This document shows positions 1-64,000 of a stretch of DNA of 64,000 nucleotides, one piece after another. How positions within the stretch are numbered: the first letter of the stretch is position 1; every line of letters starts with the position of its first letter. Both the position numbers and the translations under genes were made by a program. The DNA is from Alphaproteobacteria bacterium. GTDB lineage: Bacteria > Pseudomonadota > Alphaproteobacteria > UBA828. The DNA lies in assembly GCA_963667705.1 (NCBI GenBank), contig OY763937.1, positions 515,821 through 579,820 on the forward strand. Direction: 5' to 3'. The notes beneath the pieces were generated by a model that was not told the DNA's origin, ran no database searches, and saw only the letters and a list, made by a program, of their open reading frames with translations.

Positions 1-546
1 TTCGACGGCCGCGCGCACGTCTCGCCCGCGACGCTCCCCGGCATGGCCGAGCGCACCATCGTGGTCGACAGCCTGTCCAAGTCCCATGCCATGACCGGCT
101 GGCGCGTCGGCTGGACCGTGGGGCCGGAAGCGTTCACGCGGCACATGTACCACCTGGGCCTCGCGCTCCATTACGGTCTGCCCAGCTTCATTCAGTCGGC
201 GGTCGCCGCGGCGTTCACCGAGGACTTTCCCGAGGTGGACGCGATGCGCGCACGCTACGAGGCCCGGCGCGATCGCGTCTGCGATGCGCTCGCCGGCAAC
301 GCTTGCACCCGCGTCGTCAGACCGGAGGGCGCCTGCTTCGTGATGCTGGATGTCCGGCCCAGTGGCCTCTCCTCCGAGGCGTTCTCCGACCGCCTGCTGG
401 AGGAAGCCGGCGTGTCGCTGCTCGCGGGAGAGGGTTTCGGCTCCGCCGGCGCAGGCTTCGTCCGCCTCTCGCTCACCGCGCCCGATGCAGAGCTCGACGA
501 GGCCCTGCGTCGCATCGACCGCTTCACGCGAGGCCTCCAGGGCTGA
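1..546 (+). CDS. Class I/II pyridoxal-phosphate aminotransferase, C-terminal part. The gene starts upstream of the window.
   Basis: The frame is open from base 1. The SLSKSHAMTGWRVGW motif (SxSK with the PLP-lysine, followed by GWR) is typical of aspartate/aromatic aminotransferase fold type I. Confidence 0.7.
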   Translation, partial: FDGRAHVSPATLPGMAERTIVVDSLSKSHAMTGWRVGWTVGPEAFTRHMYHLGLALHYGLPSFIQSAVAAAFTEDFPEVDAMRARYEARRDRVCDALAGNACTRVVRPEGACFVMLDVRPSGLSSEAFSDRLLEEAGVSLLAGEGFGSAGAGFVRLSLTAPDAELDEALRRIDRFTRGLQG

Positions 547-656
547 GGTTTGCCGGACGGGGACGCGCCGACGATTTCCGCCTTGCCGAAGCCTGCGCCA
601 TGCCAACATAGGTACTGGGGCCACATGGTCCGCATCGTCCGCTGCCGGAGGTTCTC

Positions 657-2096
657 GTGAAGGGTGCGATCGAGCCCGATTTCCAGGCCAGCGTGCGCGG
701 GATGTTCGACCGGGCGGCGCTCGCGCTGGGCGTCCCGGACGACCTTGTGGAGACCATCCGCGAGTGCAAGTCCGTCATCCAGTTGAGCTTCCCGGTGCGC
801 CTGCGGGGCCGCTACCGGAACTTCCGCGGCTGGCGTGCGGTGCACAGCGATCACCGCCTGCCGGTGAAGGGTGGCATCCGCTACGCGCCCTACGTCGACC
901 AGCAGGAGGTCGAGGCGCTGGCGGCGCTGATGACCTTCAAGTGCGCGCTCGTCGACGTGCCCTTCGGCGGCGCCAAGGGCGGGCTCGCGATCCGCCCCGA
1001 CGACTACACGGAGGAAGAGCTCGAGCTGATCACGCGGCGCTTCACCCAGGAGCTCGCCGATCGCGGCTACATCAGCCCGAGCCGCGACGTGCCCGCGCCC
1101 GATATCGGCACCGGCGCGCGCGAGATGGCCTGGATGGCGGACGAGTACCGCCAGCTCTACCCCTCCGACATCGACGCGCTCGCCTGCGTCACGGGCAAGC
1201 CCGTGACGCAGGGCGGCATTCCCGGCCGCGTGGAGGCGACCGGCCGCGGCGTCCAGTACGTGCTGCGCGAGTTCTTCCGCCACCCCGACGACGCGGCGCG
1301 GGCGGGACTGGACGGCGGCCTCGAGGGCAAGCGGGTCATCGTCCAGGGGCTCGGCAACGTGGGCCATCACGCGGCCCGCTGCTTGGTCGAGGAAGAAGGC
1401 GTGCGCCTCACCGGCGTCATCGAGCACGACGGCGCCCTGCTCTCCGATGCCGGCCTCGCGCCCGAGGCGCTGGCCGAGCACCTGGCCCGCAGCGGCGGCC
1501 TCGCGGGATTCCCCGGCGCGCGCTTCGTCGCCGACGGCGCGTCGGTGCTCGAGGCCGAGTGCGACATCCTCGTCCCCGCGGCCATCGAGGGCCAGATCAC
1601 CGAGGCCAACGCGGGGCGCATCCGCGCGCCGCTCGTGGTCGAGGCGGCCAACGGCCCGGTGACGCTCGCGGCCGAGCGGGCGCTGCTTGCGCGCGGCACG
1701 GTCATCCTTCCCGACCTCCTCGTCAACGCCGGTGGCGTGACCGTCAGCTACTTCGAGTGGGTCTCCAACGTCTCGCACATGCGCTTCGGCCGGCTCTCGC
1801 GCCAGCTCGACATCCAGCGCGGCAAACGCATCATCGACATGATCGAGACCGCCTCCGGCCGCGCGGTGCCCGACGAGCTCAAGGCGCCGCTCCTGCGTGG
1901 GGTGGACGAGCTCGATCTGGTCCAGTCCGGCCTGGAGGACACCATGCGCGAGGCCTACGCCGCCATGCGCGAGGCCTACGCCGCCATGCGCGAGGCCATG
2001 CACGGATCGGACGCGATTCAGGACCTGCGCACGGCCGCGTTTGCGGTCGCGCTCGAGAAGGTGGTGCGCTCCTACCGCCAGATGGGCCTCGCCTGA
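657..2096 (+). CDS. Glu/Leu/Phe/Val dehydrogenase family enzyme, likely an NAD(P)-glutamate dehydrogenase
   Basis: GDH signature KGGIRY...LMTFKCALVDVPFGGAKGG and a Rossmann GLGNVG motif. GTG start. The C-terminus carries a small REAYAAM tandem duplication. Confidence 0.85.
   Translation: MKGAIEPDFQASVRGMFDRAALALGVPDDLVETIRECKSVIQLSFPVRLRGRYRNFRGWRAVHSDHRLPVKGGIRYAPYVDQQEVEALAALMTFKCALVDVPFGGAKGGLAIRPDDYTEEELELITRRFTQELADRGYISPSRDVPAPDIGTGAREMAWMADEYRQLYPSDIDALACVTGKPVTQGGIPGRVEATGRGVQYVLREFFRHPDDAARAGLDGGLEGKRVIVQGLGNVGHHAARCLVEEEGVRLTGVIEHDGALLSDAGLAPEALAEHLARSGGLAGFPGARFVADGASVLEAECDILVPAAIEGQITEANAGRIRAPLVVEAANGPVTLAAERALLARGTVILPDLLVNAGGVTVSYFEWVSNVSHMRFGRLSRQLDIQRGKRIIDMIETASGRAVPDELKAPLLRGVDELDLVQSGLEDTMREAYAAMREAYAAMREAMHGSDAIQDLRTAAFAVALEKVVRSYRQMGLA
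1944..1997 (+). repeat. 21-bp tandem duplication (ATGCGCGAGGCCTACGCCGCC, about 2.6 copies) inside the 3' end of the GDH gene
   Basis: Direct reading of the sequence. It encodes MREAYAAMREAYAAMREAM. Confidence 0.6.
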
Positions 2097-2156
2097 GGAC
2101 GGAAAGCGCGGGCCGCGCAGCCGCAGGCGACCGAGGATCCCTCTCCGGGGCTGCGT

Positions 2157-2981
2157 CTATTCGGCGGCGGTCTGGTCGTCGTCTGCCTCCGCGCTGGCGC
2201 CCGGCAGGCAGCCGCCGCAGACGGTGAGCTCCTGCGCCGTGATGTGGCGGCCGCGCTCGCTCGCGAGGAAGACCGCCATGTCGGCGACACTGTCGGTGGT
2301 GACCAGCACGCCCAGCATGTTGGCGCGCATGTTCTGCGCGTAGTGGGTCTCGTAGGGGATGCCGATCTCGGCGGCGAGCCCGCGGTGGGCGTCCTGCGCC
2401 ATCTTGGTCTCGACCCAGCCGGGGCAGATGGAATTCACCCTGACGCCGTCCCCGCCCAGCTCGTCGGCGAGGCAGTGCATGAAGGCATTGAGCCCGTTCT
2501 TGGTCATGGCGTAGGCGCCCCAGCCGGCGGAGTAGGCGCCGGCGGCGATGGAGGAGACGAAGATGACGGACGCGCCCGCGCCCGAGGCCCGGAGCGCCGG
2601 AATCGCCGCCTGGGTCGCGAGATAGGGGGCGGTGAGGTTGGTCTCCACCATCGCGTCCCAGCTCTCCAGGTCCATCTCGGCCACGCTGTGGCGGGTGAAG
2701 ACGCCGGCGTTGTTCACCAGGATGTCGAGCCCGCCGAGCCGCTCGATGGCAGCGGCGCACATCGGTGCTATGGCGGCGCGGTCGCGCAGGTCGGCCGGCG
2801 CGGCGAAGGCCCGGCCTCCCGCCGCCGCGATGGCATCGACGGTGGACCCGGCGCGCTCGGCGCTGCGCGCGTGCACCGCGACGTGCGCGCCCTCGCGGGC
2901 GAAGGCCTCGGCGATGGCGGCGCCGATCCCGCTTGCCGCGCCCGTGACCAGGGCGCGACGGCCGTTGAGCGACGTTTCCAT
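2157..2981 (-). CDS. SDR-family oxidoreductase (short-chain dehydrogenase/reductase)
   Basis: N-terminal TGAASGIGAAIA Rossmann motif, NNAG motif, and a length of about 270 aa typical of classical SDRs. Confidence 0.85.
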   Translation of the reverse strand: METSLNGRRALVTGAASGIGAAIAEAFAREGAHVAVHARSAERAGSTVDAIAAAGGRAFAAPADLRDRAAIAPMCAAAIERLGGLDILVNNAGVFTRHSVAEMDLESWDAMVETNLTAPYLATQAAIPALRASGAGASVIFVSSIAAGAYSAGWGAYAMTKNGLNAFMHCLADELGGDGVRVNSICPGWVETKMAQDAHRGLAAEIGIPYETHYAQNMRANMLGVLVTTDSVADMAVFLASERGRHITAQELTVCGGCLPGASAEADDDQTAAE

Positions 2982-3073
2982 TCTTCTCTCCCTCCCTTGC
3001 CGTGCGGGCTCGGCGTGAAGTATGGCCGGATCGCGCTATCATGCCAGACATCGATGGCAGCGAGGGATCCGCC

Positions 3074-4096
3074 ATGGCCACCGCGACACCGTTTCAGATC
3101 AGAGAAGGCATGCACCGGCCGGCGGTGCGCCGCGCCTCGCCCGAGGAGGTGCCGATCATCGACTTCGGCGCCCTCTATTCGCCGAGCAAGGCCGAGCGCC
3201 GCGCGCTGGCGCAGGCGATCCACGCGGCCTGCGCGGGCCCCGGGTTCTTCTACATCGTTAACCACCAGTTCCCGCAGTCCGTGATCGCACGCGCCCAGGC
3301 GGCCATGCAGCGCTTCTTCGCCCTGCCGCTCGCGCAGAAGATGCGCAACCACTACCTCGACTGGCCCAACCACCGGGGCTACGTGCCCTCGGGCGGGATC
3401 ACCGCCGACCACAGCCTCGAAGGCTCCAGCGATATCTCGGAGGCCATCGAGATGGCGCACGACCTGCCGCCGGACGATCCCGACCACGTGCGCGGCATCC
3501 GCTTCTATGGCCCAAACAACTGGCCCGCCGAGCCAGCCGACTTCCGCTGGGCGCTCGGCACCTATTTCGACTGCCAGCTCGAGCTGGGGCGGCAGATCTT
3601 CCGCGCCTTCGAGTACGCGCTGGAGCTGGAGGAGGGGTACTTCACCTCCAAGTACACCAAGCCGCTGGCCAGGCTCCGCGTCTGCTACTACGAGCCCCAG
3701 CCCGAGCCGCTCGACATCGCCCACATCGGGCTCGGCGCGCACACCGACTACGAGTGCTTTACCACGGTCTGGCAGGACAGCGAGGGCCTGCAGATGCTGA
3801 GCCGCGACGGCGAGTGGCTGATCCTGCCGCCGGTCGAAGGCAGCTTCGCCGTCAACCTCGGCGATCTGATGCAGCAGTGGACGAACGACCTGTTCGTCTC
3901 GACCATGCACCGCGTCATCAACACCTCGGGAGGGCGGCGCTACTCCCTCGTGCAGTTCTTCGGCGTCGACTACGACGTGGAGGTCGAGGCGATTCCCGGC
4001 TGCGCCGGCCCGGACAACCCGTGGCGCTACGGGCGGATTAAGGCGGGCGACCACTCGGAGAGAATGGTCGCCCGCACCTATCACTACGACGAGTAG
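3074..4096 (+). CDS. 2-oxoglutarate/Fe(II)-dependent oxygenase (isopenicillin N synthase-like family)
   Basis: Non-haem dioxygenase N-terminal region (PIIDF...GFFYIVNH) and C-terminal HTDYECFT...H jelly-roll motifs. ATG at 3074 preferred over the upstream GTG at 3002. Confidence 0.8.
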   Translation: MATATPFQIREGMHRPAVRRASPEEVPIIDFGALYSPSKAERRALAQAIHAACAGPGFFYIVNHQFPQSVIARAQAAMQRFFALPLAQKMRNHYLDWPNHRGYVPSGGITADHSLEGSSDISEAIEMAHDLPPDDPDHVRGIRFYGPNNWPAEPADFRWALGTYFDCQLELGRQIFRAFEYALELEEGYFTSKYTKPLARLRVCYYEPQPEPLDIAHIGLGAHTDYECFTTVWQDSEGLQMLSRDGEWLILPPVEGSFAVNLGDLMQQWTNDLFVSTMHRVINTSGGRRYSLVQFFGVDYDVEVEAIPGCAGPDNPWRYGRIKAGDHSERMVARTYHYDE

Positions 4097-4106
4097 GGCG
4101 TCTGCC

Positions 4107-5018
4107 CTAGTCGGACTCGCTCAGAGAGATCTCGGCCCGCCGGTTGCGGCCGTCGCGCACGTTGTCGGCGGTCTTCGCGATCGGCTCGGACTCGCCGAGG
4201 CCTTCGACGTCGATCACGAAGCGGCCGGCTCCCTGCTCGATCAGATAGCCTGCGACAGAGAGCGCGCGGTCCTCCGACAGGCGGAGGTTGTAGGCCTCCG
4301 GACCCGAGCGGTCGGTGTGCCCCCGGATGATGACCTTGTAGGGGCGCATCTCCATGGCCGCGGTTGCGGCCTCGTCGAGCGTCACCTTTGCAGCGTCCGA
4401 GAGATCGGAGCTGTCGAACTCGAAGAAGACCACGTAGTAGGTCGCGTATGTCGGCTCGGGTTCCGGCACGGGCTCAGGCTCGGGCTCGGGTTCCGGCGGC
4501 GGTGGAGGCCGCATCGCCACCTCGGCGGCGATTACCGAGTTGTAGAATGCGTTGCGGCAGGCGGTGATGTCGTCCTGCTGGTGACCCTCCTCCTGCTCCT
4601 GCATCCAGCATTCGAAGCTGATCTGGGCCTGGGCGGCGATGGCGGGTGCCTTGCCCTTGCCGCTGCCGACCAGCATCGAGACGAGCCTGGCCCTGGCCTT
4701 GGAGAGCTCCTCCTGCTTGTCGGCGGGGAGCAGGCGTTCTTCGATGCGCGTGGGCGCCACGTCATCGCCCCGCGCCGCAACGGCCGCCTTCATGGCGAAC
4801 TTGTCGGAATCGATATAGTCGTTTTCCCCGAGCTCGTTCGAGGAGAGCTGGACATAGCCTGCGAAGAGCTGCTGATTGAACTCCGACCCCTGCGGCGAGA
4901 GGCCCTGAACGTTCTCAAGGTCCGTTCCGTGACAGGCGCCGAGCGCCGCCGCCAGTCCAACGACTGCCGCAAGGCGAAGCCCGGTCGACGGGACCTTGAA
5001 AGTCTTGAATATCCTCAT
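4107..5018 (-). CDS. OmpA-family lipoprotein (peptidoglycan-associated OmpA-like C-terminal domain)
   Basis: Signal peptide with lipobox LGAC, a Pro/Glu-rich PEPEPEPEP linker, and a C-terminal OmpA-like motif RGHTDRSGPEAYNLRLSEDRALSVAGYL. Confidence 0.85.
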   Translation of the reverse strand: MRIFKTFKVPSTGLRLAAVVGLAAALGACHGTDLENVQGLSPQGSEFNQQLFAGYVQLSSNELGENDYIDSDKFAMKAAVAARGDDVAPTRIEERLLPADKQEELSKARARLVSMLVGSGKGKAPAIAAQAQISFECWMQEQEEGHQQDDITACRNAFYNSVIAAEVAMRPPPPPEPEPEPEPVPEPEPTYATYYVVFFEFDSSDLSDAAKVTLDEAATAAMEMRPYKVIIRGHTDRSGPEAYNLRLSEDRALSVAGYLIEQGAGRFVIDVEGLGESEPIAKTADNVRDGRNRRAEISLSESD

Positions 5019-5219
5019 CTCACGTCTCCTGTCCTGTCCCCGCGATTTCTCGTTCTAGCACCACAACTATAGCGCCTTCCAGCAGAACGCCAAGAAACGA
5101 CCGGAAACCGGGGAATAATTCGTGAAATTGCGGCCCGTTGCGGCCTACGCTCGACAATTCGGAAAATAAATCCTAGACCACAAGCGACCGAGACAACGCA
5201 ACCAGAGCGGAGGCGACCC

Positions 5220-6251
5220 ATGCTGCGCCGGCACCTTGCCACCCTCCTTCTCGCCAGCGCGATCGCCGCGCCGGCGGCCGCCGACGAGGGGTCGCGCTAT
5301 TCCGAATGGAGCCCGGAGGGCGCCGGGAGCGCCGGATCGAGCGCGCTGGAGGCACTCGCGCAGGAGCTGCAGGAGCTGATCGACGAGGCCGACGCCGCGC
5401 GTGCGGCCGACCCGCGCTTCCTCCAGGATCTCCGCGACAGGATCGCGGCCCACCTCGCCGACGCCCAGCCTCGTGCTGCCCTGATCCGGGACGATTTTGC
5501 CGACGGCGACTTTACGGACGACCCAAGCTGGTCGGTGGCGAGCGGTGACTTCGCCATCGACCGTTTGGTCGGCCTGCGCACCATCGTGCCCGTCGCCGAG
5601 CCAGAGAAGCCGCTGGCCGACGACCCCCTCGATGCCATCCTCGACACCGGGGACGAGCTCCTCGACAGCGGGGAGGAGCTTCTCGAGAGTGGCGGCGAGC
5701 TTCTGGACAGCGGCGCGGACGCGGTCGGCGACCTGCTGAGCGGCGAGAAGAAGATCGGCGACCTGCTGGGCGGCGGCGAGGACGAGGACGAGGTGGAGGA
5801 GGACACAGGGCCGGAAGGGCCGGAGCCTGCGGAGATCGTCCTCGACGCGGCGATCCCCAACGCGTTCGCGCTCGAGATGGAGATGTCCTCGCGCCTCGCG
5901 GGCAAGGACGCGCGCTTCGAGATCGACCTGTTTCAGGGCACATCCGAGTACGCCGGCTATCGTCTGGCCTACATGGCGGGTGGCGATCCCGGGCTGGTGC
6001 TCTCGCGCTTCGGCCGGCGCGGCGTCACGGCGATCGGCGAGCACGACAAGAGGCTCGACCTCGAGGACGGCCAGAACCACACGGTCGCCCTCGTGCGCGA
6101 AAGCGACGGGACCATGACCGCGAGCGTCGACGGCACACCGCTCATCCGGGTGAAGAGCAGCGCCTTCGACGACCCCTTCGGCGGCCTTGCGCTGGTCAAC
6201 AGCGGGGGCGACTACGGTGTCCGCAGCATCGCGGTCTATGACGCGCGCTAG
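5220..6251 (+). CDS. Secreted hypothetical protein with an acidic repetitive middle region
   Basis: N-terminal signal peptide (LLLASAIAAPAAA), ELLDSG(E/G)ELL repeats, and a GGAGG ribosome-binding site (RBS) upstream of the ATG. Confidence 0.5.
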   Translation: MLRRHLATLLLASAIAAPAAADEGSRYSEWSPEGAGSAGSSALEALAQELQELIDEADAARAADPRFLQDLRDRIAAHLADAQPRAALIRDDFADGDFTDDPSWSVASGDFAIDRLVGLRTIVPVAEPEKPLADDPLDAILDTGDELLDSGEELLESGGELLDSGADAVGDLLSGEKKIGDLLGGGEDEDEVEEDTGPEGPEPAEIVLDAAIPNAFALEMEMSSRLAGKDARFEIDLFQGTSEYAGYRLAYMAGGDPGLVLSRFGRRGVTAIGEHDKRLDLEDGQNHTVALVRESDGTMTASVDGTPLIRVKSSAFDDPFGGLALVNSGGDYGVRSIAVYDAR

Positions 6252-6272
6252 CCTGCATTCCCGGCCGGCGTC

Positions 6273-7643
6273 GTGAGCCGGAATCCTGCCGCCGTGCCCG
6301 AGCCCGGCGCCGCGCGGGCCGCGGCCGAGCGCTGTCTCGCCCGGATCGAGCAGCTCAATCCCGCGCTCGGGGCCATGGCGACGACCACGGCAGAGGCTGC
6401 GCGGCAGCAGGCGGACGCGTGCGACCGGGCGGCCGCCGAGGGGCGCTGGCTCGGCCTCCTGCACGGCATGCCCATAGCCCTCAAGGACAACATCGAGACG
6501 GCGGGCGTGCGCACCACCAGCGGCGCCGCCTACCTCGCCGACCACATCCCCAACCGGGACGCGCCGGTGGTGAGCCGGCTCAGGGCCCAGGGCGCCGTGC
6601 TGGTCGGCAAGGCCAACATGCAGGAGTTGGCCTGGGGCGTGGTCTCCACCAATCCGGTCTTCGGCCAGTGCCGCAACCCGTGGAACCCGGAGCGCATCCC
6701 CGGCGGTTCCAGCGGTGGCTCCGGCGCCGCGATCGCGGCCGGAATGACCGAGGGCACGCTCGGCACCGACACCGGCGGCTCGGTGCGGATTCCGGCCTCG
6801 ATGACCGGCGTCTCGGGCCTCAGGCCGACGCACGGGCGCATCTCGATCCGCGGCATCACGCCGGTGAGCGTCGCGCACGACACCGTGGGGCCGATGGCGC
6901 GCACGGTGGCGGACGTCGCGCGGCTCTTCGCCGCGCTCGCCGCCTACGACCCGCTCGATCATGTCTCCCGCGACCTGCCGCTGGAGAACTTTCTGCCGCA
7001 CCTCGGCGACGGGATCGGAGGCGTGCGCATCGGCCTCGCGCGCAACTTCTTTTTCGAGGACATCGACGGCGAGGTCGAGGCCGCGGTGCGCACCGGCGCC
7101 GCGACCCTGGAATCGCTGGGCGCCGAGCTGGTCGAGGTCACGCTGCCCGGCGCGGAGACCGCCCAGCGCTGGACCACGGTCATGGCCTATGCCGATGCCT
7201 GCGCCCATCACAGGGAACGGCTCGATGCCGGCCCCGGCGCGCTCTCCGAGCCGGTCTACACGCGCATGATGATGGGCCGCGAGTTCAGCGCGGTGGACTA
7301 TGCCGAGGCGATGCGCGGGCGCGAGGCCTGGCGGCGCGCGCTGGCCCGGGTGTTCGAGGATGTCGACGTGCTGCTGGCGCCGACCACGCCCCGGCCGGCG
7401 CCGGCGATCGCCGACGACCGCAGCCTCCACCGCGCCACCCAGGACGCGACGCGCTTCACCTACGGCGGCGCGCTCGCGTCGATTCCGGGCCTTTCTGTCC
7501 CCTGCGGCTTCTCCGCCGACGGCCTGCCCATCGGCATGATGCTGGAGGCCGCCTGGGGGGCGGAGCCGCTGCTGCTGCGCATCGGCCACGCCTACCAGCA
7601 GGCGACCGACTGGCACCTGCGCCGTGCGCCCGTCTTGACCTGA
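6273..7643 (+). CDS. Amidase (amidase-signature family, GatA-like)
   Basis: Amidase signature GGSSGGSGAAIAAG with a conserved Ser-cisSer-Lys context (KDNIETAG...TSGA). Confidence 0.85.
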   Translation: MSRNPAAVPEPGAARAAAERCLARIEQLNPALGAMATTTAEAARQQADACDRAAAEGRWLGLLHGMPIALKDNIETAGVRTTSGAAYLADHIPNRDAPVVSRLRAQGAVLVGKANMQELAWGVVSTNPVFGQCRNPWNPERIPGGSSGGSGAAIAAGMTEGTLGTDTGGSVRIPASMTGVSGLRPTHGRISIRGITPVSVAHDTVGPMARTVADVARLFAALAAYDPLDHVSRDLPLENFLPHLGDGIGGVRIGLARNFFFEDIDGEVEAAVRTGAATLESLGAELVEVTLPGAETAQRWTTVMAYADACAHHRERLDAGPGALSEPVYTRMMMGREFSAVDYAEAMRGREAWRRALARVFEDVDVLLAPTTPRPAPAIADDRSLHRATQDATRFTYGGALASIPGLSVPCGFSADGLPIGMMLEAAWGAEPLLLRIGHAYQQATDWHLRRAPVLT

Positions 7644-7668
7644 GCGGGAGCGACACCACCTCCCGTCA

Positions 7669-8634
7669 ATGACCGGGGCCGGAGACACCGCCGGCGATAC
7701 GCAAGCGCGGCGGATCGTCGAGGAGGCCGCGGCGCGCTACTGCGCCGCGCGGCGCGAGAGGATCGACGCCTTCGTCGACCGCACCTTCTCGCTCCGCGGC
7801 ACCCTCGGGCTGCACCGCCACGCGCTCGGCTGGGACCTGCTGCGCTCGCCGGCGAACCTCGCGCTGTCCGCACCCCATCTCGCGGCCCGGGTGAGCGCAG
7901 GCCTTGCGCGGCGCGCCGGGCTCGCGCCGGCGGCCGACTGGCTGGATAGCAGACGATATTTCCTCAAGACCGCAGTCGCGCGCGAGCTCGAATGGCGCCT
8001 CTTCACCGAGCTGCTGGAGCTTCCCATCAGGCAGGGAGAACGTGTGTCGGTGCGCGATGCGCTGGCGGACGAGATCCTGAAGGACCCCCGCATCGCCGGG
8101 GGCGGCGCGGACGCGCCGCCCACGCCGGCGGCCTTCCGCGCCTGGCTTGCCGGCGCGACCGGCACCTACGAGGGCACCCGGGTCTCGGCCGCCGACCTCA
8201 CCACCGCGGCGGTGAGCGCCGGCGTCGGCGCGCTCGCCTTCAAGAAGCTCACGCCGGGGATGATGTCGCTCGGGCCTGCGGCCGCCCACATGCTGGTGCA
8301 GAACGCGGCCATCGCGGGCTTCCCCCTCGGCAGCGGTGCGGGCGCGCTCTGGTACGGCGTCTTCCCGGCGGCGGCGCCGGCCGCGCTCAGCATCGGGCTC
8401 ACCGGCGGCATGATGGCAGCGGGCGCGGTGGTCGGCGCCTTCGCCGGCATCGTCACCGACCCGGTCCAGCGCGCACTCGGCCTGCACCAGCGCCGCCTGC
8501 GCCGCCTCGTCGACTGCCTGGAGCGCGAGCTCACCGGGCAGGGCGAGAGCCGCTTCGCCGTGCGCGACCACTACGTAGCGCGCACCCTCGACGTGATCGA
8601 GGCGCTGGGCCTGGTCTGGCGCGCCGCGCGCTAG
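7669..8634 (+). CDS. Hypothetical protein (conserved-looking, with a Gly/Ala-rich hydrophobic C-terminal segment)
   Basis: Protein-like amino-acid composition, unlike the R/G/A-rich antisense ORF. There is no strong RBS. Confidence 0.4.
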   Translation: MTGAGDTAGDTQARRIVEEAAARYCAARRERIDAFVDRTFSLRGTLGLHRHALGWDLLRSPANLALSAPHLAARVSAGLARRAGLAPAADWLDSRRYFLKTAVARELEWRLFTELLELPIRQGERVSVRDALADEILKDPRIAGGGADAPPTPAAFRAWLAGATGTYEGTRVSAADLTTAAVSAGVGALAFKKLTPGMMSLGPAAAHMLVQNAAIAGFPLGSGAGALWYGVFPAAAPAALSIGLTGGMMAAGAVVGAFAGIVTDPVQRALGLHQRRLRRLVDCLERELTGQGESRFAVRDHYVARTLDVIEALGLVWRAAR

Positions 8635-8870
8635 CAACTTTTCGCTCGCGGCAGCCGGCCTGCGGCCGGCGCCGTCGCGCGGGACGCGCGCGGAGCGCAC
8701 GATGCGAGGGCGCCGCATGAGCGGCGGGCCGCGGTCGCGGCCCGTCGCGTGTCCGTCAGTGACGGACACGCTCCAGCAACAAGGCCATCGATCTCGGCTC
8801 CTCAGCCGGTCGCCCACCCTGCACCGGCGTGGTATGACCGGCGCGCCTGCCGCCGCCTTCAGGAGAGTTC

Positions 8871-9536
8871 ATGTCCGCCCGCCCGACCGCGCTCACCGAC
8901 GCGCTGCACGACTATCTGCTCGCCCACGGCGTGCGCGAGACCGAGGTCATGCGCCGCCTGCGCACAGAGACCGCGCGCCACGAGTGGGCGGTGATGCAGA
9001 TCTCGCCGGAGCAGGGCGCGCTGATGGCGCTGCTGGTGGAGCTGAGCGGCGCCCGGCGCGCGCTGGAGGTCGGCGTCTTCACCGGCTACAGCGCGCTCGT
9101 CGTGGCCCAGGCGATGGGGCCGGAGGGCCGCCTCACCGCGCTCGACGTCAACGCGGACTATGCCGAGACGGCGCGGCGCTTCTGGGCCGAGGCGGGACTC
9201 GCCGAGCGGATCGAGCTGCGCCTCGGCGATGCGCGCGAGAGCCTCGCCGCGCTCCGCGCCGAAGGCCGCGAAGGCGTCTACGATTTCGCCTTCATCGACG
9301 CCGACAAGTCCGGCTACGGCGCCTACTACGAGCACTGCCTCGCGCTGCTCCGCCCCGGCGGGCTGGTGCTTATCGACAACAGCTTCCACATGGGCCAGGT
9401 CGCCGAGCGCGAGCGCTGGAGCGAGAACACCCACGTCGTCGATGCGCTGAACAAGAAGATCAGGGACGACGAGCGCGTGACCATCGCCATGCTGCCGCTC
9501 GGCGACGGCCTCACCCTCTGCCGCAAGCGCCCCTAA
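8871..9536 (+). CDS. Class I SAM-dependent O-methyltransferase (caffeoyl-CoA O-methyltransferase family)
   Basis: LEVGVFTGYSAL SAM-binding motif, DADK motif, about 220 aa, and an AGGAGA RBS. Confidence 0.85.
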   Translation: MSARPTALTDALHDYLLAHGVRETEVMRRLRTETARHEWAVMQISPEQGALMALLVELSGARRALEVGVFTGYSALVVAQAMGPEGRLTALDVNADYAETARRFWAEAGLAERIELRLGDARESLAALRAEGREGVYDFAFIDADKSGYGAYYEHCLALLRPGGLVLIDNSFHMGQVAERERWSENTHVVDALNKKIRDDERVTIAMLPLGDGLTLCRKRP

Positions 9537-9757
9537 CGACCGGGCCGCAGGCCCGGCCGGCGCGACCGCGCCGGCGCGCGAAGCGCGTAGCCAAGCGAGC
9601 GGAGCGAGCGTCCGTTGCCAGGGATTCCTAACCATTCCCTCACGTTCCATAAGTTACTGAAATAGAGTTGCATATGCAGTGCGCTTGGCCCTTGCGTTCC
9701 CAGCCGTTCCCTCCCATTATTGAAACAAGTGTGGGACGCAACGTGGGTGGAATATCC

Positions 9758-10981
9758 ATGGCATCGTACCGAACGGCCACCGCGAATGCCGCCAGGCCGG
9801 GACGCCTCAACGCCGCCTTCGTCCGAACTGTCAGCCGACCGGGCGTCTATGGCGATCAGCACGGCCTCAGGCTCAGAGTCTACAAGTCCAGAAAACGACA
9901 GTCGATCTCCAAGCAATGGATCTGGCGCGGGACCGTCAACGGAACACGCAGAGATATCGGCCTCGGCGGCTTCCCCTACGTCTCCCTGGCCGAAGCCCGG
10001 CAGACCGCCTTCGAATACCGCAAGACAGCCAGAGCCGGTCTTGATCCGGTCACTCTCAGGCGCGGGCCCGACGTGCCGACCTTCGCCCAAGCGGCGGAGA
10101 TCGTGATCGGCATCCACCGCGAAGGCTGGAAGGACGGCGGCAAGAGCGAGGCGCAATGGCGAGCGAGCCTCAGGGACTACGTCTTGCCGAGGCTGCGCCG
10201 CAAGGGTGTCGACGAGATCACCACCGCGGACGTGATGGCGGTGCTCGTCCCGCACTGGCATACCAAGACCGAGACCATGCGCCGCGTGCGCCAGCGTATC
10301 GGAGCGGTGATGAAATGGGCGGTGGCGCAGGGCCATCGGGACGACAACCCTGCTGGCGACGCCATCGCCGCCGCGCTGCCCAAGGGCGGCAGCGTTCGCC
10401 AGCATCAGCGCGCCCTGCCGTTCCGCGACGTCGGCGCCGCGGTCGCCAGGGTGAGGACATCGGATGCGTACCGGCCTGCGGTGCTCGCCTTCGAGTTTCT
10501 GGTGCTGACGGCGTGCCGGTCCGGCGAGGTCCGGTACGCGACCTGGGACGAGATCGACTTCGCAACTGCGACATGGACGATACCGGCGCAGCGGATGAAG
10601 GCGAGGCGCGAGCATCGAGTTCCGCTGTCTGCGCGTGCGCTGGCAATTCTGCGCGAGGCGCGCGATATGAAAGACGGCTCGGGCCTGGTCTTTCCGTCGC
10701 AGCGCGCCCGCGCGATCCACGGTGGCACGGTCTCCAAGCTCATGCGGGAGCTGGGGATCGACGCAGTGCCGCACGGCTTCCGCTCGTCGTTTCGGGACTG
10801 GGCGGCAGAATGCACCGATGTGCCTCGCGAGGTTTGCGAGCTCGCCCTTGCGCATGTGAACTCCGACCGGGTGGAGGCCGCCTATCGAAGGACCGATCTC
10901 TTCGACCGGCGCCGGGCGCTCATGGAGCAGTGGTCGGAATTCATCGTCAGTGGTAGCGAAAACTCCTGCATCACGCCGTGA
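9758..10981 (+). CDS. int: Tyrosine-type site-specific recombinase/integrase (phage P4-like family)
   Basis: C-terminal catalytic motifs (HGFRSSFRDWAAE, LAHVNSDRVEAAYRRTDL with a catalytic Tyr) and an N-terminal arm-binding region. ATG at 9758 preferred within the longer ORF. Confidence 0.9.
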   Translation: MASYRTATANAARPGRLNAAFVRTVSRPGVYGDQHGLRLRVYKSRKRQSISKQWIWRGTVNGTRRDIGLGGFPYVSLAEARQTAFEYRKTARAGLDPVTLRRGPDVPTFAQAAEIVIGIHREGWKDGGKSEAQWRASLRDYVLPRLRRKGVDEITTADVMAVLVPHWHTKTETMRRVRQRIGAVMKWAVAQGHRDDNPAGDAIAAALPKGGSVRQHQRALPFRDVGAAVARVRTSDAYRPAVLAFEFLVLTACRSGEVRYATWDEIDFATATWTIPAQRMKARREHRVPLSARALAILREARDMKDGSGLVFPSQRARAIHGGTVSKLMRELGIDAVPHGFRSSFRDWAAECTDVPREVCELALAHVNSDRVEAAYRRTDLFDRRRALMEQWSEFIVSGSENSCITP

Positions 10982-11213
10982 GGCACGACCAATTCGTAGC
11001 CCATCACTGCCTGACTTAGTGCTTCAGGACGCTTAGGACGGGACGCTGAAGATGCCGACGATTGGGCTGCACCGCCGATGGCTGCACCGACATAGGATCG
11101 GACCAACTGCTTGACCAAGCCGATGCGGGAGTTAACCTTGTCGCCCCGAACGTAAGTTCAACGCCGCTGCAGAGGGGAACTCGCGTGCAGCTCAACCGAG
11201 GAACGGGACGATC

Positions 11214-11456
11214 ATGGCGCGACATGTGAAGATCGGTGAGGCCAAGACCCACTTGTCAGCGCTGCTGGCGGAGGTTGAAGCGGGCGAGGACCTGGTGATC
11301 TGCCGGGGGGCAACGCCGGTCGCCCATGTGACGCGGGTCGCACGGGAGGGCGAGCATGCCAAGCTCTCTGCGACGCTCCGGCGCGAGCGAGCGAAGCAAA
11401 GGGCAGTGACGACCTCCGAGATACTGTCCTGGCGCCATGAGGGACACGCGCGCTGA
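11214..11456 (+). CDS. Type II antitoxin (Phd/YefM or VapB-like)
   Basis: 80 aa. The N-terminal motif GEAKTHLSALLAEVEAGEDLVI is typical of Phd/YefM-fold antitoxins. The stop overlaps the start of the next gene (ATGA). Confidence 0.75.
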   Translation: MARHVKIGEAKTHLSALLAEVEAGEDLVICRGATPVAHVTRVAREGEHAKLSATLRRERAKQRAVTTSEILSWRHEGHAR

Positions 11457-11857
11457 TGGCGTTCGTTCCCGACGCTTCGGTGGCGGCCGCCTGGGTGCTG
11501 CCGGACGAGGAGGCAGCGCTGGCCGACATCGCACTCGACCGGTTGGGTGGGGAGGCGGTGAAGGTTCCGGGCGTATTTTGGCACGAGCTGCGCAATCTTC
11601 TGCTGTCGGCCGAACGCCGGGGCCGGATCGACGAGAACCATGCCGCCGCCTCGATGACGCGGCTGCGCCGCCTTCCCATTGCCAGTGCCGACGACGCGGA
11701 CGACCACGTTGTGATGGCATTGGCGCGTGTTCACCGCCTGACCGCCTACGATGCAAGCTATCTGGCGCTCGCGATTCGCGAGGGTTGTGCGTTGGCCAGC
11801 CTGGACCGGCGCCTCAATGAAGCAGCGGCGGCCGAAGGTGTCGCTCCATTCGCTTGA
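11456..11857 (+). CDS. vapC: PIN-domain toxin VapC
   Basis: 133 aa. A conserved PIN acidic residue sits in FVPDASV, with later acidic residues. The gene is translationally coupled to the upstream antitoxin. Confidence 0.75.
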   Translation: MAFVPDASVAAAWVLPDEEAALADIALDRLGGEAVKVPGVFWHELRNLLLSAERRGRIDENHAAASMTRLRRLPIASADDADDHVVMALARVHRLTAYDASYLALAIREGCALASLDRRLNEAAAAEGVAPFA

Positions 11858-12007
11858 GGCCATGCCGCAAGTTTGGCAATCGATCCGGCTCAAGGAGGCC
11901 CAACGATTTCAACCCAGCAGGTGAAGCGCGCCGAGCCCCTGCCCCATCAAGCGATATCGTGGTTCAGGAATTGACCACCCTGGACGGCGGTAGCAGCGGA
12001 GAGCCGC

Positions 12008-14430
12008 ATGGCGCAATCGGATACCTGTGCCGGGGAGGCCGCCCGGATACGCGAGCGCCTGGCACTGCTCGACGCCGAGCGGGCGGATCTTGAGAAGCGG
12101 CTTGCGGAGCTCGCGCGCTCGACTTCGATGCAGCTGGCGAATGCGAGCCCCGGCGGTACGGTGACCAACCGTTCGCCCACGAACGACAAGATCGCGCTCT
12201 TCCGGACGCTCTTCGGCGGCCGGGAGGACGTGTATCCCCGGCGCTGGGAGAACGCTGCGAAGGGCAAAGCCGGGTACGCACCGGTCTGCGCCAACGAGTG
12301 GAAGCCCGACGTGTGCCACAAGCCCCGGGTGCGCTGCGGCGTCTGCCCAAACCAGGCCTTTGAGCCGGTCACCGAGGAAGCCATCGAAAGACATCTTCGC
12401 GGGCACCACACGATGGGCGTCTATCCGATGCTGGCCGACGATACCTGCCGGTTTCTCGCAGCCGACTTCGACAAGGAGACCTGGCACCGTGACGCGGGCG
12501 CTTATCTCGACGCCTGCCGCGCGAAGGGGATCCCGGCGGCGCTCGAGCGCTCGCGCTCGGGCAACGGCGCGCATGTGTGGTTCTTCTTCGAAGACCCCGT
12601 ACCGGCATCGCTGGCTCGCCGCCTCGGCGCCCACCTCCTGACCGAAGCGATGGAACGCAATCCCGATATCGGCTTCCGCTCCTACGACCGGTTCTTCCCG
12701 AGCCAGGACACGGTGCCCCAGGGAGGATTCGGCAACCTCATCGCGCTCCCCCTTCAAGGCGGCCCGAGGGAGAACGGCCACAGCGTGTTTCTCGACGCAG
12801 ACTTCGAGCCGTGGCCGGACCAGTGGGCGTTCCTCTCCGGGCTCCGGCGCCTTACTGGGCGGAGGCCGGAGTGATCGTGGATGAGGCCGGCCGGCTGGGC
12901 CGCGTCGTGGGGCTTCGCCTGCCGCTCGACGACGACGATGAAGAGCCCTGGACCGCGCCGCCGTCGAGGCGAAAACCGCTGCCTGCGATCGCCGGAGTGT
13001 TGCCCGAGCGCATCGCTGCCGTGCTGGCAGATCAGATCTACATTCCGCGTGAAGGCCTGCCGCCAGGGCTGGTCAACCGGCTCGTGCGACTCGCGGCTTT
13101 CCAGAATCCTGCCTTCTACGCCGCGCAAGCAATGCGTCGCTCGACCTTCGGCACGCCCCGCGTCGTCGCCTGCGCCGAGCTTCTCTCGCATCACATTGCA
13201 CTTCCGCGCGGTTGCCTGGCGGCGATGGAGCACCTGCTCGAAGAGCTCGGCATCCGTCTCGATCTGCAAGACAAGCGTTTCGCGGGCCGTCCGGTCGAGA
13301 CGACATTCCTCGGTGAATTGACGCTGGAGCAGGCGGCGGCAGCCAATGCCCTGCTCCAGCATGACACCGGCGTGCTGGCGGCGACCACCGCGTTCGGCAA
13401 GACAGTCGTCGCGGCATCGCTCCTGGCGACCCGCAGGGAAAACACCCTCGTCATGGTTCACCGCCGTCAACTCATGGACCAGTGGATCGCACGGCTCGGG
13501 GCGTTCCTCGATCTGCCGGCTTCAGCGATCGGGCAGATCGGCGGCGGCAAGCGCAAGCCCACGGGCGTCGTCGACGTTGCCGTCATCCAGAGTCTCGTGC
13601 GCGGTGACGAGGTGGACGACATCGTCGCCGACTACGGCCATCTCATCGTCGACGAGTGCCACCATCTCTCCGCGGTCAGCTTCGAGAAGGTGGCACGCCG
13701 AGCGAAGAGCAAGTTCGTGCTGGGGCTGTCGGCGACCGTGACACGCCAGGACGGTCACCATCCGATCGTGTTCATGCAATGCGGCCCGGTGCGGTTCCGG
13801 GCGAGCGCGAAGTCCCTCGCCCGTCAGCGCCCCTTCACGCATCGGACGTTGCTGCGCCCGACGGCGTTCCGCCTTCCCGACGACATCGCGGAGGAGCGCC
13901 CGCCGATCCAGCAGATCTATGCGGCGCTTGCCGAGGACGAGGCCCGCAACGATCTGATCTTCGACGACGTGCTGAACGCGCTCGAGGCGGGCCGCTCACC
14001 GCTCGTCCTCACCGCGCGCAAGGAACACGCCCGCCGGCTTGCCGAACGGCTCGACCGGTTCGCGCGGAACGTGCTGTTCCTTCGCGGCGGCATGGGGGCG
14101 AAGCAGCGCCGCTCGGTCATGCAGCGCCTCGAAGAGATCCCCGATGCCGAGGAGCGGATCCTGGTCGCGACGGGGCGCTATATCGGCGAGGGGTTCGACG
14201 ATGCGCGCCTCGATACGCTGTTCCTCGCGATGCCGGTCGCGTGGCGGGGGACGCTCGCGCAGTATGTTGGGCGGCTGCATCGGCTACATCCGTCCAAGTG
14301 CGAGGTTCTGGTTTACGACTACGTCGACGAGGCGGTTCCCGCACTGCGACGAATGACGCAGAAGCGCGTCCAGGGCTACCGCAGCCTCGGCTATTCGGTC
14401 GAACGGCCCGGCGGTGAAAGCACTGTGTGA
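12008..14430 (+). pseudogene. Frameshifted gene for an archaeo-eukaryotic primase (AEP/PrimPol-like) N-terminal domain fused to an SF2 DEAD/DEAH-box helicase. It resembles the conflict-system AEP-helicase proteins that annotation pipelines label 'TOTE conflict system' (name recalled from memory, not checked).
   Basis: Frame 2 (12008-12874) encodes the AEP-like region (CxxC...C..C, NGAHVWFFF). Frame 1 continues from about 12860 with Walker A (TAFGKT), DECHH (motif II) and a helicase C-terminal domain. The two reading frames overlap and switch near 12845-12870. Confidence 0.6.
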
Positions 14431-14769
14431 ACAGTCCGGCGATGGTCACCGCGCGACCTGTTACCTGGAGTACCCGCACTTGCCGTTCGGTCCACGCCGC
14501 CGCACCGGCATAGTCCCGTTTCATCCACCGATTTTCCGGCACCGAAACCGGGGGTTCAGGCTGTTCGAGTATGAACCGTGACACGTCCAATTCCAACTGC
14601 GCCAACGCGCTCCTTGAGCGTCAGCCAATCGGTCGCCATGATCGAACACTGCCGTGGCGCCGCAGCCGCGACCGCCGGCCTGGAGCGGCTTTGGCGATGG
14701 CCTTGAGACGGGCGCTGGGGCGGCAAGGGCGGCCGGCGGCCTCGATAGCCGCAGCACAGTGAGGGCAAC

Positions 14770-15264
14770 ATGAGCACCTGGAGCGATCCGGCGCGCTGCG
14801 CGGTGACGCTGGCCGAAATACTGGAGGCCCTCGACCGAGCGATCCTGACCGATGACGCTGCCTTGCGGCACCGCCTCGCGCACGTCGAAACGCTGCGGGT
14901 TGGCGTCTACTGCGGCGACCGTGACCGCTACTCAAACGAGGCCGATGAGCGGTTGGAAGAGATCGGCAACGTGCTCTACGAGGCCGGCGATTTGACCTTG
15001 CGCATGCGCGGAAAAGTGGCCACAGCCCGAGAGGTACGCGGCCGGCTGGCGCGCGCCCGAGAAGCGGTAGCCGAAGAGGCGGATATTGACCGCGCGGCCA
15101 ACGCCAAGCGCGTGGCGGCCAAGCACGTGGCGGCAGACCGCGCGACGCTCACGGAAGCCGACCGCAAGGCGCGGAGGGCCGAGGTGGCCCGCGTGGCGGC
15201 GCTCGCACCGGACGAGGCGCGGGTCGAGGCGCTCCTGGTCGAGCTCCAGGGAAGGACGACTTGA
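14770..15264 (+). CDS. Hypothetical protein (Ala/Arg-rich, predicted helical)
   Basis: ORF with protein-like composition in the gap between the helicase gene and the PKS operon. Confidence 0.4.
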   Translation: MSTWSDPARCAVTLAEILEALDRAILTDDAALRHRLAHVETLRVGVYCGDRDRYSNEADERLEEIGNVLYEAGDLTLRMRGKVATAREVRGRLARAREAVAEEADIDRAANAKRVAAKHVAADRATLTEADRKARRAEVARVAALAPDEARVEALLVELQGRTT

Positions 15265-15380
15265 TACGGCGGGACTCCGACGAGCGCGCGATCACCCCAT
15301 GGCAGGCGCTCATGTCCGTATCGCCCCCCGGAACCGGAACGGTGAGCGGCGGCGTCCACTCCTATCGATACGCCATGGGG

Positions 15381-17876
15381 CTACGCGATCTTCCGTGAGG
15401 CAACAAACTCCCGATACGGCGCAAATGCGGCTGCGACCTGTTCGGTGGTGAGGCCGAAGTCCTTCAGGCTATATCGATGCGGTGGCTCCCGGCGACGTTG
15501 TTCCGCCTGCCGTTCGAGCCAGCTCTCCATATCGGCCGCAGCCGCCGGCTCGAGCCGCCAGTCGAACCGTTCGTAAATTTCGTTGACCACCGCCATCGGG
15601 TTCTCGACCAGGTCGCGGTAGCTCACATCGACCCAGCGCGCCTCGAGCTCGGGGCACGACGCCCGGAACCGCATCGCCTCGTTGAGCATGCCGCTCATCA
15701 GGTCCAGCTGCTCGGCACCGGTGTCGTGCCGCGGGCGCGGTTCGATGGAGACGGAGCGTATCCGGTCCACAAGGCTGTTCCACGATCCCATAAACTGCGT
15801 GGGCTCGCGATGGGTCTGGATAAAAACCGCATCCGGGTAGTTCGCGAGCAGCGCCTCCAGCTCCATGAGATGGAAGGGCATCTTGAGCAGCCAGCCCTTC
15901 CCGGCATCGGGCTCGCGCTGCCGGCGCTGCCAGGTGAAGTGCCGCATGACGCGACGGTGATAGGCGTAGGCATTGTCCGAACCGGTGGCGGCAAGCCAGC
16001 TGCGGTAGTCCGGCACGTAGTACGCGACGGCGTTGACCCAGGATGCGAAGGACTGCCTGAGGATCGGGAAATCCTCCTCGGGCTCGTCGATATCGATGCG
16101 GTGCATTTCGGCGAACTGATCCACGACCCGAATGGAGTCCAGCAACTCCTTCACGTGAGCCCGGCGCGGGTCGCCGGCGGTGCGCGCGACGGAGCCGTAC
16201 TCTCCGCTTGCCAGAACCGGCTCCGACAGCTCGTAGCGACGCAGCGTCCAGAATCTTCCGTCGCGCGCCATCATCCGGTGCAGAAACGTGGTGCCGGTTC
16301 GATTGATCCCCACGATGAACACCGGACGCACGATCTCCTCGCGCTCGATCTCGGGGTGCTGCTGCCACTCGCGGGCGAGCGCCGCATTGTTGCGAAGCTG
16401 GCGGTTCAGTTCGTAGACGAGGTGCGGGCGTCTCTCCTTCAGCAATCCGGCCTGTGGTGCGCTGAGTACCTCCACAAGGCGCTGGAATCCCGTACGCATC
16501 CACGCGGGAAACGTGTGGTCGAAGGGAACGCCGACGCGTTCGGCGTAACCCTCGGCCTGCGCCATCAGGCGGTCGAGGTCCAGGCGGGCTTTCGGCACCG
16601 GATAGGGCCACCCGTCGCCCTGTCGCCGTATCCAGTCGTAGGAGCGCGAATGCCGGAGGAGCAATGCCGGCCACTGGACAGGAAAGGGACAGTCCTCGCG
16701 AATGGCGCGATCGTCGACCGGAGCAACGCCGCCGGCCTCGCCGTCCGCGAACCAGTACGGTGCGAAGTAATCGAGAAGCGTCCACAGCCCGTGCAGCGGA
16801 GAGCGCTCTCCAAGCGCCTCGCAGGCACGCTTGAACGTCTCGTATGGAACTTCGCGCAAGTAGAGGCCGAAATCGGCCGGCCCGAAATCGTCGTGCGGAG
16901 GTTGCGGATCGCAGCAATGGTAGATTGTGAACCGCCGCTCGGGATTCGCCGAGATTGCGGCGCATATCTCGGTGAGCGTATCCACGGGCTCGGCACAGCT
17001 CTGTATGGAGAAGCCGGCGGGAGCCATTTCGACCTGTATCGCCGCGAGGTAGATGGAGAGCGCGACGGCGCTCGCGTTCGTGAATCCCGTGCTGGACATC
17101 CCTGTCTGCGGCAGGCGAAAAATCGCCACCGGCAGTCCGGCCGCGTTCGCGAAGAGCAGGACCTGTTCGGAAACGAGCTTGCTCCACGGGTATCCAAGGA
17201 AGCCGAGCGGCAACACCCTCTTCATGGTTGCCAGATCGGGCTGCATGTGGTGCTCGATACGACTGCGACTGAATTCGTTCGAGAAATTGCAGAAGTACTC
17301 AGGGAAAACGGCCATCGTGGAAGCGTAGAAGACGTGCTTGAAACGCGTTCGCAGGCACAACGCGAGCACATTGCGAAGACTGGTCGCGTTCACGTCGCGT
17401 ATCGAGGAGTAGGACGACACGAGGGAGAGGTCGGCGGCAAGGTGGTAGACCGCGTCGATGCGTCGGCACAGATCGTCGAATTCCGCATTGCTCAAGCCGA
17501 ATCGAGGCGCGCAAATATCCCCGGCCACGACCCGGATGCGCGGCCCGAATGCGTCGTCCCAGATCTCGGCGTGCTCCAGGGCGGCGCGTATCCGCGCGAA
17601 GCCATGCTCGACGCCGTCCGTGCGGACCAAGCAGTGCACCACGAGGCTGTCGTCTTGCCGCAGGAGATCGCGCAACAGAAAGCGGCCCACGAACCCGGTG
17701 GCGCCGGTCAGCAGGACTTCCCGGAAGTCGTTCGCCGATACCGGCTCGGCCGGCGATTCCTCCCCGATGGTGGAATGAACGAATCTGCGCAAACCGTCGA
17801 GGTCGCGCTGGCACTGCATCGGCAAGCGACCGGCGAGGGAGGGCACCGCGCAGGAAGCGGGGAGCGTTTCAGCCAT
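15381..17876 (-). CDS. Bifunctional thioester reductase (SDR-type R domain) and sulfotransferase fusion protein
   Basis: N-terminal LLTGATGFVGRFLL NAD(P)-binding motif and YPWSK (YxxxK), matching NRPS/PKS terminal reductase domains. C-terminal VFIVGINRTGTTFLHRMM is a PAPS-binding 5'-PSB loop of the sulfotransferase family. Confidence 0.8.
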   Translation of the reverse strand: MAETLPASCAVPSLAGRLPMQCQRDLDGLRRFVHSTIGEESPAEPVSANDFREVLLTGATGFVGRFLLRDLLRQDDSLVVHCLVRTDGVEHGFARIRAALEHAEIWDDAFGPRIRVVAGDICAPRFGLSNAEFDDLCRRIDAVYHLAADLSLVSSYSSIRDVNATSLRNVLALCLRTRFKHVFYASTMAVFPEYFCNFSNEFSRSRIEHHMQPDLATMKRVLPLGFLGYPWSKLVSEQVLLFANAAGLPVAIFRLPQTGMSSTGFTNASAVALSIYLAAIQVEMAPAGFSIQSCAEPVDTLTEICAAISANPERRFTIYHCCDPQPPHDDFGPADFGLYLREVPYETFKRACEALGERSPLHGLWTLLDYFAPYWFADGEAGGVAPVDDRAIREDCPFPVQWPALLLRHSRSYDWIRRQGDGWPYPVPKARLDLDRLMAQAEGYAERVGVPFDHTFPAWMRTGFQRLVEVLSAPQAGLLKERRPHLVYELNRQLRNNAALAREWQQHPEIEREEIVRPVFIVGINRTGTTFLHRMMARDGRFWTLRRYELSEPVLASGEYGSVARTAGDPRRAHVKELLDSIRVVDQFAEMHRIDIDEPEEDFPILRQSFASWVNAVAYYVPDYRSWLAATGSDNAYAYHRRVMRHFTWQRRQREPDAGKGWLLKMPFHLMELEALLANYPDAVFIQTHREPTQFMGSWNSLVDRIRSVSIEPRPRHDTGAEQLDLMSGMLNEAMRFRASCPELEARWVDVSYRDLVENPMAVVNEIYERFDWRLEPAAAADMESWLERQAEQRRREPPHRYSLKDFGLTTEQVAAAFAPYREFVASRKIA

Positions 17877-18136
17877 CTCCTGTCTCGCTCGCTACCGGGG
17901 ACGCCGAACCTGAGCCCACCCGGTCGCCGCGGACTGCGACTGCCGGGCCGCGGATCGGAGACCGAGCAGCCAGGGAGTGCTCGGGTCTTCAGAACCAGGG
18001 GTGCGACGCTGCGGAGGAGGCCGTGTCCGATCCATGAGTGCCACCCTCCCAACAACGTGCCGCAAGGAGGCATGCAGGTTTCGGTAACGTGACGGTGTCC
18101 TGGTCGGTATGGAATCCGGGCCGGTCTGGCGAATGG

Positions 18137-21100
18137 TCAGGACTCCGACGTCATTTCGTTTCGGCTCGCACAGAGCACCGGCGGAAAGTGATCTTCCAGG
18201 ACGCTTGCGAATTCCGACGGCCTTCGGCGCCCGCGGAGCCGACCGGAGAGAGGCGCGTCCGCGCTCTCCACTGCATCGGTCTCGCCTTCCACTTCCTCGG
18301 GCTGTTCCGCTCTGTGGACGATCGCATGCGCCAAGGACTGGCAGGTGGCGGTGGTCATCAGCTCCAGAGCGCTGACCTGGAAGTTGAACTGATTCTGAAG
18401 AAACGCCACGAGCTCGGCAACGGAGATCGAATTGAATCCGAAACTCGCCAACGGCTCGTCCATGTCGCCTTCATCGTGGCCGCATAACTCGGCGACCTTC
18501 TCGGCGATCTGCGTCATCACGGTTTCGAGCGTGAGCCGGTCGTCGGAATGACCCTGGAACGCATCGTGGTTGCTCATCAGGCGGCCGATGCGCATGTAGT
18601 CCGCAGAGTCAACGGTCAACGGAACCCGCTTGAACAGCGCGGTCACAAGATGGTCGCTGTCGGACAGTCTGCGCAGCGCGTAGTCGAGGTTGGCGATTGC
18701 GAAGTGAACGCTCACCGGGGGCATGCCGGCCATCCTCAGCATGCGCAGTACATGGTGGTTACGCGAGGCCATGCCGACCTCGGCGACCGCCGCAATGTTG
18801 TAGGACAGCGCCGGCAAACCCTGCCCGCGGCGCCACGTTGCGAGGCCATCGAGGTAGGCGCTGGCGGCGCTGTAGTTGATCTGTCCGGGATTGCCGAAGG
18901 TCGAGGCAGTGGACGAGACCATGACGAAGAGGTCGAGCGGATGCCCGGCTGTCGCCCGGTGAAGATTCAGCGCGCCGGTCGCCTTGGGAGCGAACACCGT
19001 CTCCACGGATTCCCGCGACATGGTGTCGAGCAGACGGTCATCGAGTACACCGGCGAGGTGAAAGACGCCCTTGAGCGGGCGGCGCAGGCTGGCGACGCAG
19101 CGCTCCACGTCCGCCGCAATCGCGACATCGCCCGCGACGATGTCGATCTCGCATTCATGGGCCATGTATTGCAGCGAGCTCGATTCGCGCAACCAGTCGG
19201 CGCTACGGCGACGCTCAGGGTCCCGATCCATCAACGTGAGATGGCGGGCTCCGACTGAGACGAGATAGGGCAGCAGGCACAGACCGAATCCGCCGAGGCC
19301 GCCGCTCACGAGGTAGGTCGCATCGGGGTCGAGCAGCGGGCGCCGGTCGACGATCGGGAACTGCGGATGAACACCGGCCGGCGGGGACCTGAGCACCAGC
19401 TTCCCCTGATGCTTGCCGCTGGTCATCAGGCGCAGGGCCTTCGCGTAGTCCTCGTAGTCGTAGACGGTGATCGGCAACGGCGGCAGTTCGCCCCGTTCGA
19501 GCAGGTCGAGACAGGTCTCGGAGAGTCGGCGCAGGAGCCAGGGGTCGTCGACCATCAGGCGATCCACGTCGACCGCGGCGAAGCGCAGGTTCTTGCGGAA
19601 GACGTAGAGGCCCAGCGGATTATCGGAGTAGATGTCGACCTTTCCGATCTCGCAGTGCCAACCGCCCGGACGCAAGGCCTCTAGACACAGCGCGAGGTGA
19701 CGGCCGGCGAGGGAGTTCAGGACCACGTCGACACCTTCGCCGCCTGTCGCTCCCATCAACTGGTCGTACCAGCTCTCGCTGTGCGAATCGAACGCCGCGC
19801 TCGCACCGAGCTCGAGAAGCCGATCACGCTTGGCCTCGCTTCCCGCCGTTGCGTAGATCGTCGCCCCTGCGCGCCTGGCAAGCGCGATGGCGGCCTGTCC
19901 CACTCCGCCCATGGCGGAGTGAATGAGGACGCTCTGACCTTCGGACAGCCGAGCCAGGTGAACGAGGGCATAGTACGCGGTGAGGTAGACCGAGAGCGAA
20001 GACGCGGCTTGCTCCATGTCGAGGCGGGCAGGCTTGGAAAACACGAGGGGGGCGTCGACGACTGCCCGATTGGCGATACATCCGCCCTGGGTGAAGATCA
20101 CCTCGTCGCCGGCCAGGCAACGGTCCACCCCCTCGCCGACCCGGCGCACGACTCCACTGGCTTCCATGCCGACCTCCAGCCCCAGCGCGGAGCGTTCGTA
20201 GGCCGCCGAGGGCAGCAGTCCCAAGGTCGCCATGACATCGCGGAAGTTGAGCGCCGCCGCCTTCACGTCGACCTCCACCATCCCCGGCCCGAGCGCCGCG
20301 GGTTCGTACGTCTTCATCTGCAACCCGCCGATCTGCCCCGGGTTGTCCAGGCACAGGCGGTAGGTGGTTTCGTCGCCGGCGGGGACGCAGGGAGCATGGT
20401 CGCGAATGCTTTCAATGCGGGGTACCCACAGGCGGCCCCCCCGCACCGCGACCTCCCGATCGCGCAGATCGCAGCGAGCGAGCGAGGCCAGGGTCTTCAG
20501 GTCGTCGTCGGCACCGAGATCCACCAGACGGAAGTCGATTCCGGCATCCTCGCCCACCTCGATCGCCATGCTGCGAACCGCGCCCCACAGGCCGCACCCG
20601 CGCGGGTCTTGAACGTCAAAGGCGGCGCCCCGAGTCACGACGGTGACGCGGCACCGGGACTCCGCATGCTCGGTCCGGTACGACACCAGCGCCCGGACGA
20701 GGGCGACAAAGGCCGACACCACCCCCTCACCGGTAGGGTCCTGCGGATCGCGACCGCAGAAGAAGTCGACGGCCTGCAAGTCCGCCACCCGAGGCCATTC
20801 GTCGATGTCGTGGACCTCGCCGCAGACGAGAGGCTCAAAGGCAATCGGGTACACCTCCGGATCATCGAGCAGGGACGGCCAGTCCTGCGCCGGGCTCTGC
20901 GGCTCGCCCACCACCCAACGGGGTGTCGGAACAGCCGTCGCATTCAGGGGTTTCGCCCACGACTGCGGGGCCTGAAGCAGGGTGCTGCGCGCGGCGGCGC
21001 GAACGACGGCCCAACCGGCGCCGGGTTCGAGCACGTCGCCTTCGGAGTGAGAGACCAGTGCCAGGCCTCCGGCCACCAGCAAGCGTCTCCAGAACTCCCA

Positions 21101-24100
21101 GTCCCCGGGGGCGAATGCGGCCGCATCGCGATGCAGAAGGAGCACCTCCACCGCAGCCGGGCGCAGCAGGCCCTCATCGAGTGCAGTCGCCTGGCACTCG
21201 GCCGCGTCGATGCATTCGAATCGCAGAGCGGCGTCGGCTGCGTGAAACGCCTCGTAGCTCTTGCCGGCGCTATCTTCATCGTGGCTGACGAGCCAATACT
21301 CGCTCTGCCGTCCGGCACCCGACAGGTGCCCGACGCATTGCTCGAGCATGGTCTGCTCGGGCTCCCTGCACCCTGCGAACTCCAAGACGCGGCACGCGCG
21401 GTCCGCTCCGTCAACGGGTTGTTCGAGAGCGGCGAGCAACTCCGCAGGGTCGATGTCGCCGGCGGACAGCCGGTCGGCGAACGCCCGGCCGTTCGGCAGG
21501 AACTTGGGCTGCCAGACGATCCGGTGCTTGCTGTGAGGCAGGTCGCCCCTTTTCAGGTTCGAGTCGAAATGGATGTATTTCTGGACGTAGGCAACGAGGG
21601 CTCCATTGGATTGGTCGTAGAAGCTGATGCTGCCCGACAGCCGCTCGCCCTCGGACGGGTTGAATTGACCCTTGTCGTCGATATCCACGGCTCGATCGGG
21701 AGGATCCCTCAGAAGACAGGTCAGCCGCGGTCCCGACGCCACACCGAGAAACGTCATGTGCTCGATTCGCCGCGGGATGCACAGGTGATCGGGAGTAAGC
21801 AACATGTTGTAGAGAAACGCCTGAAATGCGCCGTCGATCAGCGGGGGGTAGAAGACGTACCCCTCATCTCTGCCGTCGGCCCACAGGGTTTCGTCGATTT
21901 CGAGATCGGCCAGGAAGGACCGGGTCGCCTCGTCGCGCTGAATCTGCCGGATGTTTCTGCAGTGGGGGCCGTAGCCGTACGTATCGCCCAGAACCGCCTC
22001 GAAACGTTCGTAGAGTTCCTCTCCGGAGGCATGCTTGAGGGGCGCGTAGGCGGAGCGGTCGATGTCTCCGAGCCGGCCTGGAGCGTCCAGCGCCGGCGGG
22101 TCGCTCAACACGCGCACCTTGCCCCGACAGTGCGACTCGCTCCTGGTGTCCTCGCCGTAGGGCCGGGTGGAAATGACGAAGGTGTATTCGGACGGGGAAT
22201 TGGCGACCGGATGCAGCGCCGTCTGCAGGCGCACCGGCGTTCTCGGGACCGGGCAAGGCTGAAGAAACTCGATCACGTCGAAGTGCACCGGCGCCCCGCC
22301 GAACGCCTCGAGAATCATCTCGATGTAGCCCGTCGCCGGCATGATCGCCGCGTGATGGACCACGTGGTCGGCGGCCCACGGAAAGGCCCGGTCAGAGAAA
22401 CGCGCCTCGAACATCAGGTGATCGCACGGGATCCGGTGACCGACGAGCGGGCCGTGAGAGTACTCGGCTCCCTGATTGTGGAACTCGTCGTCCGCCATGG
22501 TATCCGCCTTCTTCTCCTCGTCCTTCGGATGTCCGGGCAGCAGGTGAGGAAGGGGCTCCGGGCGCGGGTACCGGGAGGCAAAGTCGAGCGGCACGCCGGC
22601 TCTGAACAATGCCCCCAGCGATTCGAGAAAACCGATGCGCGTATCGCTGTCGCGCATGAATGTCGCGATCGAGGTCGGGGCGGACACACCGTCGGCCAAG
22701 CATTGTGCGATGACGGGCTGCAGCGCGCAGTGCGGCGCAAGCTCGAGCACCGCCTGCGGCCGGTGGTCGCGCTTGACGGCGTCCATCGCGGCGGCAAAGC
22801 GCACGGGCTGGCGGATGTTCGACCACCAGTACGCGCTGTCGAGGCGCTCGGTGAGGCTGCCGGTCACGGATGAAACGAAGGGAACGTCGAGGTCGAAGGC
22901 CAGCTCGTCGAGGAAGGACAGCGCCGCCGCCACGTCCTCCCGGATGGCGTCCATCGCCCGGGAGTGAAAGGCGATGTTTCCGGGAACCAGTCGATTCTGC
23001 AGGTTGCGCCGTTCGAGCTCCTCGATGACAGGCTGCAAGGCGGTTTCGCTGCCGCAAATGACGGTATTGGCCGGCGCATTCTCGCAGGCGATCTCGACCT
23101 GGACCGGCCGGTTCGCATCGAGCCGGAAGGGAACTTCGAGGGTGTCCAGCAACTCCTCGACGCCGCAACGATCGAGGCCGATCGCCAGCATACGGCCCGA
23201 CCCGGCGGCGCGTTGCTGCAACGTGGCGCGATGGAAGACCAGTCGCGTCGCGTCTCCCAGGGAAAGCGCTCCGCAGGCGTAGGCTGCGGCCACCTCGCCG
23301 GAGCTGTGGCCGACCACGCAGTCCGGATAGACTCCCCAAGTCTTGAACAATTCGACGAGCGCGCACTGGAGCATGAAGATCACGGGCTGGGCCAGCTCGC
23401 ATTCGTCGAGCTCCGACTGCGGCGCGGAGAAGCAGGCCTCGCGTAGCGAGACGTCCGAATGTTCGCGCCAGTGCGCCTCGATCGCGTCGATGACGCGGCG
23501 AAATACGGGGTCGGCGCCATAGAGCGCGCGGCCGCAACCGGCCCACTGCGTGCCCTGTCCGGCGAACACCATCGTCAGCCGCGGCTCGCCCTCCTCTGCG
23601 GTCGCAACCGGGGCGCGTTCCTCCGCAACGGCATCGAGCCCCTCTTCGAGCTCCTCCAAGTCGCGCACCGCAAGCGCGGCGCGCGTGGAGAAATGGGTGC
23701 GACGGCGGCTGAGATTGCCGGCCAGCGTATAGAGATCCACAGGCCGCCGGTCGAGCATCTCGCGAAGCTGCCCCGCGCTTAGGGCGAGCGACTTCGCATT
23801 GCGCGCCGAAAGGGGAATGACGTAGCCGGCCTCCGGAGCCAGGGCGACCGACCAGATGCGGGGACGCGCCGGGCGGTACTCGCGCACCACACAGTGCCCG
23901 TTGGCGCCGCCGAAGCCGAAGGAGTTGATGCCGACGACGACGGGATGTTCGGGAAAGGGCTCGACCTCCGTCTGCACCCGCATCGGGCAGCGGTCGAAAT
24001 CGATTTCGGGATTCGGCACCAGGTAGTTCTTCGATGTCGGCGCGAAGGTGCGGCGCTGCATCATCAGGACGACCTTCAGCATCGCGCAATGGAATGCGGC

Positions 24101-25192
24101 CGCTTCCATATGCCCGACGTTGCTCTTGACGCTCGAGACCCGAAGCGGCACCTCGCGATCGAACCCGCCGAACGCCTCCGCGATGGCATTGCCTTCGATC
24201 CGGTCTCCCACCACGGTTCCCGTCGCGTGGGCTTCGACGTAGTCGAACTCCCGGGCAGTGCGCCCGGCACGGGCGGCAGCGGTGCGCATCAGCTCGACCT
24301 GCGCGTGACGGGTCGGCGCGACGATGTTGCGACCGGGGGGCAGGCCCACGGCGTCGTCCGCCGCGCCGGCCGCGTTGACCGCGCTCGCCTCGATCACGAC
24401 ATGAATGGGATCTCCATCGCGCTCCGCCGCGGCCAGGGGCTTCAGCGCGAAGATGAATGCGCCTTCGGAGCGCATGTAGCCGTCGGCCTGGGCGTCGAAG
24501 GAGTGGCACTTACCTTCCGGGCTGATGACCCCCATGAGGTTGAAGCTGCTGCTCAGCCTTGCGCTGCCCAGGTAGGTAACAGATCCGACGAGCGCCTGAT
24601 CGCAGTCGCCGCACTGAAGGGCGTTCATGGCCGAGTGCAGCGCGCTCAGACCGGCGGAACATGCCGTGCAGTACGCGATCGAGGACCCCATGAGGTTGAA
24701 GTGGTACGAGATCCGGTTGGCCAGCATGGCCACGCTGATGCCGATGACGGAGTACTCGCTGACGCCATGCTGAGGCCGCCAGCTCGACACGGCCGGAACT
24801 TGTGCCCCGATGAACACTCCGGTGGAGCTATTGCGCAGTGCATGGAAGTCCCAGCCGGCATGCTCGATCGTCTCCCACGCGCAGTTCAGCAGCATCCTGA
24901 CCTGCGGTTCCGTCTTCATCATTTCGTTGTGGGACATTCCGAACAGTGTGCGGTCGAAGAGCAGCTCGTTGCTGTCGCGGATCAGTCCTTCCCAGGGACT
25001 GGCAAGGCGCCCCGGGCCAGAAAACTCCCCGATCGGCAGGTGGCCTTTGCCGTAGCGATCGGTGATCGGCTCCTGGACGATCTCGCGCTCGGCGAGCAGG
25101 CGCCAGAAATCGGAGTCCGAGCGGATGCCACCGGGCAGGCGGTGGCCGTATCCCACGATGGCGACGTCGCTTTCTCTCCTCTGCGACGTCAT
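18137..25192 (-). CDS. Type I polyketide synthase, fully reducing single module (KS-AT-DH-psiKR/linker-ER-KR-ACP). FAS/mycocerosic-acid-synthase-like. No thioesterase.
   Basis: KS active site TACSAGL with HGTGT and NVGH motifs. AT motif GHSSGE with IAFHS, which predicts malonyl specificity. DH HxxxAxxxxP-like motif. ER motif LIHSAMGGVGQAAIALA. KR Rossmann motif YLVSGGLGGFG. ACP motif GFNSIS. Confidence 0.95.
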   Translation of the reverse strand: MTSQRRESDVAIVGYGHRLPGGIRSDSDFWRLLAEREIVQEPITDRYGKGHLPIGEFSGPGRLASPWEGLIRDSNELLFDRTLFGMSHNEMMKTEPQVRMLLNCAWETIEHAGWDFHALRNSSTGVFIGAQVPAVSSWRPQHGVSEYSVIGISVAMLANRISYHFNLMGSSIAYCTACSAGLSALHSAMNALQCGDCDQALVGSVTYLGSARLSSSFNLMGVISPEGKCHSFDAQADGYMRSEGAFIFALKPLAAAERDGDPIHVVIEASAVNAAGAADDAVGLPPGRNIVAPTRHAQVELMRTAAARAGRTAREFDYVEAHATGTVVGDRIEGNAIAEAFGGFDREVPLRVSSVKSNVGHMEAAAFHCAMLKVVLMMQRRTFAPTSKNYLVPNPEIDFDRCPMRVQTEVEPFPEHPVVVGINSFGFGGANGHCVVREYRPARPRIWSVALAPEAGYVIPLSARNAKSLALSAGQLREMLDRRPVDLYTLAGNLSRRRTHFSTRAALAVRDLEELEEGLDAVAEERAPVATAEEGEPRLTMVFAGQGTQWAGCGRALYGADPVFRRVIDAIEAHWREHSDVSLREACFSAPQSELDECELAQPVIFMLQCALVELFKTWGVYPDCVVGHSSGEVAAAYACGALSLGDATRLVFHRATLQQRAAGSGRMLAIGLDRCGVEELLDTLEVPFRLDANRPVQVEIACENAPANTVICGSETALQPVIEELERRNLQNRLVPGNIAFHSRAMDAIREDVAAALSFLDELAFDLDVPFVSSVTGSLTERLDSAYWWSNIRQPVRFAAAMDAVKRDHRPQAVLELAPHCALQPVIAQCLADGVSAPTSIATFMRDSDTRIGFLESLGALFRAGVPLDFASRYPRPEPLPHLLPGHPKDEEKKADTMADDEFHNQGAEYSHGPLVGHRIPCDHLMFEARFSDRAFPWAADHVVHHAAIMPATGYIEMILEAFGGAPVHFDVIEFLQPCPVPRTPVRLQTALHPVANSPSEYTFVISTRPYGEDTRSESHCRGKVRVLSDPPALDAPGRLGDIDRSAYAPLKHASGEELYERFEAVLGDTYGYGPHCRNIRQIQRDEATRSFLADLEIDETLWADGRDEGYVFYPPLIDGAFQAFLYNMLLTPDHLCIPRRIEHMTFLGVASGPRLTCLLRDPPDRAVDIDDKGQFNPSEGERLSGSISFYDQSNGALVAYVQKYIHFDSNLKRGDLPHSKHRIVWQPKFLPNGRAFADRLSAGDIDPAELLAALEQPVDGADRACRVLEFAGCREPEQTMLEQCVGHLSGAGRQSEYWLVSHDEDSAGKSYEAFHAADAALRFECIDAAECQATALDEGLLRPAAVEVLLLHRDAAAFAPGDWEFWRRLLVAGGLALVSHSEGDVLEPGAGWAVVRAAARSTLLQAPQSWAKPLNATAVPTPRWVVGEPQSPAQDWPSLLDDPEVYPIAFEPLVCGEVHDIDEWPRVADLQAVDFFCGRDPQDPTGEGVVSAFVALVRALVSYRTEHAESRCRVTVVTRGAAFDVQDPRGCGLWGAVRSMAIEVGEDAGIDFRLVDLGADDDLKTLASLARCDLRDREVAVRGGRLWVPRIESIRDHAPCVPAGDETTYRLCLDNPGQIGGLQMKTYEPAALGPGMVEVDVKAAALNFRDVMATLGLLPSAAYERSALGLEVGMEASGVVRRVGEGVDRCLAGDEVIFTQGGCIANRAVVDAPLVFSKPARLDMEQAASSLSVYLTAYYALVHLARLSEGQSVLIHSAMGGVGQAAIALARRAGATIYATAGSEAKRDRLLELGASAAFDSHSESWYDQLMGATGGEGVDVVLNSLAGRHLALCLEALRPGGWHCEIGKVDIYSDNPLGLYVFRKNLRFAAVDVDRLMVDDPWLLRRLSETCLDLLERGELPPLPITVYDYEDYAKALRLMTSGKHQGKLVLRSPPAGVHPQFPIVDRRPLLDPDATYLVSGGLGGFGLCLLPYLVSVGARHLTLMDRDPERRRSADWLRESSSLQYMAHECEIDIVAGDVAIAADVERCVASLRRPLKGVFHLAGVLDDRLLDTMSRESVETVFAPKATGALNLHRATAGHPLDLFVMVSSTASTFGNPGQINYSAASAYLDGLATWRRGQGLPALSYNIAAVAEVGMASRNHHVLRMLRMAGMPPVSVHFAIANLDYALRRLSDSDHLVTALFKRVPLTVDSADYMRIGRLMSNHDAFQGHSDDRLTLETVMTQIAEKVAELCGHDEGDMDEPLASFGFNSISVAELVAFLQNQFNFQVSALELMTTATCQSLAHAIVHRAEQPEEVEGETDAVESADAPLSGRLRGRRRPSEFASVLEDHFPPVLCASRNEMTSES

Positions 25193-25326
25193 GCTGTCGC
25201 TCGGGGTCTCGGCACGACGGCAACGGCCGCGAAGCGGCCAGACACGCGTGCATGCCTATTGTGCCTCGATAGCATAGCCTTCAGGTCACTTGATGGGTTG
25301 TCGACGACTGTGCATGGTGCTTGATT

Positions 25327-25338
25327 TGTCATGTGACA
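25327..25338. promoter_or_regulatory. Perfect 12-bp palindrome TGTCATGTGACA nested inside a larger inverted repeat (CACTTGATG...CATCAAGTG) upstream of the PKS gene. Candidate operator.
   Basis: Direct reading of the sequence. It lies in the 250-bp gap between the RND gene stop and the PKS start. Confidence 0.3.
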
Positions 25339-25444
25339 TCAAGTGGTTGACATTGGAGTCATCCAGGGTGATTGCGACGGGAGATTCGGCAAACGACTCT
25401 CTGCTGCCCATGTTGTCCGCCGTAAAGCGCGCGACGGGCCGCGA

Positions 25445-28400
25445 TTAGTCGTGACGACCCGCGGCGATCATCACCAGCGCCGGCAGCACGAACAGGATCG
25501 AAAGCGTGGAGAACACAAGTCCACCCACCATGCTGACGACGAAGGGCACGAACGCGATCAGCTCATCGCCGCGCTCATAGAGCAGGGGCGAGATCCCCAG
25601 CACCGTGGTGAGGGTGGTCAGGAACACCGGCCGGAATCGCTGCCGTGTCGCCGCGGCTGCGGCGGCGATGGCGGGGATCATCGCGTTGTCTCGGCGGATC
25701 GTGTTGTAGCGATCCAGCAACACGAGAGCGTCGTTCACGACCACGCCGCCGACGGCAATCATGCCGAAGATCGACATGGTGGTCAGGTCCCAGCCCAGGA
25801 TCCAGTGGCTCACGATCGCGCCTGCGAAGGCGATCGGAATGCCCACGACCGCAATCACCGGCTTCCAGTAGCTGCGCAGGAACGCCGCGATGAGGGCGTA
25901 GATCGCGATCAAGACGATGGGGACGAGAACCGCCAGCGTCTCGAGCATGTCGCCCTCGTCCCGCGCACCGGCTTCGACCTCGACAGTGAGGCCGGGATAT
26001 GCCGCCAGAAGGTCGGGAATGATCTGGTCGCGAACCTCCCGCCGCGCCTGAATCGGCGTGATCACCGCAGTGTCCGCCCGCCCGTTGACGCGCGCCGCCC
26101 GCTTGCCGTCGATCCGCGTCAGCGTCGCCGGCTCGCGCTTCTCGGTGATCGTCGCCACCAGCGAAAGCGGGATTTCGCCGCCACCCGGCCGATGGATTCG
26201 TTCGCTGGCCAGCTCGCTCAGGCTGCGCCGCCGCTCGGCCGGATACCTGACCACCACGTTGATTTCCTCGCGGCCCCGCTGGATGCGCTGGACATCCGCG
26301 CCGTGGAAGCTGGAGCGTAGCTGCTTTCCAATGAGCGCCGGCGTCAGCCCGGCAGCCTTCCCTACCGGGGTCAGCTCGATCTCGAAGTGGCGTTTCCCCA
26401 GCGCCAGGTCGTCATGGATGCCGTAGATCCCCGGCACGGTCGCCATCCCCGAGCGCAACTCGGCGGCGGCGCTTCTCAACGTCTCCATGTCGTCGTGCTT
26501 GAGCGAATAGGAAACGCTCGGCCTAGCGGCAATGCGCCCGGAGCGGAATTCGACTCTCTCCAGGTTCGCCACGGGACCGACGGCCTTGCGCCATGCCCGC
26601 TCGACTTCGGGCGCGCTCGCGGAGCGATCCACCTGATCGCTGAGATGCAGCCGCACGGAGGCGAGATGGCTGCCGTTCAGCCGCTCTCTGACTTTCCACT
26701 CCGCATCGATGTTGCCGACGATCATGCTCACCGCGTCGACAGGAGTTCCCTCAAGCTCGTCGTTGAGGCCGTGCGCCGCCTCGGCGAAGCGATCGGCTGC
26801 GGCCAGCGTCTCCTCGAACGGCGCGCCCACCGGCAGATAGATGTCCGCCTGCACGTTGTCGGTGCTGCTCAGGTTCTCGTCGAAGAGGACGATGCGAACG
26901 GTGTCGGTTCCGAGGAGCAGGACGGCAGCGACCAGAACCAGGAGTGCGCCTATGATCGACAGCCAGACGTTGCGCACGGCCCATGAGGCCGCAGGCGCCA
27001 CGACCCGGTCGCGCACCTCGTCCAGCCATCCGCCGACCTGGCTCTGCACGTCGCTCAGCGGAGAGAGGCTCCAGCGCCTTTCGTGAGACAGGTGAGCCGG
27101 AAGGATGAAGAATGCCGCAACGAGGGAGACGAGCAGGACGAAGATCGCGACGTAGGGAAACACGTTCACGATCTGGAACGCGGGCGACGTGATGAAAAGG
27201 AACGGCAGGAATGCCAGAATCGTCGTGATGGCGCCGATGGTGAGCGGGCCTACCATGGCACGCGCGCCGGAAATCGCTGCATCCAGCGCGTTCTTCCCCT
27301 TCTCGCGTTCCGCCGCGATGCTTTCCCCCACCACCACGGAATCGTCCACGACGATGCCCACCAGGAGGAAGAAGCCGAAGATCGTGCCGAGATTGAGCGT
27401 GAGGTCCGCAGCATCGAAGAAGAGCAGCGAGCCTACGAAGGACAGGGGGATGCCGACGGTCATCCACAATGCGATGCGGAGCTCGAAGACCAGAACGAGG
27501 CTGATGAACACCAGGATCGTGCCGATCGCTCCGTTCTTCACGATCTCCAGCAGCCGGTCGAATACGGGGCTGGCATTGTCGTTCCAGATTCCGACGCTCA
27601 CGCCTTCGGGCGGGCTGTAGGCCGCAAGCAGATTCCTGATGTCCTCCGCCATATCGACGACCGACTGCTGCTCGGCCGCATCGACGCGAACGAGCACCGC
27701 CGGATGGCCGTTGACCTCGGTAACCACGTCCTCGTCGACGAACCCGTCGCGAATCGTGGCGATGTCGCCGAGCGTCACGATCGTGCCGCCGACCCGGGTG
27801 ATGAGCGGAATGTCCTCGAAATCCTGGCCGACGCTCTTCTTGGCGACGGTGTGAAGAACCACGCTGCCGGTGTCCGTCCGTATCTCGCCCATGGTGAGGT
27901 TGAGGGACGCCCCTCTTATCGTCCTGGACACTTCGGCGATGGAAAGGCTGTGGCGGCGCAGTTCCTCTTCGCTGAGCTCGATCGTGATTTCGCGGTCGCG
28001 GGTGCCTTTCAGAGACACCTGAGAGACGGACGGCAGCGCCATCACGCTGTCGCGCAGGTCTTCCGCCGCGCGGCGCAGTCCGTCCTCGGACAGACTGGAG
28101 GACACGACCGCCAGCGTCATGACTTCGTGGGAGACCGTGAGAAGCTGGACGTCCGGCTGTTCCGCCCGGACCGGCGGGAAGTTCTCGATGCCGTCGATCG
28201 CACTCTGAATATCGTTGAAGACGGCGTCGGAATCCGCGAAGGTCGCCATCTCCACCGTGACCTTGCCGAGGCTCTGGCTCGCGGTCGATACCACGCGCTC
28301 GACGCCCGGCAGCCCGACGACGGCCTCCTCGATGCGGCGGTTGATGTCCTCCTCGACCTCCTGAGGCGAAGCGCCCGGATACAGCACCGACACGGCGGCC

Positions 28401-28600
28401 CGCCGCGATTCGAAATCCGGGTAGTACTGGACGATGAGTTGGAGCCCCGAAAGCACGCCGCCGACGATCAGCAGGATCATCAGCAGGTTGGCGGCAACGG
28501 GATTGCCGGCGAAGTAGGCGATCAGCCCCGACTTCAGGCCAGTCGGGCTCGGCTGCGCCGCGGGCGCGGCGTCGGTGCTGCCGGAGTCGGTCATGCTCAT
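25445..28600 (-). CDS. RND-family efflux transporter permease (AcrB/HAE1-like)
   Basis: 1051 aa, 12-TM architecture with two large periplasmic loops. The N-terminus is typical of RND permeases. Confidence 0.9.
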   Translation of the reverse strand: MSMTDSGSTDAAPAAQPSPTGLKSGLIAYFAGNPVAANLLMILLIVGGVLSGLQLIVQYYPDFESRRAAVSVLYPGASPQEVEEDINRRIEEAVVGLPGVERVVSTASQSLGKVTVEMATFADSDAVFNDIQSAIDGIENFPPVRAEQPDVQLLTVSHEVMTLAVVSSSLSEDGLRRAAEDLRDSVMALPSVSQVSLKGTRDREITIELSEEELRRHSLSIAEVSRTIRGASLNLTMGEIRTDTGSVVLHTVAKKSVGQDFEDIPLITRVGGTIVTLGDIATIRDGFVDEDVVTEVNGHPAVLVRVDAAEQQSVVDMAEDIRNLLAAYSPPEGVSVGIWNDNASPVFDRLLEIVKNGAIGTILVFISLVLVFELRIALWMTVGIPLSFVGSLLFFDAADLTLNLGTIFGFFLLVGIVVDDSVVVGESIAAEREKGKNALDAAISGARAMVGPLTIGAITTILAFLPFLFITSPAFQIVNVFPYVAIFVLLVSLVAAFFILPAHLSHERRWSLSPLSDVQSQVGGWLDEVRDRVVAPAASWAVRNVWLSIIGALLVLVAAVLLLGTDTVRIVLFDENLSSTDNVQADIYLPVGAPFEETLAAADRFAEAAHGLNDELEGTPVDAVSMIVGNIDAEWKVRERLNGSHLASVRLHLSDQVDRSASAPEVERAWRKAVGPVANLERVEFRSGRIAARPSVSYSLKHDDMETLRSAAAELRSGMATVPGIYGIHDDLALGKRHFEIELTPVGKAAGLTPALIGKQLRSSFHGADVQRIQRGREEINVVVRYPAERRRSLSELASERIHRPGGGEIPLSLVATITEKREPATLTRIDGKRAARVNGRADTAVITPIQARREVRDQIIPDLLAAYPGLTVEVEAGARDEGDMLETLAVLVPIVLIAIYALIAAFLRSYWKPVIAVVGIPIAFAGAIVSHWILGWDLTTMSIFGMIAVGGVVVNDALVLLDRYNTIRRDNAMIPAIAAAAAATRQRFRPVFLTTLTTVLGISPLLYERGDELIAFVPFVVSMVGGLVFSTLSILFVLPALVMIAAGRHD

Positions 28601-28612
28601 GGCCCGGCTCCG

Positions 28613-29797
28613 CTATTCCGACGCCTGCGCGGCGCTGACCTCGACTGCCAATCCCTCTCGCGCCCCCGTCAAGGTGCCGACGACGACGCCCTCGCCCGCG
28701 TCGAACGCCTCCACAACCACGCCAACGTCGGCGTGCCCCAGCGTGCGCGGCGCGACGGCCTTCAGCGCGCCGCCTTCGACGATCCAGACGCTGCCCCGGT
28801 CCTGAATTGCCGATTCCGGCAGTACGAGCACGTTGTCATGCACGGGCCCAGCGATCGAAACCTCCACGAACGAACCGGGGAGCGGCAGCGTCTCGGCCGG
28901 GTGAGCCGCAGCGAATTTCAGGAAGACCCTCGCGAGACGAGACTTGGGACCGATGATCGCAGACGTGCGCTCCACCACAGCGTCGTACGTTCCTGATGCA
29001 GTCCGAACCGTGGCGGAGCGACCGATGGCCGGCGCGAGATAAGCCAGACTGTCCTGCTCGATGGGCGCTCTGACCTGGAGCGCGTCGGTCCGATACACGG
29101 TGCCCAATGACGAGGCACGGCCGACCAGCTCGGCGGGACCGACGAACTGGCCGACATCGATATCCGCCGCTGCGACCCGGACGTCGTGAGGAAGGGATAT
29201 CTCCGTTCGATTCAGCCGGAGCTGCGCCAGCTTCTCTTCGGCCTGCGCCTTCATGAGCGCGGCTTCCGCCTTCGCTATGTGTGGCGCGCGGCGAACCGAA
29301 TCGGGAATGTCGGCTCCGGGGTGTTCGCGCGTGAACGAGGCTACGCTTTCCTCCGCCTTTGCCTTCTCGATCTGGACCCGGGCCGCAGCTTTCGCGACCT
29401 TCGCGGCGGCGACTTCGAGCTCGAGCTCGTACTCGGCCGGATCGACCCTGATGATGGTCTCGTTCGCGGCGATCGACCCGCCGTTTCTGAAACTGGGCGA
29501 GACCCAGACCACACGGCCGCCGACTTCGGACGAGACTCTCACGTTCCCGTGCAGCGTGACCCCGCCGGTTAGGTCGACCGTCAGCGCGTGTTCTGTTGGC
29601 GTCGGTTGAATGACCGCGACGGTTGGCTTGGCCTGCTCGACCGCCAGGTCGGAGATGGGGTCGCGATCCACGCCGCTCGGCGCCTGCGCGAAATAGAGCG
29701 CGACTCCGACGGCGGCCAATATCAGGATCAGCTGCGCGTAGCCCAACCATTTGGGACGGCCGGATCTACCTTGGGGCTCTGTCGTTTCTTGTGCCAT
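28613..29797 (-). CDS. RND efflux periplasmic adaptor (membrane fusion protein, HlyD family)
   Basis: N-terminal TM anchor, coiled-coil and lipoyl/beta-barrel regions. It lies immediately upstream of the RND permease, 12 bp away. Confidence 0.85.
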   Translation of the reverse strand: MAQETTEPQGRSGRPKWLGYAQLILILAAVGVALYFAQAPSGVDRDPISDLAVEQAKPTVAVIQPTPTEHALTVDLTGGVTLHGNVRVSSEVGGRVVWVSPSFRNGGSIAANETIIRVDPAEYELELEVAAAKVAKAAARVQIEKAKAEESVASFTREHPGADIPDSVRRAPHIAKAEAALMKAQAEEKLAQLRLNRTEISLPHDVRVAAADIDVGQFVGPAELVGRASSLGTVYRTDALQVRAPIEQDSLAYLAPAIGRSATVRTASGTYDAVVERTSAIIGPKSRLARVFLKFAAAHPAETLPLPGSFVEVSIAGPVHDNVLVLPESAIQDRGSVWIVEGGALKAVAPRTLGHADVGVVVEAFDAGEGVVVGTLTGAREGLAVEVSAAQASE

Positions 29798-30059
29798 CGC
29801 TCATTCCGAGTGCGTCTGACCAGGGCTCCACCGATCCGACTGCGCCAAGCGTACAGCCCGCGGCGCCGGACGTTGCTATCCGCCCCGCTTCCTTCGTATT
29901 CGACAGCAAATCACGTGAATTGTGAGGAGGCCGAAACCGTCGCTCCAAAGTTCAGCGACGGGTTGGCTGCCGATCGCCGCCTCGCTGGGCTTGACAGTCC
30001 TCAGTGTACCCTGCCTCCGTCGTGATTCCCTGTCAGCCAGGGCGGATAGGAGGCACACG

Positions 30060-31802
30060 TCAAGCCACCGCGGATCGCGCGACTTCATTCGCGCTTGAAT
30101 CCAGTGCGCGTTGGAAGGACTCCAGCGCATCCTCCAGCCCATCTCCCCGGTAGCGAAACTCATCGGGTATGGTCTGGTAGCGCGCCTGGGCTCGCTCGAA
30201 CGACGCCTGTCTCCGATTACTGAATTCCTCCGCCTCCGAAACGCGGTCAGGCACCGCCTCTGGGAACATCTGCAGCTCGCTCCTCAGGAAGCTCAGAAAG
30301 TCATGGATGGCGATCTGCTGACGGCCGATCCGCTCGAAGTGGTGACCCATGGCCGCCAGGTAGATCGCGTCCGGCAGCATGCGGGGGTAGTCCTTGGAGA
30401 CCTTGCCGATGAACTTCGAATAGGCATGAAGCTGCTTGGCGGAGAGACAACGGCGAACGCGCATGAAGGCTGCATCGATGTCGTTCCTGCTCCTGGGCTT
30501 TCGAAGATGCCCGACGGGCTTCAGATGCCTGAACAGAGTGAGGCAGCGGCCGAAGTAATTCTCCAGGGTCGGATCGTAGAGTGTGGCGAGCACCCGTTTG
30601 TATCCCTCGATCAGTGTCCTGTAGTCCATCTCCGGCTTGAAGTTGAGAGGCATGGCATTGGTTCCGATCGGCGCCTCCAGAAGCCGGTTTTCCGACTTCA
30701 TGCGCTCGTACATGTCCGTGCCCTTCAAGGCGGTCAACAGGTAGATGGGGGCTACGGGAATGCCGGTCTCCTGGATGAACTCGATCTGGGCATCGAACAC
30801 GCCCTCGTCATCGCCATCCAGACCCAGGATGAACCCGCCTTGGACCTGCATCCCACGCTGCTGGATTTTTCGGACGGCAGTGAAGATGTAGTTTTCCTGG
30901 TTCTTGCTGGTGTTCTGCGGCTTCTTGGTCTTGAGTAAGGCCTTGGGGTTCGGGGTCTCGATACCGACAAACACGGTATCGAAGCCGGCCTCGATCATCG
31001 CATCCATCATTGCGTCCATCAGCGCAAGATTCGCACTCGCTTCCGTGGTCAGGGTGAAGGGATATCCCTTGCTCTTTTGCCATTCGGCTATCGCCGGCAG
31101 CAGGTTCATGGCATCCCGCTTGTTGCCGATGAAGTTGTCGTCAACCAGAAAGACCGGGCCTCGCCACCCCAGACGGTAGAGGGAATCAAGCTCCTCCGAG
31201 ACCTGTTCCGGCGACTTGGTGCGAGGCACGCGGCCATAGAGCTTGATGATGTCGCAGAACTCACAGTCGAACGGACATCCCCGAGAGAACTGCACGCTCA
31301 TGGTGGCGTAGTTCGTCAAGTCGATGAGGTCGAAGCGGGGAACCGGCGTCAGGGTCACGTCCGGCTTCCGTGTTTCCCGATAGATTCTCTTGGCCGTGCC
31401 GGCTTCCAGGTCCCGAAGGAAATCCGCAAAGATTTCCTCGGCCTCGTCCAGCACGAAGTGGTCCACGCCTGCGATGTCCTGGTGAAAGGTGGTCGGATGA
31501 GGCCCGCCGGCCACCACTGGAACGCCCGCGTCGTTGCAGCGTTCGACCACGGCTCGCAGCGACAAGTGTTGCGTGATCATCGTGGACGTGAACGCAAGAT
31601 CCGCCCACTCAAGATCGGCGTCGCGCAGCGTACTCACGTTCATGTCCACCACGCGGAGCGCATAGCCGGGAGGGAACATCGCGGCGACGGTCAGAAGCCC
31701 GAGAGGTGGAAAGGTCGCCTTGAGCCCCGACATCTCGAGCGCGTGGTCGGCCCCCCAGAAGGTCGGCGGCTGCTCCGGGTAGACGAGCAGAGCGTTCGGC
31801 AT
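30060..31802 (-). CDS. B12-binding-domain radical SAM protein with a C-terminal DUF4070 (class B radical SAM, methyltransferase-like)
   Basis: CxxxCxxC motif (SRGCPFDCEFCD), an N-terminal cobalamin-binding-like domain, and a C-terminal extension typical of the HpnR/BchE-like group. Confidence 0.85.
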   Translation of the reverse strand: MPNALLVYPEQPPTFWGADHALEMSGLKATFPPLGLLTVAAMFPPGYALRVVDMNVSTLRDADLEWADLAFTSTMITQHLSLRAVVERCNDAGVPVVAGGPHPTTFHQDIAGVDHFVLDEAEEIFADFLRDLEAGTAKRIYRETRKPDVTLTPVPRFDLIDLTNYATMSVQFSRGCPFDCEFCDIIKLYGRVPRTKSPEQVSEELDSLYRLGWRGPVFLVDDNFIGNKRDAMNLLPAIAEWQKSKGYPFTLTTEASANLALMDAMMDAMIEAGFDTVFVGIETPNPKALLKTKKPQNTSKNQENYIFTAVRKIQQRGMQVQGGFILGLDGDDEGVFDAQIEFIQETGIPVAPIYLLTALKGTDMYERMKSENRLLEAPIGTNAMPLNFKPEMDYRTLIEGYKRVLATLYDPTLENYFGRCLTLFRHLKPVGHLRKPRSRNDIDAAFMRVRRCLSAKQLHAYSKFIGKVSKDYPRMLPDAIYLAAMGHHFERIGRQQIAIHDFLSFLRSELQMFPEAVPDRVSEAEEFSNRRQASFERAQARYQTIPDEFRYRGDGLEDALESFQRALDSSANEVARSAVA

Positions 31803-32403
31803 GAGCGTGACCGGCCCCTGTCAACTGGCCGGCTCGTATGTTAGTGCATTGCCGACTTATGGGCCAAGTGAGCTGACGAGGGGGTGTGGACTGCGGTCGG
31901 ACAGAACTTCGGCAAGCGCACGGCGCCCTCAAGTTGTTGTTGGCGGTCACTTAAAGGCGCGGATATTCGATCAACAATGGCGGCTGGGCGGTTATCAGCC
32001 GAGGGACCTGTAATCCTAAATCCGGTAGTTGCCGACGATGGACAGCCGGTTTTCGGGGCGGACTTCATCCCGCCAGCGCTGCCTGAGGCGGCGGGAGCCA
32101 GGGTTGTCGGCCCGAACTGCGGCAGCAGAGGTACTTCTTGAGCGCTTCCGCTTGGATTCGGCGCCAGCGATAATCGGCACTCGACTGCTCCGCACCCCGC
32201 ATCAGCGTATCGAAGAAGCCGGTGATCCGCCGCAAGACCGCGACGACCTCGATCCGTCGCCCGTGGCTCGACATCACCGTCAGCCGCGCGACCGGCGTGG
32301 TGGTGGGTCTGGCGGCCAATCCCGTGGAGAAGAAGCGACCGGCTGGTGATCGGCTCCCGGTGGTGATCAAGATCGGCCAGGAGCACGAACAGACCCCACG
32401 GGT

Positions 32404-35400
32404 CTACATACTCAACCCTCGACTCCTGCGGAGGTGCTTTCCGAGTTTTCGGTCCCGCTTCTCCGCCTTCTCGCGCAGCTCGCGAAGTTTCTCGGGATCG
32501 TTGAGAATATGGGCGAATCCTTTCTGGTTCTCGTCCGGATCCAGGGGCTTGGCCGACGGCCTGTCGAGCGTGTGAGCGAACCCCCGTTGTTCCCGCTCGC
32601 CCTGCCGCCCGGGCCGCTGTTCAGACTTGCGGCGCGCTTCGAGAGTGTGAGCGAAGCCTTGCTTCTGCTTGGGCGTCGGCTCGGGCCGGGACTGTGATAC
32701 CTCCGGCTTTGCGGCGCGTTCGCGGTTGTCGCGGAACCGGTTGCGCAATTGCTCCACGGTGAGCTGTGCCCGGGACCTGCCGATGGTCATGGCGTCGAGG
32801 TAGGCGCCGTACCTGTCCTCGTTGGCGAGGACGGCTTCGCCGGTGGCGGCCAGCATCTCAGCCGCCTCGCGCCATTGGGGCCAGACGTCGAGACGGCTGA
32901 TGGGAAGGCCCTGCTCGCCAGCCTGAGCCTCAAGAACCTTGTACGCCTCGACATGCCGCTCCGCGGCGGCGAGATAGCTCTCGACCGTCTCGCGCGCCAC
33001 GGTCTCGTCGTCGTGATACGCGAGAAGCTCGTCGAGCACGCCGCGTGCGCGTTCGGTCAGCTCGGGATAATCGGCGAGCGCGCGGACGCGACGGATCAGC
33101 GCGTCGTATCCGTCCATCAGCAAGAGCGGAAGATCCGGTTGCTGGGAGCGTGCGACGAGATCGTTCCAGTCGCGCTGCAGCTCCCTGTAAAGCGTTCGCC
33201 AGTCGGGCGGGGGCTCGCGTTCCGGTCCGGGCGCTGCTGCTTCCGAAGTCCGGGGCGGCAGGGACTCTTCGGGAGCGGGTGCGGCGATCCCGGCCGCTAT
33301 GGTGTCGACGATCTGCGCTTCTTCGCGCGGTGCGTCCTGGCGCTTCGCGTCTTGGCGCTGCGTGTCCTGCCGCGCCCGGTGGGCGGCCCTGGTCGTCACC
33401 GACCTGAGGTACTTGCCGGCGCGCGTGTGCTGTCTGCCGAACTCCTCGATTTCGCCCCGGCCGATACCGGCGCGCTCGGCGAGCAGGCGCTCGAACACCT
33501 GCGGACGACGGCGGAACGATGCGGCCTGCTTCATCAGCGCACCGTGCCGGCCGAGAGTCTCTCGGAAAGCCGGCGTCAGCGCCACCGCGTCGCCGTCGGC
33601 GCGCGCACGCCGGCGAAGCTCGTCCCAGGCCGCCATCACTTGCGTGCGCTCCGCCGCGAACGCGTCCACGGCGGCGCCGTGGCGCCAGCCGTTGACGGCG
33701 TGACGGATTTCCTGGGCAATGCGCATGATCGCGTTGTCGTTCACGGCCACTGGTGTCTCTACTGTCGCGCGGCCCTCGGCGGATACTGCCTGCCCTTCGC
33801 CGGGTCCCTCGCGCACCGCACCCGGCTGTCGATTTGCCCCGTTCCCGACGCCGGCCCGTCCAAGCTGCGCTTGTTCGCTCGCTTCGCGCCATGCACCGTC
33901 GGTGACGTAATCGAGCGCCGCCTCCTTGGGTTGCGAGCGCGACCAGCGCTCGGCCAGATAGGCACGGATGTCGCTGTCCAGCACCGGCCGCTCGGCCTCG
34001 TCCTCGGGGAGGCTCTCGGCGATGTCGAAGACGATGGGCGAGCGGTTGACGTAGACGTCGATCCCCTCGCGGTGCCGTGTGGCTGCCGGATAGATCGTCT
34101 CCCGCGCCGGCCGGTCGTCAATCAGCAGGAAGGCGCGGTCCACCGTCAATCCCTGGGCGGACGCGATGGTCATGGCATAGCCGTAGTCGAGACGGATGTT
34201 GTCGTGGTAGTCGCGGATCTCGTCATGGCGGAACTCCACGCATCGCCCGTCGTCGGTGCGCGCGGTGATCTGAACCGATATCTCTGGTTCGGGCTCGCCC
34301 CTGTCCAGATGCGAAGCCCGCCCGGCGCGGCCACTGGCCAGCCGGTTGCGGGCTTTGCGCGTGACCGCCGCGCCTTCCACCTGCCGCGCCTCGATGTCCT
34401 CGACGGTGACCACCGTGCCGTTGAAGAGCTGCTTCTCCCACTGGGTGGCGCCGATGCGCAGCCGGTCGCCCACCGCGATCTCCAGCGGCTCGGTGACCCG
34501 CCCGTCGAGGTCGCGGCTCACCTCGATCACCGCGCGCTTGATGTCCGTCCGTTCTCCGAGCACGCGTTCCCGCATCAACCATGACAATGCGCGCGCCTCG
34601 GCCTTCGTGCGCGCCAGCACCACGGCGGATTTTTCGGGCTCGTCCTTCACGAGCCGCGCCCAGTCGTCGACCAGGCGCCTCAGCGTCTTCTCCTCGTCGT
34701 AGCAGAGATGGAGCCGGCCCCTGAGCCGCCACGCCTCGATCGCCTGCGCGGCTTCGCCGTCCCTGAGCGCTTCGGAGACCGCAACCTGCCACGGCGTGAA
34801 CAGCGGTTTGCGATCCATCGCCTCGTACTCGGCCATGATGGCGTCGCGTTCCTGCGAGCTCGTGAGTCCCGCCCTGAACCGCGCTTGCTCCGGCGTCTCC
34901 CTGTGGACATGGACGAGCACGTCCTCGAGGTCTGCTTTCTGGCGCCGGATGCGGTCGACGCGGACGCTGCCGGCGACGTCGCGGATCAACCTGAGCCCCG
35001 GACCCGCCTCGACCGGCTGCTGTTGCCTGGTGTCGCCGGCGAACACCACCTTGGCGCCGTGGCGCTCGCAGAGCTGCAGGATGTGATGCGCCTGGCGCGT
35101 GGACAGCATCCCTGCCTCGTCCACCACGATCAGGGTGTTGCGGTCGACCTCGAGTTGCCCCTTCGCCGCGAGCTTCAGCAGCTTGTCGACGCAGTAGGGA
35201 CGCGCGTCGCAGTCGTCTCCCAGCGCCACCGCCGTACGCCACGCGACGGCGGTGGGCACGATCTCGTAGCCGTGCTCCCTGTGCAGGTCGGTGATGGGCC
35301 GGAGCGTGGTGGTCTTGCCAGACCCCGCCGCGCCCTCGATCACGGCCACACGGCCGCCCATCGCGGTGGCGTGCCGGATCGCCAGAGACTGCTCCTGGCT

Positions 35401-36735
35401 CAAGGGATAGCCGCCGGCCAGGAGCGTCTCGACCTTGTGCCTGACCGCATCCTCCGGAATCCCGTGGCCGGTATCGGCGGCCATGGACGATGCCATGTCC
35501 TTCACCGCCTGTTCGAGGCCGAGGTTGTGGCGGGTGGAATAGATCTCGGTATGGGCCATGCCCGCCAGCGACTCCGCCGTGGGCTTCTTGGGCTCCAGCC
35601 GCTCGATCTCGGGGTTGCGGCGCAGCCGCTCGATGGCGGTCTTCAGAGCCTCGGGGCCGATCAGGCCGGCCGCCGCATTGGCTGCCGCCTCCACCATGTC
35701 GGGGCGCCGGAACACCGCCTCTTCCCGGGCCAGGTGGGCGGGAAGGTCGTCGAGCCGGGCGGTCAGCTCCCGGATTTCTTCTCGTCCGATCCCGGCCTCG
35801 CGGCCGGTCACGGACCGGATCAGCTCTTCGCGCTCGACAAAGCCCTGCGCCTCCTCGCGCCAGCGCCCGTGGCGTACCTCGGGATCGTTGTCGTGGGACT
35901 TGCCCGCCCGCGTCAGCTTGTTGACGCCCGCCATGCGCGAGGCGTTGCCGCGCGACGGAATGCCCAGCTCTCCGGCCTTGGCAACGATCGTCTTGCGCCG
36001 CTTCGACCAGAAGACCTGCAAGTCTTCCGGCATGCCCTCGATCCGGGTGAAGGCGGAATCGGGACCGTACTGCTCTATCCGCACGCCCAGACGCTCGCGC
36101 AGGTTCCAGGCCAGGGCGTTGCGGTAGACCGCGCCCGCAGCCTTGGCCCAGCTGTAGACCGGGTACTGGTGCATGGCCCGCCACTTGCCGTCCTCCTGCG
36201 TCCGGGCCGCGTTGAAGATGACGCAGTGGGTATGGAGCTGCGGGTCGTTCTCACGGCTGGTGCCGTGCTGGAACATCGCCGCCGCGATATCGGCAGGCAG
36301 GGCCCTGATCCGTCCCTCTCTGTCCCGGATCCGCGTATACGAGCAGTAGCGGAGCACCGTCTCTTCCAGGGCCACCCGGGCGGCGTCGTTGTGCGCCTGC
36401 TCGATCTCACCACGCAGCTCGGGATCGGCGACGGCCCAGAGCGCGGACACGCTCTTGTCGGCCGAGAAGGTCATGTCGAGTCCCGCCGAGCGGTTCTCGC
36501 TGCCTGCGTTCCTGGTGAGTTTCTGGGACCCGTCCGGCGCGAAGCCGTGGTAGAGCCGGTGGAAGTCGCTGCTGTCGACCTTGCCGCCGTTCTCGAGGCC
36601 GAGCAGGCCCGCAGGATTGAACCAAACCCCGTCCGGCTCCTCGCCGGCCGTGTAGTACTCGTTGGGATGGCGGAACGAGCGCTGGCTCTCCAGGTAATAG
36701 GCGGCAGACGCGGCCTGCGCGAGGGTGGCTACCAC
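32404..36735 (-). CDS. traA: Conjugative relaxase-helicase TraA (MobF/TrwC family, Ti-plasmid type)
   Basis: The N-terminal relaxase domain has histidine-triad-like HTHCVIFN and YY motifs. A central RecD-like helicase carries Walker A (GAAGSGKTT) and Walker B (VVDEAGM). 1443 aa. GTG start. Confidence 0.9.
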   Translation of the reverse strand: MVATLAQAASAAYYLESQRSFRHPNEYYTAGEEPDGVWFNPAGLLGLENGGKVDSSDFHRLYHGFAPDGSQKLTRNAGSENRSAGLDMTFSADKSVSALWAVADPELRGEIEQAHNDAARVALEETVLRYCSYTRIRDREGRIRALPADIAAAMFQHGTSRENDPQLHTHCVIFNAARTQEDGKWRAMHQYPVYSWAKAAGAVYRNALAWNLRERLGVRIEQYGPDSAFTRIEGMPEDLQVFWSKRRKTIVAKAGELGIPSRGNASRMAGVNKLTRAGKSHDNDPEVRHGRWREEAQGFVEREELIRSVTGREAGIGREEIRELTARLDDLPAHLAREEAVFRRPDMVEAAANAAAGLIGPEALKTAIERLRRNPEIERLEPKKPTAESLAGMAHTEIYSTRHNLGLEQAVKDMASSMAADTGHGIPEDAVRHKVETLLAGGYPLSQEQSLAIRHATAMGGRVAVIEGAAGSGKTTTLRPITDLHREHGYEIVPTAVAWRTAVALGDDCDARPYCVDKLLKLAAKGQLEVDRNTLIVVDEAGMLSTRQAHHILQLCERHGAKVVFAGDTRQQQPVEAGPGLRLIRDVAGSVRVDRIRRQKADLEDVLVHVHRETPEQARFRAGLTSSQERDAIMAEYEAMDRKPLFTPWQVAVSEALRDGEAAQAIEAWRLRGRLHLCYDEEKTLRRLVDDWARLVKDEPEKSAVVLARTKAEARALSWLMRERVLGERTDIKRAVIEVSRDLDGRVTEPLEIAVGDRLRIGATQWEKQLFNGTVVTVEDIEARQVEGAAVTRKARNRLASGRAGRASHLDRGEPEPEISVQITARTDDGRCVEFRHDEIRDYHDNIRLDYGYAMTIASAQGLTVDRAFLLIDDRPARETIYPAATRHREGIDVYVNRSPIVFDIAESLPEDEAERPVLDSDIRAYLAERWSRSQPKEAALDYVTDGAWREASEQAQLGRAGVGNGANRQPGAVREGPGEGQAVSAEGRATVETPVAVNDNAIMRIAQEIRHAVNGWRHGAAVDAFAAERTQVMAAWDELRRRARADGDAVALTPAFRETLGRHGALMKQAASFRRRPQVFERLLAERAGIGRGEIEEFGRQHTRAGKYLRSVTTRAAHRARQDTQRQDAKRQDAPREEAQIVDTIAAGIAAPAPEESLPPRTSEAAAPGPEREPPPDWRTLYRELQRDWNDLVARSQQPDLPLLLMDGYDALIRRVRALADYPELTERARGVLDELLAYHDDETVARETVESYLAAAERHVEAYKVLEAQAGEQGLPISRLDVWPQWREAAEMLAATGEAVLANEDRYGAYLDAMTIGRSRAQLTVEQLRNRFRDNRERAAKPEVSQSRPEPTPKQKQGFAHTLEARRKSEQRPGRQGEREQRGFAHTLDRPSAKPLDPDENQKGFAHILNDPEKLRELREKAEKRDRKLGKHLRRSRGLSM

Positions 36736-36913
36736 TGCGGGCCTCGCACAGCGTTTCGTCCGGGAGCGATCCAGCAGACGGGCGACGGCACCCCGTCCGG
36801 CACCGGCATGATGACCATCTCCATCGGAGGCGAATCTCTCATGAACGTCAGACCCTTACACGTATTGACGGAACATTGTGCTGTCCATGTCGTACCATAT
36901 AGGCTATGTATCC

Positions 36914-36946
36914 CGGCACAGCGCACCTTGGTGCATAGGTGTGCCG
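36914..36946. promoter_or_regulatory. Candidate oriT inverted repeat (CGGCACAGCGCACC/TTGGTGCATAGGTGTGCCG) in the traA-traC divergent intergenic region
   Basis: A nested palindrome in the region where Ti-type oriT sites lie, between divergent traA and traC. Confidence 0.3.
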
Positions 36947-37061
36947 AGTCACATACGCAAACATCAGTAGACCGTCAACGAAATTCAACATCGGAGCGAA
37001 GAATCGCGCCAGGCTTGCGGGCCGCACAAAGACGGAAAGCGCTCGCTTGCGTGCGGAAGCC

Positions 37062-37448
37062 ATGGCGGTCTTGACCGAGTGGAGGGCGCGGAGGATCATG
37101 CGCAACGCTCTGGAATCGCTAAACTTTGCGGACGGAGGAATCATGGTGGTCAGGCGCTACAACGAATCGGACATCGACTTCGAGGCCATCGATGCGGACC
37201 TTGCGAAGCTGGCGCCGCCAAAGCTGAGCCTGAAGGACGTGCTGGACCGCTTGCGGGAGCGCATGCTCGAGCAGCGGGCCAGGGGCGTGACGGTGGCTCA
37301 GATGCACGAGGTTCTGAAGGCGCGCGGCATCGAAATGGGTGAGCGCAGTCTCAAGGCGTTCCTCGACAAGGGAGAGCTGCCGGGACGCAAGGCGGCGAAG
37401 GTCGCGGCGCAGATCGGCGGCGGGGATTCGGAGGGAGATCCCTTCTGA
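37062..37448 (+). CDS. Small relaxosome accessory-like protein (TraC/TraD-position gene), divergent from traA
   Basis: Position and orientation match traC of Ti-type Dtr modules. No sequence motif recognised. The start is uncertain (ATG 37062 or 37098). Confidence 0.35.
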   Translation: MAVLTEWRARRIMRNALESLNFADGGIMVVRRYNESDIDFEAIDADLAKLAPPKLSLKDVLDRLRERMLEQRARGVTVAQMHEVLKARGIEMGERSLKAFLDKGELPGRKAAKVAAQIGGGDSEGDPF

Positions 37449-37824
37449 GCTGACGGCAGGTGATGGCGCGCAAGCGCCGAGCCGGATACCGGGACAGACG
37501 CATAGCGACGATTCAGAGCGTCGAGCCGGGGACGGCGATGCGTCGTGCGCAGCACGGCGAGCCGTGGGGCGGTGCCTGACACACACTCTATTGGAGATGA
37601 AGCAGGCGAGCGTTCGGCGAAGCCGCGCATGCGGCGAGCCGGGCGCGAGGCTGCGGCGGACCGAAGGGCAACAGGCGGCAACGGGAGAGCGCGAGCGGCG
37701 AAGCGAAGCCGCTTATGCGGCGAGCTCGCCGCGATGCGCGACGGCGGGCACGGAGCAGGAATAGAAGGCCGGTCCCTCGCCGAAGCAAAGGACCGACCTC
37801 GATGGCGAAGAGGAAAGCGCCGCC

Positions 37825-38760
37825 TCATGCGCGCCAGACCGGGATACCCATCTGCCGGGCCTTGTCCATCAGGTTGCCGGTGACGCCGCTGCCGGCGAAG
37901 GCGATCACGCCCTTGGGCAGCAGGTCGAGCAGCGCGTCGTTGCGGCGGAACGGGGCGGCGCGTCCGTGCGCCTTCCAGTCGGGGCGGACGATCACCTGGT
38001 CCACGCTGCGGGCCTCGGCCCACTTGGCCGCCACCGTCTCGATGCCGGGGGCGCCGCCGTGGACGAGGACCATGTTGCCGTGCTTGGCGCGGGTGCGGTC
38101 GAGGACGCTCCAGACGGCGGCGGGGTCTGTGACCTCCTTGCCGCCGGTGACCGCGACCAGGGTGCCCTCCGGCACGTGGCTGCTGATCTCCCGGTCCTTG
38201 CGGGCGCGCCTGTAGTCCCGCGCGTCGATCGCTGCCGAGGTCAGCGTTCCGGTCTTCGAGGTATGCGATCCGTTGCGGGGGCGCCACACGTCGCCGGTCT
38301 CAGCGCGGTAGGCGTCGGCGGCGGTTTCGCGCAGTCTCTCGAAGGCGTCCCTGCGGTCGCCGAGATTGCGCGCGCGGTCCGTGAGGAGCTGCAGCTCCCA
38401 GGCCTTCACCTCGGTCCCGTCCTGGGCGGTCTCGAGGTCCTTCATCTCCGGGGTAATGCGGTCCACCGCGCGGTCGAGGCGGCCGATCTGTGCATGGAAG
38501 CAGTTGACGATGCTCCAGAGGAGCGCCTCGCGCTCGTCGGCCATCTGGGTGCCGTCCACGGTGATGCCTTCCACCATGATGCGGATGGCCTCGCCGAGCG
38601 CGCCGGTGGCGTCCTCTTCGTCCCAGATCTCCCGGCTGTCGATCTCACCGCGCTCAGGCGCTGTGCCGTAGAGTGCTGCGTTCTCGCAGATGGCGGCGGT
38701 CTGTGAAGCGGTTGCGGTGTCCTGGTTCGTGTCGATCATGTCGACCTCCCTTTCGTTCAT
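37825..38760 (-). CDS. Hypothetical protein with a C-terminal SLOG/DUF2493-like nucleotide-binding-fold domain, recalled as common on Rhizobiales ICEs and plasmids
   Basis: The C-terminal region LVAVTGG...VLVHGGAPG...IAFAGSGVTGNLM resembles YspA/DUF2493-type SLOG domains. Confidence 0.4.
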   Translation of the reverse strand: MNEREVDMIDTNQDTATASQTAAICENAALYGTAPERGEIDSREIWDEEDATGALGEAIRIMVEGITVDGTQMADEREALLWSIVNCFHAQIGRLDRAVDRITPEMKDLETAQDGTEVKAWELQLLTDRARNLGDRRDAFERLRETAADAYRAETGDVWRPRNGSHTSKTGTLTSAAIDARDYRRARKDREISSHVPEGTLVAVTGGKEVTDPAAVWSVLDRTRAKHGNMVLVHGGAPGIETVAAKWAEARSVDQVIVRPDWKAHGRAAPFRRNDALLDLLPKGVIAFAGSGVTGNLMDKARQMGIPVWRA

Positions 38761-38824
38761 CCTCCGGGGCGGTGCGCCCCGTCGTGATGCGTTGTTGGGA
38801 CACGCGCCCGCAGGGCCGGCACCT

Positions 38825-39095
38825 TCTCCTAGAGTTTCTTGGACCGGATTCGGTGCGGAAGATGCCCGATTTGGTGCGGAAGTCGGCGTTCTCAGGGTCT
38901 GGGAGGGCCGGCGCGCCGCGTTGCCGGCTTGCCGCGTTACGAGTAGGCCTTCTTCAGGACTCTAGCGCCGGCCCGACACGCCGGCCCCGCGCTGAGGGGC
39001 CGGCGTGCCCCACGCGAGGCGTTGGAGGGTTCAGGCAAGCCGACTTCACGGTCGGGCATCTTCACGGCCGGTCCTAGAAACTCTTGGAGAAGGCC
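38825..39095. repeat. Imperfect palindrome of about 270 bp with roughly 60-bp arms and internal GGTGCGGAAG direct repeats
   Basis: Left arm CCTTCTCCTAGAGTTTCTTGGACCGG...GGTGCGGAAGATGCCCGA...GGTGCGGAAGTCGGCG matches the reverse complement of the right arm (CGACTTCACGGTCGGGCATCTTCACGG...CCGGTCCTAGAAACTCTTGGAGAAGG). Confidence 0.6.
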
Positions 39096-39362
39096 GGAAC
39101 GGAGCGCAGCGGAGTGGAGGACCCGCAGGGTTGTCGGACCGAGGACGCGTGGCACAATGGCGGATCACGACGGGGTACGACCTCCCTCTCGACACGCTCG
39201 ACATCCCTTGTTGTTTCTTTCGCTGCCAGCGCATTTGCGGGATGCGGCGGGGAGGGGAACAGGGACTCCGATCTAGCTGCATGAAAGGAGGGAGCGGCCT
39301 GCCGTCGGGGTATGACGGAGGCTCGCTCCCAAGGTCGGAAAGGAGAATAGCGGTGCGCGCCG

Positions 39363-39731
39363 TCACCGCGCACTGGAGAACGCGGGATGCACCGGCGGCG
39401 AGGTCCAGGGCACGAGGTCGCGGTCGACCAGCATGCGCGCGACGGTTGGCTTGACGGCGTCGCGGTCGTCGAGCAAGCGGGGACCCCGATGGTCATCGAA
39501 CAGGTGAAGAGCATAGTAGAACCGGCCCGGCTTCGGGCTGGCGATGTCGGGGCGCTTGCTGACCGTTCCCACCGTCTGATCGAAGACCACGATATCGCAT
39601 TCATGGTCGAGGCGCCAGCGGAAGCGGATGTCACGGATCGAGAAGTCGCAGCTCGACATGGCGTGTCTCCGGGGAGGAAACGGGAGCGCGAGCGCGCGCT
39701 TGGGCGCGCCGCGCCCCGGTCGTTGACACAT
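39363..39731 (-). CDS. Hypothetical small protein
   Basis: ORF with reasonable composition in the conjugation-module region. No motif recognised. Confidence 0.3.
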   Translation of the reverse strand: MCQRPGRGAPKRALALPFPPRRHAMSSCDFSIRDIRFRWRLDHECDIVVFDQTVGTVSKRPDIASPKPGRFYYALHLFDDHRGPRLLDDRDAVKPTVARMLVDRDLVPWTSPPVHPAFSSAR

Positions 39732-39800
39732 GAGGAAGGGCCGGTCCCGAGACCCTGGGGAAGGGCGGGACCGGCCCGGAGACGGGAGGGAGGAACCCGT

Positions 39801-40253
39801 CTAGAAAGGTACCGTGCCGCTGTCGAGTGCGTCGGTAGCGGCGGCCGCAACCGGCGCCGCTGCCTCACCGTTGGGGGCCTTGGCACCGCTGCCGTTGTGC
39901 GTCGCCGGGCGCTCCAGGAACTGGATCCGTGAGCCCGGAACGAGGATGATCTCGGTCGAGTAGCGGTCGCTGTCCTCGCCCTCCTTGCGCCACTTCCGGG
40001 TCTGCAGCTTGCCCGCGACGTAGACCAGCCGCCCCTTCTTCGCGTGCTTCTCCAGCATGTCGATCAGGCCGCTCTGGAAGCTGACGACCCTGTGCCACTC
40101 CGTCCTGTCGACCCTCTGGCCGGTCTTGTCGATGAAGGACTCGTCGGTCGCTACCGACATGTTGGCGACGCGCCCGCCGGAGGCGAGGCTGTTGATGGCG
40201 ACGTCGGCGCCCAGGCGCCCGATGATCTGCGCGGAGTTCAATCCGAAGGACAT
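39801..40253 (-). CDS. ssb: Single-stranded DNA-binding protein (SSB)
   Basis: OB-fold N-terminus (IIGRLGADV...WHRVVSF), a Gly/Ala-rich tail, an acidic C-terminal end, and an AGGAGA RBS 6 nt upstream of the ATG at 40253. Confidence 0.6.
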   Translation of the reverse strand: MSFGLNSAQIIGRLGADVAINSLASGGRVANMSVATDESFIDKTGQRVDRTEWHRVVSFQSGLIDMLEKHAKKGRLVYVAGKLQTRKWRKEGEDSDRYSTEIILVPGSRIQFLERPATHNGSGAKAPNGEAAAPVAAAATDALDSGTVPF

Positions 40254-40617
40254 TGTTCGTCTCCTCATATCCAGGTTTCTGACGATGGGTGACGAGCGGA
40301 CCGGGGACACTCTCTCGACCCCCTCCCTGCTCACTCTTCGCGAAGCCCTTCTCGAACTCTCCTCTGCCGCCTGCCTCGACGGTCACGGGACAGGCGCGGA
40401 GCTTGCGGACCTCGCGGACCGTACGGATGACGGCGCAGGATGCCGTGAAGGCCGAGTGGCGTCGGTTTACGACGGCGCGGCGCCGGGGTCGGAGGAACGG
40501 GTGGAAGCGGCCGCACCCTCGCGGCGCGAAGCGCTGCACGTGGACACGGGGTGGGGCGCGGTCTCGGTGGCCGATTACCGCGTCCCCCCAGCAGCAGCCC
40601 CGGCGCCGGCGAGCGGG

Positions 40618-41427
40618 TCAGGACCAGGCCGCGTAGCGCGTCATCGCGGAGGTGTCGGACATGATCTCCACCTGGTCGTGTCCGAGCCCGGCGAAGACCA
40701 GGCAGGCGGCCACCTCGGCCTCTGAGTCGAAGCTGCCGTGACAGACTCCGGTGTCGATCTCGATCACCGTGAAGCGCGCGGGCCAGGCCGGCAGCCCGCG
40801 GTGCTCGGACGAGCGCACGTAGCTGCGCCGCGCGCAGGGCTCGCATCTGGATGCGTTCCCGGCCGGGGCGCTGCATTCGGTGCACAACTTCCTGGCGCGC
40901 CGACGCCAATATATCTTCCGGGCGTAATCCCTGCGCGACGGGCGGCCCGACTGTAGCCTGGCGCAGGCCTCGCAGCGCGCGGCGCCATCGGGCACGGGAT
41001 CGCCGCACGCGCCACATCGGCCATCGAAGCGGCGTGCAGCCCAGCGCTGCTTGTCGCCGTCGTTTCGCCTTGACCGGCAAGGCTCGCAGCGGCTGCTCCC
41101 TTCGGTGGGCGGGCGAACGCCGCACCGGACGCAGGCGCCGGCGGCGTGGCGCTCGTGGTAGCGCCTCTTGCTGCCGGCGCGGGCGTTGCGGCGCTTGGCC
41201 TCTGCGCGCTTGCCGCCGTAGAGGGCACCGGAGGCCTTGGCCCGGGCGTATCTGGCGCGGTCCGCCCTGCGCCTCCTCTCGCCGCATTCGGCACAGAGGC
41301 GGCGATCGGCCTCGGGCGGGGCTGCTCCGCACTTGGGGCATGTCCCCGCTGCGATCCTCTCCTCAGCCAGGCGCCTGTCCCGCTCGCGCTTGCAGCGGCG
41401 CCGCTTCTCCGGATCCCTGGCCGGCAT
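40618..41427 (-). CDS. Hypothetical protein with four tandem CxxC...CxxC zinc-ribbon repeats and a C-terminal globular region
   Basis: Repeats CPKCG..CAECG, CVRCG..CEPC, CGACG..CEAC and CTECS..CEPC, each followed by an Arg-rich spacer. GGAGGA RBS 7 nt before the ATG at 41427. Confidence 0.5.
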   Translation of the reverse strand: MPARDPEKRRRCKRERDRRLAEERIAAGTCPKCGAAPPEADRRLCAECGERRRRADRARYARAKASGALYGGKRAEAKRRNARAGSKRRYHERHAAGACVRCGVRPPTEGSSRCEPCRSRRNDGDKQRWAARRFDGRCGACGDPVPDGAARCEACARLQSGRPSRRDYARKIYWRRRARKLCTECSAPAGNASRCEPCARRSYVRSSEHRGLPAWPARFTVIEIDTGVCHGSFDSEAEVAACLVFAGLGHDQVEIMSDTSAMTRYAAWS

Positions 41428-41513
41428 CCGACGATCCTCCGTGCCATGGTGCAGGTGACGGGGATGGGGGGGCGGCCGGAGCGCCCGTATCGGACGCCCC
41501 CGCCGAATGCCTG

Positions 41514-41840
41514 TCAGCGCTGGCGCGACATATGACCCCAGACAGCGAGGCAACCCCAGTATTGCACCCCGCTGTCTTCGAGGTTCACGGCGGTGCAGAC
41601 GATGATCTCGTCACGCGCGGGCCGCATCTGCTTGACGTTGCTCAGGCTGGTGACCGTGTTCCGGGACCGGCGCCTCTTCTTCCCCCGCGCGGGGGGCGTG
41701 GCGATCGGCACGGGACTGATCTCGCCGTCGGCGGACGAGTGGAAGCGCTCGACGACATACTTGTCGCCCTCGAGGCCGCGCCCGAAAATATGAACGAGAA
41801 ATGTTTCGGTGTTGCCGCGCTTCGCGCCGCCGATCTGCAT
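41514..41840 (-). CDS. Hypothetical small protein (108 aa), upstream of and co-oriented with the zinc-ribbon protein
   Basis: GGAGGG RBS directly upstream of the ATG at 41840. The longer ORF upstream of this start has junk-like composition. Confidence 0.4.
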   Translation of the reverse strand: MQIGGAKRGNTETFLVHIFGRGLEGDKYVVERFHSSADGEISPVPIATPPARGKKRRRSRNTVTSLSNVKQMRPARDEIIVCTAVNLEDSGVQYWGCLAVWGHMSRQR

Positions 41841-42998
41841 GACTCCCTCCGCCAGGTGGATGGTTGGAAGCTGCGGGACCGCCTCTCTCCCCGAGCGCCG
41901 CCTCCGCCGCGCTCCGTCCCGGCCTTCCTCTTCCTCCCGAGGAAGCTCAAGCGGCGGGTCGCAGAGAAAAAATGCGGGTGCCGCTTCGGCGCATGTCGTC
42001 TCTTTTCGCGTATGCCGCGGGGTGCAGGATTGGCCCGAACGAAGGTGCCTTTCAATTGCGAACGTTCCGCCTACGTTCGCCTGTATGGATACTCTCGATC
42101 GCTCCATCCGTGACTTGAATCCGGCTCGTCCGAAGCGCTCCGGGCTCTCAGGCCGGCGCTTCGGGGTGCTCGGCGAGCCCGCCTTCGCCGCCTTGCTCAT
42201 GCACGCGCCCACAAGCCCGGATGCTCGGGGCGAACCGTCCCGCGGGTACGGATCATGGCTCATGCGCGGCAGATTGTGTCTGCCGATGTTCTCGTTTTGT
42301 AAGTGGACGAATTTGCGAACGGCAAATTCGTCCATTCCCGGGCCTTCGAGGTGCCGCTCCAATGCACCGCGACTGTCGCGGGCAGAGGACGGCACTGGCA
42401 TGGGCAAGACGCGCAACGGCTGGCTGACCACGGAGCAGGCGGCGGCGCACGTGGCGTCGAGCTCGCGCACCCCTGAGCGCGATCAGGCGCGGCGCGGCGG
42501 GCCAGCCTGTGTCTGCTGTTGCGAGCGCGTGCACGAGCTGCGGGACGACCTCGACAGCCGCATCGCGGAGGACGAGCGCCCCGCCGCCGCCGACTCGAAG
42601 GACGATTGCGGCCGCGACGGGAACGAAACCCGAAAGGCAAAAAAAATAATTCGGTGTATGGAAGATCCTTAAAGCGTCGACATGGGCGGACATGAGCGGA
42701 CATAAGCGGACATATGAGGGCAGCAAGCTATTGACATCGAACGGGTTCCTCCGGGTGTCACCCTTGAATCAATTGGTTCCCCTGACCATTTTCAACGACC
42801 GGACGGAGGTGTGGGGGCGATGTTAAGCGCGGCAAGTCCCGATTACATGAACGAGCTTCTCACCGGTCTCTTTGTTGGTGGCGCCGAGAGACCGGGATCG
42901 CAGGCGGTGGGGGCTGGAGGCGTCGCGCGGACCGGGCACAAGCCGTGCCGCTGCCGACCGATTGAGGCGCCATTCTCGAATGAGGGGAGATACACACA

Positions 42999-44975
42999 AT
43001 GAGAACCGTCGAACTGTCCATTTGCGCCCTCCTGCTCGCCGCAGGCGGAGGCTGGGCGATCTGGCTCACAACCGGCTACAGGCCGGACGACATCGCCGCC
43101 GCCGGTCTCGCGCTCGCGGCCGCGGCGTCGCTGGTGACCTTCTTCGTGACCGACCGCAAGCGCTCCGGAGACTGGATCCGCTTCGGCATCTACAGCGCGG
43201 GCCTGTCGGTGTCGGTGGCCTCGTTCTGGACCGCCATCGTGCGCCCCTTGGGGAACGTCCGGTGGCCCGATGGTGCCCTGGACTGGCTCCTTGGGCTCGA
43301 AGGGGCCGGGCTGGTCCTGCCGGTGCTCTCGATACCCGCCGTCATGGTGCTGGCCCTGCTCTGGGGCGGGGCGGCGGTCCACGTGATCAGGCATCCCGGC
43401 GGCGGTGAGCGGCGCCGCCGGGCGCGGTCCGACCTGCACGGCAGGGCCGCGCTGCTTGACCGGCGCTCCATGCGCCGGCTGACGAAGGGACGGGGCATCC
43501 TGCTCGGACAGTCGGGGGCGCGCAGGAACGACAGGTTGATCGCCTGGCCCCTCGAGGGCTCGGCCATCACCGTCGCCCCGCCCCGCGCAGGCAAGGGCGC
43601 GCTCATCGCGCTCAACCTGCTCTCGCCCGAGGGGCGCGGCTTCGACGGCTCCACCGTCACCATCGACCCGCGCGGCGAGCTCTGGTGCATCGCCTCGCGG
43701 CGGCGCCGCGAGATGGGCCGGCGCACCGTGCTGGTCGATCCCTTCGGCGTGGTGAACAAGCACAAGGAGGATTTCGGGGCGTACCACCTGCCGGAGGTGG
43801 GGAACTCCAGGTACAACCCGCTCTCCTTCATCCGCGATGACGAGGGCCTCGCGGTGCGCGACATCAACGTGCTGCTCGACGCCCTGCTGACGCCGCCCAG
43901 AGCGGGCGGGCCCGAGAACAGCAGGCACTTCTACGAGTCCGCCCGCGCCATCATCGCCGGATACATCGCCTGGGTGCGCTTCCGCGAGCCGCGCGAGTTC
44001 CAGACCCTGGGCATGGTCCATCGCATGCTCTCCATGGGTCTGGAGGAGCGGGAGGAGTTCTCGGAGCTGGTACGGCGCACGGAGCGCTTCGCCGGCGGGC
44101 TCGCGCACATCGCCGTCGAGCGCCAGGCGCAGGTGGGCAAGGAGGAAGGCGGGTCCAACTTCAGCACCGTCGCCAACCAGCTTTCCTTCCTCAACTACCC
44201 GGAGCTGCTCGCCGGCACCGACGGGACGGACTTCGATCCGCTGATGCTGGCCGACGGCGACACCGACCTGTTCGTGGTCGTGCCGGAGGATACCGTGGAG
44301 CACGTCAAGGGCTGGCTCCGCCTCTGGGTCGCGATCCCCAACGCCATCGCGAGCATCACGCCGCTTGAGCGCGACATGCTGATCGTGATCGACGAGATGC
44401 CGAGGCTCGGCTACCTGAAGCCGGTCATGGACGGCTACACGATGGCCGCCGGCAAGGGGGTGCACTTCTGGTGCTTCGCCCAGTCGATCTCGGCGCTGGA
44501 CTCGACCTGGGGCAAGGAGCACCGCAAGACCCTGCTGGACCTCGCCGAGGTGGTTCAGATCCTGGGCTTCCCGCGCACCGACGCGGAGGGGGCGGAGGCG
44601 ATGTCGAAGGCCATCGGCACCGCCACCTATGAGGGGCGGACCGAGAGCCGCTCGGGCACCGTCTCCGACAGCGGCGGCGTTGCAGGCAACGCGCAGTGGC
44701 AGGCAGGAGAATCCTTCGGCCTCGTGCGCGAGCGTCTGGCGACGCCGGACGAGCTGATGACGCTGGCACCGGACCGGCAGTACGTGATCGGTGCGGCCAA
44801 GGACATCAAGCGCGACGCGCTCTATCTCCATCACGCGCGTTACTGGGAGCGGCCGGACACGTACTACCTTGCCGATCCCAACCCCTACGTGCTGCGCAAG
44901 GAGCGGGCGGCGGCCAACGCCGCTGCGGGCAGTCGATCGAGCCGGCCGATGACGGCCGCAGGAGGCATGCGATGA
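42999..44975 (+). CDS. traG: Type IV coupling protein TraG/VirD4 family (conjugal transfer ATPase)
   Basis: N-terminal TM helices, Walker A (PPRAGKGA), Walker B (LIVIDEMPRLG), and TraG/VirD4-like length and architecture. Confidence 0.9.
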   Translation: MRTVELSICALLLAAGGGWAIWLTTGYRPDDIAAAGLALAAAASLVTFFVTDRKRSGDWIRFGIYSAGLSVSVASFWTAIVRPLGNVRWPDGALDWLLGLEGAGLVLPVLSIPAVMVLALLWGGAAVHVIRHPGGGERRRRARSDLHGRAALLDRRSMRRLTKGRGILLGQSGARRNDRLIAWPLEGSAITVAPPRAGKGALIALNLLSPEGRGFDGSTVTIDPRGELWCIASRRRREMGRRTVLVDPFGVVNKHKEDFGAYHLPEVGNSRYNPLSFIRDDEGLAVRDINVLLDALLTPPRAGGPENSRHFYESARAIIAGYIAWVRFREPREFQTLGMVHRMLSMGLEEREEFSELVRRTERFAGGLAHIAVERQAQVGKEEGGSNFSTVANQLSFLNYPELLAGTDGTDFDPLMLADGDTDLFVVVPEDTVEHVKGWLRLWVAIPNAIASITPLERDMLIVIDEMPRLGYLKPVMDGYTMAAGKGVHFWCFAQSISALDSTWGKEHRKTLLDLAEVVQILGFPRTDAEGAEAMSKAIGTATYEGRTESRSGTVSDSGGVAGNAQWQAGESFGLVRERLATPDELMTLAPDRQYVIGAAKDIKRDALYLHHARYWERPDTYYLADPNPYVLRKERAAANAAAGSRSSRPMTAAGGMR

Positions 44976-45712
44976 CGACGAAAAGGCCAAGGATGCCGAA
45001 CGGCATCGACCGGGACGCGGATCGTGAGACGCGGCCCGTGAACGGGCAGCGGCACGAGGCGTGGAGAGAATCCCGCGGCGGCAATGCCGGGACGGACGAA
45101 GCTGCGGGCGCGGCCAGGCCCGGTTCGCGCAGCAACCCGCGGCAACCGGCATCCTGCTTCGGGGTGATTTTCGCCGCGACGGGTAAGCGCGTCGGCGATG
45201 TGCGGGTACGCAGCGCAATGCCGCATATGGAGCGCTACTTCCGGGGGCTGCTCGACGAGCAGGGACGGCTTGGACTGCCGCCGCCGCAGGCGGCGCAGGA
45301 AACCGCGGTCGAGCCGGCAGAGGCGCCCGGTGGGGGCGCCGCCTGTATGGAAGCGCCGCCCGAGCCGCCGCGGGACGAGGCTCATGAGCCCTGTGAGGCG
45401 GCGGTGAGTGCGACGGCGGAGTTGAAGGCCGTGCTCCTGACCTTCAAGGCCGACTTCGTGCGCTGGACCCGGAACGAGAGGCGGGGCCGCAGGCGCCGGG
45501 CGGGTCTCATGATGGCCGCCGGCTTCCCCGCCTGTCTCCTTCTCGGCCTTCTGATCCAGGTGCAGTTCGAGGTCGTTCCCCCGCACGACCCCACCAGCGG
45601 CTGGGGCAAGCACATCCAGGACACCTACGGCCGGACCATCGGCAACTGCGAGATCGAGGCGATGCTGACGAAAAGCGAGGTCGATTGTCTGCTGACGGTG
45701 GGTCGGCCGTGA
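44972..45712 (+). CDS. Hypothetical protein, translationally coupled to traG (ATGA overlap)
   Basis: The ATG overlaps the traG stop. Contains a C-terminal hydrophobic segment. Confidence 0.35.
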   Translation: MTTKRPRMPNGIDRDADRETRPVNGQRHEAWRESRGGNAGTDEAAGAARPGSRSNPRQPASCFGVIFAATGKRVGDVRVRSAMPHMERYFRGLLDEQGRLGLPPPQAAQETAVEPAEAPGGGAACMEAPPEPPRDEAHEPCEAAVSATAELKAVLLTFKADFVRWTRNERRGRRRRAGLMMAAGFPACLLLGLLIQVQFEVVPPHDPTSGWGKHIQDTYGRTIGNCEIEAMLTKSEVDCLLTVGRP

Positions 45713-45778
45713 CGGCGGCGGAGAGAACGCGGCGGGGAATGCGGCCCCGTCCCGAACGAAACAGAGGGAGATATTGCC

Positions 45779-45991
45779 ATGAGCATCGGTAAGGTGCGCG
45801 AGCTGCTGCGCCGCGAGGAGGTCGAGAAGCGCTACAGCGTCTCGCGAAGCTGGATCTACAGTCAGATGCGCGCCGGGCGCTTCCCGGAGCCGATCAGGAT
45901 CAGCCTGCGCGCCGTGAGATGGCGGGTGGTTGACCTCGACAAGTGGGCCAAGGAAAGGCCTGTCGCGCACGGAGAGATCGGCCAGCGCTGA
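45779..45991 (+). CDS. alpA: AlpA-family helix-turn-helix regulator (prophage CP4-57 type, excisionase-like)
   Basis: 70 aa with the VSRSWIYSQMRAGRFPEPIRIS motif characteristic of AlpA/MerR-like phage regulatory proteins. Confidence 0.8.
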   Translation: MSIGKVRELLRREEVEKRYSVSRSWIYSQMRAGRFPEPIRISLRAVRWRVVDLDKWAKERPVAHGEIGQR

Positions 45992-46983
45992 TCGACGCCG
46001 GCGATGTGCTCACCTGCGCAAACGATCGAATAAGCGCGATCGATCCGGGTAATCGTCGACAATCCGACCCGGTGCGTTCGCATGTTCAGGGAAAAGGACT
46101 CGCACGGTCGGCGCCTCACGCGCGGTGGCAGCGCCCGAATTCGGTACGAGGCCAACCCGCAAGGTCCTCCATGTTCCGATCCGCCTTGTTGGGCGGAATG
46201 TGGGGCCGATCGCCGGCAAGACGAGAAAGCGGCGCCTACGCAGTGAGTTATCCGAGGCGAAGGCTTCCACTCCCATAACCATCGGATAAGCCCCAATGAT
46301 GCTGCACGGCGTCCGACGCACGACTCAAGGCGGAGGTAGTGGTTAGCCTATTCCCTCCTGGAAGACTTTCACCCGCTACCCAACTGCCAGTTAGCTTCGT
46401 GCACAGACTTCCTGACCCCGTGCTGGAAGGTTACGGCCTTGCCCATTAGCCATGATATTGAAGTCGAGGGCATATCTCCTGCCATCAATCTCCGTGATCA
46501 AATGCGGCGCGGCTGCCACTTCCAATTTTGAAACGATGGGACATTTCGAGCCGGAGCCGCTCCAGGTAACCGGAAAGCCGCAGAAATCGACGCTTTCCTC
46601 TCGTCTGGCAAGCGGGCGCCTTATGCAAACCGTGTCATCTCAAATTGGCAGAGTTCAGAAAGTCTGAGGTTATCGGCGTTGCCGCACTCGTCGTCATCTT
46701 CCAACGCTGGTGAGTCGATCACCGCAGTCTATGGAGATTGACTAGACCGTCACCTCAATGTATTGACCCGGTGAGTCAATTTAGAGCGCTTGGCATTATC
46801 AGCTTGCACTTGCGGGACACAGCAATAGGATGCAGGCGACGGAAACGTACAGATTATCGGTGACCGTGAATGGGCATCCACCCGCGGTAACCCGGCCAGT
46901 TCCTGTACTACTTCGAATTTGCGTTGAGTCTGCACAAGATGGCGCGTCGGTGAGCCTTTGCAGCGTAAGGGAGACAAGTCATT

Positions 46984-47397
46984 ATGGCCGTATTTTCTGA
47001 AACAGAATGTAGGCATTGCGGGAGCAAAGACCATGCTTCAGATGATTGCCCGCACGATCATGGCTTCTTAGGCATCGGAGCATCAACTGAGTGCGCTCAC
47101 TGCGGAAGCAAGGAGCATTCAACCGAAAACTGTCCGCATGATCGTGGTCTCTTAGGCATCGGTGCATCAAAGGTGTGCGCCCACTGCGGAAGCAGAGAAC
47201 ACGCATCAGATTGCTGTCCGCATGATCACGGGCTTTCAGGTGTCGGTGGATCGACGCAGTGCGCTCACTGTGGGAGCAGCAACCATGCGTCGGATGATTG
47301 CCCGCACGATCATGGTTTCTTAGGCATCGGTGCATCAATTGAGTGTGCTCACTGCGGAAGCAAGGAGCACGCGACAGAAGATTGTCCACATGAGTAG
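46984..47397 (+). CDS. Protein made of five tandem CCHC zinc knuckles (CX2CGX3HX4C, retroviral-nucleocapsid/CNBP type), each followed by a PHDHGFLGIGAS linker
   Basis: The translated sequence shows five repeats of CAHCGSKEHxxxxCPHDHGxLGIGAS. GGGAGA RBS upstream of the ATG. The antisense ORF is a shadow of the repeat. Confidence 0.7.
   Translation: MAVFSETECRHCGSKDHASDDCPHDHGFLGIGASTECAHCGSKEHSTENCPHDRGLLGIGASKVCAHCGSREHASDCCPHDHGLSGVGGSTQCAHCGSSNHASDDCPHDHGFLGIGASIECAHCGSKEHATEDCPHE
47008..47394 (+). repeat. 81-bp tandem DNA repeat, about 4.8 copies, encoding the zinc-knuckle units
   Basis: Direct reading of the sequence. Confidence 0.8.
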
Positions 47398-47748
47398 TCG
47401 GTTGATCAGAGCCACAGGTCAGTACTCTCCCAGCGCATCGGTGGCAGGGTGCGCCATCCTCGTCCTGTTTGCCGGGCCCGCAGAGTGCCGCGGTTTTTCA
47501 CCGTTGCAAGCGATACTCGCGGGCCCCTTCGGTGAGGCATTCCGAGGCACCGCGTTGTCCCGAGGAATCCATGAACGCACATACACGCCCCTTAGCTGGG
47601 GCTGGGGAGGGGTTCGGCTTGCCCCGACGGTCGTACGGTGGCGAAGGCAGGAGGAAGCGGCGGATCGGTTCGTCCGCGACGACACGCGTCACCTTGGGAG
47701 ATCGGCAACGGCCAAGAAGGCTTTTCACCGATGCGTAAGCTGGTCGGA

Positions 47749-64000: not shown

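Follow-up and report, generated by a model that had tools for sequence, protein, structure and literature searches.

A frameshifted gene beside a P4-type integrase is probably an inactivated member of the IS-excision enhancer family

Islands beside integrases often carry defense genes. In the 64,000-nt stretch of alphaproteobacterial DNA analyzed here (the window), a tyrosine integrase gene is followed by a putative toxin–antitoxin (TA) pair and by coding sequence for an AEP (PrimPol) domain and a helicase, a combination for which the original prediction gave the name "TOTE conflict system" and proposed a role in defense against phages and other mobile genetic elements (MGEs). Does this locus encode a defense system, or does the AEP–helicase gene have another function? 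TOTE conflict systems were reportedly described by Aravind, Iyer, and Burroughs in 2022. The name stands for TPR, OB, TBP, and Effector, and a preprint that cites this work takes the presence of TPR-OB and TBP components along with an effector as the definition of such a system.

A Small Module of Integrase, TA Pair, and AEP–Helicase Gene

Our analyses revealed that the integrase, the TA pair, and the AEP–helicase gene make up a module of ∼5 kb that is found in three genomes, that of the window and those of two related loci, L001 and L093, with different flanks in each. The left border of the conserved module (9540 to 9667; this and all genes and sites below are on the forward strand) consists of a GC-rich hairpin, CCGGGCC-GCA-GGCCCGG (9540 to 9556), followed by the integrase upstream region, and the hairpin lies 4 nt past the TAA stop codon (9534 to 9536) of a core O-methyltransferase gene. 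DNA homology to L001 begins at 9540 and that to L093 at 9576, and the DNA upstream of the module is unrelated across all three genomes. At the other end, the part common to the three copies closes with a conserved noncoding tail (14431 to 14578); the L093 match stops at 14578 and the L001 match runs on to 15284. Direct repeats resembling att sites were sought at the borders of the module and the island, with k = 13 over the entire window and k = 9 at the 9.5-kb and 15.3-kb junctions, and no convincing candidate emerged. We consider it likely that a small integrative module has its conserved core at positions 9540 to 14578, with a P4-type tyrosine integrase, a Phd/YefM–PIN TA pair, and a member of the IS-excision enhancer (IEE) family, the window copy of this last gene being most likely inactive or impaired.

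The P4-type integrase (9758 to 10981) contains the Pfam domains Arm-DNA-bind_3, Phage_int_M, and Phage_integrase and is 94.5% identical to the L001 copy. Its ORF was called mechanically at 9668 to 10981, from a TTG at 9668. The true start is likely the ATG at 9758, which would give a 407-aa protein, because the L093 copy is called as 407 aa and the indels relative to L093 fall upstream of 9758. Downstream, the gene for an 80-aa Phd/YefM-like antitoxin (11214 to 11456) overlaps by 1 nt the gene for a 133-aa PIN-domain (VapC-type) toxin (11456 to 11857). The PIN protein matches PF01850 with an E value of 2.8e-13 (50.9 bits, above the gathering cutoff of 23.6), is 99% identical in L001, and, as judged by eye, holds acidic residues at the usual VapC positions (about D6, E44, D99, and D117). 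The antitoxin is 95% identical in L001, where it likewise lies beside the PIN gene, and the pair is also present in L093. This arrangement, in which a small antitoxin gene of a mobile element overlaps the gene for a PIN toxin, is that of VapBC-type type II TA systems with Phd/YefM antitoxins, but the pair, known here from its sequence, differs in that the antitoxin matches are weak and lie under the curated Pfam and TIGRFAM cutoffs (PF02604, E = 1.4e-4, 22 versus 29.8 bits; TIGR01552, E = 0.0019, 17.5 versus 20.8 bits). Since all three module copies carry the TA genes together with the integrase and the AEP–helicase gene, the pair most likely stabilizes the module.

The Pfam domains bear out the gene content and order originally described (integrase, Phd/YefM-like antitoxin, PIN toxin, AEP, and SF2 helicase), with the reservation that the antitoxin match is weak. 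The accompanying suggestion, that the module stabilizes and protects the element, divides into a stabilizing role of the TA pair, which is plausible given its presence in three of three copies, and anti-phage protection, which is very unlikely and for which PADLOC matched no defense system. A 164-aa hypothetical protein (14770 to 15264) had also been put forward as a possible partner of the AEP–helicase. This ORF does exist, but only near the closest relatives: it lies outside the L093-shared core, occurs in 1 of the 80 related loci in which we checked partner conservation, has no Pfam, NCBIfam, or PADLOC match, and retrieved only 6 matching protein clusters among 5.8 billion, all at identities of at least 70%. 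It is a lineage-restricted ORFan and variable, unrelated cargo, not a partner.

The AEP–Helicase Gene Is Related to E. coli IEE

The 5′ part of the gene (12008 to 12874) encodes a coiled-coil, a Cys cluster, and the AEP domain, and the 3′ part (12859 to 14430) encodes a linker and an SF2 (XPB/RadD-like) helicase-type ATPase. Profile searches confirmed the AEP/PrimPol-like N terminus and pointed to no other fold. Specifically, PF22548 (AEP-TOTE) matched with an E value of 2.9e-100 over profile positions 1 to 223 of 230, and the PADLOC PrimPol profile with 8.5e-89. The C terminus, predicted as a DEAD/DEAH helicase, is indeed an SF2 helicase (ResIII, 9.4e-20; DEAD, 5.3e-11; Helicase_C, 2.2e-5), and in the PDB it matched XPBII (3e-19) and RadD (2e-8). 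The solved AEP structure closest in sequence is that of CAPP from Marinitoga piezophila (PDB 7NQD/7NQE/7NQF; E = 8e-13), a likeness that extends to the PADLOC PrimPol match and to NCBIfam PrimPol_Msp (1.9e-30). However, the latter match falls short of the NCBIfam cutoff (106 versus 200 bits). The window gene also differs from CAPP in that its neighborhood lacks cas genes and its AEP is fused to an SF2 helicase.

With one base restored, as described below, the encoded protein is 46% identical (62% positives) to IEE of Escherichia coli O157:H7 over 758 aa (BLASTP, 669 bits), and the alignment is colinear across IEE residues 47 to 786. The comparator is IEE itself (ECs1305/Z1568; Kusumoto 2011; Calvo 2023): it has 786 aa, its DNA sequence matches the chromosomal gene of O157:H7 at 100% identity, and its residues Y128, D142, D144, S171, Q175, G176, H178, D216, and K451 match the numbering of Calvo et al. 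The 288-aa AEP part aligns with IEE residues 47 to 280 and the 3′ part with residues 281 to 786. As in the N-terminal "Z1568-like" AEP domain of IEE, motifs A (hDhD), B (sxH), and C (hD) are present and a Tyr replaces the sugar-selecting His, with D153, D155, H189, D227, and Y139 corresponding to IEE D142, D144, H178, D216, and Y128. The GKT, DECH, SAT, and QxxGRxHR motifs of the C-terminal RadD/UvsW-like SF2 ATPase are likewise kept, as AFGKT (with K465, the motif I Lys), DECHH (the DExH of motif II), SAT, and QYVGRLHR (with the motif VI Arg finger). The nearest solved relatives, Marinitoga CAPP (7NQD/7NQE), RadD, and UvsW, are those reported for IEE. By this homology, the window gene is a member of the known IEE ("Z1568-like" AEP plus SF2 helicase) family, and probably an inactivated one. 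It differs from IEE in that its reading frame is split by a 1-nt deletion, in an N terminus longer by ∼10 residues, and in its location, a ∼5-kb integrase–VapBC–IEE module in an alphaproteobacterial (Rhodospirillales-like) genome as opposed to a large SpLE1-like element; its activity is predicted from homology.

IEE is a Mn2+-dependent, error-prone polymerase with microhomology end-joining activity that promotes the transposase-dependent excision of IS3, IS1, and IS30 elements and shows DNA-dependent ATPase activity without unwinding (PMC9943667; bioRxiv 10.1101/2023.06.07.543989). Its mechanism in vivo is disputed, the candidates being end-joining after double-strand breaks and strand switching during copy-out (same sources). 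By homology, the helicase-like domain of an intact window protein would be a nonunwinding, DNA-dependent ATPase that holds and synapses 3′ DNA ends, and the AEP domain, Mn2+-dependent and error-prone, would extend ends paired at microhomologies of at least 4 bp. In cells, such a protein would turn transposase-made intermediates of copy-out-paste-in IS elements (IS3, IS1, and IS30 families) into excisions and deletions; it would thus be an enzyme borne by one mobile element that acts on other mobile elements. At 46% identity, the function of the window homolog may have diverged, and the IEE papers cited above include no tested homolog from outside E. coli so far. No transposase was found among the window ORFs scanned with Pfam.

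The genomic context of the homologs matches IEE biology, since E. coli IEE is also a solitary gene on an integrative element with a tyrosine integrase, widely spread by horizontal transfer, and the homologs examined (80 related loci plus 10 plasmid regions with annotation) are solitary genes as well, with integrases, IS transposases, and TA pairs around them.

A One-Base Deletion Splits the Gene

The locus was originally taken to hold a single large gene (about 12008 to 14430), a reading that missed a break. The AEP part is in frame 2 (12008 to 12874, 288 aa) and ends at a premature TGA stop codon (12872 to 12874), and the helicase part follows in frame 1, which is open from 12577 and shows homology from 12859. 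Hence the two domains are not in one polypeptide in the window copy. DNA alignment with eight intact relatives revealed that each has one extra base at window position 12857/12858, where the frame changes from 2 to 1; L001 reads ACT GAG GCG and the window ACT G-G GCG. This deletion is the sole frame-breaking coding indel in the module relative to L001 and L093, and restoring one base yields a protein of 807 aa, the modal length of the intact homologs (80 to 96% identity at 100% coverage). The gene is intact in 77 of 80 related loci, and therefore the split is a lesion of the window copy and not of the IEE family. For IEE, end-joining in vitro is reported to need both the AEP and helicase-like domains, and the isolated AEP domain still polymerizes. 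Because the deletion separates these two domains, the window copy is most likely inactive or crippled; we infer that the frameshift is biological and inactivating.

Two further explanations of the split were rejected. Programmed frameshifting is at odds with the single frame of 77 of the 80 relatives, and no slippery heptamer was seen at the site. A family of short or truncated proteins was suggested by searches with the 288-aa query, which returned only proteins of at most 504 aa. However, the homolog search returns no proteins beyond 1.75 times the query length, so this short list was an artifact, and the repaired 807-aa query retrieved full-length 807-aa homologs. The 288-aa product itself had no exact match on record in assemblies.

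It is possible, though we think it rather doubtful, that the gene is intact, the base having been lost through an assembly or consensus error, or that it works as two subunits, with the AEP and helicase proteins cotranslated and cooperating. The difference is indeed a single base; apart from it, both halves share about 96% identity with L001 and are free of further stops and indels. A candidate restart codon, the GTG at 12871, shares bases with the preceding stop codon (GTGA) and would give a 519-aa helicase protein; a GGAGG (12861 to 12865) lies 5 nt ahead of it, and in the deposited annotation each half seems to have its own CDS, one of 288 aa and one of 519 aa (P0254). An error is disfavored by long unbroken ORFs of 2351, 1443, and 1051 aa in the rest of the window, which argue that the assembly is not indel-prone, and, if the ancestor read GAG as L001 does, the missing base lay outside a long homopolymer. 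The two-subunit arrangement has against it the single chain of 77 of the 80 relatives and the reported requirement of IEE end-joining for both domains, even though the isolated AEP domain polymerizes. Moreover, L001 has no GGAGG at the same position, so that this sequence is not a conserved restart signal. An inactivated IEE-family gene remains our preferred reading of the window copy.

The TOTE Name Is a Domain Label

The annotation label given in the original prediction is genuine: "TOTE conflict system" AEP is both a Pfam family name (PF22548) and a PGAP name. RefSeq applies the same name to E. coli IEE, and the name is a domain label that gives no evidence of a system. That the window gene is an anti-phage or anti-MGE effector of a TOTE conflict system, which with VapBC would form a defense islet protecting the element, is in our judgment very unlikely. 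Besides the shared Pfam and PGAP names and the position beside an integrase, this proposal can draw on the strong match of the AEP to the PADLOC PrimPol profile, which is listed as CRISPR-associated, and on defense-like genes near some relatives (SNF2 and HATPase_c_3 in L093; an HNH protein and an SMC-like ATPase in locus L091). However, the likeness to TOTE systems lies in the PF22548 AEP domain, and the window gene differs from them in being solitary. Neither a TPR-OB protein (TPR or cold-shock domain) nor a gene for a TATA-binding-protein-like (TBP) protein adjoins it or any homolog examined among the window ORFs, the neighbor clusters of the 80 loci, or the 10 annotated plasmid regions.

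PADLOC (PADLOC-DB v2) found no defense system in the window and no system-specific match; its matches were limited to the CRISPR-associated PrimPol profile and, weakly, to helicase profiles of a generic kind (PbeA, mREase_IV, Cas3c, and HamB), with no match for the integrase or TA proteins. The one experimentally studied family member, IEE, acts on IS excision, and no phage phenotype is reported in the IEE papers cited above. In addition, the window gene is broken. Thus, with the TOTE components absent from the regions examined, the defense claim is unsupported: the AEP–helicase gene is an ordinary passenger of mobile DNA and not a new anti-phage system. The corrected label, by which an automated "TOTE conflict system" gene beside an integrase belongs to the experimentally characterized IEE family, matters to anyone mining defense islands by domain names. 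As the window copy is probably dead, no phenotype is to be expected from it.

Comparison with Replicative Primase-Helicases

AEP–helicase fusions are reported to be typical of MGE replicases (PMC5862659; PMC11724360). The gene shares with P4 alpha, pRN1 ORF904, and PICI Pri-Rep an AEP or primase fused to an NTPase on integrative elements beside an integrase; it belongs to the conserved core that accompanies the integrase in three module copies, and E. coli IEE too is on an integrase-bearing element. That it is a primase-helicase of this kind, priming replication of the excised circle, is nevertheless highly improbable, because its helicase is XPB/RadD-like SF2 and not of the hexameric SF3, SF4, D5, or DnaB types that serve usual replicases, which act with an origin; IEE shows no unwinding despite its DNA-dependent ATPase activity; the integrase of the main neighbor cluster is lacking within 6 kb in 68 of the 80 related loci; paralogs within a genome share the gene only; plasmid copies sit on large plasmids; no full-length copy was found on any phage in the homolog search of phage records; and the window copy is frameshifted while the remainder of the module is intact.

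The plasmid records also bear on whether homologs are always plasmid replication initiators, named beforehand as an outcome that would count against a defense gene; they are not. Among 136 matching plasmid records, the plasmids that bear the listed full-length matches measure 78 kb to 1.4 Mb, and the three plasmids with typing that were examined (pDSHI01, pMl1, and Paracoccus p1) have their own typed replicons.

Distribution and Links to Mobile Elements

DNA homology between paralogs in the same genome covers the gene only and ends at the stop codon; we accordingly rejected a transposon-like unit around the gene. On plasmid pTB1, the homolog is the last, overlapping gene of a Mu/Tn7-like transposase–TniB–TniQ operon, and on a Sinorhizobium meliloti plasmid it directly follows TniQ. 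Linkage to Tn7/Tn5053-like (TniA/B/Q) genes is not a general feature, as it is absent from the 80 genomic loci and the pTB1 TniQ type is on 4 plasmids only. That homologs occasionally share an operon with Tni transposition genes is a hint that the family plays a wider part in transposon biology.

A more speculative proposal, which we regard as unlikely, is that IEE-family PrimPol-helicases are core life-cycle genes of mobile elements and not accidental cargo, and that they could act at the donor site, resealing or re-priming it once the element itself or a competing IS has moved out. The idea draws on the fixed integrase–VapBC–IEE module in three genomes, the pTB1 operon, the S. meliloti TniQ neighbor, and the P4-like integrase element in E. 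coli. If it were true, the split allele found here would amount to a natural experiment on whether AEP and helicase need to act in cis.

As a side observation, IEE homologs of 60 to 96% identity are common to very distant phyla, mostly in sponge-associated metagenome-assembled genomes (MAGs), as judged by record titles, and sometimes with several copies per genome. This distribution would be consistent with a putative role in policing IS load in such genomes.

A probable IS-excision enhancer family gene

A literature search for AEP–SF2-helicase fusions pointed to the IS-excision enhancer (IEE) of Escherichia coli O157:H7, a 786-aa protein with an N-terminal "Z1568-like" AEP (residues 1–290) and a C-terminal SF2 helicase-like domain (Calvo et al., PMC9943667). 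Our comparator was a plasmid-borne E. coli gene (L084:7863-10223, 786 aa), the DNA of which is 100% identical to the O157:H7 chromosomal gene. In an alignment, its Y128, D142, D144, S171, Q175, G176, H178, D216 and K451 match the numbering of Calvo et al., which identifies it as IEE. The repaired window protein, that is, the 807-aa translation obtained after restoring one base, aligned with residues 47–786 of IEE at 46% identity (669 bits), and AEP motifs A, B and C, the Tyr selector and helicase motifs I, II (DECH), III and VI are conserved with IEE. The top solved relatives of the window protein were XPBII, Marinitoga CAPP (7NQD), RadD and UvsW; CAPP, RadD and UvsW are solved relatives of IEE too, according to the IEE literature. 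The PrimPol-like N terminus (Pfam PF22548, E=2.9e-100) and SF2 helicase C terminus that had been predicted were both found. The best-supported reading is that the gene encodes a probably inactivated IEE-family enzyme rather than part of a TOTE or anti-phage system; it adds another member to a family that is already known and characterised.

When a transposase is present, IEE boosts excision of elements of the IS3, IS1 and IS30 families, together with linked deletions (PMC9943667; bioRxiv 10.1101/2023.06.07.543989). In vitro, its AEP domain is an error-prone, Mn2+-dependent polymerase, while its helicase domain is a DNA-dependent ATPase without DNA unwinding; the protein joins 3′ overhangs at microhomologies of at least 4 bp, for which both domains are required. 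Two in vivo models are given: transposase-made breaks followed by end-joining, and strand switching in the copy-out step. In several E. coli genomes iee is itself split by an IS3-family, IS1203/IS629-like element (H96–H98), a type of element that IEE itself removes.

TOTE is a domain label in this setting

The original prediction placed the gene in a defence module and gave it the label "TOTE conflict system." The label is genuine, PF22548 being named "TOTE conflict system, Archaeo-Eukaryotic Primase domain," and RefSeq applies it to E. coli IEE as well. TOTE denotes TPR, OB, TBP and Effector. None of the genes surrounding this one in the window encodes a TPR, cold-shock/OB or TBP protein; its neighbors are DUF6635, an O-methyltransferase, the integrase, the toxin–antitoxin pair, a 164-aa ORF, a reductase-sulfotransferase and a PKS. 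When ORFs lying within 6 kb of the gene were clustered de novo across 80 related loci and labeled by Pfam, no widely conserved neighbor emerged; the most frequent clusters were P4-type integrases (12/80 loci), SNF2 helicases (11), YhgA-like transposase_31 (7), HigB/HigA (6–7), IS110 transposases (6), DUF4143 ATPases (5) and IS1380-type transposases (4). Ten annotated plasmid regions had neighbors resembling these: tyrosine-recombinase trios, IS3/IS5/IS66/IS91/IS630 transposases, HigBA or VapBC, integrases and, on two plasmids, TniQ beside the IEE homolog. PADLOC matched the AEP-helicase only to a CRISPR-associated PrimPol profile and weak generic helicase profiles, and returned nothing for the other proteins. 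"TOTE" is therefore a domain label rather than evidence of a system in the window, and a defense role appears unlikely.

The 164-aa ORF proposed as a partner is not one: it had no family match in Pfam, NCBIfam or PADLOC, a search of 5.8 billion proteins gave only six related clusters, each at ≥70% identity, and it falls outside the core common to the window and L093, a further module copy.

The gene is frameshifted

The stretch from 12008 to ~14430, predicted to be one large gene, is not a single ORF. The AEP part (12008–12874, + strand, frame 2) ends at a TGA at 12872–12874, and helicase homology begins at 12859 in frame 1 of the same strand; homologs continue uninterrupted across the junction (LSGLRRLxxxExxxIVDEAGRxGRVVGLRLP). 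Using one G at 12859 twice yields the 807-aa protein; intact homologs are mostly exactly 807 aa, with 80–95% identity at 100% coverage. DNA alignment with eight intact relatives showed one base missing from the window at 12857/12858, where L001, a Rhodospirillales MAG locus, reads ACT GAG GCG and the window ACT G-G GCG. This is the sole frame-breaking coding indel in the module relative to its two closest relatives, and the gene is in one frame in 77 of the 80 related loci. A real, recent lesion seems more probable than a consensus error, given that some ORFs in the window are very long and uninterrupted (up to 2351 aa) and that no long homopolymer occurs at the site; the enzyme encoded here is probably inactivated.

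The protein collection lists CDSs of 288 aa (P0001) and 519 aa (P0254), both from a 4,150,400-nt contig. The size of the latter is consistent with translation restarting at GTG 12871; this codon and the stop of the AEP ORF overlap (GTGA), and a GGAGG lies 5 nt upstream of it (12861–12873 for GGAGG and GTG together). This Shine-Dalgarno-like string is probably fortuitous, as it is not present in L001; such a chance site, together with the GTG, could permit translation of the helicase half.

A conserved integrative module

ORF listing and profile searches gave the order integrase, Phd/YefM-like ORF, PIN, AEP, SF2 helicase, in agreement with the original prediction. The P4-type tyrosine integrase (ORF 9668–10981, +; Arm-DNA-bind_3, Phage_int_M, Phage_integrase) likely starts at ATG 9758, giving 407 aa as in L093. 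Of the VapBC pair predicted beside it, the toxin is a 133-aa PIN protein (11456–11857, +; PF01850, E=2.8e-13) overlapping the preceding ORF by one base; that 80-aa antitoxin candidate (11214–11456, +) matched Phd/YefM weakly (Pfam E=1.4e-4; TIGR01552 E=0.0019), both below curated cut-offs. Homology of L001 to the window is confined to 9540–15284 (93% identity), with unrelated flanks. The L093 match spans 9576–14578; there, another gene lies upstream and the downstream cargo (SNF2, HATPase_c_3) also differs from that of the window, and the IEE homolog is an intact 808-aa gene, 95% identical. As both matches are limited to the module while flanks or cargo differ, the integrase, Phd-like antitoxin, PIN toxin and IEE homolog make up a conserved core of ~5 kb in a family of integrative islands whose cargo varies. 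The best-supported picture is of an IEE-family enzyme riding an integrative module with an addiction toxin–antitoxin pair. Searches of the whole window (k=13) and across the 9.5-kb and 15.3-kb junctions (k=9) gave no convincing att-like repeats at module or island borders.

Across the three copies of the module, the 148 nt 3′ of the helicase stop (14431–14578) are conserved to the same degree as the coding sequence (~92%), and L093 homology stops at their end; they are a candidate 3′ UTR/terminator, element end or small antisense ORF.

Alternative roles and distribution

IEE-type enzymes might belong to the core genes for the life cycle of mobile elements (integrase modules, Tni operons), a reading of low probability. 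Sphingobium plasmid pTB1 (L082 3071-11340) carries an overlapping operon in which genes for a 226-aa protein, an rve/Mu-type transposase, TniB and TniQ precede the IEE homolog, the last gene. On S. meliloti pMl1 (L083 7691-11328) the homolog directly follows TniQ, and VapBC and an integrase lie 2 kb farther downstream. Such linkage is rare, the pTB1 TniQ type occurring on four plasmids and the arrangement not being found in the 80 genomic loci.

A role as replicase or replication initiator of the element is unlikely: IEE homologs occur on 136 of 72,556 plasmids, and the plasmids with a listed full-length match measure 78 kb to 1.4 Mb; pDSHI01, pMl1 and Paracoccus p1, for which replicon typing was examined, each possess a typed replicon of their own; no full-length copy was found on a phage; the helicase is XPB/RadD-like, not of the replicative hexamer type; and paralogs in one genome share the gene alone. 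Homologs are therefore not always plasmid replication initiators, the case that the original prediction had held against a defense gene.

The homologs in the 80 loci, mostly from MAGs that appear sponge-associated by their record titles, show 60–96% protein identity over Alpha-, Gamma- and Deltaproteobacteria, Gemmatimonadota, Acidobacteriota, Chloroflexota, Nitrospinota, Binatia and 'Poriferihabitaceae', which implies recent horizontal transfer across phyla. One genome (OZ241969.1) has at least four copies (L050, L052, L056, L057; ~91–92% nucleotide identity); in most pairs homology is confined to the gene, running from ~50–500 nt upstream to exactly the stop codon, and L056 and L057 have ~10 kb of flank in common. 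In 11 of the 80 loci (L053 12676-16203 and 10 others) the gene is followed on its own strand, after ~300 nt, by a large SNF2-family helicase with an N-terminal CxC...CxH SWIM-like motif seen by eye and not called by Pfam; L093 has a shorter SNF2 gene ~2 kb downstream (12541–13995). In a subclade, the IEE homolog and SNF2 may form a two-gene unit. On Rhodobacterales and Bradyrhizobium plasmids (L081 11313-14748, L085 8315-11213, L086 9115-12244) a tyrosine recombinase trio, a RIT-like element, adjoins the homolog; each of these plasmids has DUF736 genes nearby, and the two from Rhodobacterales have DUF6878 genes too.

The surrounding region

ORF GC3 is ~0.93 in the core (to 9536), ~0.75–0.86 from the integrase on and ~0.94 after ~54 kb, placing the module at the left edge of a lower-GC3 region (~0.80) running to ~53 kb. 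This region encodes the reductase-sulfotransferase (15381–17876), the 2351-aa PKS (18137–25192), an RND efflux pump with HlyD (25445–29797), a B12-radical SAM enzyme (30060–31802), a YAcAr/SLOG protein (37825–38760), an SSB (39801–40334) and a TraG/VirD4 coupling protein (42999–44975). Given the lower GC3, SSB, YAcAr/SLOG and TraG-type protein, 9540–~53000 may be one large ICE/IME-like island with the module as its integration end. The segment 46000–53000 is markedly low in GC (0.53–0.60) and looks like a separate foreign insert, with TbpB-like beta-barrel ORFs at 47749–50106 (weak) and 50206–51111 (E=3e-11) and a 532-aa ORF without Pfam match. The window holds a single tRNA, tRNA-Gly GCC (59767–59841); it is not obviously the integration site of the P4-type integrase, since it lies ~6 kb past the point at which the low-GC3 region appears to end on the right. 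An M20 peptidase (53294–54832, 512 aa) and a 691-aa ORF (54511–56586) overlap by ~320 nt on the same strand, reflecting either an over-extended start or another frameshift.

Follow-up and report, generated by a model that had tools for sequence, protein, structure and literature searches.

Whether the five minus-strand genes between positions 15381 and 31802 of an alphaproteobacterial contig form a single pathway, and what lipid they might make, is the question raised by the 64,000-nucleotide stretch of DNA analyzed here (the window). A reading made from the letters alone had proposed a five-gene operon for synthesis, sulfation, and dedicated export of a long-chain alcohol. All five ORFs are found exactly at the coordinates given by that sequence-only reading, intact and with the domains it listed. 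Each shows GC3 > GC1 > GC2, the coding signature of a high-GC genome, and each has a dN/dS of ~0.2 against its closest relatives, indicating that the five genes are under purifying selection.

The swfA gene (18137–25192, minus strand) encodes an iterative monomodular PKS/FAS with the order KS-AT-DH-ER-KR-ACP, assigned from Pfam domains (KS, KS-C, AT, PKS_DH_N/PS-DH, ADH_N/ADH_zinc_N for the ER, KR, and PP-binding) together with signature and active-site motifs. The active-site motifs, read from the sequence, are the KS Cys in TACSA, GHSSGE and IAFHS in the AT, HVVHHAAIMP and DGAFQ in the DH, GGVG in the ER, GGLGGFG with Ser/Tyr/Asn in the KR, and the ACP Ser in FNSIS. Pfam models for a TE and a C-MT find nothing across the whole protein. 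The domain order, malonyl-type AT, and missing TE predicted earlier are all borne out by the Pfam and motif evidence.

The swfB gene (15381–17876, minus strand) is assigned from Pfam, PDB matches, and motifs as a thioester reductase (R; NAD_binding_4, E = 2e-48, residues 56–292) fused to a PAPS-type sulfotransferase (ST; Sulfotransfer_3, E = 2e-34, residues 518–776), and is 95% identical to its homolog in locus L001. Among solved structures, the R domain matches MxaA best (PDB 4u7w, E = 1e-40), an enzyme that converts thioesters to alcohols, and the ST half aligns over ~320 residues with PDB 2zq5 (E = 2e-36) and 2z6v (E = 8e-23), the mycobacterial glycolipid-type sulfotransferases Stf1 and Stf9. 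Across 118 homologs, the TGATGFVG NAD(P)-binding motif and the Y-x3-K of the R domain are conserved, and a check for PAPS-binding residues found both ST motifs, NRTGTT (5'-PSB-like) and THRxP...S (3'-PB-like), to be invariant or nearly so. SwfB R has the SDR-type fold, TGxxGxxG motif, and Ser/Thr-Tyr-Lys triad of MxaA-type terminal PKS/NRPS reductases, but it is free-standing, would act in trans on the SwfA ACP, and is fused to an ST, and its four-electron reduction is only predicted. Likewise, the 5'-PSB and 3'-PB motifs of 2zq5 and 2z6v align with SwfB ST, but the latter is reductase-fused and its acceptor is presumably a fatty alcohol rather than a glycolipid. Because the R domain is nearest to MxaA and the ST half retains both PAPS-binding motifs, the reduce-then-sulfate logic proposed earlier (aldehyde to alcohol to sulfate) appears reasonable, and, as that proposal held, no enzyme for release and tailoring other than the trans-acting fusion is visible.

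The third biosynthetic gene, swfC (30060–31802, minus strand), encodes a B12-binding radical SAM protein (Pfam: B12-binding, Radical_SAM, and DUF4070) that is class-B and methyltransferase-like, with CxxxCxxC at residue 176. Based on matching domain architectures and the presence of published SwfA signatures in the window, we assign swfA, swfB, and swfC as a copy of the swf cluster of sponge symbionts, which was described in 2013 by Della Sala et al. from sponge metagenomes as a PKS/FAS, an R-ST fusion, and a B12-radical SAM protein, and for which an optionally methylated alkyl sulfate was already proposed as the product (PMC3908369). The sequence-only reading had not recognized the combination as a described pathway; in this it was mistaken, both the cluster and the same alkyl-sulfate hypothesis having been published. 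The window shares with the published cluster the three genes and their architectures, including the R-ST fusion and the B12-radical SAM protein, as well as the SwfA signatures HATGT, GHSSGE, IAFH, and QCALVEL and the loss of DPQQR, which is replaced by EPQVR (PMC3908369). The first three of these signatures occur in 58 of 58 full-length SwfA homologs. The window copy differs in that an RND/MFP pair is inserted between swfC and swfA and in that it is carried by an integrative mobilizable island, apparently as a second copy in its genome. None of the five proteins reached the cutoff of any NCBIfam equivalog model (TIGR01746 scored 189 bits against a cutoff of 213 bits). Later surveys found swf across phyla, and E. 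coli, the sole reported heterologous host of a swf cluster, did not yield a new metabolite. We found no report of a swf product in the literature searched, and the swf description and later surveys consulted report neither transporter linkage nor mobile-element carriage. The family is known but chemically unsolved, and the window cluster is a further member of it.

Taken as a whole, we consider it probable that the swf cluster and efflux pair of the island follow an alkyl-sulfate mechanism. SwfA would iterate on malonyl units in a FAS-like manner to give a saturated or largely saturated acyl-ACP, and the SwfB R domain would use NAD(P)H to free the chain by reduction, by way of the aldehyde, as a primary alcohol. 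The fused ST domain would transfer sulfate from PAPS to this alcohol, giving a long-chain alkyl sulfate, while methylation, or some other modification, of an unactivated chain carbon is the probable role of SwfC. The RND/MFP pair could then export the anionic amphiphile from the inner membrane or periplasm through a chromosomal outer-membrane channel. How long and how reduced the chain is, what SwfC does, and which acceptor ST uses are all inferred in this scheme. The heterocyst glycolipid (hgl) pathway with DevBCA/TolC offers a parallel: the PKS is FAS-like, release is reductive and gives a fatty alcohol, the head group is polar, and an exporter lies alongside. However, swf has just one monomodular PKS, carries sulfate instead of the sugar and lacks a glycosyltransferase, and has an RND or MFS pump where hgl has an ABC exporter, and the two are not related at the level of sequence membership.

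Sulfation might instead be an activation step. Loss of the sulfate would then give a terminal alkene, an alkylated product, or an ether-linked one, and SwfC might act on the intermediate. In curacin biosynthesis sulfate plays this leaving-group role, a possibility that has been raised for swf (PMC3908369), and widespread alkyl sulfates are not known from sponges, although standard lipid work-up would miss them (PMC3908369). The CurM/OLS ACP-ST-TE olefin modules resemble swf in that a PAPS-type ST and a PKS act together on a fatty chain, but swf lacks a TE, its ST belongs to a different subfamily and lies behind R on a protein distinct from the PKS, and sulfate would go to the C1 alcohol rather than to a β-hydroxyl. 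Beside swfA/B in 80 genome loci there is no conserved TE, eliminase, or acceptor-specific transferase, and adjoining efflux pumps suit an anionic end product; we regard an activation role as decidedly unlikely. Quite unlikely, too, is a third possibility, that ST acts on another hydroxyl, such as a mid-chain secondary OH, or on a sugar or lipid acceptor, the aldehyde or alcohol made by R being used otherwise. Iterative PKSs can skip reductions, leaving an OH after missed DH/ER cycles, and the nearest solved STs are of the glycolipid type. Against this, more than 900 proteins share the R-then-ST fusion order, and R and ST are joined by a short linker with no extra domain between residues ~370 and ~425. 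From this universal fusion and its short linker we argue that the product of R is the substrate of ST; in addition, no glycosyltransferase recurs near the swf loci.

The 80 loci, most of them from records with titles naming MAGs of uncultured bacteria from many phyla and some bearing sponge-associated taxon names, also show which parts of the five-gene set belong together. In approximately 70–80 of them swfA and swfB are adjacent; swfC is found in 50, and swfC and transporters are the only recurrent neighbors of swfA/B. A CysN/APS-kinase gene lies downstream of swfB in eight Nitrospirales loci. In the window, swfC is inverted relative to its closest relatives (L085–L087), and three intergenic gaps of 252–262 bp separate the genes. 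Together with MFP-RND copies that stand free of swf, these observations speak against the operon as a five-gene unit; the set is a mosaic whose arrangement is not conserved. SwfB clusters at ≥70% identity mix phyla, which supports horizontal transfer in general.

The efflux pair itself consists of an AcrB-like RND permease (25445–28600, minus strand; Pfam ACR_tran, E = 6e-128) and a periplasmic adaptor, MFP (28613–29797, minus strand; Pfam HlyD_3; NCBIfam RND_mfp, TIGR01730), whose gene lies 12 bp upstream of the permease gene. Homologs adjoin swf in at least 15 of the 80 loci, in four arrangements (co-oriented with swf on its upstream or its downstream side, convergent on the downstream side, or divergent on the upstream side), and occur in Gammaproteobacteria, in Acidobacteriota, and in L083, the locus related to the source genome's apparent second swf cluster. 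Copies with ~88–91% protein identity nevertheless stand alone in L081, L082, and L088, between amidase and OsmC genes and with no swf genes within ~10 kb, and the ~240 bp upstream of the MFP gene (29798–30039) are common to the window and these loci. Because such near-identical copies keep their own upstream DNA without swf, the pair appears to be a recurrent but facultative swf neighbor rather than a fixed part of the pathway, and it may be a general pump that came to lie beside swf through recombination or hitch-hiking. This is possible, if somewhat doubtful: approximately 60 of the 80 swf loci lack an RND gene in the flanks examined, but the adjacency recurs in divergent lineages, the chance of finding a given RND family within ~10 kb is estimated at a few percent, and in nine other loci from several phyla an MFS efflux gene takes the same position, abutting swfB.

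Both modules are, on the evidence of boundaries and gene content, cargo of a 43.8-kb integrative mobilizable element (window ~9611–53424). An 11-bp direct repeat, CGGAGCGAGCG, forms the attL core (9600–9610) immediately before the island and the attR core (53425–53435) immediately after it. A tyrosine integrase (9668–10981, plus strand; Arm-DNA-bind_3, Phage_int_M, and Phage_integrase) begins 58 bp inside the left end, followed by an AEP-type primase (AEP-TOTE; 12008–12874, plus strand; Pfam E = 3e-100) and a ResIII/DEAD helicase (Pfam; 12577–14430, plus strand), whose ORF overlaps that of the primase in a different frame and which probably begins, in fact, close to the stop codon of the primase. 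The island also encodes a MOBF (TrwC) relaxase-helicase (32404–36735, minus strand; Pfam TrwC, E = 9e-68, and AAA_30), an SSB (Pfam; 39801–40334, minus strand), a VirD4/TraG-type coupling protein (T4CP; 42999–44975, plus strand; T4SS-DNA_transf and TraG-D_C), and low-GC cargo of three repeat-rich ORFs, two with TbpB/Slam-lipoprotein-like C-termini (47749–52859, minus strand). The terminal tyrosine integrase, short end repeats, relaxase, SSB, GC below that of the flanks (0.650 versus 0.711 and 0.725), and empty site in relatives are as in IMEs with MOBF and a T4CP; the island differs from known IMEs in its relaxase (≤31% identical to plasmid MobF), its lack of mating-pore genes, and its 16-kb lipid/PKS cargo. 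No PPTase, PAPS-synthesis, or outer-membrane factor gene is found on the island.

Two related contigs, L089 and L090, carry the empty site, in which the O-methyltransferase gene is followed directly by the M20-peptidase gene, GGT, and the genes beyond. Window positions 1–9614 align to L089 1144–10718 and 53425–63410 to 10704–20666, with a single copy of the repeat in L089. The duplicated 11-mer makes it unlikely that these contigs are deletions, and the integrase would have placed the island between the O-methyltransferase and M20-peptidase genes. The integrase-bounded, transferable element proposed from the sequence is upheld by the att repeats and the empty site. It is unlikely that the island is an immobile remnant with redundant or decaying swf cargo. 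Neither T4SS genes nor an excisionase were recognized on it, a second, divergent swf cluster seems to be present in the source genome, and swfA is split in L085–L087. However, full-length ORFs are retained in the window for the integrase, the relaxase, the T4CP, and the five swf and RND/MFP genes, dN/dS is low, the direct repeats are intact, and the insertion is recent, since L089 lacks it despite flanks that are 96–97% identical. Transfer of the island, of which no circular or excised copy was seen, would require a helper T4SS.

What is new for the swf family is the carriage on a precisely bounded island, the facultative RND/MFP module, the mosaic build, and the apparent second cluster in one genome. 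The island is a plausible vehicle for moving a presumed sulfated-lipid trait between bacteria.

The five minus-strand ORFs that had been read from the sequence as a lipid biosynthesis and export operon were recovered by ORF calling at exactly the same coordinates, all carry a GC3-rich coding signature in a genome of roughly 70% GC, and Pfam bore out every domain assigned to them. They encode a single-module type I PKS/FAS with the domains KS-AT-DH-ER-KR-ACP (swfA, 18137-25192), a protein joining an NAD_binding_4 domain of the thioester-reductase type (residues 56-292) to a Sulfotransfer_3 domain (518-776) (swfB, 15381-17876), an AcrB-type RND permease (25445-28600), an HlyD-type MFP adaptor (28613-29797), and a protein with B12-binding, Radical_SAM, and DUF4070 domains (swfC, 30060-31802). 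Each of the five has a dN/dS of ~0.2 relative to its closest relatives and they are thus maintained by selection; none of the proteins reaches an NCBIfam equivalog cutoff.

The sequence-only reading had taken this gene combination to be undescribed, which is wrong: it was published in 2013 as swf ("sponge widespread fatty acid synthase"), defined by a monomodular KS-AT-DH-ER-KR-ACP protein (swfA), a thioester reductase plus sulfotransferase (swfB), and a B12 radical SAM protein (swfC) (PMC3908369). The same study describes KS signatures of SwfA, in which HATGT replaces HGTGT and DPQQR is lost through replacement of the second Q by I or V, and AT signatures comprising IAFH, an unusual GHSSGE, and the SwfA-specific QCALVEL; identity among the published SwfA, SwfB, and SwfC examples exceeds 58% (PMC3908369). 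In the SwfA of the window the active-site motifs of all domains are readable, with HATGT at residue 322, EPQVR near residue 94 in the absence of DPQQR, QCALVEL at 609, GHSSGE at 628, and IAFHS at 740. All 58 full-length SwfA homologues from related loci have HATGT, GHSSGE, and IAFH, and none of them has DPQQR. The arrangement is likewise that of published swf clusters, as swfB lies 260 bp downstream of swfA and encodes an N-terminal reductase and a C-terminal sulfotransferase. Judged by motifs and architecture, the cluster is a member of the described swf family. In the close relatives L085-L087, swfA is called as two ORFs of 789 and 1549 aa (e.g., L085 14606-21185), reflecting either a frameshift or pseudogene or else an assembly error; the same split has been discussed for a 'poribacterial' example (PMC3908369).

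The closest match to the reductase (R) half of SwfB (residues 46-351) is MxaA, a terminal reductase (4u7w, E 1e-40); next come a PKS R domain (8v1x) and carboxylic-acid reductases. The half contains TGATGFVG, corresponding to the Rossmann motif TGxxGxxG, and, for the catalytic Ser/Thr-Tyr-Lys, a YAST motif and a Y-x3-K pair in GYPWSK, which aligns to GYAQSK of MxaA, and it scores 165 bits against PF07993 (cutoff 20.1) and 189 bits against TIGR01746, below the 213-bit cutoff of that model. MxaA performs a full reduction, yielding a primary alcohol. The sulfotransferase (ST) half (residues 502-819) matches 2zq5 (E 2e-36) and 2z6v (E 8e-23), which we take to be the mycobacterial Stf1 and Stf9, and scores 120 bits against PF13469 (cutoff 27). 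Its GINRTGTT aligns with GLVRTGTT of 2zq5 and resembles a 5'-phosphosulfate loop (5'-PSB), and its QTHREPTQFMGS aligns with QTHRPVETIMAS of the same structure and resembles a 3'-phosphate motif (3'-PB); both presumably bind PAPS. In an alignment with 118 homologues, the R and ST motifs are invariant or nearly so. The sequence-only reading would have been refuted by an R-ST ORF without PAPS-binding residues or from a different family, and neither was found.

From these domains we infer a pathway in which iterative SwfA would build a saturated acyl-ACP, the R domain of SwfB would release it reductively as an alcohol, and the fused ST domain would sulfate that alcohol with PAPS. The ST acceptor may be something other than this alcohol; the two halves of SwfB leave no space between them for another domain, and the fusion recurs in more than 900 homologues of the same architecture. 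Another possibility is that the sulfate serves as a leaving group. The CurM/OLS olefin module is an ACP-ST-TE tridomain with a decarboxylating thioesterase, whereas Pfam detects a thioesterase in none of the five proteins, and neither a thioesterase nor a methyltransferase domain in SwfA itself. The heterocyst glycolipid pathway, in turn, places its PKS beside a glycosyltransferase and a DevBCA-type ABC exporter, neither of which is on the island. Both systems had been offered as likenesses; the cluster lacks the components that define them and was assigned to neither.

SwfC would then modify the chain, probably by methylation. The protein has CPFDCEFC at residue 176, corresponding to CX3CX2C, but its similarity in NCBIfam to B12 radical SAM methylases and lipid-modifying relatives (HpnR, PhpK, the "ladderane" radical SAM protein, and BchE) is weak and sub-threshold, and its best match among solved structures has an E-value of 6e-10. 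SwfC with this motif is an optional component, one published swf example lacking swfC, and an alkyl sulfate optionally methylated by SwfC was already proposed as the product in 2013 (PMC3908369). Our literature searches for a characterized R-ST pathway or swf product yielded only that hypothesis, and surveys of 2014, 2022, and 2023 still termed swf function unknown.

In the last predicted step, the RND/MFP pair, or an MFS protein in other lineages, would export the product. Among the five genes only MFP and RND, 12 bp apart, look operonic; the remaining gaps are 262 bp (swfC-MFP), 252 bp (RND-swfA), and 260 bp (swfA-swfB), the last corresponding to 9 bp in the related locus L083. Inspection of the swfA-swfB spacer revealed no obvious element. 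A consensus scan of 14.5-32.6 kb gave 0 promoters and terminators at chance level, a result with no bearing on co-transcription. Nucleotide comparison divides the five-gene region into three blocks. The first, from swfB through swfA into the RND gene, where the DNA compared ends, is 92-93% identical to L001 and L084, and this homology stops ~90 bp past the swfB stop codon. The second comprises MFP-RND plus 240 bp upstream (25453-30039) and is ~90% identical to L081, L082, and L088, in which the pair lies between amidase and OsmC genes and swf is absent within ~10 kb. The third, swfC (30113-31807), is inverted relative to L085-L087, and in L002 swfC lies downstream of swfB. The mosaic blocks and long gaps thus support functional clustering and give no support to one transcript of all five genes that is conserved as such.

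The occurrence of the same pair away from swf accords with a pump that is not dedicated to the swf product. Both proteins score below their NCBIfam subfamily cutoffs (permease, 381 vs 1250; adaptor, 84.7 vs 94.9). Of the permease, adaptor, and outer-membrane factor that make up a tripartite RND efflux system, the island encodes the first two and has no outer-membrane factor gene. The evidence for a dedicated exporter comes from a census of one-genome-per-species data, in which 139 stretches encode a SwfB relative and 80 loci were kept. At least 15 of the 80 have the same RND/MFP family beside swf, in Alpha- and Gammaproteobacteria and Acidobacteriota, placed either upstream (co-oriented or divergent) or downstream (co-oriented or convergent). 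Nine others have an MFS_1 (TRI12-like) efflux gene immediately next to swfB (L031, L034, L039, L051, L054, L064, L065, L066, and L076; e.g., L066 12503-13960), in the position held elsewhere by RND/MFP; these span Acidobacteriota, Latescibacterota, Terriglobia, and others. Eight Nitrospirales loci (L019, L024, L027, L037, L038, L048, L049, and L057) encode a CysN-GTPase/APS-kinase fusion, for PAPS synthesis, shortly downstream of swfB (e.g., L024 13108-14913), which is weaker evidence because it comes from one lineage. The occurrence of two unrelated pump classes and of a gene for PAPS synthesis in this neighborhood is consistent with a sulfated amphiphile that is exported.

Almost all of the 80 loci are from MAGs of uncultured bacteria, some with sponge-associated names such as Candidatus Poriferihabitaceae, and they include Alpha- and Gammaproteobacteria, Nitrospirales, Acidobacteriota, Latescibacterota, Rhodothermales, Binatia, Tectimicrobiota, and others. 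swfA adjoins swfB in 69-73 of them, and swfC is present in 45-50. About 18 loci (Latescibacterota, Nitrospirales, and others) also contain a small gene of ~115-125 aa just upstream of swfA (e.g., L035 176-523 and L057 656-1027), possibly a regulator of swf; Pfam finds a STAS domain in the L035 member and nothing in the L057 member.

The sequence-only reading placed the cluster inside an integrase-bounded mobile element, and this was borne out by an integrase, direct repeats, an empty site, a relaxase, and a coupling protein. The GC content is 0.65 within the island, versus 0.71-0.73 in its flanks. In two related contigs, L089 and L090, the flanking genes occur in the order found in the window: SDR, 2OG oxygenase, OmpA, orf343, amidase, DUF6635, and an O-methyltransferase (OMT), preceded in L089 only by GDH, and then directly, with nothing between, M20 peptidase, GGT, amidohydrolase, DEAD helicase, and GshB. 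L089 matches window positions 1-9614 and 53425-63410 with 96-97% identity, and the two alignments overlap by 15 bp on that contig, delimiting an insert of 43.8 kb. The 11-mer CGGAGCGAGCG is single-copy in L089 and occurs in the window at both junctions (9600-9610 and 53425-53435). A generic repeat search missed these att sites, and a k-mer search returned the 11-mer amid chance matches; it was recognizable as the att repeat only once the empty site had been found. The ORF called at 53294-54832 spans the right repeat and is over-extended; its L089 orthologue has 422 aa, which points to a true start near 53563. A tRNA-Gly(GCC) at 59767-59841, the only Rfam match over the whole window, was considered as the integration target and discarded, being 6 kb away from the island among core genes.

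By Pfam, the island encodes a tyrosine integrase 58 bp from its left end, an AEP primase and helicase (12008-14430), a TrwC (MOBF) relaxase (TrwC E 9e-68) with at most 31% identity to known MobF proteins, an SSB, and a VirD4-type coupling protein (T4SS-DNA_transf E 1e-39). No Pfam match to mating-pair-formation T4SS genes (VirB4 and others) was found on the island, and its unannotated ORFs include none big enough for a T4SS except one lipoprotein-like ORF of 785 aa. Because mating-pore genes were not found, we file the island as IME-like and not as a self-transmissible ICE. Less probably, the island is a remnant. The missing mating-pore genes could be read in that way; on the other side are the matching repeats at both junctions and the relaxase and coupling protein genes. 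Near swf, none of the other 88 loci has these mobility genes, and full-length SwfB is absent from PLSDB plasmids. A block at 46000-53000 has a GC content of 0.55-0.60, well under that of the rest of the island, and contains three repeat-rich, lipoprotein-like ORFs on the minus strand (47749-50106, 50206-51111, and 51261-52859), two of which end in TbpB_B_D or Slam-dependent surface-lipoprotein-like domains. Its repeats include a 195-bp unit at 49277-49812, a 63-bp unit at 52489-52697, and, in an apparently non-coding low-GC stretch, an 84-bp tandem array at 47017-47384 (4.4 copies, 72% matches). Possibly the island gained this block on a separate occasion, as a second cargo. The primase next to the integrase gives a very strong hit to the AEP model of the 'TOTE conflict system' (E 3e-100) and is followed by a ResIII/DEAD helicase; the pair could be a replication module of the island or a defense-related module. 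A YAcAr (YspA/SLOG-family) protein is encoded at 37825-38760, between the relaxase and the SSB.

A second SwfB protein, P0092, which apparently belongs to the same genome, is a divergent paralogue of 843 aa with 62% identity. The other member of its 90% cluster is in L083 (2714-16889), where a convergent RND-MFP pair accompanies swfA and swfB, two acyl-CoA-ligase genes flank the locus, and swfC is absent; the metagenome that yielded L083 also yielded the empty-site contig L089. A host already bearing swf thus seems to have gained a second, foreign type with the island. At 70% identity, the island SwfB clusters with Paracoccaceae/Boseongicola-type sequences, and the flanking OMT gene has few named relatives, recorded under Rhodospirillales or Rhodospirillaceae. 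Several SwfB clusters at ≥70% identity mix phyla, in agreement with a later survey that reported swf distribution to be taxonomy-independent.

Overall, the observations of the sequence-only reading were confirmed and its interpretation was only partly supported. The swf family is known but chemically unsolved, and the window adds another copy; it does not solve the chemistry, and its added value lies in a delimited mobilizable carrier, a recurrent linkage to transporter and PAPS genes, and a mosaic build. Few PKS/FAS clusters are as widespread in sponge microbiomes as swf, and in the literature searched its product is unreported more than 10 years after its description. The swfA, swfB, and swfC genes of the window are complete and intact, lie beside a pump, evolve under purifying selection, and could be used for heterologous expression, and the comparative evidence (two efflux-pump classes and a Nitrospirales PAPS-synthesis gene beside swf) is compatible with a PAPS-dependent, exported sulfated product. 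A precisely bounded mobilizable island carrying swf, together with its empty site, is offered as a physical explanation for the taxonomy-independent distribution. We raise, as a speculative and rather improbable extension, that swf is a mobile "symbiosis lipid" cassette spread by such integrative elements among unrelated sponge symbionts, with a (methyl-branched) long-chain alkyl sulfate placed by dedicated RND or MFS pumps on or outside the envelope, where it would mediate host interaction. If this is correct, swf would produce a bacterial lipid class that standard lipid work-ups have missed.

Follow-up and report, generated by a model that had tools for sequence, protein, structure and literature searches.

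The window, by which we mean the whole 64,000-nucleotide stretch of alphaproteobacterial DNA analyzed here, carries the genes swfC, MFP, RND, swfA, and swfB in this order (Table 1). The last of these encodes a protein in which a thioester reductase (R) and a PAPS sulfotransferase (ST) share one chain, as had been proposed from short motifs in the initial annotation, and this reading is borne out by matches to PF07993 and PF13469 and by the folds of the two halves. Every motif quoted there was located in SwfB: TGATGFVGRFLL at aa 57-68, YPWSK at aa 229-233, and NRTGTTFLH at aa 525-533.

Table 1. [quoted passage not shown]
Feature	Position	Strand	Evidence or location
swfB, R-ST protein, 831 aa	15381..17876 (including stop codon)	minus	ORF; PF07993 and PF13469; >100 full-length homologues
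SwfB N-terminal extension, aa 1-43	17748..17876	minus	Conserved helix LP..C..D.D.LR before the Rossmann fold
SwfB R domain, aa ~44-400	16677..17747	minus	Profile and structure-database matches; residue conservation
Rossmann motif G58-x2-G61-x2-G64	17685-17705	minus	R domain of SwfB
YPWSK (Y229 and K233 catalytic)	17178-17192	minus	R domain; also catalytic S186, plus R85
R-ST connector, aa 401-461	16494..16676	minus	Helical; near-constant length
SwfB ST domain, aa 462-831, Stf1/Stf9-like	15384..16493	minus	PF13469; 2zq5 alignment; Foldseek; conservation
5'-PSB loop R526-T-G-T-T530	16287-16301	minus	ST domain of SwfB
3'-PB motif R690...S698	15783-15809	minus	ST domain; conserved E601, K665, and H669 alongside
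swfA, 2351 aa, KS-AT-DH-ER-KR-ACP, fully reducing monomodular type I PKS/FAS	18137..25192	minus	Pfam; signature motifs
SwfA C-terminal motif RRPSEFASVLEDHFP, aa 2323-2337	18182..18226	minus	C-terminal to the ACP and an acidic spacer
RND (HAE1-type) efflux permease, 1051 aa	25445..28600	minus	PF00873, E 6e-128
MFP, RND periplasmic adaptor, 394 aa	28613..29797	minus	PF13437; TIGR01730, E 6e-24
swfC, 580 aa, B12-binding radical-SAM protein with DUF4070	30060..31802	minus	PF02310, PF04055, PF13282

The swfB ORF begins with ATG, is uninterrupted, and has a coding-type GC3 of 0.81. More than 100 listed homologues, with identities down to 61%, have the same length of ~831 aa and align at full coverage. 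The intact frame and the equal length of the homologues rule out that two genes, or the two sides of a frameshift, had been read as one, and a misjoined ORF was rejected on the same grounds. A broader doubt would make the gene an artefact, a decaying pseudogene, or the source of a redox-inactive, Dieckmann-cyclase-type R domain. Nothing specific speaks for it beyond the splitting of SwfA into two ORFs on some contigs. The intact ORF and its GC3 value, a length conserved in hundreds of homologues, and the invariance of the nucleotide-binding residues, the S-Y-K residues, and both PAPS-binding motifs all speak against it. We give this reading almost no credence.

The acronym swf stands for sponge-symbiont widespread FAS/PKS. 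Della Sala et al. described the operon from marine-sponge symbionts in 2013, with sizes of 2349 to 2361 aa for SwfA, 832 to 839 aa for SwfB, and 585 aa for SwfC (PMC3908369). Matched to this operon by architecture, size, motifs, and gene neighbors, swfB in the window is an orthologue of the published gene. The three products are alike in architecture and size (2351, 831, and 580 aa here), and the distribution is likewise independent of taxonomy. SwfA in the window contains FAGQGTQW (aa 543), QCALVEL (aa 609), GHSSGE (aa 628), and IAFH (aa 740), the last three as in the published protein, and a motif search found its KS to be without DPQQR and HGTGT, which the published SwfA lacks as well. The window differs in that an RND efflux pair lies between swfC and swfA and in that the host is an alphaproteobacterium. 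The fusion, which had been taken as unusual, is therefore not new: the R and ST domains of SwfB were published in 2013, and at least 217 species-level genomes encode a relative of the protein. All of the 80 best-matching ones are metagenome-assembled genomes (MAGs) from about ten phyla, and some of the closest have sponge-derived names, e.g., Poriferihabitaceae and Palauibacter. Identity within the family across phyla is 56 to 64%, comparable to the 58 to 59% published between SwfB and POR_0550 (PMC3908369). What is new here, the R-ST fusion itself being already published, is the existence of single-chain fusions, a recurrent RND/MFP pair, and a setting between integrase and conjugation genes.

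The reductase half of SwfB is matched by PF07993 (NAD_binding_4) over aa 56-292 (E 2.3e-48; 165 bits, cut-off 20.1), and the NCBIfam thioester-reductase model TIGR01746 gives an E of 1.3e-55 at 189.1 bits, under its strict cut-off of 213.35. The best solved structure is the terminal R domain of MxaA (4u7w, E 1e-40 to 1e-52), and the third-best match is the TR of a Streptomyces PKS (8v1x). SwfB shares the SDR fold, the GxxGxxG pattern, and the S/T-Y-K triad with the R domains of MxaA (myxalamid), the Mycobacterium tuberculosis Nrp, and CAR, but these are C-terminal domains of their synthetases, whereas the R domain of SwfB has a free N terminus and an ST at its C-terminal side. G58, G61, G64, S186, Y229, and K233 are invariant across 77 members of the SwfB family. 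In a set of 27 divergent R-ST didomains, with identities of only 29 to 54%, these residues are kept in at least 92% of the proteins, together with R85 and with R526, G528, T530, E601, K665, H669, and R690. In the literature searched, R-ST didomains have not been characterized biochemically. MxaA is a four-electron reductase, and an apicomplexan PKS TR converts octanoyl-CoA to octanol; because MxaA is the best structural match and the apicomplexan enzyme yields an alcohol, alcohol formation by the R domain of SwfB is plausible by analogy.

The reductase lies on a separate protein here, and the contrast drawn in the initial annotation between a free-standing R domain and the usual ACP-attached one is explained by gene fission: as single-chain ACP-R-ST proteins show, the R domain of SwfB is a terminal release domain that was detached from its ACP. 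Three bacterial proteins (P0122, of 3179 aa, P0125, and P0135) have the order KS-AT-DH-ER-KR-ACP-R-ST on one chain. Fused megasynthases from bacteria and from the alveolates Chromera velia, Gregarina, and Rhytidocystis carry a homologous, contiguous R-connector-ST (29 to 48% identity) with the catalytic residues of SwfB, and the bacterial forms also have the upstream domain set of SwfA; in contrast to the separate SwfB, their R domain follows the ACP covalently, and the eukaryotic enzymes are multimodular. Coccidia have been noted for such R-ST synthases (PMC3908369). The split between swfA and swfB maps to the variable spacer of the ACP-to-R linker of the fused proteins, and aa 1-43 of SwfB align within the continuous linker of three fused homologues (P0122, P0126, and P0136). 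In this N-terminal extension C22, D25, and P42 are invariant and L14, L18, P19, and R30 nearly so; as judged by the alignment, it is the counterpart of the end of the ACP-to-R linker.

The other side of the split is also conserved. The C-terminal tail of SwfA has the consensus (at least 80%) RR.PS.FA...EDHFP among 76 SwfA tails from many phyla, and the motif is kept in the ACP-to-R linker of the fused proteins, which makes it a candidate contact element for SwfB. Of 80 loci, 75 have swfA as the gene directly upstream of swfB, and the remaining 5 are truncated contigs. The acyl-ACP substrate of SwfB would thus come from SwfA. Some metagenome contigs have SwfA split over two ORFs, a sign that assembly errors do arise in the swf cluster.

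How far the chain is reduced at release, and where the sulfate goes, bears on the identity of the product. In one alternative, the chain leaves as an aldehyde after a two-electron reduction, and sulfation by the ST domain takes place elsewhere, either on a mid-chain or beta-hydroxyl group left by incomplete reduction in SwfA or on a separate acceptor; the product would be a hydroxy-aldehyde bearing a sulfate, or one of its derivatives. Two- and four-electron reductases are indistinguishable by sequence, which does not predict the extent of reduction; an iterative PKS may skip reduction steps (PMC3908369); and the toxadocials of sponges are sulfated aliphatic aldehydes, proposed to originate from sulfated aldehydes. 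Against this, the KR, DH, and ER domains of SwfA are all strong Pfam matches, from which a saturated chain without a further hydroxyl group is predicted. The R and ST domains have, moreover, been kept joined in bacteria and eukaryotes by a connector of near-constant length, 56 to 63 aa in most R-ST didomains, and R, connector, and ST align as a single HMMER stretch, eukaryotic proteins included; this is most simply understood as two consecutive steps at the same carbon terminus. We consider release as an aldehyde with sulfation elsewhere improbable and favor consecutive reduction and sulfation at the terminal carbon.

The C-terminal half belongs to the sulfotransferases and to no other P-loop family, which settles by profile search a point that the initial annotation had marked for checking: PF13469 (Sulfotransfer_3) covers aa 518-776 (E 1.8e-34; 120 bits, cut-off 27). 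The best solved structure is Stf1 of M. tuberculosis (2zq5, E 2e-36), whose alignment spans aa 462-819 (E 2e-51), and a Foldseek comparison gives TM scores of 0.83 to Stf1 and 0.79 to Stf9 (2z6v). R526-T-G-T-T530 and R690...S698 are invariant in the SwfB family, and in the alignment to Stf1 they match its RTGTT and THR motifs. Stf1 and Stf9, the closest solved relatives, thus have the PSB and PB motifs in common with SwfB, but they are stand-alone enzymes of ~385 to 415 aa, unlinked to PKS release, and are only 23 to 28% identical to the ST domain of SwfB. The ST domains of CurM and OLS, which also act at chain release of a type I PKS and have the broad ST fold in common, are remote (E ~2-5e-4, TM 0.47 to 0.52, 13 to 14% identity). 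They pair with a thioesterase (TE) and sulfate a beta-hydroxyl group for elimination, whereas the ST of SwfB pairs with a reductase. No TE domain was found by Pfam in SwfB, SwfA, or the neighboring genes, and a CurM-like activating ST was rejected for SwfB on the remote fold match and the missing TE. By sequence and structural similarity, the ST of SwfB would be a tailoring rather than an activating enzyme, nearest to the free-standing Stf1 and Stf9.

The same data bear on a second alternative, in which the sulfate would act as leaving group in the manner of CurM and OLS. A transient alkyl or beta-hydroxy sulfate would then undergo elimination or displacement, and the end product would be a terminal alkene, an ether, or another alkylated molecule in place of a stable sulfate ester. 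An activating, PKS-embedded ST is the best-characterized precedent, the leaving-group option was raised with the published operon (PMC3908369), and a sulfated product of swf has never been detected. This chemistry would call for a TE or another eliminating partner, and SwfB and the neighboring genes have none; a phmmer search with the ST half (E ≤ 10) matched only Stf1 and Stf9 and not the ST domains of CurM and OLS; and the efflux pump that recurs beside swf (see below) suits a stable amphiphilic end product. A role of the sulfate as leaving group is therefore unlikely in our judgment, and a sulfate retained in the product is preferred.

An AlphaFold2 model of SwfB, built from a 77-sequence alignment of close homologues only, has a mean pLDDT of 68.7 and a pTM of 0.61, and its inter-domain geometry is not interpretable. 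The ST half is modeled at a pLDDT of ~80 to 95, and values below 50 are found at residues 186-235, 250-276, 285-329, and 373-408, most of the substrate-binding subdomain of R. Direct channeling from R to ST through an inter-domain tunnel, as envisaged in the initial annotation, finds no support in the present data, and the model gives no structural backing for coupled active sites. Reduction followed by O-sulfation remains the best hypothesis for SwfB.

The remaining genes of the cluster point to modification and export of the chain. The nearest NCBIfam models of SwfC are radical-SAM C- and P-methyltransferases, all far under their cut-offs, and SwfC is likely a C-methyltransferase acting on the chain. 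Among the 75 complete loci, 42 have a swfC orthologue no more than 10 kb away and 33 do not, and one published swf cluster is also without it (PMC3908369). The RND permease scores 381 bits with the NCBIfam model RND_permease_2, under the cut-off of 1250. Of 80 loci, 18 have orthologues of the RND/MFP genes (53 to 91% identity) next to swf; their placement and orientation vary, and the MFP gene accompanies the RND gene in other loci too. The remaining 62 loci are without them. The recurrence of the pair beside swf points to a secreted amphiphile, and the adjacent RND permease is likely its exporter. Given the loci from which they are absent, neither swfC nor the RND/MFP pair is obligatory.

Collectively, we regard it as fairly probable that swfB is the release-and-tailoring gene of the swf operon and acts within the following scheme. 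SwfA, working iteratively, would build a saturated acyl chain on its own ACP, which the B12 radical-SAM protein SwfC may C-methylate. The R domain of SwfB would release the chain with NAD(P)H and reduce the aldehyde further to the primary alcohol, a four-electron reduction in all. The ST domain would then transfer sulfate from PAPS to this alcohol, with the C-1 hydroxyl group as the acceptor, to yield a long-chain alkyl sulfate that is possibly methyl branched, and the RND/MFP pump would export the anionic amphiphile. A possibly methylated alkyl sulfate has already been proposed as the swf product (PMC3908369). Against it, the same authors knew of no widespread occurrence of alkyl sulfates in sponges, although standard lipid work-ups would overlook them (PMC3908369). 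Sponges and other marine invertebrates do contain aliphatic sulfates, none of which has been linked to biosynthetic genes. Should swf direct the synthesis of an alkyl sulfate, its genes would be the first assigned to natural products of this class.

Few biosynthetic gene clusters are common to unrelated sponge-dwelling bacterial phyla, and swf is among them; in the literature that we found, no product has been identified for any swf cluster, more than 10 years after its description. In the window the cluster sits between integrase and conjugation genes, on an integrase/relaxase island. A search for att-like direct repeats at the island boundaries gave none that was credible, the sole tRNA gene in the window (tRNA-Gly, 59767-59841) is far from the integrase, and scans for promoters, terminators, and Rfam families gave nothing above chance except this tRNA. 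To look for a plasmid origin, the 9.8-kb swfA-swfB region was compared with PLSDB by megablast, which gave no match. Mobile-element genes were not found beside swf in 85 loci elsewhere, so that an ICE as the general vehicle is suggested by the case of the window only. The ability of the cassette to sit on a mobile island nevertheless offers a route for spread across phyla. We tentatively put forward, as a possibility rather than an expectation, that the cassette makes an exported, possibly methyl-branched, long-chain alkyl sulfate, an SDS-like anionic surfactant of natural origin, has spread horizontally to about ten phyla of sponge-dwelling bacteria, with the island in the window as one instance of carriage, and serves as a shared symbiosis factor; such a role, if real, could lie in host recognition, escape from phagocytosis, or antifouling, for example.

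The window holds an intact and complete alphaproteobacterial copy of the cluster (swfC, MFP, RND, swfA, and swfB) that could serve for heterologous expression. The closest relative, a MAG, is 93% identical in nucleotide sequence across 12.6 kb. SwfB of the window itself had no exact match on record, and a protein 94% identical to it (P0001) is encoded in metagenome contigs with housekeeping genes downstream.

The gene at 15381-17876 on the minus strand is a single uninterrupted ORF with an ATG start, a GC3 of 0.81 and a codon bias of the coding type, and it encodes 831 aa. Its product carries an N-terminal thioester reductase (R) domain (aa 56-292, NAD_binding_4, Pfam PF07993, E 2.3e-48) and a C-terminal sulfotransferase (ST) domain (aa 518-776, Sulfotransfer_3, Pfam PF13469, E 1.8e-34), both well over the cut-off. 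The NCBIfam thioester reductase model TIGR01746 matches at E 1.3e-55, with 189 bits, below its strict cut-off of 213. The nearest solved structures are the MxaA terminal R domain (4u7w) and a Streptomyces PKS thioreductase (8v1x) for the N-terminal half, and the mycobacterial sulfotransferases Stf1 (2zq5) and Stf9 (2z6v) for the C-terminal half, which is thus a sulfotransferase and not a member of another P-loop family. The motifs quoted in the initial annotation were all found (TGATGFVGRFLL, aa 57-68; YPWSK, aa 229-233; NRTGTTFLH, aa 525-533), and its proposal of both enzymes on one polypeptide is confirmed. A word-indexed protein search recovered 908 relatives (E≤1e-10), of which the best 120 are all ∼831 aa with full-length coverage (61 to 94% identity), as expected of one gene rather than two split by a stop or frameshift. 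Any name given among these 120 is "SDR family oxidoreductase."

The domains and plausible chemistry of the earlier interpretation hold, but its novelty does not, as this fusion was published in 2013 as SwfB of the swf ("sponge symbiont widespread FAS") operon (Della Sala et al. 2013, PMC3908369). That study described swfA (KS-AT-DH-ER-KR-ACP, 2349 to 2361 aa), swfB ("R + ST domains," 832 to 839 aa), and swfC (B12 radical SAM, 585 aa). The SwfA of the window carries the signature motifs QCALVEL (aa 609), GHSSGE (aa 628), and IAFH (aa 740) and, like published SwfA, lacks the canonical DPQQR and HGTGT. Since the swf architecture and these motifs match the 2013 description, we identify the R-ST protein, on sequence and gene organization, as an orthologue of SwfB. 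The operon adds an alphaproteobacterial member to the published family, from which it differs by an inserted efflux pair. Papers of 2022 and 2023 still report that the function of swf is unknown and that its distribution does not follow bacterial taxonomy. To the published picture we add the evidence of ACP-R-ST fusions, a linkage to efflux, and a mobile context.

Features of the window around swfB, with positions and strands
Feature	Position	Strand	Remark
Tyrosine integrase	9668-10981	+	same side of swf as SF2 helicase
SF2 helicase	12577-14430	+	integrase side of swf
SwfA C-terminal motif RRPSEFASVLEDHFP	18182-18226	minus	SwfA aa 2323-2337; tail consensus
swfA, KS-AT-DH-ER-KR-ACP synthase	18137-25192	minus	2351 aa; upstream of swfB
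RND permease	25445-28600	minus	upstream of swfB
Periplasmic adaptor of RND permease	28613-29797	minus	upstream of swfB
swfC, B12-binding radical-SAM protein with DUF4070	30060-31802	minus	upstream of swfB
TrwC relaxase-helicase	32404-36735	minus	conjugation type; opposite side of swf from integrase
YAcAr/SLOG-family protein	37825-38760	minus	relaxase side of swf
SSB	39801-40334	minus	relaxase side of swf
TraG/VirD4 coupling protein	42999-44975	+	relaxase side of swf
Tandem repeat, 84-nt period	47014-47433
Tandem repeat, 195 nt	49263-49847		inside ORF 47749-50106
Tandem repeat, 63 nt	52486-52697		inside ORF 51261-52859
tRNA-Gly (GCC)	59767-59841		only RNA gene detected in window (ARAGORN, Rfam)

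A scan with one genome per species found a SwfB relative in at least 217 genomes, the best 80 of which are all MAGs. Hosts among these 80 include Alphaproteobacteria (Paracoccaceae, Boseongicola, Defluviicoccus, and Thalassobaculaceae), Gammaproteobacteria (Arenicellales, including Candidatus Poriferihabitaceae), Nitrospirales, Acidobacteriota, Latescibacterota, Binatia, Tectimicrobiota, Opitutales, Spirochaetia, and Rhodothermales. The nearest representative at 50% identity clustering, P0121 (54% identity to SwfB), belongs to a cluster that includes a protein of Candidatus Palauibacter (Gemmatimonadota), a genus whose species names refer to sponges. The nearest relative of the window itself is an alphaproteobacterial MAG (93% nucleotide identity across 12.6 kb).

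The catalytic elements are intact in both halves. The R half has the Rossmann motif G58-x2-G61-x2-G64, R85 following the second strand, S186, Y229, and K233; the ST half has the PAPS-binding 5′-PSB loop (R526-T-G-T-T530), the 3′-PB motif (R690...S698), and three further conserved residues, E601, K665, and H669. All of these residues are invariant across 77 family members and occur in ≥92% of 27 divergent R-ST didomains (29 to 54% identity); an artefact or an inactive domain is highly improbable. A helical connector (aa 401-461) joins the two halves. Because its length is near-constant (56 to 63 residues in most members) and R, connector, and ST form one HMMER alignment stretch even in eukaryotic proteins, R-ST is a conserved module of two enzymes rather than a chance fusion of recent origin. 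In the AlphaFold2 model (77 sequences), confidence is high for the ST half and Rossmann core but drops below a pLDDT of 50 across most of the R substrate-binding subdomain. The pTM is 0.61, and the question of a tunnel lies beyond such a model. A fixed arrangement of the domains would fit the conserved length of the connector.

In every sufficiently long locus swfA lies directly upstream of swfB, in the order swfA-swfB or swfA-swfC-swfB. Among 1.84 billion representatives, searched exhaustively, were synthases with the same R-ST didomain as their C terminus. One such protein, P0122 (3179 aa), carries KS-AT-DH-ER-KR-ACP-R-ST on a single chain, in effect SwfA and SwfB fused, and P0125 and P0135 are similar. 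The P0122 gene (8001-17540 of locus L085) adjoins an ACPS-type phosphopantetheinyl transferase gene, has no adjacent swfC, and sits in a Bacteroidota-like context with a Por_Secre_tail protein nearby; the R-ST module thus also exists outside the split form of sponge symbionts. Multimodular megasynthases ending in R-ST in Chromera velia, Gregarina, and Rhytidocystis extend the remark on Coccidia in the 2013 paper (PMC3908369).

Past the ACP and an acidic spacer, SwfA carries at its C terminus the motif R(R)PS.FA...EDHF(P) (≥80% consensus across 76 such tails from many phyla), and SwfB has a conserved helix, LP..C..D.D.LR, at its N terminus. In the fused proteins both elements lie inside one continuous ACP-to-R linker, and the junction alignment maps the swf split to the variable spacer between them. 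Given the fused ACP-R-ST proteins and these shared linker elements, we read the free-standing R as a terminal release domain that gene fission has detached from its ACP, or else the fused forms arose by fusion. The tail motif and the helix may help SwfA and SwfB to associate, as candidate docking or contact elements. The swfA-swfB gap (17877-18136) measures 260 nt in the window and its closest relatives versus ∼62 nt in most other loci, and no promoter-like, terminator-like, or Rfam features were detected in it. On two metagenome contigs with 94% identical SwfB (L081 2237-9292 and L082 2235-9290), SwfA is called as two ORFs (789 + 1549 aa); the same split in POR_0547/POR_0548 was ascribed to sequencing error in the 2013 paper (PMC3908369), and this could be a recurrent frameshift or assembly artefact.

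The best-supported reading, and a fairly probable one, is reduction followed by sulfation and export. SwfA would iteratively build a saturated acyl-ACP, the R domain would release the chain reductively, the ST domain would sulfate the resulting primary alcohol from PAPS, and the RND pump with its adaptor would export the alkyl sulfate, with SwfC as a possible source of methyl branching. MxaA, as the best structural match of R, counts indirectly toward a four-electron reduction, as does an apicomplexan PKS TR that yields octanol from octanoyl-CoA; the authors who studied this TR stress that sequence cannot separate two- from four-electron reductases. Release of an aldehyde by R, with sulfation placed elsewhere, seems unlikely. 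The ST half resembles a tailoring enzyme, with Stf1 and Stf9 as its only sequence matches even at E≤10. Sulfate could also act as a leaving group, as in the PKS off-loading systems CurM and OLS, but the activating ST domains of these are remote by fold (TM 0.47 to 0.52, 13 to 14% identity) and domain searches found no thioesterase in SwfB or neighbouring genes, so we consider this reading equally doubtful.

The pump that would export the alkyl sulfate recurs near swf: in 18 of 80 loci an RND orthologue (53 to 91% identity), usually accompanied by an adaptor, is encoded no more than 10 kb from swfB. These genes are found on either side of swfB and in both orientations, in Alpha- as well as Gammaproteobacteria. 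That orthologues in two classes are so similar and so variably placed argues for a dedicated swf partner and not a chance neighbour, a linkage that goes beyond the 2013 description (PMC3908369). Sponges, ascidians, and echinoderms are known sources of aliphatic sulfates, to which no biosynthetic genes have been assigned.

The operon lies in an island-like block (9668-44975) with a G+C content of ∼0.65 versus ∼0.72 in the flanks, for which no VirB4-type gene, att repeats, or adjacent tRNA was found. Homology to the closest swf loci ends ∼30 to 100 bp beyond the swfB stop, housekeeping genes lie downstream of a 94% identical swfB copy instead, and none of the island's mobile-element genes occurs beside swf in 85 other loci. 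With its integrase and conjugation-type flanks and lower G+C, this copy has the appearance of cargo on an integrative mobilisable island, a single case that fits the cross-phylum distribution of swf. A second block of low G+C content (46000-53000, 0.55 to 0.62) holds three tandem-repeat arrays; TbpB-type beta-barrel matches were obtained for two of its ORFs (47749-50106 and 50206-51111), and these look like repetitive surface lipoproteins.

Follow-up and report, generated by a model that had tools for sequence, protein, structure and literature searches.

What kind of synthase is encoded at positions 18137-25192 of the window (the whole 64,000-nt stretch of alphaproteobacterial DNA analyzed here), what occupies the long segment between its DH and ER domains, and what might it make? 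The coordinates given in the earlier note correspond to exactly one minus-strand open reading frame, which starts with ATG and codes for a protein of 2351 aa. Pfam profiles resolve a single KS-AT-DH-ER-KR-ACP module, without a loading module or a TE, to which structure prediction adds two domains, giving a monomodular PKS/FAS of the order KS-AT-DH-psiMT-psiKR-ER-KR-ACP. More than 120 clusters of homologues were recovered at 66-92% identity, all of about 2350 aa, and our family alignment comprises 119 sequences (118 homologues and the window protein). The motifs QCALVEL, IAFH, GHSSGE, HATGT (rather than HGTGT) and DPQ[I/V]R (rather than DPQQR) have been defined as signatures of SwfA (PMC3908369); IAFH, GHSSGE, QCALVEL, HATGT and DPQ[V]R are all present here and near-invariant in the alignment. 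Given all these signatures and the neighboring genes swfB and swfC, we assign the gene by its sequence as swfA, a new and intact member of the already known swf ("sponge widespread fatty acid synthase") family described in 2013 from sponge metagenomes. The broader account, in which it is the core synthase of a swf cluster that yields a sulfated chain, we regard as probable. The SupA family was also considered and rejected, since every Swf-specific motif is present; swf and sup are the two PKS families reported to be ubiquitous in high-microbial-abundance sponges.

The nearest relatives of the window cluster belong to alphaproteobacterial metagenome-assembled genomes (MAGs), and the 32 related loci that we compared (59-92% identity to the window SwfA, with shared gene order) all come from MAGs. 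The bin names of several of these resemble what we take to be sponge-metagenome bins. Two related MAGs bear the genus name Boseongicola; a literature search for a tie between this genus and sponges gave nothing informative. Later surveys list Nitrospirota, Latescibacterota, Acidobacteriota and Tectomicrobia as swf hosts. More than ten years after the first description, we found no product assigned to any swf cluster in the literature on alkyl sulfates, R-ST proteins and swf, beyond the hypothesis of 2013; the sole published heterologous swf expression gave nothing detectable (PMC3908369), and papers of 2022 and 2023 still term the function unknown. The window brings no new enzyme class; it sharpens the domain map of the family, its release chemistry, its export and its horizontal transfer.

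Column counts in the family alignment indicate that the catalytic residues of the KS, AT, DH, ER, KR and ACP domains are all kept. The KS domain (residues 8-440; 23873-25171, minus strand, as are all parts of the cluster given below), identified by Pfam, has Cys178, His322 and His361 in 119/119 sequences; His322 lies in HATGT, which is found at 322-326 in all of them, and the family has E/D-P-Q-V-R at 95-99, where the window KS reads EPQVR in place of DPQQR. In the AT domain (Pfam; residues 541-867; 22592-23572), the motifs QCALVEL (609-615), GHSSGE (628-633) and IAFH (740-743) are kept in 97-119 of the 119 sequences, IAFH in 118. This motif, together with Arg655, marks the AT as malonyl-type by sequence, which bears out the malonyl specificity predicted in the earlier note, and no YASH-type motif is found at the IAFH position. 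GHSSGE has been noted as unusual among malonyl-specific ATs (PMC3908369). The ER domain (residues 1616-1935; 19388-20347; Pfam ADH_N and ADH_zinc_N) has the NADPH motif HSAMGGVGQAA (1758-1768), every position of which is kept in 115-119/119 except 1764 (Val/Ile). The catalytic KR domain (Pfam KR; residues 1958-2137; 18782-19321), supported by the motif GGLGGFG and by column counts, displays LDD at 2050-2052 (B-type), Lys2070, Ser2094, Tyr2107 and the Asn2111 position. The ACP (Pfam PP-binding; residues 2228-2291; 18320-18511) retains the phosphopantetheine-bearing Ser2255, in GFNSIS, in 119/119; the 2013 study reports the experimental conversion of the ACP of a SwfA to the holo form (PMC3908369).

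The DH domain (residues 915-1200; 21593-22450) is recognized by Pfam PKS_DH_N and PS-DH over 915-1150. Its active-site motif had been read as a degenerate HHAAIMPATG, a string that does occur, at residues 946-955; this is the wrong register, as alignments with RifDH10 (4ln9) and human FAS put the catalytic histidine three residues upstream of that start, at H943 in HVVHHAAIMP (22337-22366). Hence the motif is H943-VVH-H-AAIM-P952, which against HxxxGxxxxP matches in both histidine and proline, with the glycine alone substituted, by histidine. RifDH10 has an aspartate at this +4 position, and in a pairwise alignment the motif of MAS also departs from glycine there. Beyond GYGP (1073-1076), the domain has Asp1120-x3-Gln1124, and H943, P952, D1120 and Q1124 are invariant in 119/119 sequences, so that the motif is not functionally degenerate; a broken or inactive DH was rejected once the register was fixed.

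The spacer between DH and ER (~1150-1615) had been suspected to be either a structural psiKR or a relic methyltransferase, and the string VLEFAGCRE by which it had been noted is present at 1269-1277. No Pfam family, those of methyltransferases included, matched it at E<=10, and phmmer found no match among PDB sequences; a family profile run against the PDB matched in the psiKR part, to the PKS module 8g7w over residues 1515-1624, with nothing for the psiMT part. With sequence searches of the spacer this fruitless, domain identity had to be sought by structure prediction. AF2 models of the spacer, one of them spanning residues 1195-1625, reached pLDDT values of 78 and 81.5, and Foldseek aligned the spacer over 414-430 columns to PsoA, LovB and Pks16 and over ~470 columns to the psiME-psiKR-KR tri-domain of human FAS, with fold matches to human FAS (4piv, 5c37, 8eyi) and insect FAS (6fn6). 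The segment thus contains both of the suspected domains. The C-terminal one (residues ~1425-1600; 20393-20920; AF2 model, Foldseek and profile match) is a structural ketoreductase half, psiKR, matching the KR structural subdomains of tylosin KR1, Lsd14, MAS and FAS. The N-terminal one (residues ~1220-1410; 20963-21535; AF2 model and Foldseek), which we call psiMT, has a class I methyltransferase fold; we found no description of such a domain in SwfA in the earlier literature.

Could psiMT be an active, non-canonical C-methyltransferase, with SwfA itself making methyl-branched chains, as proposed for SupA? The closest folds are those of real PKS C-MT domains, and the domain, with ~55% identity to the window residue, is under purifying selection: E1271, T1281 and W1300 are invariant, H1354 after beta4 is kept in 117/119 sequences, and beta5 is followed by H1382, kept in 119/119, and by E/D1384; these two histidines and E/D1384 would be the candidates for a catalytic His-Glu dyad. 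A histidine directly after beta4 presumably stands where PKS C-MTs have their catalytic one. A review-type paper also links SwfA to methyl-branched fatty acids, without data (PMC9864124). Against this stands motif I (21359-21388), which in the window and its close relatives reads E1271-F-A-G-x-R-E-P rather than ExGxGxG, and which in seven more distant members has at most one glycine or none. This motif, like the absence of any methyltransferase family among the Pfam results, speaks against an intact C-methyltransferase in the DH-ER region. Further, a profile of the spacer searched against 1.84 billion proteins returned only 60 representatives, most of them short fragments; those of full length that were inspected all proved to be Swf-type PKSs, and no methyltransferase appeared among the 60 as far as they were inspected. 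Finally, psiMT is only ~190 aa long, which is close to the size of the psiME of FAS and far short of the 380-390 residues of crystallized C-MT domains. We therefore consider an active psiMT quite improbable; the glycine-rich SAM loop is gone family-wide, and the domain is in all likelihood what remains, structurally, of a C-methyltransferase of the PKS type. The fold itself is apparent from the models, and the loss of the loop points to inactivity. With this methyltransferase apparently dead, any branching would have to come from SwfC.

The most informative neighbor of swfA, which had escaped the earlier note, is swfB (15381-17876), on the same strand and separated from the downstream end of swfA by 260 nt. 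It codes for an 831-aa fusion of a thioester reductase (Pfam NAD_binding_4; NCBIfam thioester reductase domain, 189 bits) with a sulfotransferase, and its translation displays GATGFVG, YPWSK and the intact PAPS-loop RTGTT. Wherever the contig reaches past swfA (30 loci), swfB comes next, and in the natural fusions P0135 (3179 aa) and P0136 the two are joined in the order KS-...-ACP-R-ST. The ~60-aa tail of SwfA beyond the ACP has no Pfam match and carries a motif near-invariant in the 119-sequence alignment, R-x-P-S-x-F-A-S-x-x-E-D-H-F-P (residues 2323-2337; 18182-18226); its retention within the ACP-R linker of both fusions suggests that SwfB might dock there. In 8 Nitrospirales loci swfB is directly followed by a CysN/CysC PAPS-synthesis gene, and 2 alphaproteobacterial loci have cysD-cysNC at a distance of 3.6 kb from swfA. 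With an R-ST fusion as the offloading partner, a sulfated alcohol is more to be expected than a free acid. The SwfA-SwfB fusions and the PAPS-synthesis genes nearby support a chain that is released by reduction and then sulfated.

Upstream of swfA are genes for a 1051-aa RND efflux permease (25445-28600; Pfam ACR_tran, 428 bits; NCBIfam RND_permease_2) and a 394-aa periplasmic adaptor of the MFP/HlyD family (28613-29797; Pfam HlyD_3; NCBIfam RND_mfp), a pair that adjoins swfA in 15/32 related loci from two phyla; such a dedicated efflux pump suggests a secreted product. Beyond them lies swfC (30060-31802), whose 580-aa product is identified by Pfam and its translation as a B12-binding radical SAM enzyme with a DUF4070 domain and the cluster motif CPFDCEFC. 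The B12-rSAM gene had been called adjacent to the synthase; it is indeed there, but the MFP and RND genes (25445-29797) intervene. It occurs within 10 kb of swfA in 23/32 loci and is absent from that range in 7 of 30 complete ones, and it was already optional in the original cluster description (PMC3908369). SwfC falls below the cut-off of every NCBIfam family and so belongs to no curated radical SAM family; its best partial matches are TIGR04013 (B12/radical SAM, function unknown) and the RiPP enzyme ApyD, with the class B methylases PhpK and HpnR also among the partial matches. Methylation is therefore just the commonest activity of its class. The attribution of any branching to this enzyme coincides with the same guess in the literature (PMC3908369).

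We posit the following course of synthesis. The malonyl-type AT would load malonyl units, and the module would iterate to give a saturated, unbranched acyl-ACP. An NAD(P)H-dependent reduction by the reductase domain of SwfB might then free the chain as an aldehyde or alcohol, which the sulfotransferase domain of SwfB could convert with PAPS to a primary alkyl sulfate. SwfC may act on the chain at an unactivated carbon, with methylation the most plausible modification, and the adjacent MFP/RND pair would export the resulting anionic amphiphile. The view of SwfA as a single iterating module of FAS-like order holds up well, in that the module is fully reducing and has neither loading module nor TE; iteration is most plausible, although chain length, starter unit and iteration itself are not readable from sequence.

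A different use of the same module would be that of MAS, with SwfA extending a preformed long-chain acyl starter by one to a few rounds toward a cell-envelope lipid like the mycocerosates or the acids of sulfolipid-1. Among solved structures MAS scores best (741 bits over KS-AT-DH and psiKR-ER-KR), the best NCBIfam match is Pks2 of sulfolipid-1 synthesis, albeit far under its cut-off (889 vs 2400 bits), and the lack of a loading domain would permit a starter delivered in trans. However, the AT has IAFH where MAS has VASH, and a Ser-to-Phe change at this position shifts MAS towards malonyl (PMC11831141). Moreover, ~170 residues (psiMT) between DH and ER are extra relative to MAS, the spacing being that of FAS, and the surroundings of swfA in the 32 loci show no conserved FAAL/FadD-type ligase or PapA-type acyltransferase; hence, we view this proposal as unlikely. 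The sulfotransferase could also serve, as it does in CurM and the olefin synthase Ols, to activate a leaving group, and the end product would then be a terminal alkene or some other hydrocarbon that has lost its sulfate. While PKSs have an established way of offloading through activation by sulfation (cited in PMC3908369), the CurM/Ols logic requires ACP-ST-TE acting on a beta-hydroxyacyl-ACP, whereas the sulfotransferase of SwfB is fused to a thioester reductase with no TE, and a fully reducing SwfA module would leave no beta-hydroxyl for such chemistry. The RND exporter and the PAPS-synthesis genes beside many clusters likewise fit a secreted, sulfated end product, leaving little likelihood for a desulfated one. 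Least credible is the idea that SwfA, in the manner of WcbR of Burkholderia or RkpA of Sinorhizobium, provides a capsular polysaccharide with its lipid anchor: the poribacterial copy was first annotated in this way, and WcbR and RkpA are also single-module FAS-like PKSs (PMC3908369), but the published KS tree parts Swf from both and the KS motifs differ (PMC3908369). Glycosyltransferase or capsule export genes are also neither conserved around swfA in the 32 loci nor present in the window.

The genomic setting of the cluster may bear on how it spreads. GC content drops from 0.71-0.74 to 0.64-0.69 at ~9.6 kb, where a tyrosine integrase gene (9668-10981, plus strand; Pfam Arm-DNA-bind_3, Phage_int_M and Phage_integrase) marks the left end of an island of ~0.65 GC against flanks of 0.72. 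The element codes for this integrase, an AEP primase, a helicase, a relaxase, an SSB and a type IV coupling protein (T4CP) of the TraG/VirD4 family (42999-44975, plus strand; Pfam T4SS-DNA_transf and TraG-D_C) with about 30% identity to plasmid T4CPs. The TrwC-type relaxase/helicase (Pfam; 32404-36735, minus strand) is the last backbone gene before the swf genes: DNA homology of 85-86% to the elements L034 and L035 runs from window position 41939 to 32404/32400, which is the relaxase stop codon, and past it these elements carry RM, TA and IS cargo where the window has swf. At the DNA level, this comparison places the five genes of the cluster immediately beyond the relaxase, in the variable cargo slot of an integrated integrase/primase/relaxase/T4CP element. 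The same comparison and the gene content suggest that the element is mobile. No direct repeats of more than 11 nt link the left junction to 44-60.5 kb, and there is no tRNA target in the island, the only tRNA gene being tRNA-Gly at 59767-59841 outside it. None of the ORFs scanned in 9.6-53 kb codes for mating-pair (T4SS) functions, which fits a mobilizable rather than a self-transmissible element. A plasmid origin was rejected, as 72,556 plasmid records contain no Swf-like spacer, and SwfA and the relaxase are both recorded on a 4,150,400-bp contig, which we take to be the same one. This family of elements is multi-copy in related genomes. We tentatively suggest, with less confidence than in the swf account itself, that swf is the cargo of an integrative mobilizable element spreading it between phyla and that its five genes form a self-sufficient unit that would produce and secrete a long-chain alcohol, sulfated and possibly branched, i.e. 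a natural alkyl-sulfate surfactant. Such a context could explain a swf distribution that ignores taxonomy, and the compact, intact five-gene unit is a candidate for heterologous expression.

Compared with the published swf clusters (Della Sala et al., 2013; PMC3908369), the window has the same single module, diagnostic motifs and partners, swfB (R+ST) and swfC. The published order is swfA-swfB-swfC or swfA-swfC-swfB, whereas here swfC is upstream of swfA beyond the MFP/RND pair; the cluster, unlike those published, sits inside an integrase/relaxase element, and the published SwfA domain list lacks the psiMT found here. The domain order is shared with animal FASN and Dictyostelium Pks16, including the non-catalytic MT-fold domain and psiKR, and is also that of fungal highly reducing PKSs. 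In human FAS the DH-to-ER spacing is 596 aa as against 605 aa in SwfA, and the AT of animal FAS likewise has an xAFH-type motif. In contrast to animal FAS, SwfA is bacterial and has no C-terminal thioesterase, release being ascribed to the separate reductase-sulfotransferase SwfB, and sequence similarity between psiMT and psiME is undetectable.

The description of the synthase as FAS/MAS-like in the earlier note is apt for the order and spacing of FAS and, among solved structures, for the sequence of MAS, the best PDB match, which like SwfA is a bacterial, fully reducing single module, and iterative as SwfA most plausibly is. It is less apt for the shorter DH-ER region of MAS, where 315 aa between DH and psiKR/ER stay unaligned, as against 485 aa in SwfA. 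MAS has no MT-fold domain, with Foldseek aligning just 233-268 columns, as against 414-430 for MT-containing synthases, and it uses methylmalonyl-CoA (VASH, GHSMGE) and is primed by long acyl starters, where SwfA has IAFH and GHSSGE. Structurally, the MT-fold domain and the MT-psiKR pair are matched best by LovB, PsoA and the C-MTs of CurJ, DszA and PksCT, domains which bind SAM, methylate and are nearly twice as large, the crystallized domains including an N-terminal helical lid; the Swf domain is without the SAM glycine loop. In both the CurM/Ols systems and swf, a PAPS-dependent sulfotransferase takes part in polyketide chain termination, but in swf its partner is a reductase rather than a thioesterase, the expected substrate is a primary alcohol rather than a beta-hydroxyacyl-ACP, and the sulfate ester would be kept.

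The swfA gene is a single minus-strand ORF of 2351 codons with its boundaries exactly at 18137-25192, and its third-position GC of 0.82 fits that of genuine genes in so GC-rich a window. Pfam searches resolve its product, SwfA, into KS (residues 8-440), KS-AT linker (between KS and AT), AT (541-867), the two halves of a PKS dehydratase (DH, 915-1150), ER (1616-1935), KR (1958-2137) and ACP (2228-2291) domains, with no thioesterase in the ~60-residue tail that follows the ACP. This table of domains bears out the gross architecture proposed in an earlier note made from the sequence alone, as well as its "roughly 400-aa" spacer, for residues ~1150-1615 draw no Pfam match even at E<=10. In a 119-sequence alignment of the family, the KS residues Cys178, His322 and His361, the AT residues Ser630 and Arg655, the ER motif HSAMGGVGQAA, the KR motif GGLGGFG with Lys2070, Ser2094 and Tyr2107, and the ACP Ser2255 are all intact in the window protein and conserved family-wide. 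The AT carries Phe at the position held by Ser in MAS, a swap that shifts MAS towards malonyl-CoA (PMC11831141). Hence the malonyl specificity predicted at first reading stands, with the caveat, already raised in the literature, that the AT motif GHSSGE is unusual (PMC3908369).

The SwfB gene (15381-17876, minus strand), coding for a thioester reductase-sulfotransferase fusion, lies 260 nt downstream of swfA. Upstream are genes for an RND pump (25445-28600, minus) and its adaptor (MFP; 28613-29797, minus), followed farther out by one for a B12-binding radical SAM protein, SwfC (30060-31802, minus). This gene set is that of the swf cluster ("sponge widespread fatty acid synthase") described by Della Sala et al. 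in 2013 (PMC3908369). The diagnostic features published for SwfA are IAFH and GHSSGE in the AT, QCALVEL, the KS motif HATGT in place of HGTGT, and a version of DPQQR with the second Gln replaced by Ile or Val (PMC3908369). All of these were found in the window protein, where DPQQR takes the form EPQVR, and are conserved among the 119 aligned family members. By its motifs, architecture and gene neighborhood, it is thus identified as a member of the SwfA family. Protein searches recovered over 120 clusters matching it at 66-92% identity, 118 of 120 being 2300-2400 aa long with an identical domain set. A scan limited to one genome per species recovered 32 loci, every one of them in metagenome-assembled genomes, from Paracoccaceae and further Alphaproteobacteria as well as from Nitrospirales and Bryobacterales. 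As late as 2022 and 2023, papers call the function of swf unknown, and they describe its distribution as independent of bacterial taxonomy.

The degenerate DH motif read earlier from H946 (HHAAIMPATG) proves to be an alignment slip, the catalytic His being H943, three residues upstream. Aligned with HMMER, the structure of rifamycin DH10 (RifDH10) and human FAS agree in placing it there, the text of the latter around the motif being DHTLDGRVLFPATGY against DHVVHHAAIMPATGY. In the corrected register the motif is H-VVH-H-AAIM-P, in which His and Pro fit HxxxGxxxxP and Gly alone is substituted. H943, P952, and D1120 and Q1124 of the DxxxQ motif are each present in 119/119 sequences of the family alignment. 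Conservation extends to the G-Y-G-P turn (1073-1076), where Y, G and P recur in 115-119 of the 119 sequences. At +4 itself, 112 sequences have His and 7 have Tyr; RifDH10 has Asp there, and MAS likewise lacks the Gly, as judged from the HMMER match line. From the register and the conserved residues, we conclude that the SwfA DH should be catalytically competent, in agreement with the B-type LDD motif of its KR.

The domains present, the intact active sites and the conserved partner genes are the observed part of a pathway that is essentially the 2013 hypothesis (PMC3908369). The SwfA module would iterate on malonyl units to yield a saturated acyl-ACP, from which the SwfB R domain would reductively free the chain; the ST domain would then sulfate the released alcohol using PAPS, SwfC would modify the chain, and the MFP/RND pump would export the product. 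SwfB retains the NAD(P)-binding GATGFVG, the YxxxK and the RTGTT PAPS loop, while SwfC retains CxxxCxxC. SwfC reaches the cut-off of none of the curated families searched, and its best partial matches are mixed: the uncharacterised B12/radical SAM family TIGR04013, the RiPP enzyme ApyD, the class B methylases PhpK, HpnR and KedN5, HpnJ and BchE, and the lipid-associated B12 radical SAM family TIGR04072 (rSAM_ladder_B12). Methylation is therefore a guess, if the likeliest one, for its activity. SwfC is missing within 10 kb of swfA in 7/30 complete loci, all seven in the window's half of the SwfA tree. The MFP/RND pair adjoins swfA in 15/32 loci, across Alphaproteobacteria and Bryobacterales. 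A fused CysN/CysC gene, coding for sulfate adenylyltransferase and APS kinase, lies directly downstream of swfB, ~150-600 nt away, in eight Nitrospirales loci (L008, L010, L012, L016, L023, L026, L030 and L031), and cysD-cysNC occurs 3.6 kb upstream of swfA, at 3390-6320, in two alphaproteobacterial loci (L015 and L028). No CysN/CysC-type gene was found near the swf cluster in the window. These neighboring PAPS-synthesis genes lend weak to moderate support to sulfation, the eight Nitrospirales loci sharing ancestry.

Outside the window, we encountered three natural SwfA-SwfB fusions with the order KS-AT-DH-psiMT-psiKR-ER-KR-ACP-R-ST. Pfam confirms the fusion in P0135 (3179 aa) and in P0136, which is truncated at its N terminus, and it can be read from the sequence of P0137 (3183 aa). 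Two of the three have a low-GC-style amino-acid composition. The only case of contiguous R-ST domains mentioned in the 2013 study is that of the coccidian FASs (PMC3908369). The tail after the ACP of SwfA is poorly conserved apart from a near-invariant motif, R-x-P-S-x-F-A-S-x-x-E-D-H-F-P (residues 2323-2337; window 18182-18226, minus), which the ACP-R linkers of P0135 and P0136 keep and that of P0137 does not; the motif may serve to dock SwfB.

The cluster lies within a low-GC block at ~9.6-53.3 kb (GC ~0.65 vs 0.72 in the flanks). To its left are genes for a tyrosine integrase, an AEP primase and a helicase, and to its right those for a TrwC relaxase (32404-36735, minus), a YAcAr/SLOG protein, an SSB and a type IV coupling protein, beyond which is a low-GC stretch carrying TbpB-like lipoprotein genes. 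Two sister elements are 85-86% identical in DNA to window 41,939-32,400, the homology stopping at the relaxase stop codon. Past it, IS elements accompany an Eco57I-type restriction gene in one sister and, in the other, a TbpB-like gene with a PhdYeFM/PIN toxin-antitoxin pair, and the window has swfC-MFP-RND-swfA-swfB; hence, swf occupies a variable cargo slot. The genes of this neighborhood point to an integrated and probably mobilizable element, for which we found neither att repeats nor T4SS genes. For the window SwfA and the window relaxase alike, an identical protein is recorded on a contig of 4,150,400 bp, taken as one contig, which makes the element chromosomal. The relaxase has over 120 homologue clusters (71-100% identity; P0180-P0299), and distinct relatives share contigs, up to six on one of 5.62 Mb and four on one of 3.33 Mb that also bears a SwfA homologue, which suggests that the element family proliferated within these genomes.

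Several further features of the island may be recorded. The AEP primase domain is of the 'TOTE conflict system' type (11975-12874, plus; PF22548, 335 bits), and a ResIII/DEAD helicase ORF (12577-14430, plus) overlaps its ORF by ~300 nt in a different frame; the two may represent a frameshifted or programmed primase-helicase. The YAcAr (YspA/cpYpsA-related SLOG) protein (37825-38760, minus), encoded between the SSB and relaxase genes, is conserved element backbone, being found in both sister elements (L034 and L035). The stretch at 46000-53300 (GC 0.52-0.60) holds two genes for TbpB-like beta-barrel lipoproteins (47749-50106 and 50206-51111, minus) and an ORF of 532 aa that draws no Pfam match (51261-52859). 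In-frame tandem repeats occur there with lengths of 84 nt (47014-47433), 195 nt (49263-49847) and 63 nt (52486-52697), and a piece of 146 nt (52836-52973) shares 77% identity with cargo of L035. Immediately outside the island are genes for a DUF6635 protein (7669-8634, plus) and a class I O-methyltransferase (8871-9536, plus; Methyltransf_3, 227 bits); the methyltransferase gene is chromosomal (GC 0.71-0.74), and we found nothing tying it to the swf pathway.

The closest swf relative (SwfA 92% identical) occupies an ordinary chromosomal setting without element genes. A neighbor-joining tree of SwfA, built without bootstrap, is incongruent with taxonomy, with Bryobacterales nested inside Paracoccaceae and the latter split over three clades; this mismatch is indicative only. 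One Paracoccaceae metagenome-assembled genome bears two divergent clusters on a single contig (L001 and L020, OY759767.1). Their SwfA proteins share 87% and 63% identity with that of the window, and only one of the two clusters has an adjacent swfC.

The DH-ER spacer was modeled over residues 1195-1625 from an alignment of 26 family members less than 72% identical to one another (pLDDT 78, pTM 0.77). The model begins with a disordered linker, which leads into an alternating beta-alpha domain (~1223-1410) and from there into a second, Rossmann-like domain (~1425-1600). In Foldseek searches, the first half matches isolated C-methyltransferase domains and ordinary class I methyltransferases, and the second KR structural subdomains. 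The earlier note had offered a psiKR or a relic methyltransferase; the model predicts both, the methyltransferase-fold domain (psiMT) preceding the psiKR. The canonical SAM motif I loop is ExGxGxG. At this position SwfA has E1271-F-A-G-x-R-E-P, in which no fewer than 114/119 sequences keep each of E, A, G, R and P, and seven remoter members are depleted further (IIELTDTEEP, IAEFAADAAP, VAEFSQTLEP, IMEYAGSNPP, VVELVSDRPV, FVEIAGQSLE and VAELADGRVP). No intact C-methyltransferase, the finding that was to count against the first reading, was detected between DH and ER. A profile of psiMT alone, run against 1.84 billion proteins at E<=0.001, retrieved only 60 representatives, mostly short fragments; every full-length match inspected was a Swf-type synthase, and none was a methyltransferase. 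The fold therefore looks inactive, a structural relic of a cis C-MT. Nevertheless, its conservation indicates constraint on the domain: with ~55% identity to the window residue, it is comparable to the DH C-terminal half, and two histidines are invariant or close to it (H1354 after beta4, 117/119; H1382 after beta5, 119/119). To a non-canonical activity we assign a small probability, and an inactive relic remains our preferred reading.

Taken as a whole, the locus extends the published swf family by one member and does not constitute a new type of system. As far as we searched, the psiMT domain, the SwfA-SwfB fusions with the tail motif, the recurrence of exporter and PAPS-synthesis genes nearby, and the position as mobile-element cargo go beyond the existing literature; they render a pathway that has long been an orphan somewhat easier to test, and do not reveal its product. 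What the earlier note observed is largely upheld and its interpretation holds in outline, save for the unusual DH and one half of its FAS/MAS-like comparison. The best spacer matches in the PDB are the fungal HR-PKSs PsoA and LovB and Dictyostelium Pks16 (414-430 alignment columns), and the psiME-psiKR-KR tri-domain of human FAS matches over ~470 columns, whereas the MAS-like modifying region aligns over only 233-268. Similarly, the stretch from the DH N-terminal half to psiKR/ER that HMMER cannot align is 596 aa in human FAS vs 605 in SwfA, and in the alignment with MAS it is 315 aa in MAS vs 485 in SwfA. Thus, by fold matches and spacing, the predicted architecture of SwfA is of the animal-FAS or HR-PKS type, and not of the MAS type.

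Follow-up and report, generated by a model that had tools for sequence, protein, structure and literature searches.

An alphaproteobacterial swf cluster with an embedded RND pump and a B12-type radical SAM enzyme as candidate methylase of its lipid

What does a B12-binding radical SAM enzyme contribute when its gene stands at the head of a set of polyketide synthase and efflux genes? The question arises in a 64,000-nt stretch of an alphaproteobacterial contig (OY763937.1), referred to here as the window, for which a sequence-only reading had suggested that the enzyme is a C-methylase of the lipid. Judged by sequence, the cluster is the published swf cluster (swfA, swfB, swfC) of sponge symbionts. 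The best explanation of its radical enzyme, to which we assign a probability of about 0.55, is that SwfC methylates the SwfA/SwfB lipid, giving an exported methyl-branched alkyl sulfate. Positions of the genes and domains are listed in Table 1.

Table 1. Features of the swf cluster and its surroundings, in window coordinates
Feature	Position	Strand	Evidence
Tyrosine integrase, probable left island edge	9668..10981	+	
swfB: thioester reductase + PAPS-type sulfotransferase fusion, 831 aa	15381..17876	-	NAD_binding_4 + Sulfotransfer_3
swfA: monomodular type I PKS/FAS, KS-AT-DH-ER-KR-ACP, 2351 aa	18137..25192	-	Pfam domains
RND inner-membrane permease	25445..28600	-	ACR_tran 428 bits
RND periplasmic adaptor (MFP), likely export partner	28613..29797	-	Pfam HlyD_3, TIGR01730
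swfC: B12-binding / radical SAM / DUF4070 protein, 580 aa	30060..31802	-	ORF, Pfam, homologue alignment, AlphaFold model
SwfC C-terminal helical extension, aa 496-580	30063..30317	-	Family alignment, tblastn, AlphaFold model
SwfC DUF4070 (PF13282), aa 362-495	30318..30719	-	Pfam 80 bits
SwfC radical SAM core (PF04055), aa 171-334	30801..31292	-	Pfam 62 bits
SwfC CX3CX2C, C176/C180/C183	31254-31277		
SwfC B12-binding (PF02310), cobalamin-binding-type Rossmann domain, aa 29-128	31419..31718	-	Pfam 46.3 bits vs cut-off 32.1
MobF/TrwC relaxase-helicase, immediately upstream of swfC, island backbone	32404..36735	-	
Type IV coupling protein (TraG/VirD4 type) of island	42999..44975	+	
tRNA-Gly, sole tRNA in window	59767-59841		

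The swfC reading frame is intact, beginning with ATG and closing with a stop codon, and the start codon appears correct because homologue alignments span residues 1 to 580. The protein has the three-domain architecture that the sequence-only reading had given it, as all three Pfam domains score over their gathering cut-offs. In the family alignment, G99-G100 of the B12-binding domain is invariant and P101 is conserved in at least 90% of members; the CX3CX2C motif is invariant in 84 family members, and at 167 positions identity reaches 97% or more across 84 sequences. Outside this motif, only C89 and C420 are conserved as cysteines, and with just five conserved cysteines SwfC probably carries no auxiliary cluster. 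Sulfur insertion or SPASM-type chemistry, of the auxiliary Fe-S class that takes in SPASM/twitch enzymes, methylthiotransferases and the tetraether synthase type, was ruled out on the lack of auxiliary conserved cysteines in these 84 sequences. The C-terminal extension is variable but present in 84 of 84 members. An AlphaFold model built on an input alignment of 33-87% relatives reached a pLDDT of 93.1, while a model from a shallow alignment (79-100% identity) reached 55.5 and was discarded. Both marks of class B, a radical SAM [4Fe-4S] motif and an N-terminal cobalamin-binding Rossmann domain, were found by Pfam and in the model, and on these predicted features SwfC is a real vitamin-B12-type radical SAM enzyme.

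The swf genes were described from Plakortis simplex fosmid pPS11G3 and from Poribacteria (POR_0549), with sizes of 2349 aa for SwfA, 832-839 aa for SwfB (R+ST) and 585 aa for SwfC (B12 + rSAM) (Della Sala et al. 2013, Environ Microbiol Rep, PMC3908369). A SwfC of ~580-585 aa with B12-binding and radical SAM domains and CX3CX2C, together with SwfA and SwfB, is common to the published clusters and the window, in which the ~585-aa B12 and radical SAM protein is accompanied by an adjoining SwfA of ~2350 aa without an MT domain and an adjoining SwfB of ~830 aa. When the window SwfA is compared with the swf AT primer motifs, QCALVEL is matched exactly, and FAGQGTQW and FSGQGTQW are one residue apart (PMC3908369). 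The window SwfC is 61-87% identical to the swf-linked SwfC of 60 loci, which stand in for the published fosmid proteins and their >58% identity criterion. The SwfC family is already described, the window copy being a further member, and because methylation of the alkyl sulfate by SwfC had been proposed in PMC3908369, the methylase idea of the sequence-only reading is a rediscovery. Compared with the published clusters, which have the order A-B-C or A-C-B, the window shows swfC-MFP-RND-swfA-swfB with 250-260-nt gaps and an RND pump embedded in the cluster; an island with integrase, relaxase and coupling-protein genes carries the cluster, and the alphaproteobacterial host probably has a second, unlinked swfC copy.

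A domain search of the 2351 aa of SwfA returned no C-MT domain. Its AT domain bears the motif GHSSGE...IAFHS, which we take to be of the malonyl type, and by this motif the synthase appears malonyl-specific, as had been claimed. SwfB carries GATGFVG, YPWSK and GINRTGTTF, and since this reductase-sulfotransferase is encoded downstream, an alkyl sulfate is the likely product. The Sup cluster presumably yields methyl-branched lipids, and its synthase SupA has an in-line SAM methyltransferase domain; SwfA, unlike SupA, has none, so that any swf methylation would come from a separate radical enzyme. SupA resembles SwfA in being a sponge-symbiont-wide single-module synthase (Fieseler 2007, cited in PMC3908369).

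The genes had also been called co-operonic. They are co-directional, on one strand throughout the cluster, but a single operon is not borne out: three of the four intergenic gaps measure 250-262 nt, with 262 nt between swfC and the MFP gene, and a promoter consensus scan of 15000-33000 found none, with a result no better than shuffled sequence. The same interval gave nine terminator-like matches, none inside the cluster gaps and again no better than shuffled sequence, and no element common to the 250-262-nt gaps was found.

The island that carries the cluster has a GC content of 0.55-0.70, against 0.70-0.735 in its flanks. No direct repeats bracketing the island were found in the window, and because no attachment site was found, its ends, drawn from GC profile and gene content, are approximate. 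No earlier concrete example of swf genes carried by an integrase/relaxase island was found, and this setting is new here.

Rather than the PKS-free synteny of a subfamily with an unrelated function, on which the earlier proposal was to be judged, we found SwfA and/or SwfB within reach of the gene in 60 of 83 SwfC-like loci, which by record titles span about a dozen higher taxa. The genes stand in at least five different orders: A-C-B in 40 loci (gaps of ~70 nt), A-B-C in 5, C-A-B in 4, C-MFP-RND-A-B in the window and in L075, and a divergent arrangement in L006 with swfC beside MFP-RND-swfA; swfC stands in tandem (swfC-swfC) in three loci. SwfA homologues of 60-92% identity adjoin swfC in 55 loci, and the distance matrices correlate between SwfC and SwfA (Mantel r 0.68) and between SwfC and SwfB (0.71; P = 0.001 for both), a sign of co-inheritance. 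Synteny that is conserved yet shuffled across many phyla argues for a functional tie between SwfC and the synthase, and the SwfC-family gene almost certainly works with SwfA and SwfB. The link is strong, though not obligatory; swfC was missing from the vicinity in four of the five SwfB-seeded loci whose flanks were long enough, and it is an accessory component, sometimes unlinked.

An RND match was found in 18 swf-linked loci, and the MFP family in 16 loci. In related Gemmatimonadota, including several loci whose titles read Candidatus Palauibacter, the cluster is extended by CysD, CysN/C, an outer-membrane factor, MFP and RND, and other loci have an added MFS exporter. This recurrent gain of exporters and PAPS-supply genes by the relatives, reported here for the first time, implies that the swf system genuinely includes both sulfation and export. 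One protein (P0182) is a natural fusion of a SwfB-type sulfotransferase with a SwfC-like radical SAM enzyme, which likewise favours a functional link of SwfC to its partners. SwfC relatives were found almost only in MAGs with names pointing to marine sponges, with record titles such as Candidatus Palauibacter irciniicola, rhopaloidicola and Poribacteria and bin names RHO/IRC/COS/SB, and from these names together with PMC3908369 and PMC9426513 we infer the sponge link of the family. Papers up to 2023 still term the swf function unknown; our literature search returned no characterised swf product, no PKS-linked sponge alkyl sulfates and nothing past 'function unknown'.

To which chemistry does the enzyme belong? 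In a placement of the similarity-network style that the sequence-only reading had proposed, SwfC fell within an extensive HpnP-like superfamily that numbers 1247 50%-identity clusters at E <= 1e-30; a match to a curated subfamily was not obtained, and the SwfC family forms its own tight, separate cluster at >=55% identity. None of the NCBIfam curated subfamily models, the ladderane rSAM and MgmA equivalogs included, was reached by SwfC, nor by its 56 nearest representatives, the SwfC bits against cut-off being 57 vs 650 for HpnR, 58 vs 578 for HpnJ, 52 vs 481 for BchE, 59 vs 600 for PhpK, 51 vs 360 for TIGR04072, 52 vs 360 for TIGR04014 and 66 vs 251 for TIGR04013; no HpnP model was seen among its NCBIfam matches. 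With scores so far under the cut-offs, a BchE-like cyclase, HpnR/HpnJ, a P-methylase and a ladderane enzyme were ruled out.

HpnP, the cobalamin-dependent hopanoid C-2 methylase, has the same three domains as SwfC and methylates an unactivated lipid carbon, and the published tree places SwfC among methylases with HpnP as its closest characterised relative (PMC3908369). In contrast to HpnP, SwfC is tied to a PKS instead of hopanoid genes. Among the HpnP-like clades (PMC10697835), the nearest relatives, of ~530 aa and found on plasmids, are 38-43% identical to SwfC; SwfC bears an extra C-terminal helical extension of ~85 aa, which these relatives apparently lack, as tblastn matches stop at about residue 498.

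A PDB sequence search with SwfC gave weak matches only (MgmA 6e-10, CysS 3e-4). The top Foldseek match was AprD4 (6FD2; TM 0.72 on target); MgmA (9CCB), CysS (9N1B), TsrM (6WTE), TokK (7KDX) and OxsB (5UL4) were also among the matches, with E values of 1e-12 to 5e-16, identities of 13-18% and TM on query of ~0.5-0.57. These structures have a Rossmann-type N-terminal domain followed by the radical SAM barrel, as in SwfC. A plain alkyl chain is the substrate of none of the six; the CysS and TokK crystals contained pantetheinylated substrates. Besides the tree placement and the architecture shared with HpnP, the missing C-MT domain of SwfA and the presence of the methylases MgmA, CysS, TsrM and TokK among the structural neighbours speak for methylation.

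In the proposed pathway, SwfA would use malonyl units iteratively to build a saturated unbranched acyl chain on its own ACP. SwfC would cleave SAM at its single [4Fe-4S] cluster to a 5'-deoxyadenosyl radical, which would abstract hydrogen from the chain at an unactivated methylene or methyl. Methylcobalamin, bound by the N-terminal Rossmann domain, would then donate its methyl group to the chain carbon radical, with a second SAM recharging the cobalamin. SwfB would convert the thioester to a primary alcohol followed by PAPS sulfation, and the resulting methyl-branched alkyl sulfate would be moved by the RND/MFP pump into the envelope or out of the cell. Taken by itself, C-methylation as the chemistry of SwfC has roughly even odds. 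We infer its cobalamin use, the methyl transfer and the position modified, and the substrate may be the acyl-ACP or the alkyl sulfate.

SwfC could instead act on the same lipid without methylating it. The chain might undergo dehydration or dehydrogenation, a rearrangement, cyclisation, C-C cross-linking or some other radical reaction, and cobalamin would have a different role or none; we consider this reading unlikely but deserving of serious attention. The best Foldseek match, AprD4, is a non-methylating diol dehydratase whose Rossmann-like domain, to our knowledge, does not bind cobalamin, and OxsB is a ring-contraction enzyme; however, a fully reducing synthase leaves no diol or functional group for AprD4-type chemistry. 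Cross-linking fits poorly with the predicted lack of an auxiliary Fe-S cluster in SwfC, since some cross-linking enzymes are expected to have one, and most characterised class B enzymes are methylases. The unmatched curated methylase models favour a different reaction, and the sulfotransferase-radical SAM fusion hints that the sulfate ester is a possible substrate or handle. According to a 2026 review, non-methylating members sit within the main class B group and no structural feature separates them from the methylases (PMC12931638), whereas the published tree sets SwfC beside HpnP.

The adjacency itself might be incidental, with SwfC being a stand-alone-type HpnP-like enzyme that acts on a hopanoid or other envelope lipid unrelated to the PKS. 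The nearest homologues of the window SwfC (84-87% identity) are indeed stand-alone genes, and an NJ tree groups the window protein with four stand-alone copies (L004, L003, L001, L005), which have unrelated neighbours (arsenite oxidase, hydantoinase). A second copy, 87% identical (P0016), lies probably on the same 4.15-Mb contig as the window, a 57%-identical relative adjoins an arn-like lipid A modification operon without a PKS, and the wide swfC-MFP gap would also suit such a reading. We nevertheless regard it as improbable. L075 and L006 keep swfC with MFP-RND-swfA, the latter in divergent orientation, implying that the window arrangement is inherited and not accidental, and the presence of a linked copy (L009) and a stand-alone one (L012) within one genome suggests that the stand-alone copies are paralogues. 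The family-wide linkage and the GC3 of swfC (0.79), which matches that of the neighbouring genes (0.78-0.85), likewise argue against coincidence.

A bolder view, to which we give long odds, is that SwfC acts on or with the SwfB sulfate ester in an unprecedented B12/radical change of the alkyl sulfate (e.g. alkyl-cobalamin formation then C-C coupling, or a rearrangement), the product being a symbiosis-specific envelope lipid whose genes mobile elements would have carried into roughly a dozen sponge-dwelling bacterial lineages. Most remote is a B12-radical SAM 'alkylation' joining chains, in which the sulfate ester would be an activated intermediate. Its sulfate would be displaced by the cob(I)alamin of SwfC, leaving an alkyl-cobalamin from which the alkyl group would pass to a substrate radical; for such a route from alkyl sulfate to alkylcobalamin in radical SAM enzymes we know of no precedent. 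The close coupling of SwfC with SwfB and the natural fusion are circumstantial signs in its favour, and curacin biosynthesis offers a precedent for sulfate as a leaving group (cited in PMC3908369), but some swfA-swfB loci have no swfC, and a sulfated end product would account equally well for the exporters and the PAPS-supply genes.

Sponge microbiomes have two 'signature' lipid clusters, of which swf is one. Together with the tandem and stand-alone paralogues and the sulfotransferase fusion, the exporters and the PAPS-supply genes narrow the possible pathways, and the window, where a complete swf cluster lies beside its exporter within a long contig, is a practical candidate for heterologous expression. 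Its status as island cargo offers a mechanism for the spread of swf across phyla. If SwfC methylates an unactivated alkyl carbon, as in the preferred reading, B12-radical SAM lipid methylation would extend from hopanoids to polyketide or fatty alkyl sulfates, and an overlooked class of sulfated, branched lipids would lie at the symbiont-host interface.

The swfA, swfB and swfC genes of the window are the swf cluster that Della Sala et al. described in 2013 from symbionts of marine sponges (PMC3908369). The published proteins are a SwfA of 2349 aa (KS-AT-DH-ER-KR-ACP), a SwfB of 832-839 aa (R+ST) and a SwfC of 585 aa with B12-binding and radical SAM (rSAM) domains and a CX3CX2C motif (PMC3908369); the cluster-binding motif of the window SwfC reads C176-x3-C180-x2-C183. 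The swf-specific primers were designed from two AT motifs, QCALVEL and FSGQGTQW (PMC3908369), of which the window SwfA has the first exactly and the second with one residue different (FAGQGTQW). The three Pfam domains of SwfC bear out the domain description of the sequence-only reading, and third-position GC is 0.79, with 0.78-0.85 in neighbouring genes. SwfC was suggested as a methyltransferase already in 2013, with HpnP as the nearest characterised relative in the tree (PMC3908369), and the earlier interpretation as a methylase is a reasonable rediscovery of that hypothesis. The proposed product is a methylated alkyl sulfate, a class that would escape standard lipid work-ups (PMC3908369); later papers still call swf function unknown (PMC9426513, PMC10227082), and our literature search found no characterised swf product.

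Features of the swf cluster and of the island that holds it
Feature	Position	Strand	Remarks
swfC	30060-31802	-	580 aa; real ORF, ATG to stop
SwfC B12-binding domain	aa 29-128		Pfam, above gathering score
SwfC Radical_SAM domain	aa 171-334		Pfam, above gathering score
SwfC DUF4070 domain	aa 362-495		Pfam, above gathering score
MobF/TrwC relaxase	32404-36735	-	neighbour before swfC; island gene
RND adaptor (MFP)	28613-29797	-	
RND permease	25445-28600	-	
swfA synthase	18137-25192	-	2351 aa; KS-AT-DH-ER-KR-ACP
swfB	15381-17876	-	831 aa; thioester reductase-sulfotransferase fusion
Tyrosine integrase	9668-10981		island gene
PIN toxin	11456-11857		island gene; 80-aa ORF upstream
TOTE conflict-system archaeo-eukaryotic primase domain protein	within 12008-14430		PF22548, 335 bits
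ResIII/DEAD helicase	within 12008-14430		follows or overlaps the primase gene; next to swfB
YAcAr/SLOG protein	37825-38760		island gene
SSB	39801-40334		island gene
Type IV coupling protein	42999-44975		island gene
Tandem repeats, 4 x 84 nt	47014-47433		
Tandem repeats, 3 x 195 nt	49263-49847		inside a 785-aa ORF with a TbpB-type beta-barrel C-terminus
Tandem repeats, 3 x 63 nt	52486-52697		

The immediate neighbours of swfC all lie on its strand, in the order relaxase, rSAM, MFP, RND, swfA, swfB. The genes run in one direction and may form an operon, as claimed earlier, but three of the four swf junctions measure 250-262 nt, and a consensus scan of the swf region found no promoter. The scan gave terminator-like matches, none inside the gaps, and the 250-262 nt gaps have no element in common. 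Pfam detects no methyltransferase domain in the window SwfA, and its AT motif (GHSSGE...IAFHS) is one that we take to be of the malonyl type, in keeping with the malonyl-only PKS proposed earlier.

Cluster representatives that are 79-87% identical to SwfC number more than 120, and the species-representative genome collection contains 581 relatives. The best 80 of the 581 (55-87% identity) come from Alphaproteobacteria, Gammaproteobacteria, Nitrospirales, Latescibacterota, Acidobacteriota, Gemmatimonadota, Spirochaetia, Rhodothermales, Chloroflexi, Binatia and Poribacteria. Several of the Gemmatimonadota are titled Candidatus Palauibacter irciniicola or rhopaloidicola, and many of the isolate names, together with the literature, suggest sponge association. 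Linkage was counted in 83 loci, comprising these 80 and three from exact look-ups: in 60 the gene is next to a homologue of SwfA (60-92% identity), of SwfB (50-85%) or of both; in 16 it is unaccompanied within flanks of 8 kb or more in each direction; and in seven the flanks are too short for a verdict. Linkage is kept while gene order varies, from A-C-B (40 loci, gaps of ~70-75 nt), A-B-C (five) and C-A-B (four) to C-MFP-RND-A-B (the window and L075), a divergent arrangement (L006) and tandem C-C (L025, L034 and L037). Across 43 loci, distance matrices correlate for SwfC-SwfA (r = 0.68), SwfC-SwfB (r = 0.71) and SwfA-SwfB (r = 0.84; P = 0.001 each), values that partly reflect shared organismal history. 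Because of this linkage, the shuffled orders and the correlated distances, we conclude that what the subfamily conserves is its linkage to precisely this synthase, and not the PKS-free synteny of an unrelated subfamily that would have spoken against the sequence-only reading.

Placement among B12-rSAM subfamilies, as had been proposed, set SwfC in a family of its own inside a large superfamily (1247 clusters at E <= 1e-30, 21838 at E <= 0.001), but matched it to no curated subfamily model. All NCBIfam scores fall far below their cut-offs: HpnR (57 bits, cut-off 650), HpnJ (58, 578), BchE (52, 481), PhpK (59, 600), ladderane enzyme (TIGR04072; 51, 360), MgmA (TIGR04014; 52, 360) and MJ_1487 family (TIGR04013; 66, 251). 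The HpnR, HpnJ, BchE, PhpK and ladderane types are rejected on these scores. Among the 56 closest representatives at the 50% identity level (33-62% identical), none attains a curated model at E <= 1e-60, and an exhaustive search reduces the SwfC family to a few representatives (52-63% identity). The nearest annotated plasmid proteins (38-43% identity, ~530 aa) carry only the label 'B12-binding domain-containing radical SAM protein'; their genes stand alone in Chroococcidiopsis, Acaryochloris, Bradyrhizobium, Komagataeibacter, Methylocystis and Rhizobium. They fit the 'HpnP and HpnP-like' group of Hoshino et al. (2023), which has the same three domains and proven activity only for true HpnP (PMC10697835). 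A 57%-identical relative of 772 aa, P0123 (L097 and L098, 10001-12319), has no PKS beside its gene, so the swf-linked family begins at roughly 60% identity. The P0123 gene is divergent from an arn-like lipid A aminoarabinose operon (ArnT, ArnB, ArnC, ArnA and ArnD types), and the protein has a ~250-aa C-terminal extension without any Pfam match.

The AlphaFold model of SwfC, built on a diverse alignment, has a pLDDT of 93.1 and a pTM of 0.91. Foldseek against the PDB ranks AprD4 (6FD2) first (TM 0.72 on target), followed by MgmA, CysS, TsrM, OxsB and TokK and then MiaB/RimO, all at 13-18% identity; these matches confirm the predicted Rossmann-plus-barrel class B architecture and include no close homologue. 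The crystal structures of CysS and TokK contain pantetheinylated substrates and so provide a precedent for action on an ACP-tethered chain. We put methylation at a probability of roughly one half. A different radical reaction of the same lipid is a possible, distinctly less probable alternative; the top structural match, AprD4, is a radical SAM enzyme that does not methylate. Among 84 family members, at least 97% identical at 167 positions, only five cysteines are conserved (the motif three, C89 and C420), so that an auxiliary Fe-S cluster is unlikely on sequence grounds. With no further conserved cysteine cluster, sulfur insertion and SPASM-type chemistry are disfavoured, as is the tetraether-synthase type, since tetraether synthases carry several clusters. 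A variable C-terminal helical extension (aa 496-580) occurs in all 84 members; in tblastn, the alignments with the HpnP-like relatives of ~530 aa stop at about residue 498, and these relatives apparently lack it. Speculatively, the extension may be a docking element.

It is unlikely that the window copy of swfC has an unrelated function. The window SwfC, itself adjoining the pump and synthase genes, is nearest in the neighbour-joining tree to L004, L003, L001 and L005 (84-87% identity), which stand alone among unrelated neighbours. Stand-alone copies in alphaproteobacterial MAGs (L001-L005, L007, L008, L012 and P0016) are 78-87% identical to the window's and surrounded by unrelated genes. A linked copy (L009) and a stand-alone one (L012) coexist in a single genome, and P0016 (87% identity), whose contig has the same length of 4.15 Mb as the window's, is probably a second copy in the window's own genome. 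In the reverse search of JGI metagenomes, seeded with SwfB, five loci had sufficient flank, and only one of these has swfC adjoining swfA-swfB; L087, L088, L090 and L091 have swfA-swfB with no swfC within reach. One swf fosmid without swfC was reported in 2013 (PMC3908369). Given its stand-alone nearest relatives, its second copies and the swfA-swfB loci without it, swfC behaves as an accessory tailoring gene, often duplicated or unlinked. The RND genes of L087 and L091 are 90% identical to the window's and the L087 MFP 88%, whereas swfA reaches merely 64-69%; pump and synthase appear to have recombined independently.

The other recurrent partners support a sulfated, exported product. An RND match occurs in 18 of the linked loci; the MFP family is present in 16 loci and an MFS exporter family in five loci. 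In L025, L034 and L037 (about 10000-13600), two tandem swfC paralogues lie between swfA and swfB with the MFS exporter directly downstream of swfB; such a pair would be compatible with two rounds of tailoring of the same lipid. In L065-L073 (Gemmatimonadota, several titled Candidatus Palauibacter) the genes run in the order outer-membrane factor, MFP, RND, CysD, CysN/C, permease, STAS, swfC, swfA, swfB; CysN/C comprises sulfate adenylyltransferase and APS kinase, so these loci carry their own PAPS supply, and it and a three-component exporter are part of an extended swf locus. A 948-aa protein, P0182, found on two independent contigs (L095 and L096, 10001-12847), fuses a SwfB-type sulfotransferase (29% identical to SwfB residues 491-821, E = 1e-30) to a SwfC-like rSAM part (40% identical). 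This Rosetta-stone link is independent evidence, from a different pathway, that radical enzymes of this kind are coupled to sulfation; a TPP-dependent enzyme follows the gene, with no PKS nearby. Upstream of swfA, ~21 loci of many lineages encode STAS-domain proteins (~115 aa, PF01740; one or two per locus) together with a small protein of 92-94 aa that has no Pfam match (in L016 at 1573-1920, 2063-2410 and 2455-2739); both are absent from the window. The small protein is probably the 92-aa POR_0546-like ORF19 of the 2013 paper (PMC3908369).

In the best-supported reading, SwfA would iteratively build a saturated acyl-ACP; SwfC, via a 5'-deoxyadenosyl radical, would abstract hydrogen from an unactivated chain carbon and pass it a methyl group from methylcobalamin; SwfB would reduce the thioester to an alcohol and sulfate it; and the pump would export the product. 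Protein anatomy and genomic coupling are observed; cobalamin use, methyl transfer, the modified position and the step order are inferred. In a low-probability variant, exciting if true, the sulfate ester would be an activated intermediate on which cob(I)alamin acts.

The swf cluster is contained in an island that extends from ~9.6 to ~53 kb and has a GC content of 0.55-0.70, against 0.70-0.735 in the housekeeping flanks. We saw no mating-pair or VirB-type genes in the island and found no attachment (att) repeats for it; it looks like an integrative mobilizable element with swf as cargo. The window's MobF relaxase did not turn up in any of the other 83 loci. The primase-helicase pair looks like a defence module within the island. 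Between 46000 and 53000, GC drops to 0.55-0.62 and large ORFs carry in-frame tandem repeats, probably encoding repetitive surface lipoproteins. Cross-phylum spread of swf was noted earlier (PMC9426513), and an element of this kind would be a concrete vehicle for it. The window gene is a new SwfC-family member in a variant arrangement, pump-containing and borne on a mobile element; its identity is ordinary, and the question of interest is the chemistry and product of the widespread swf cluster of sponge symbionts.
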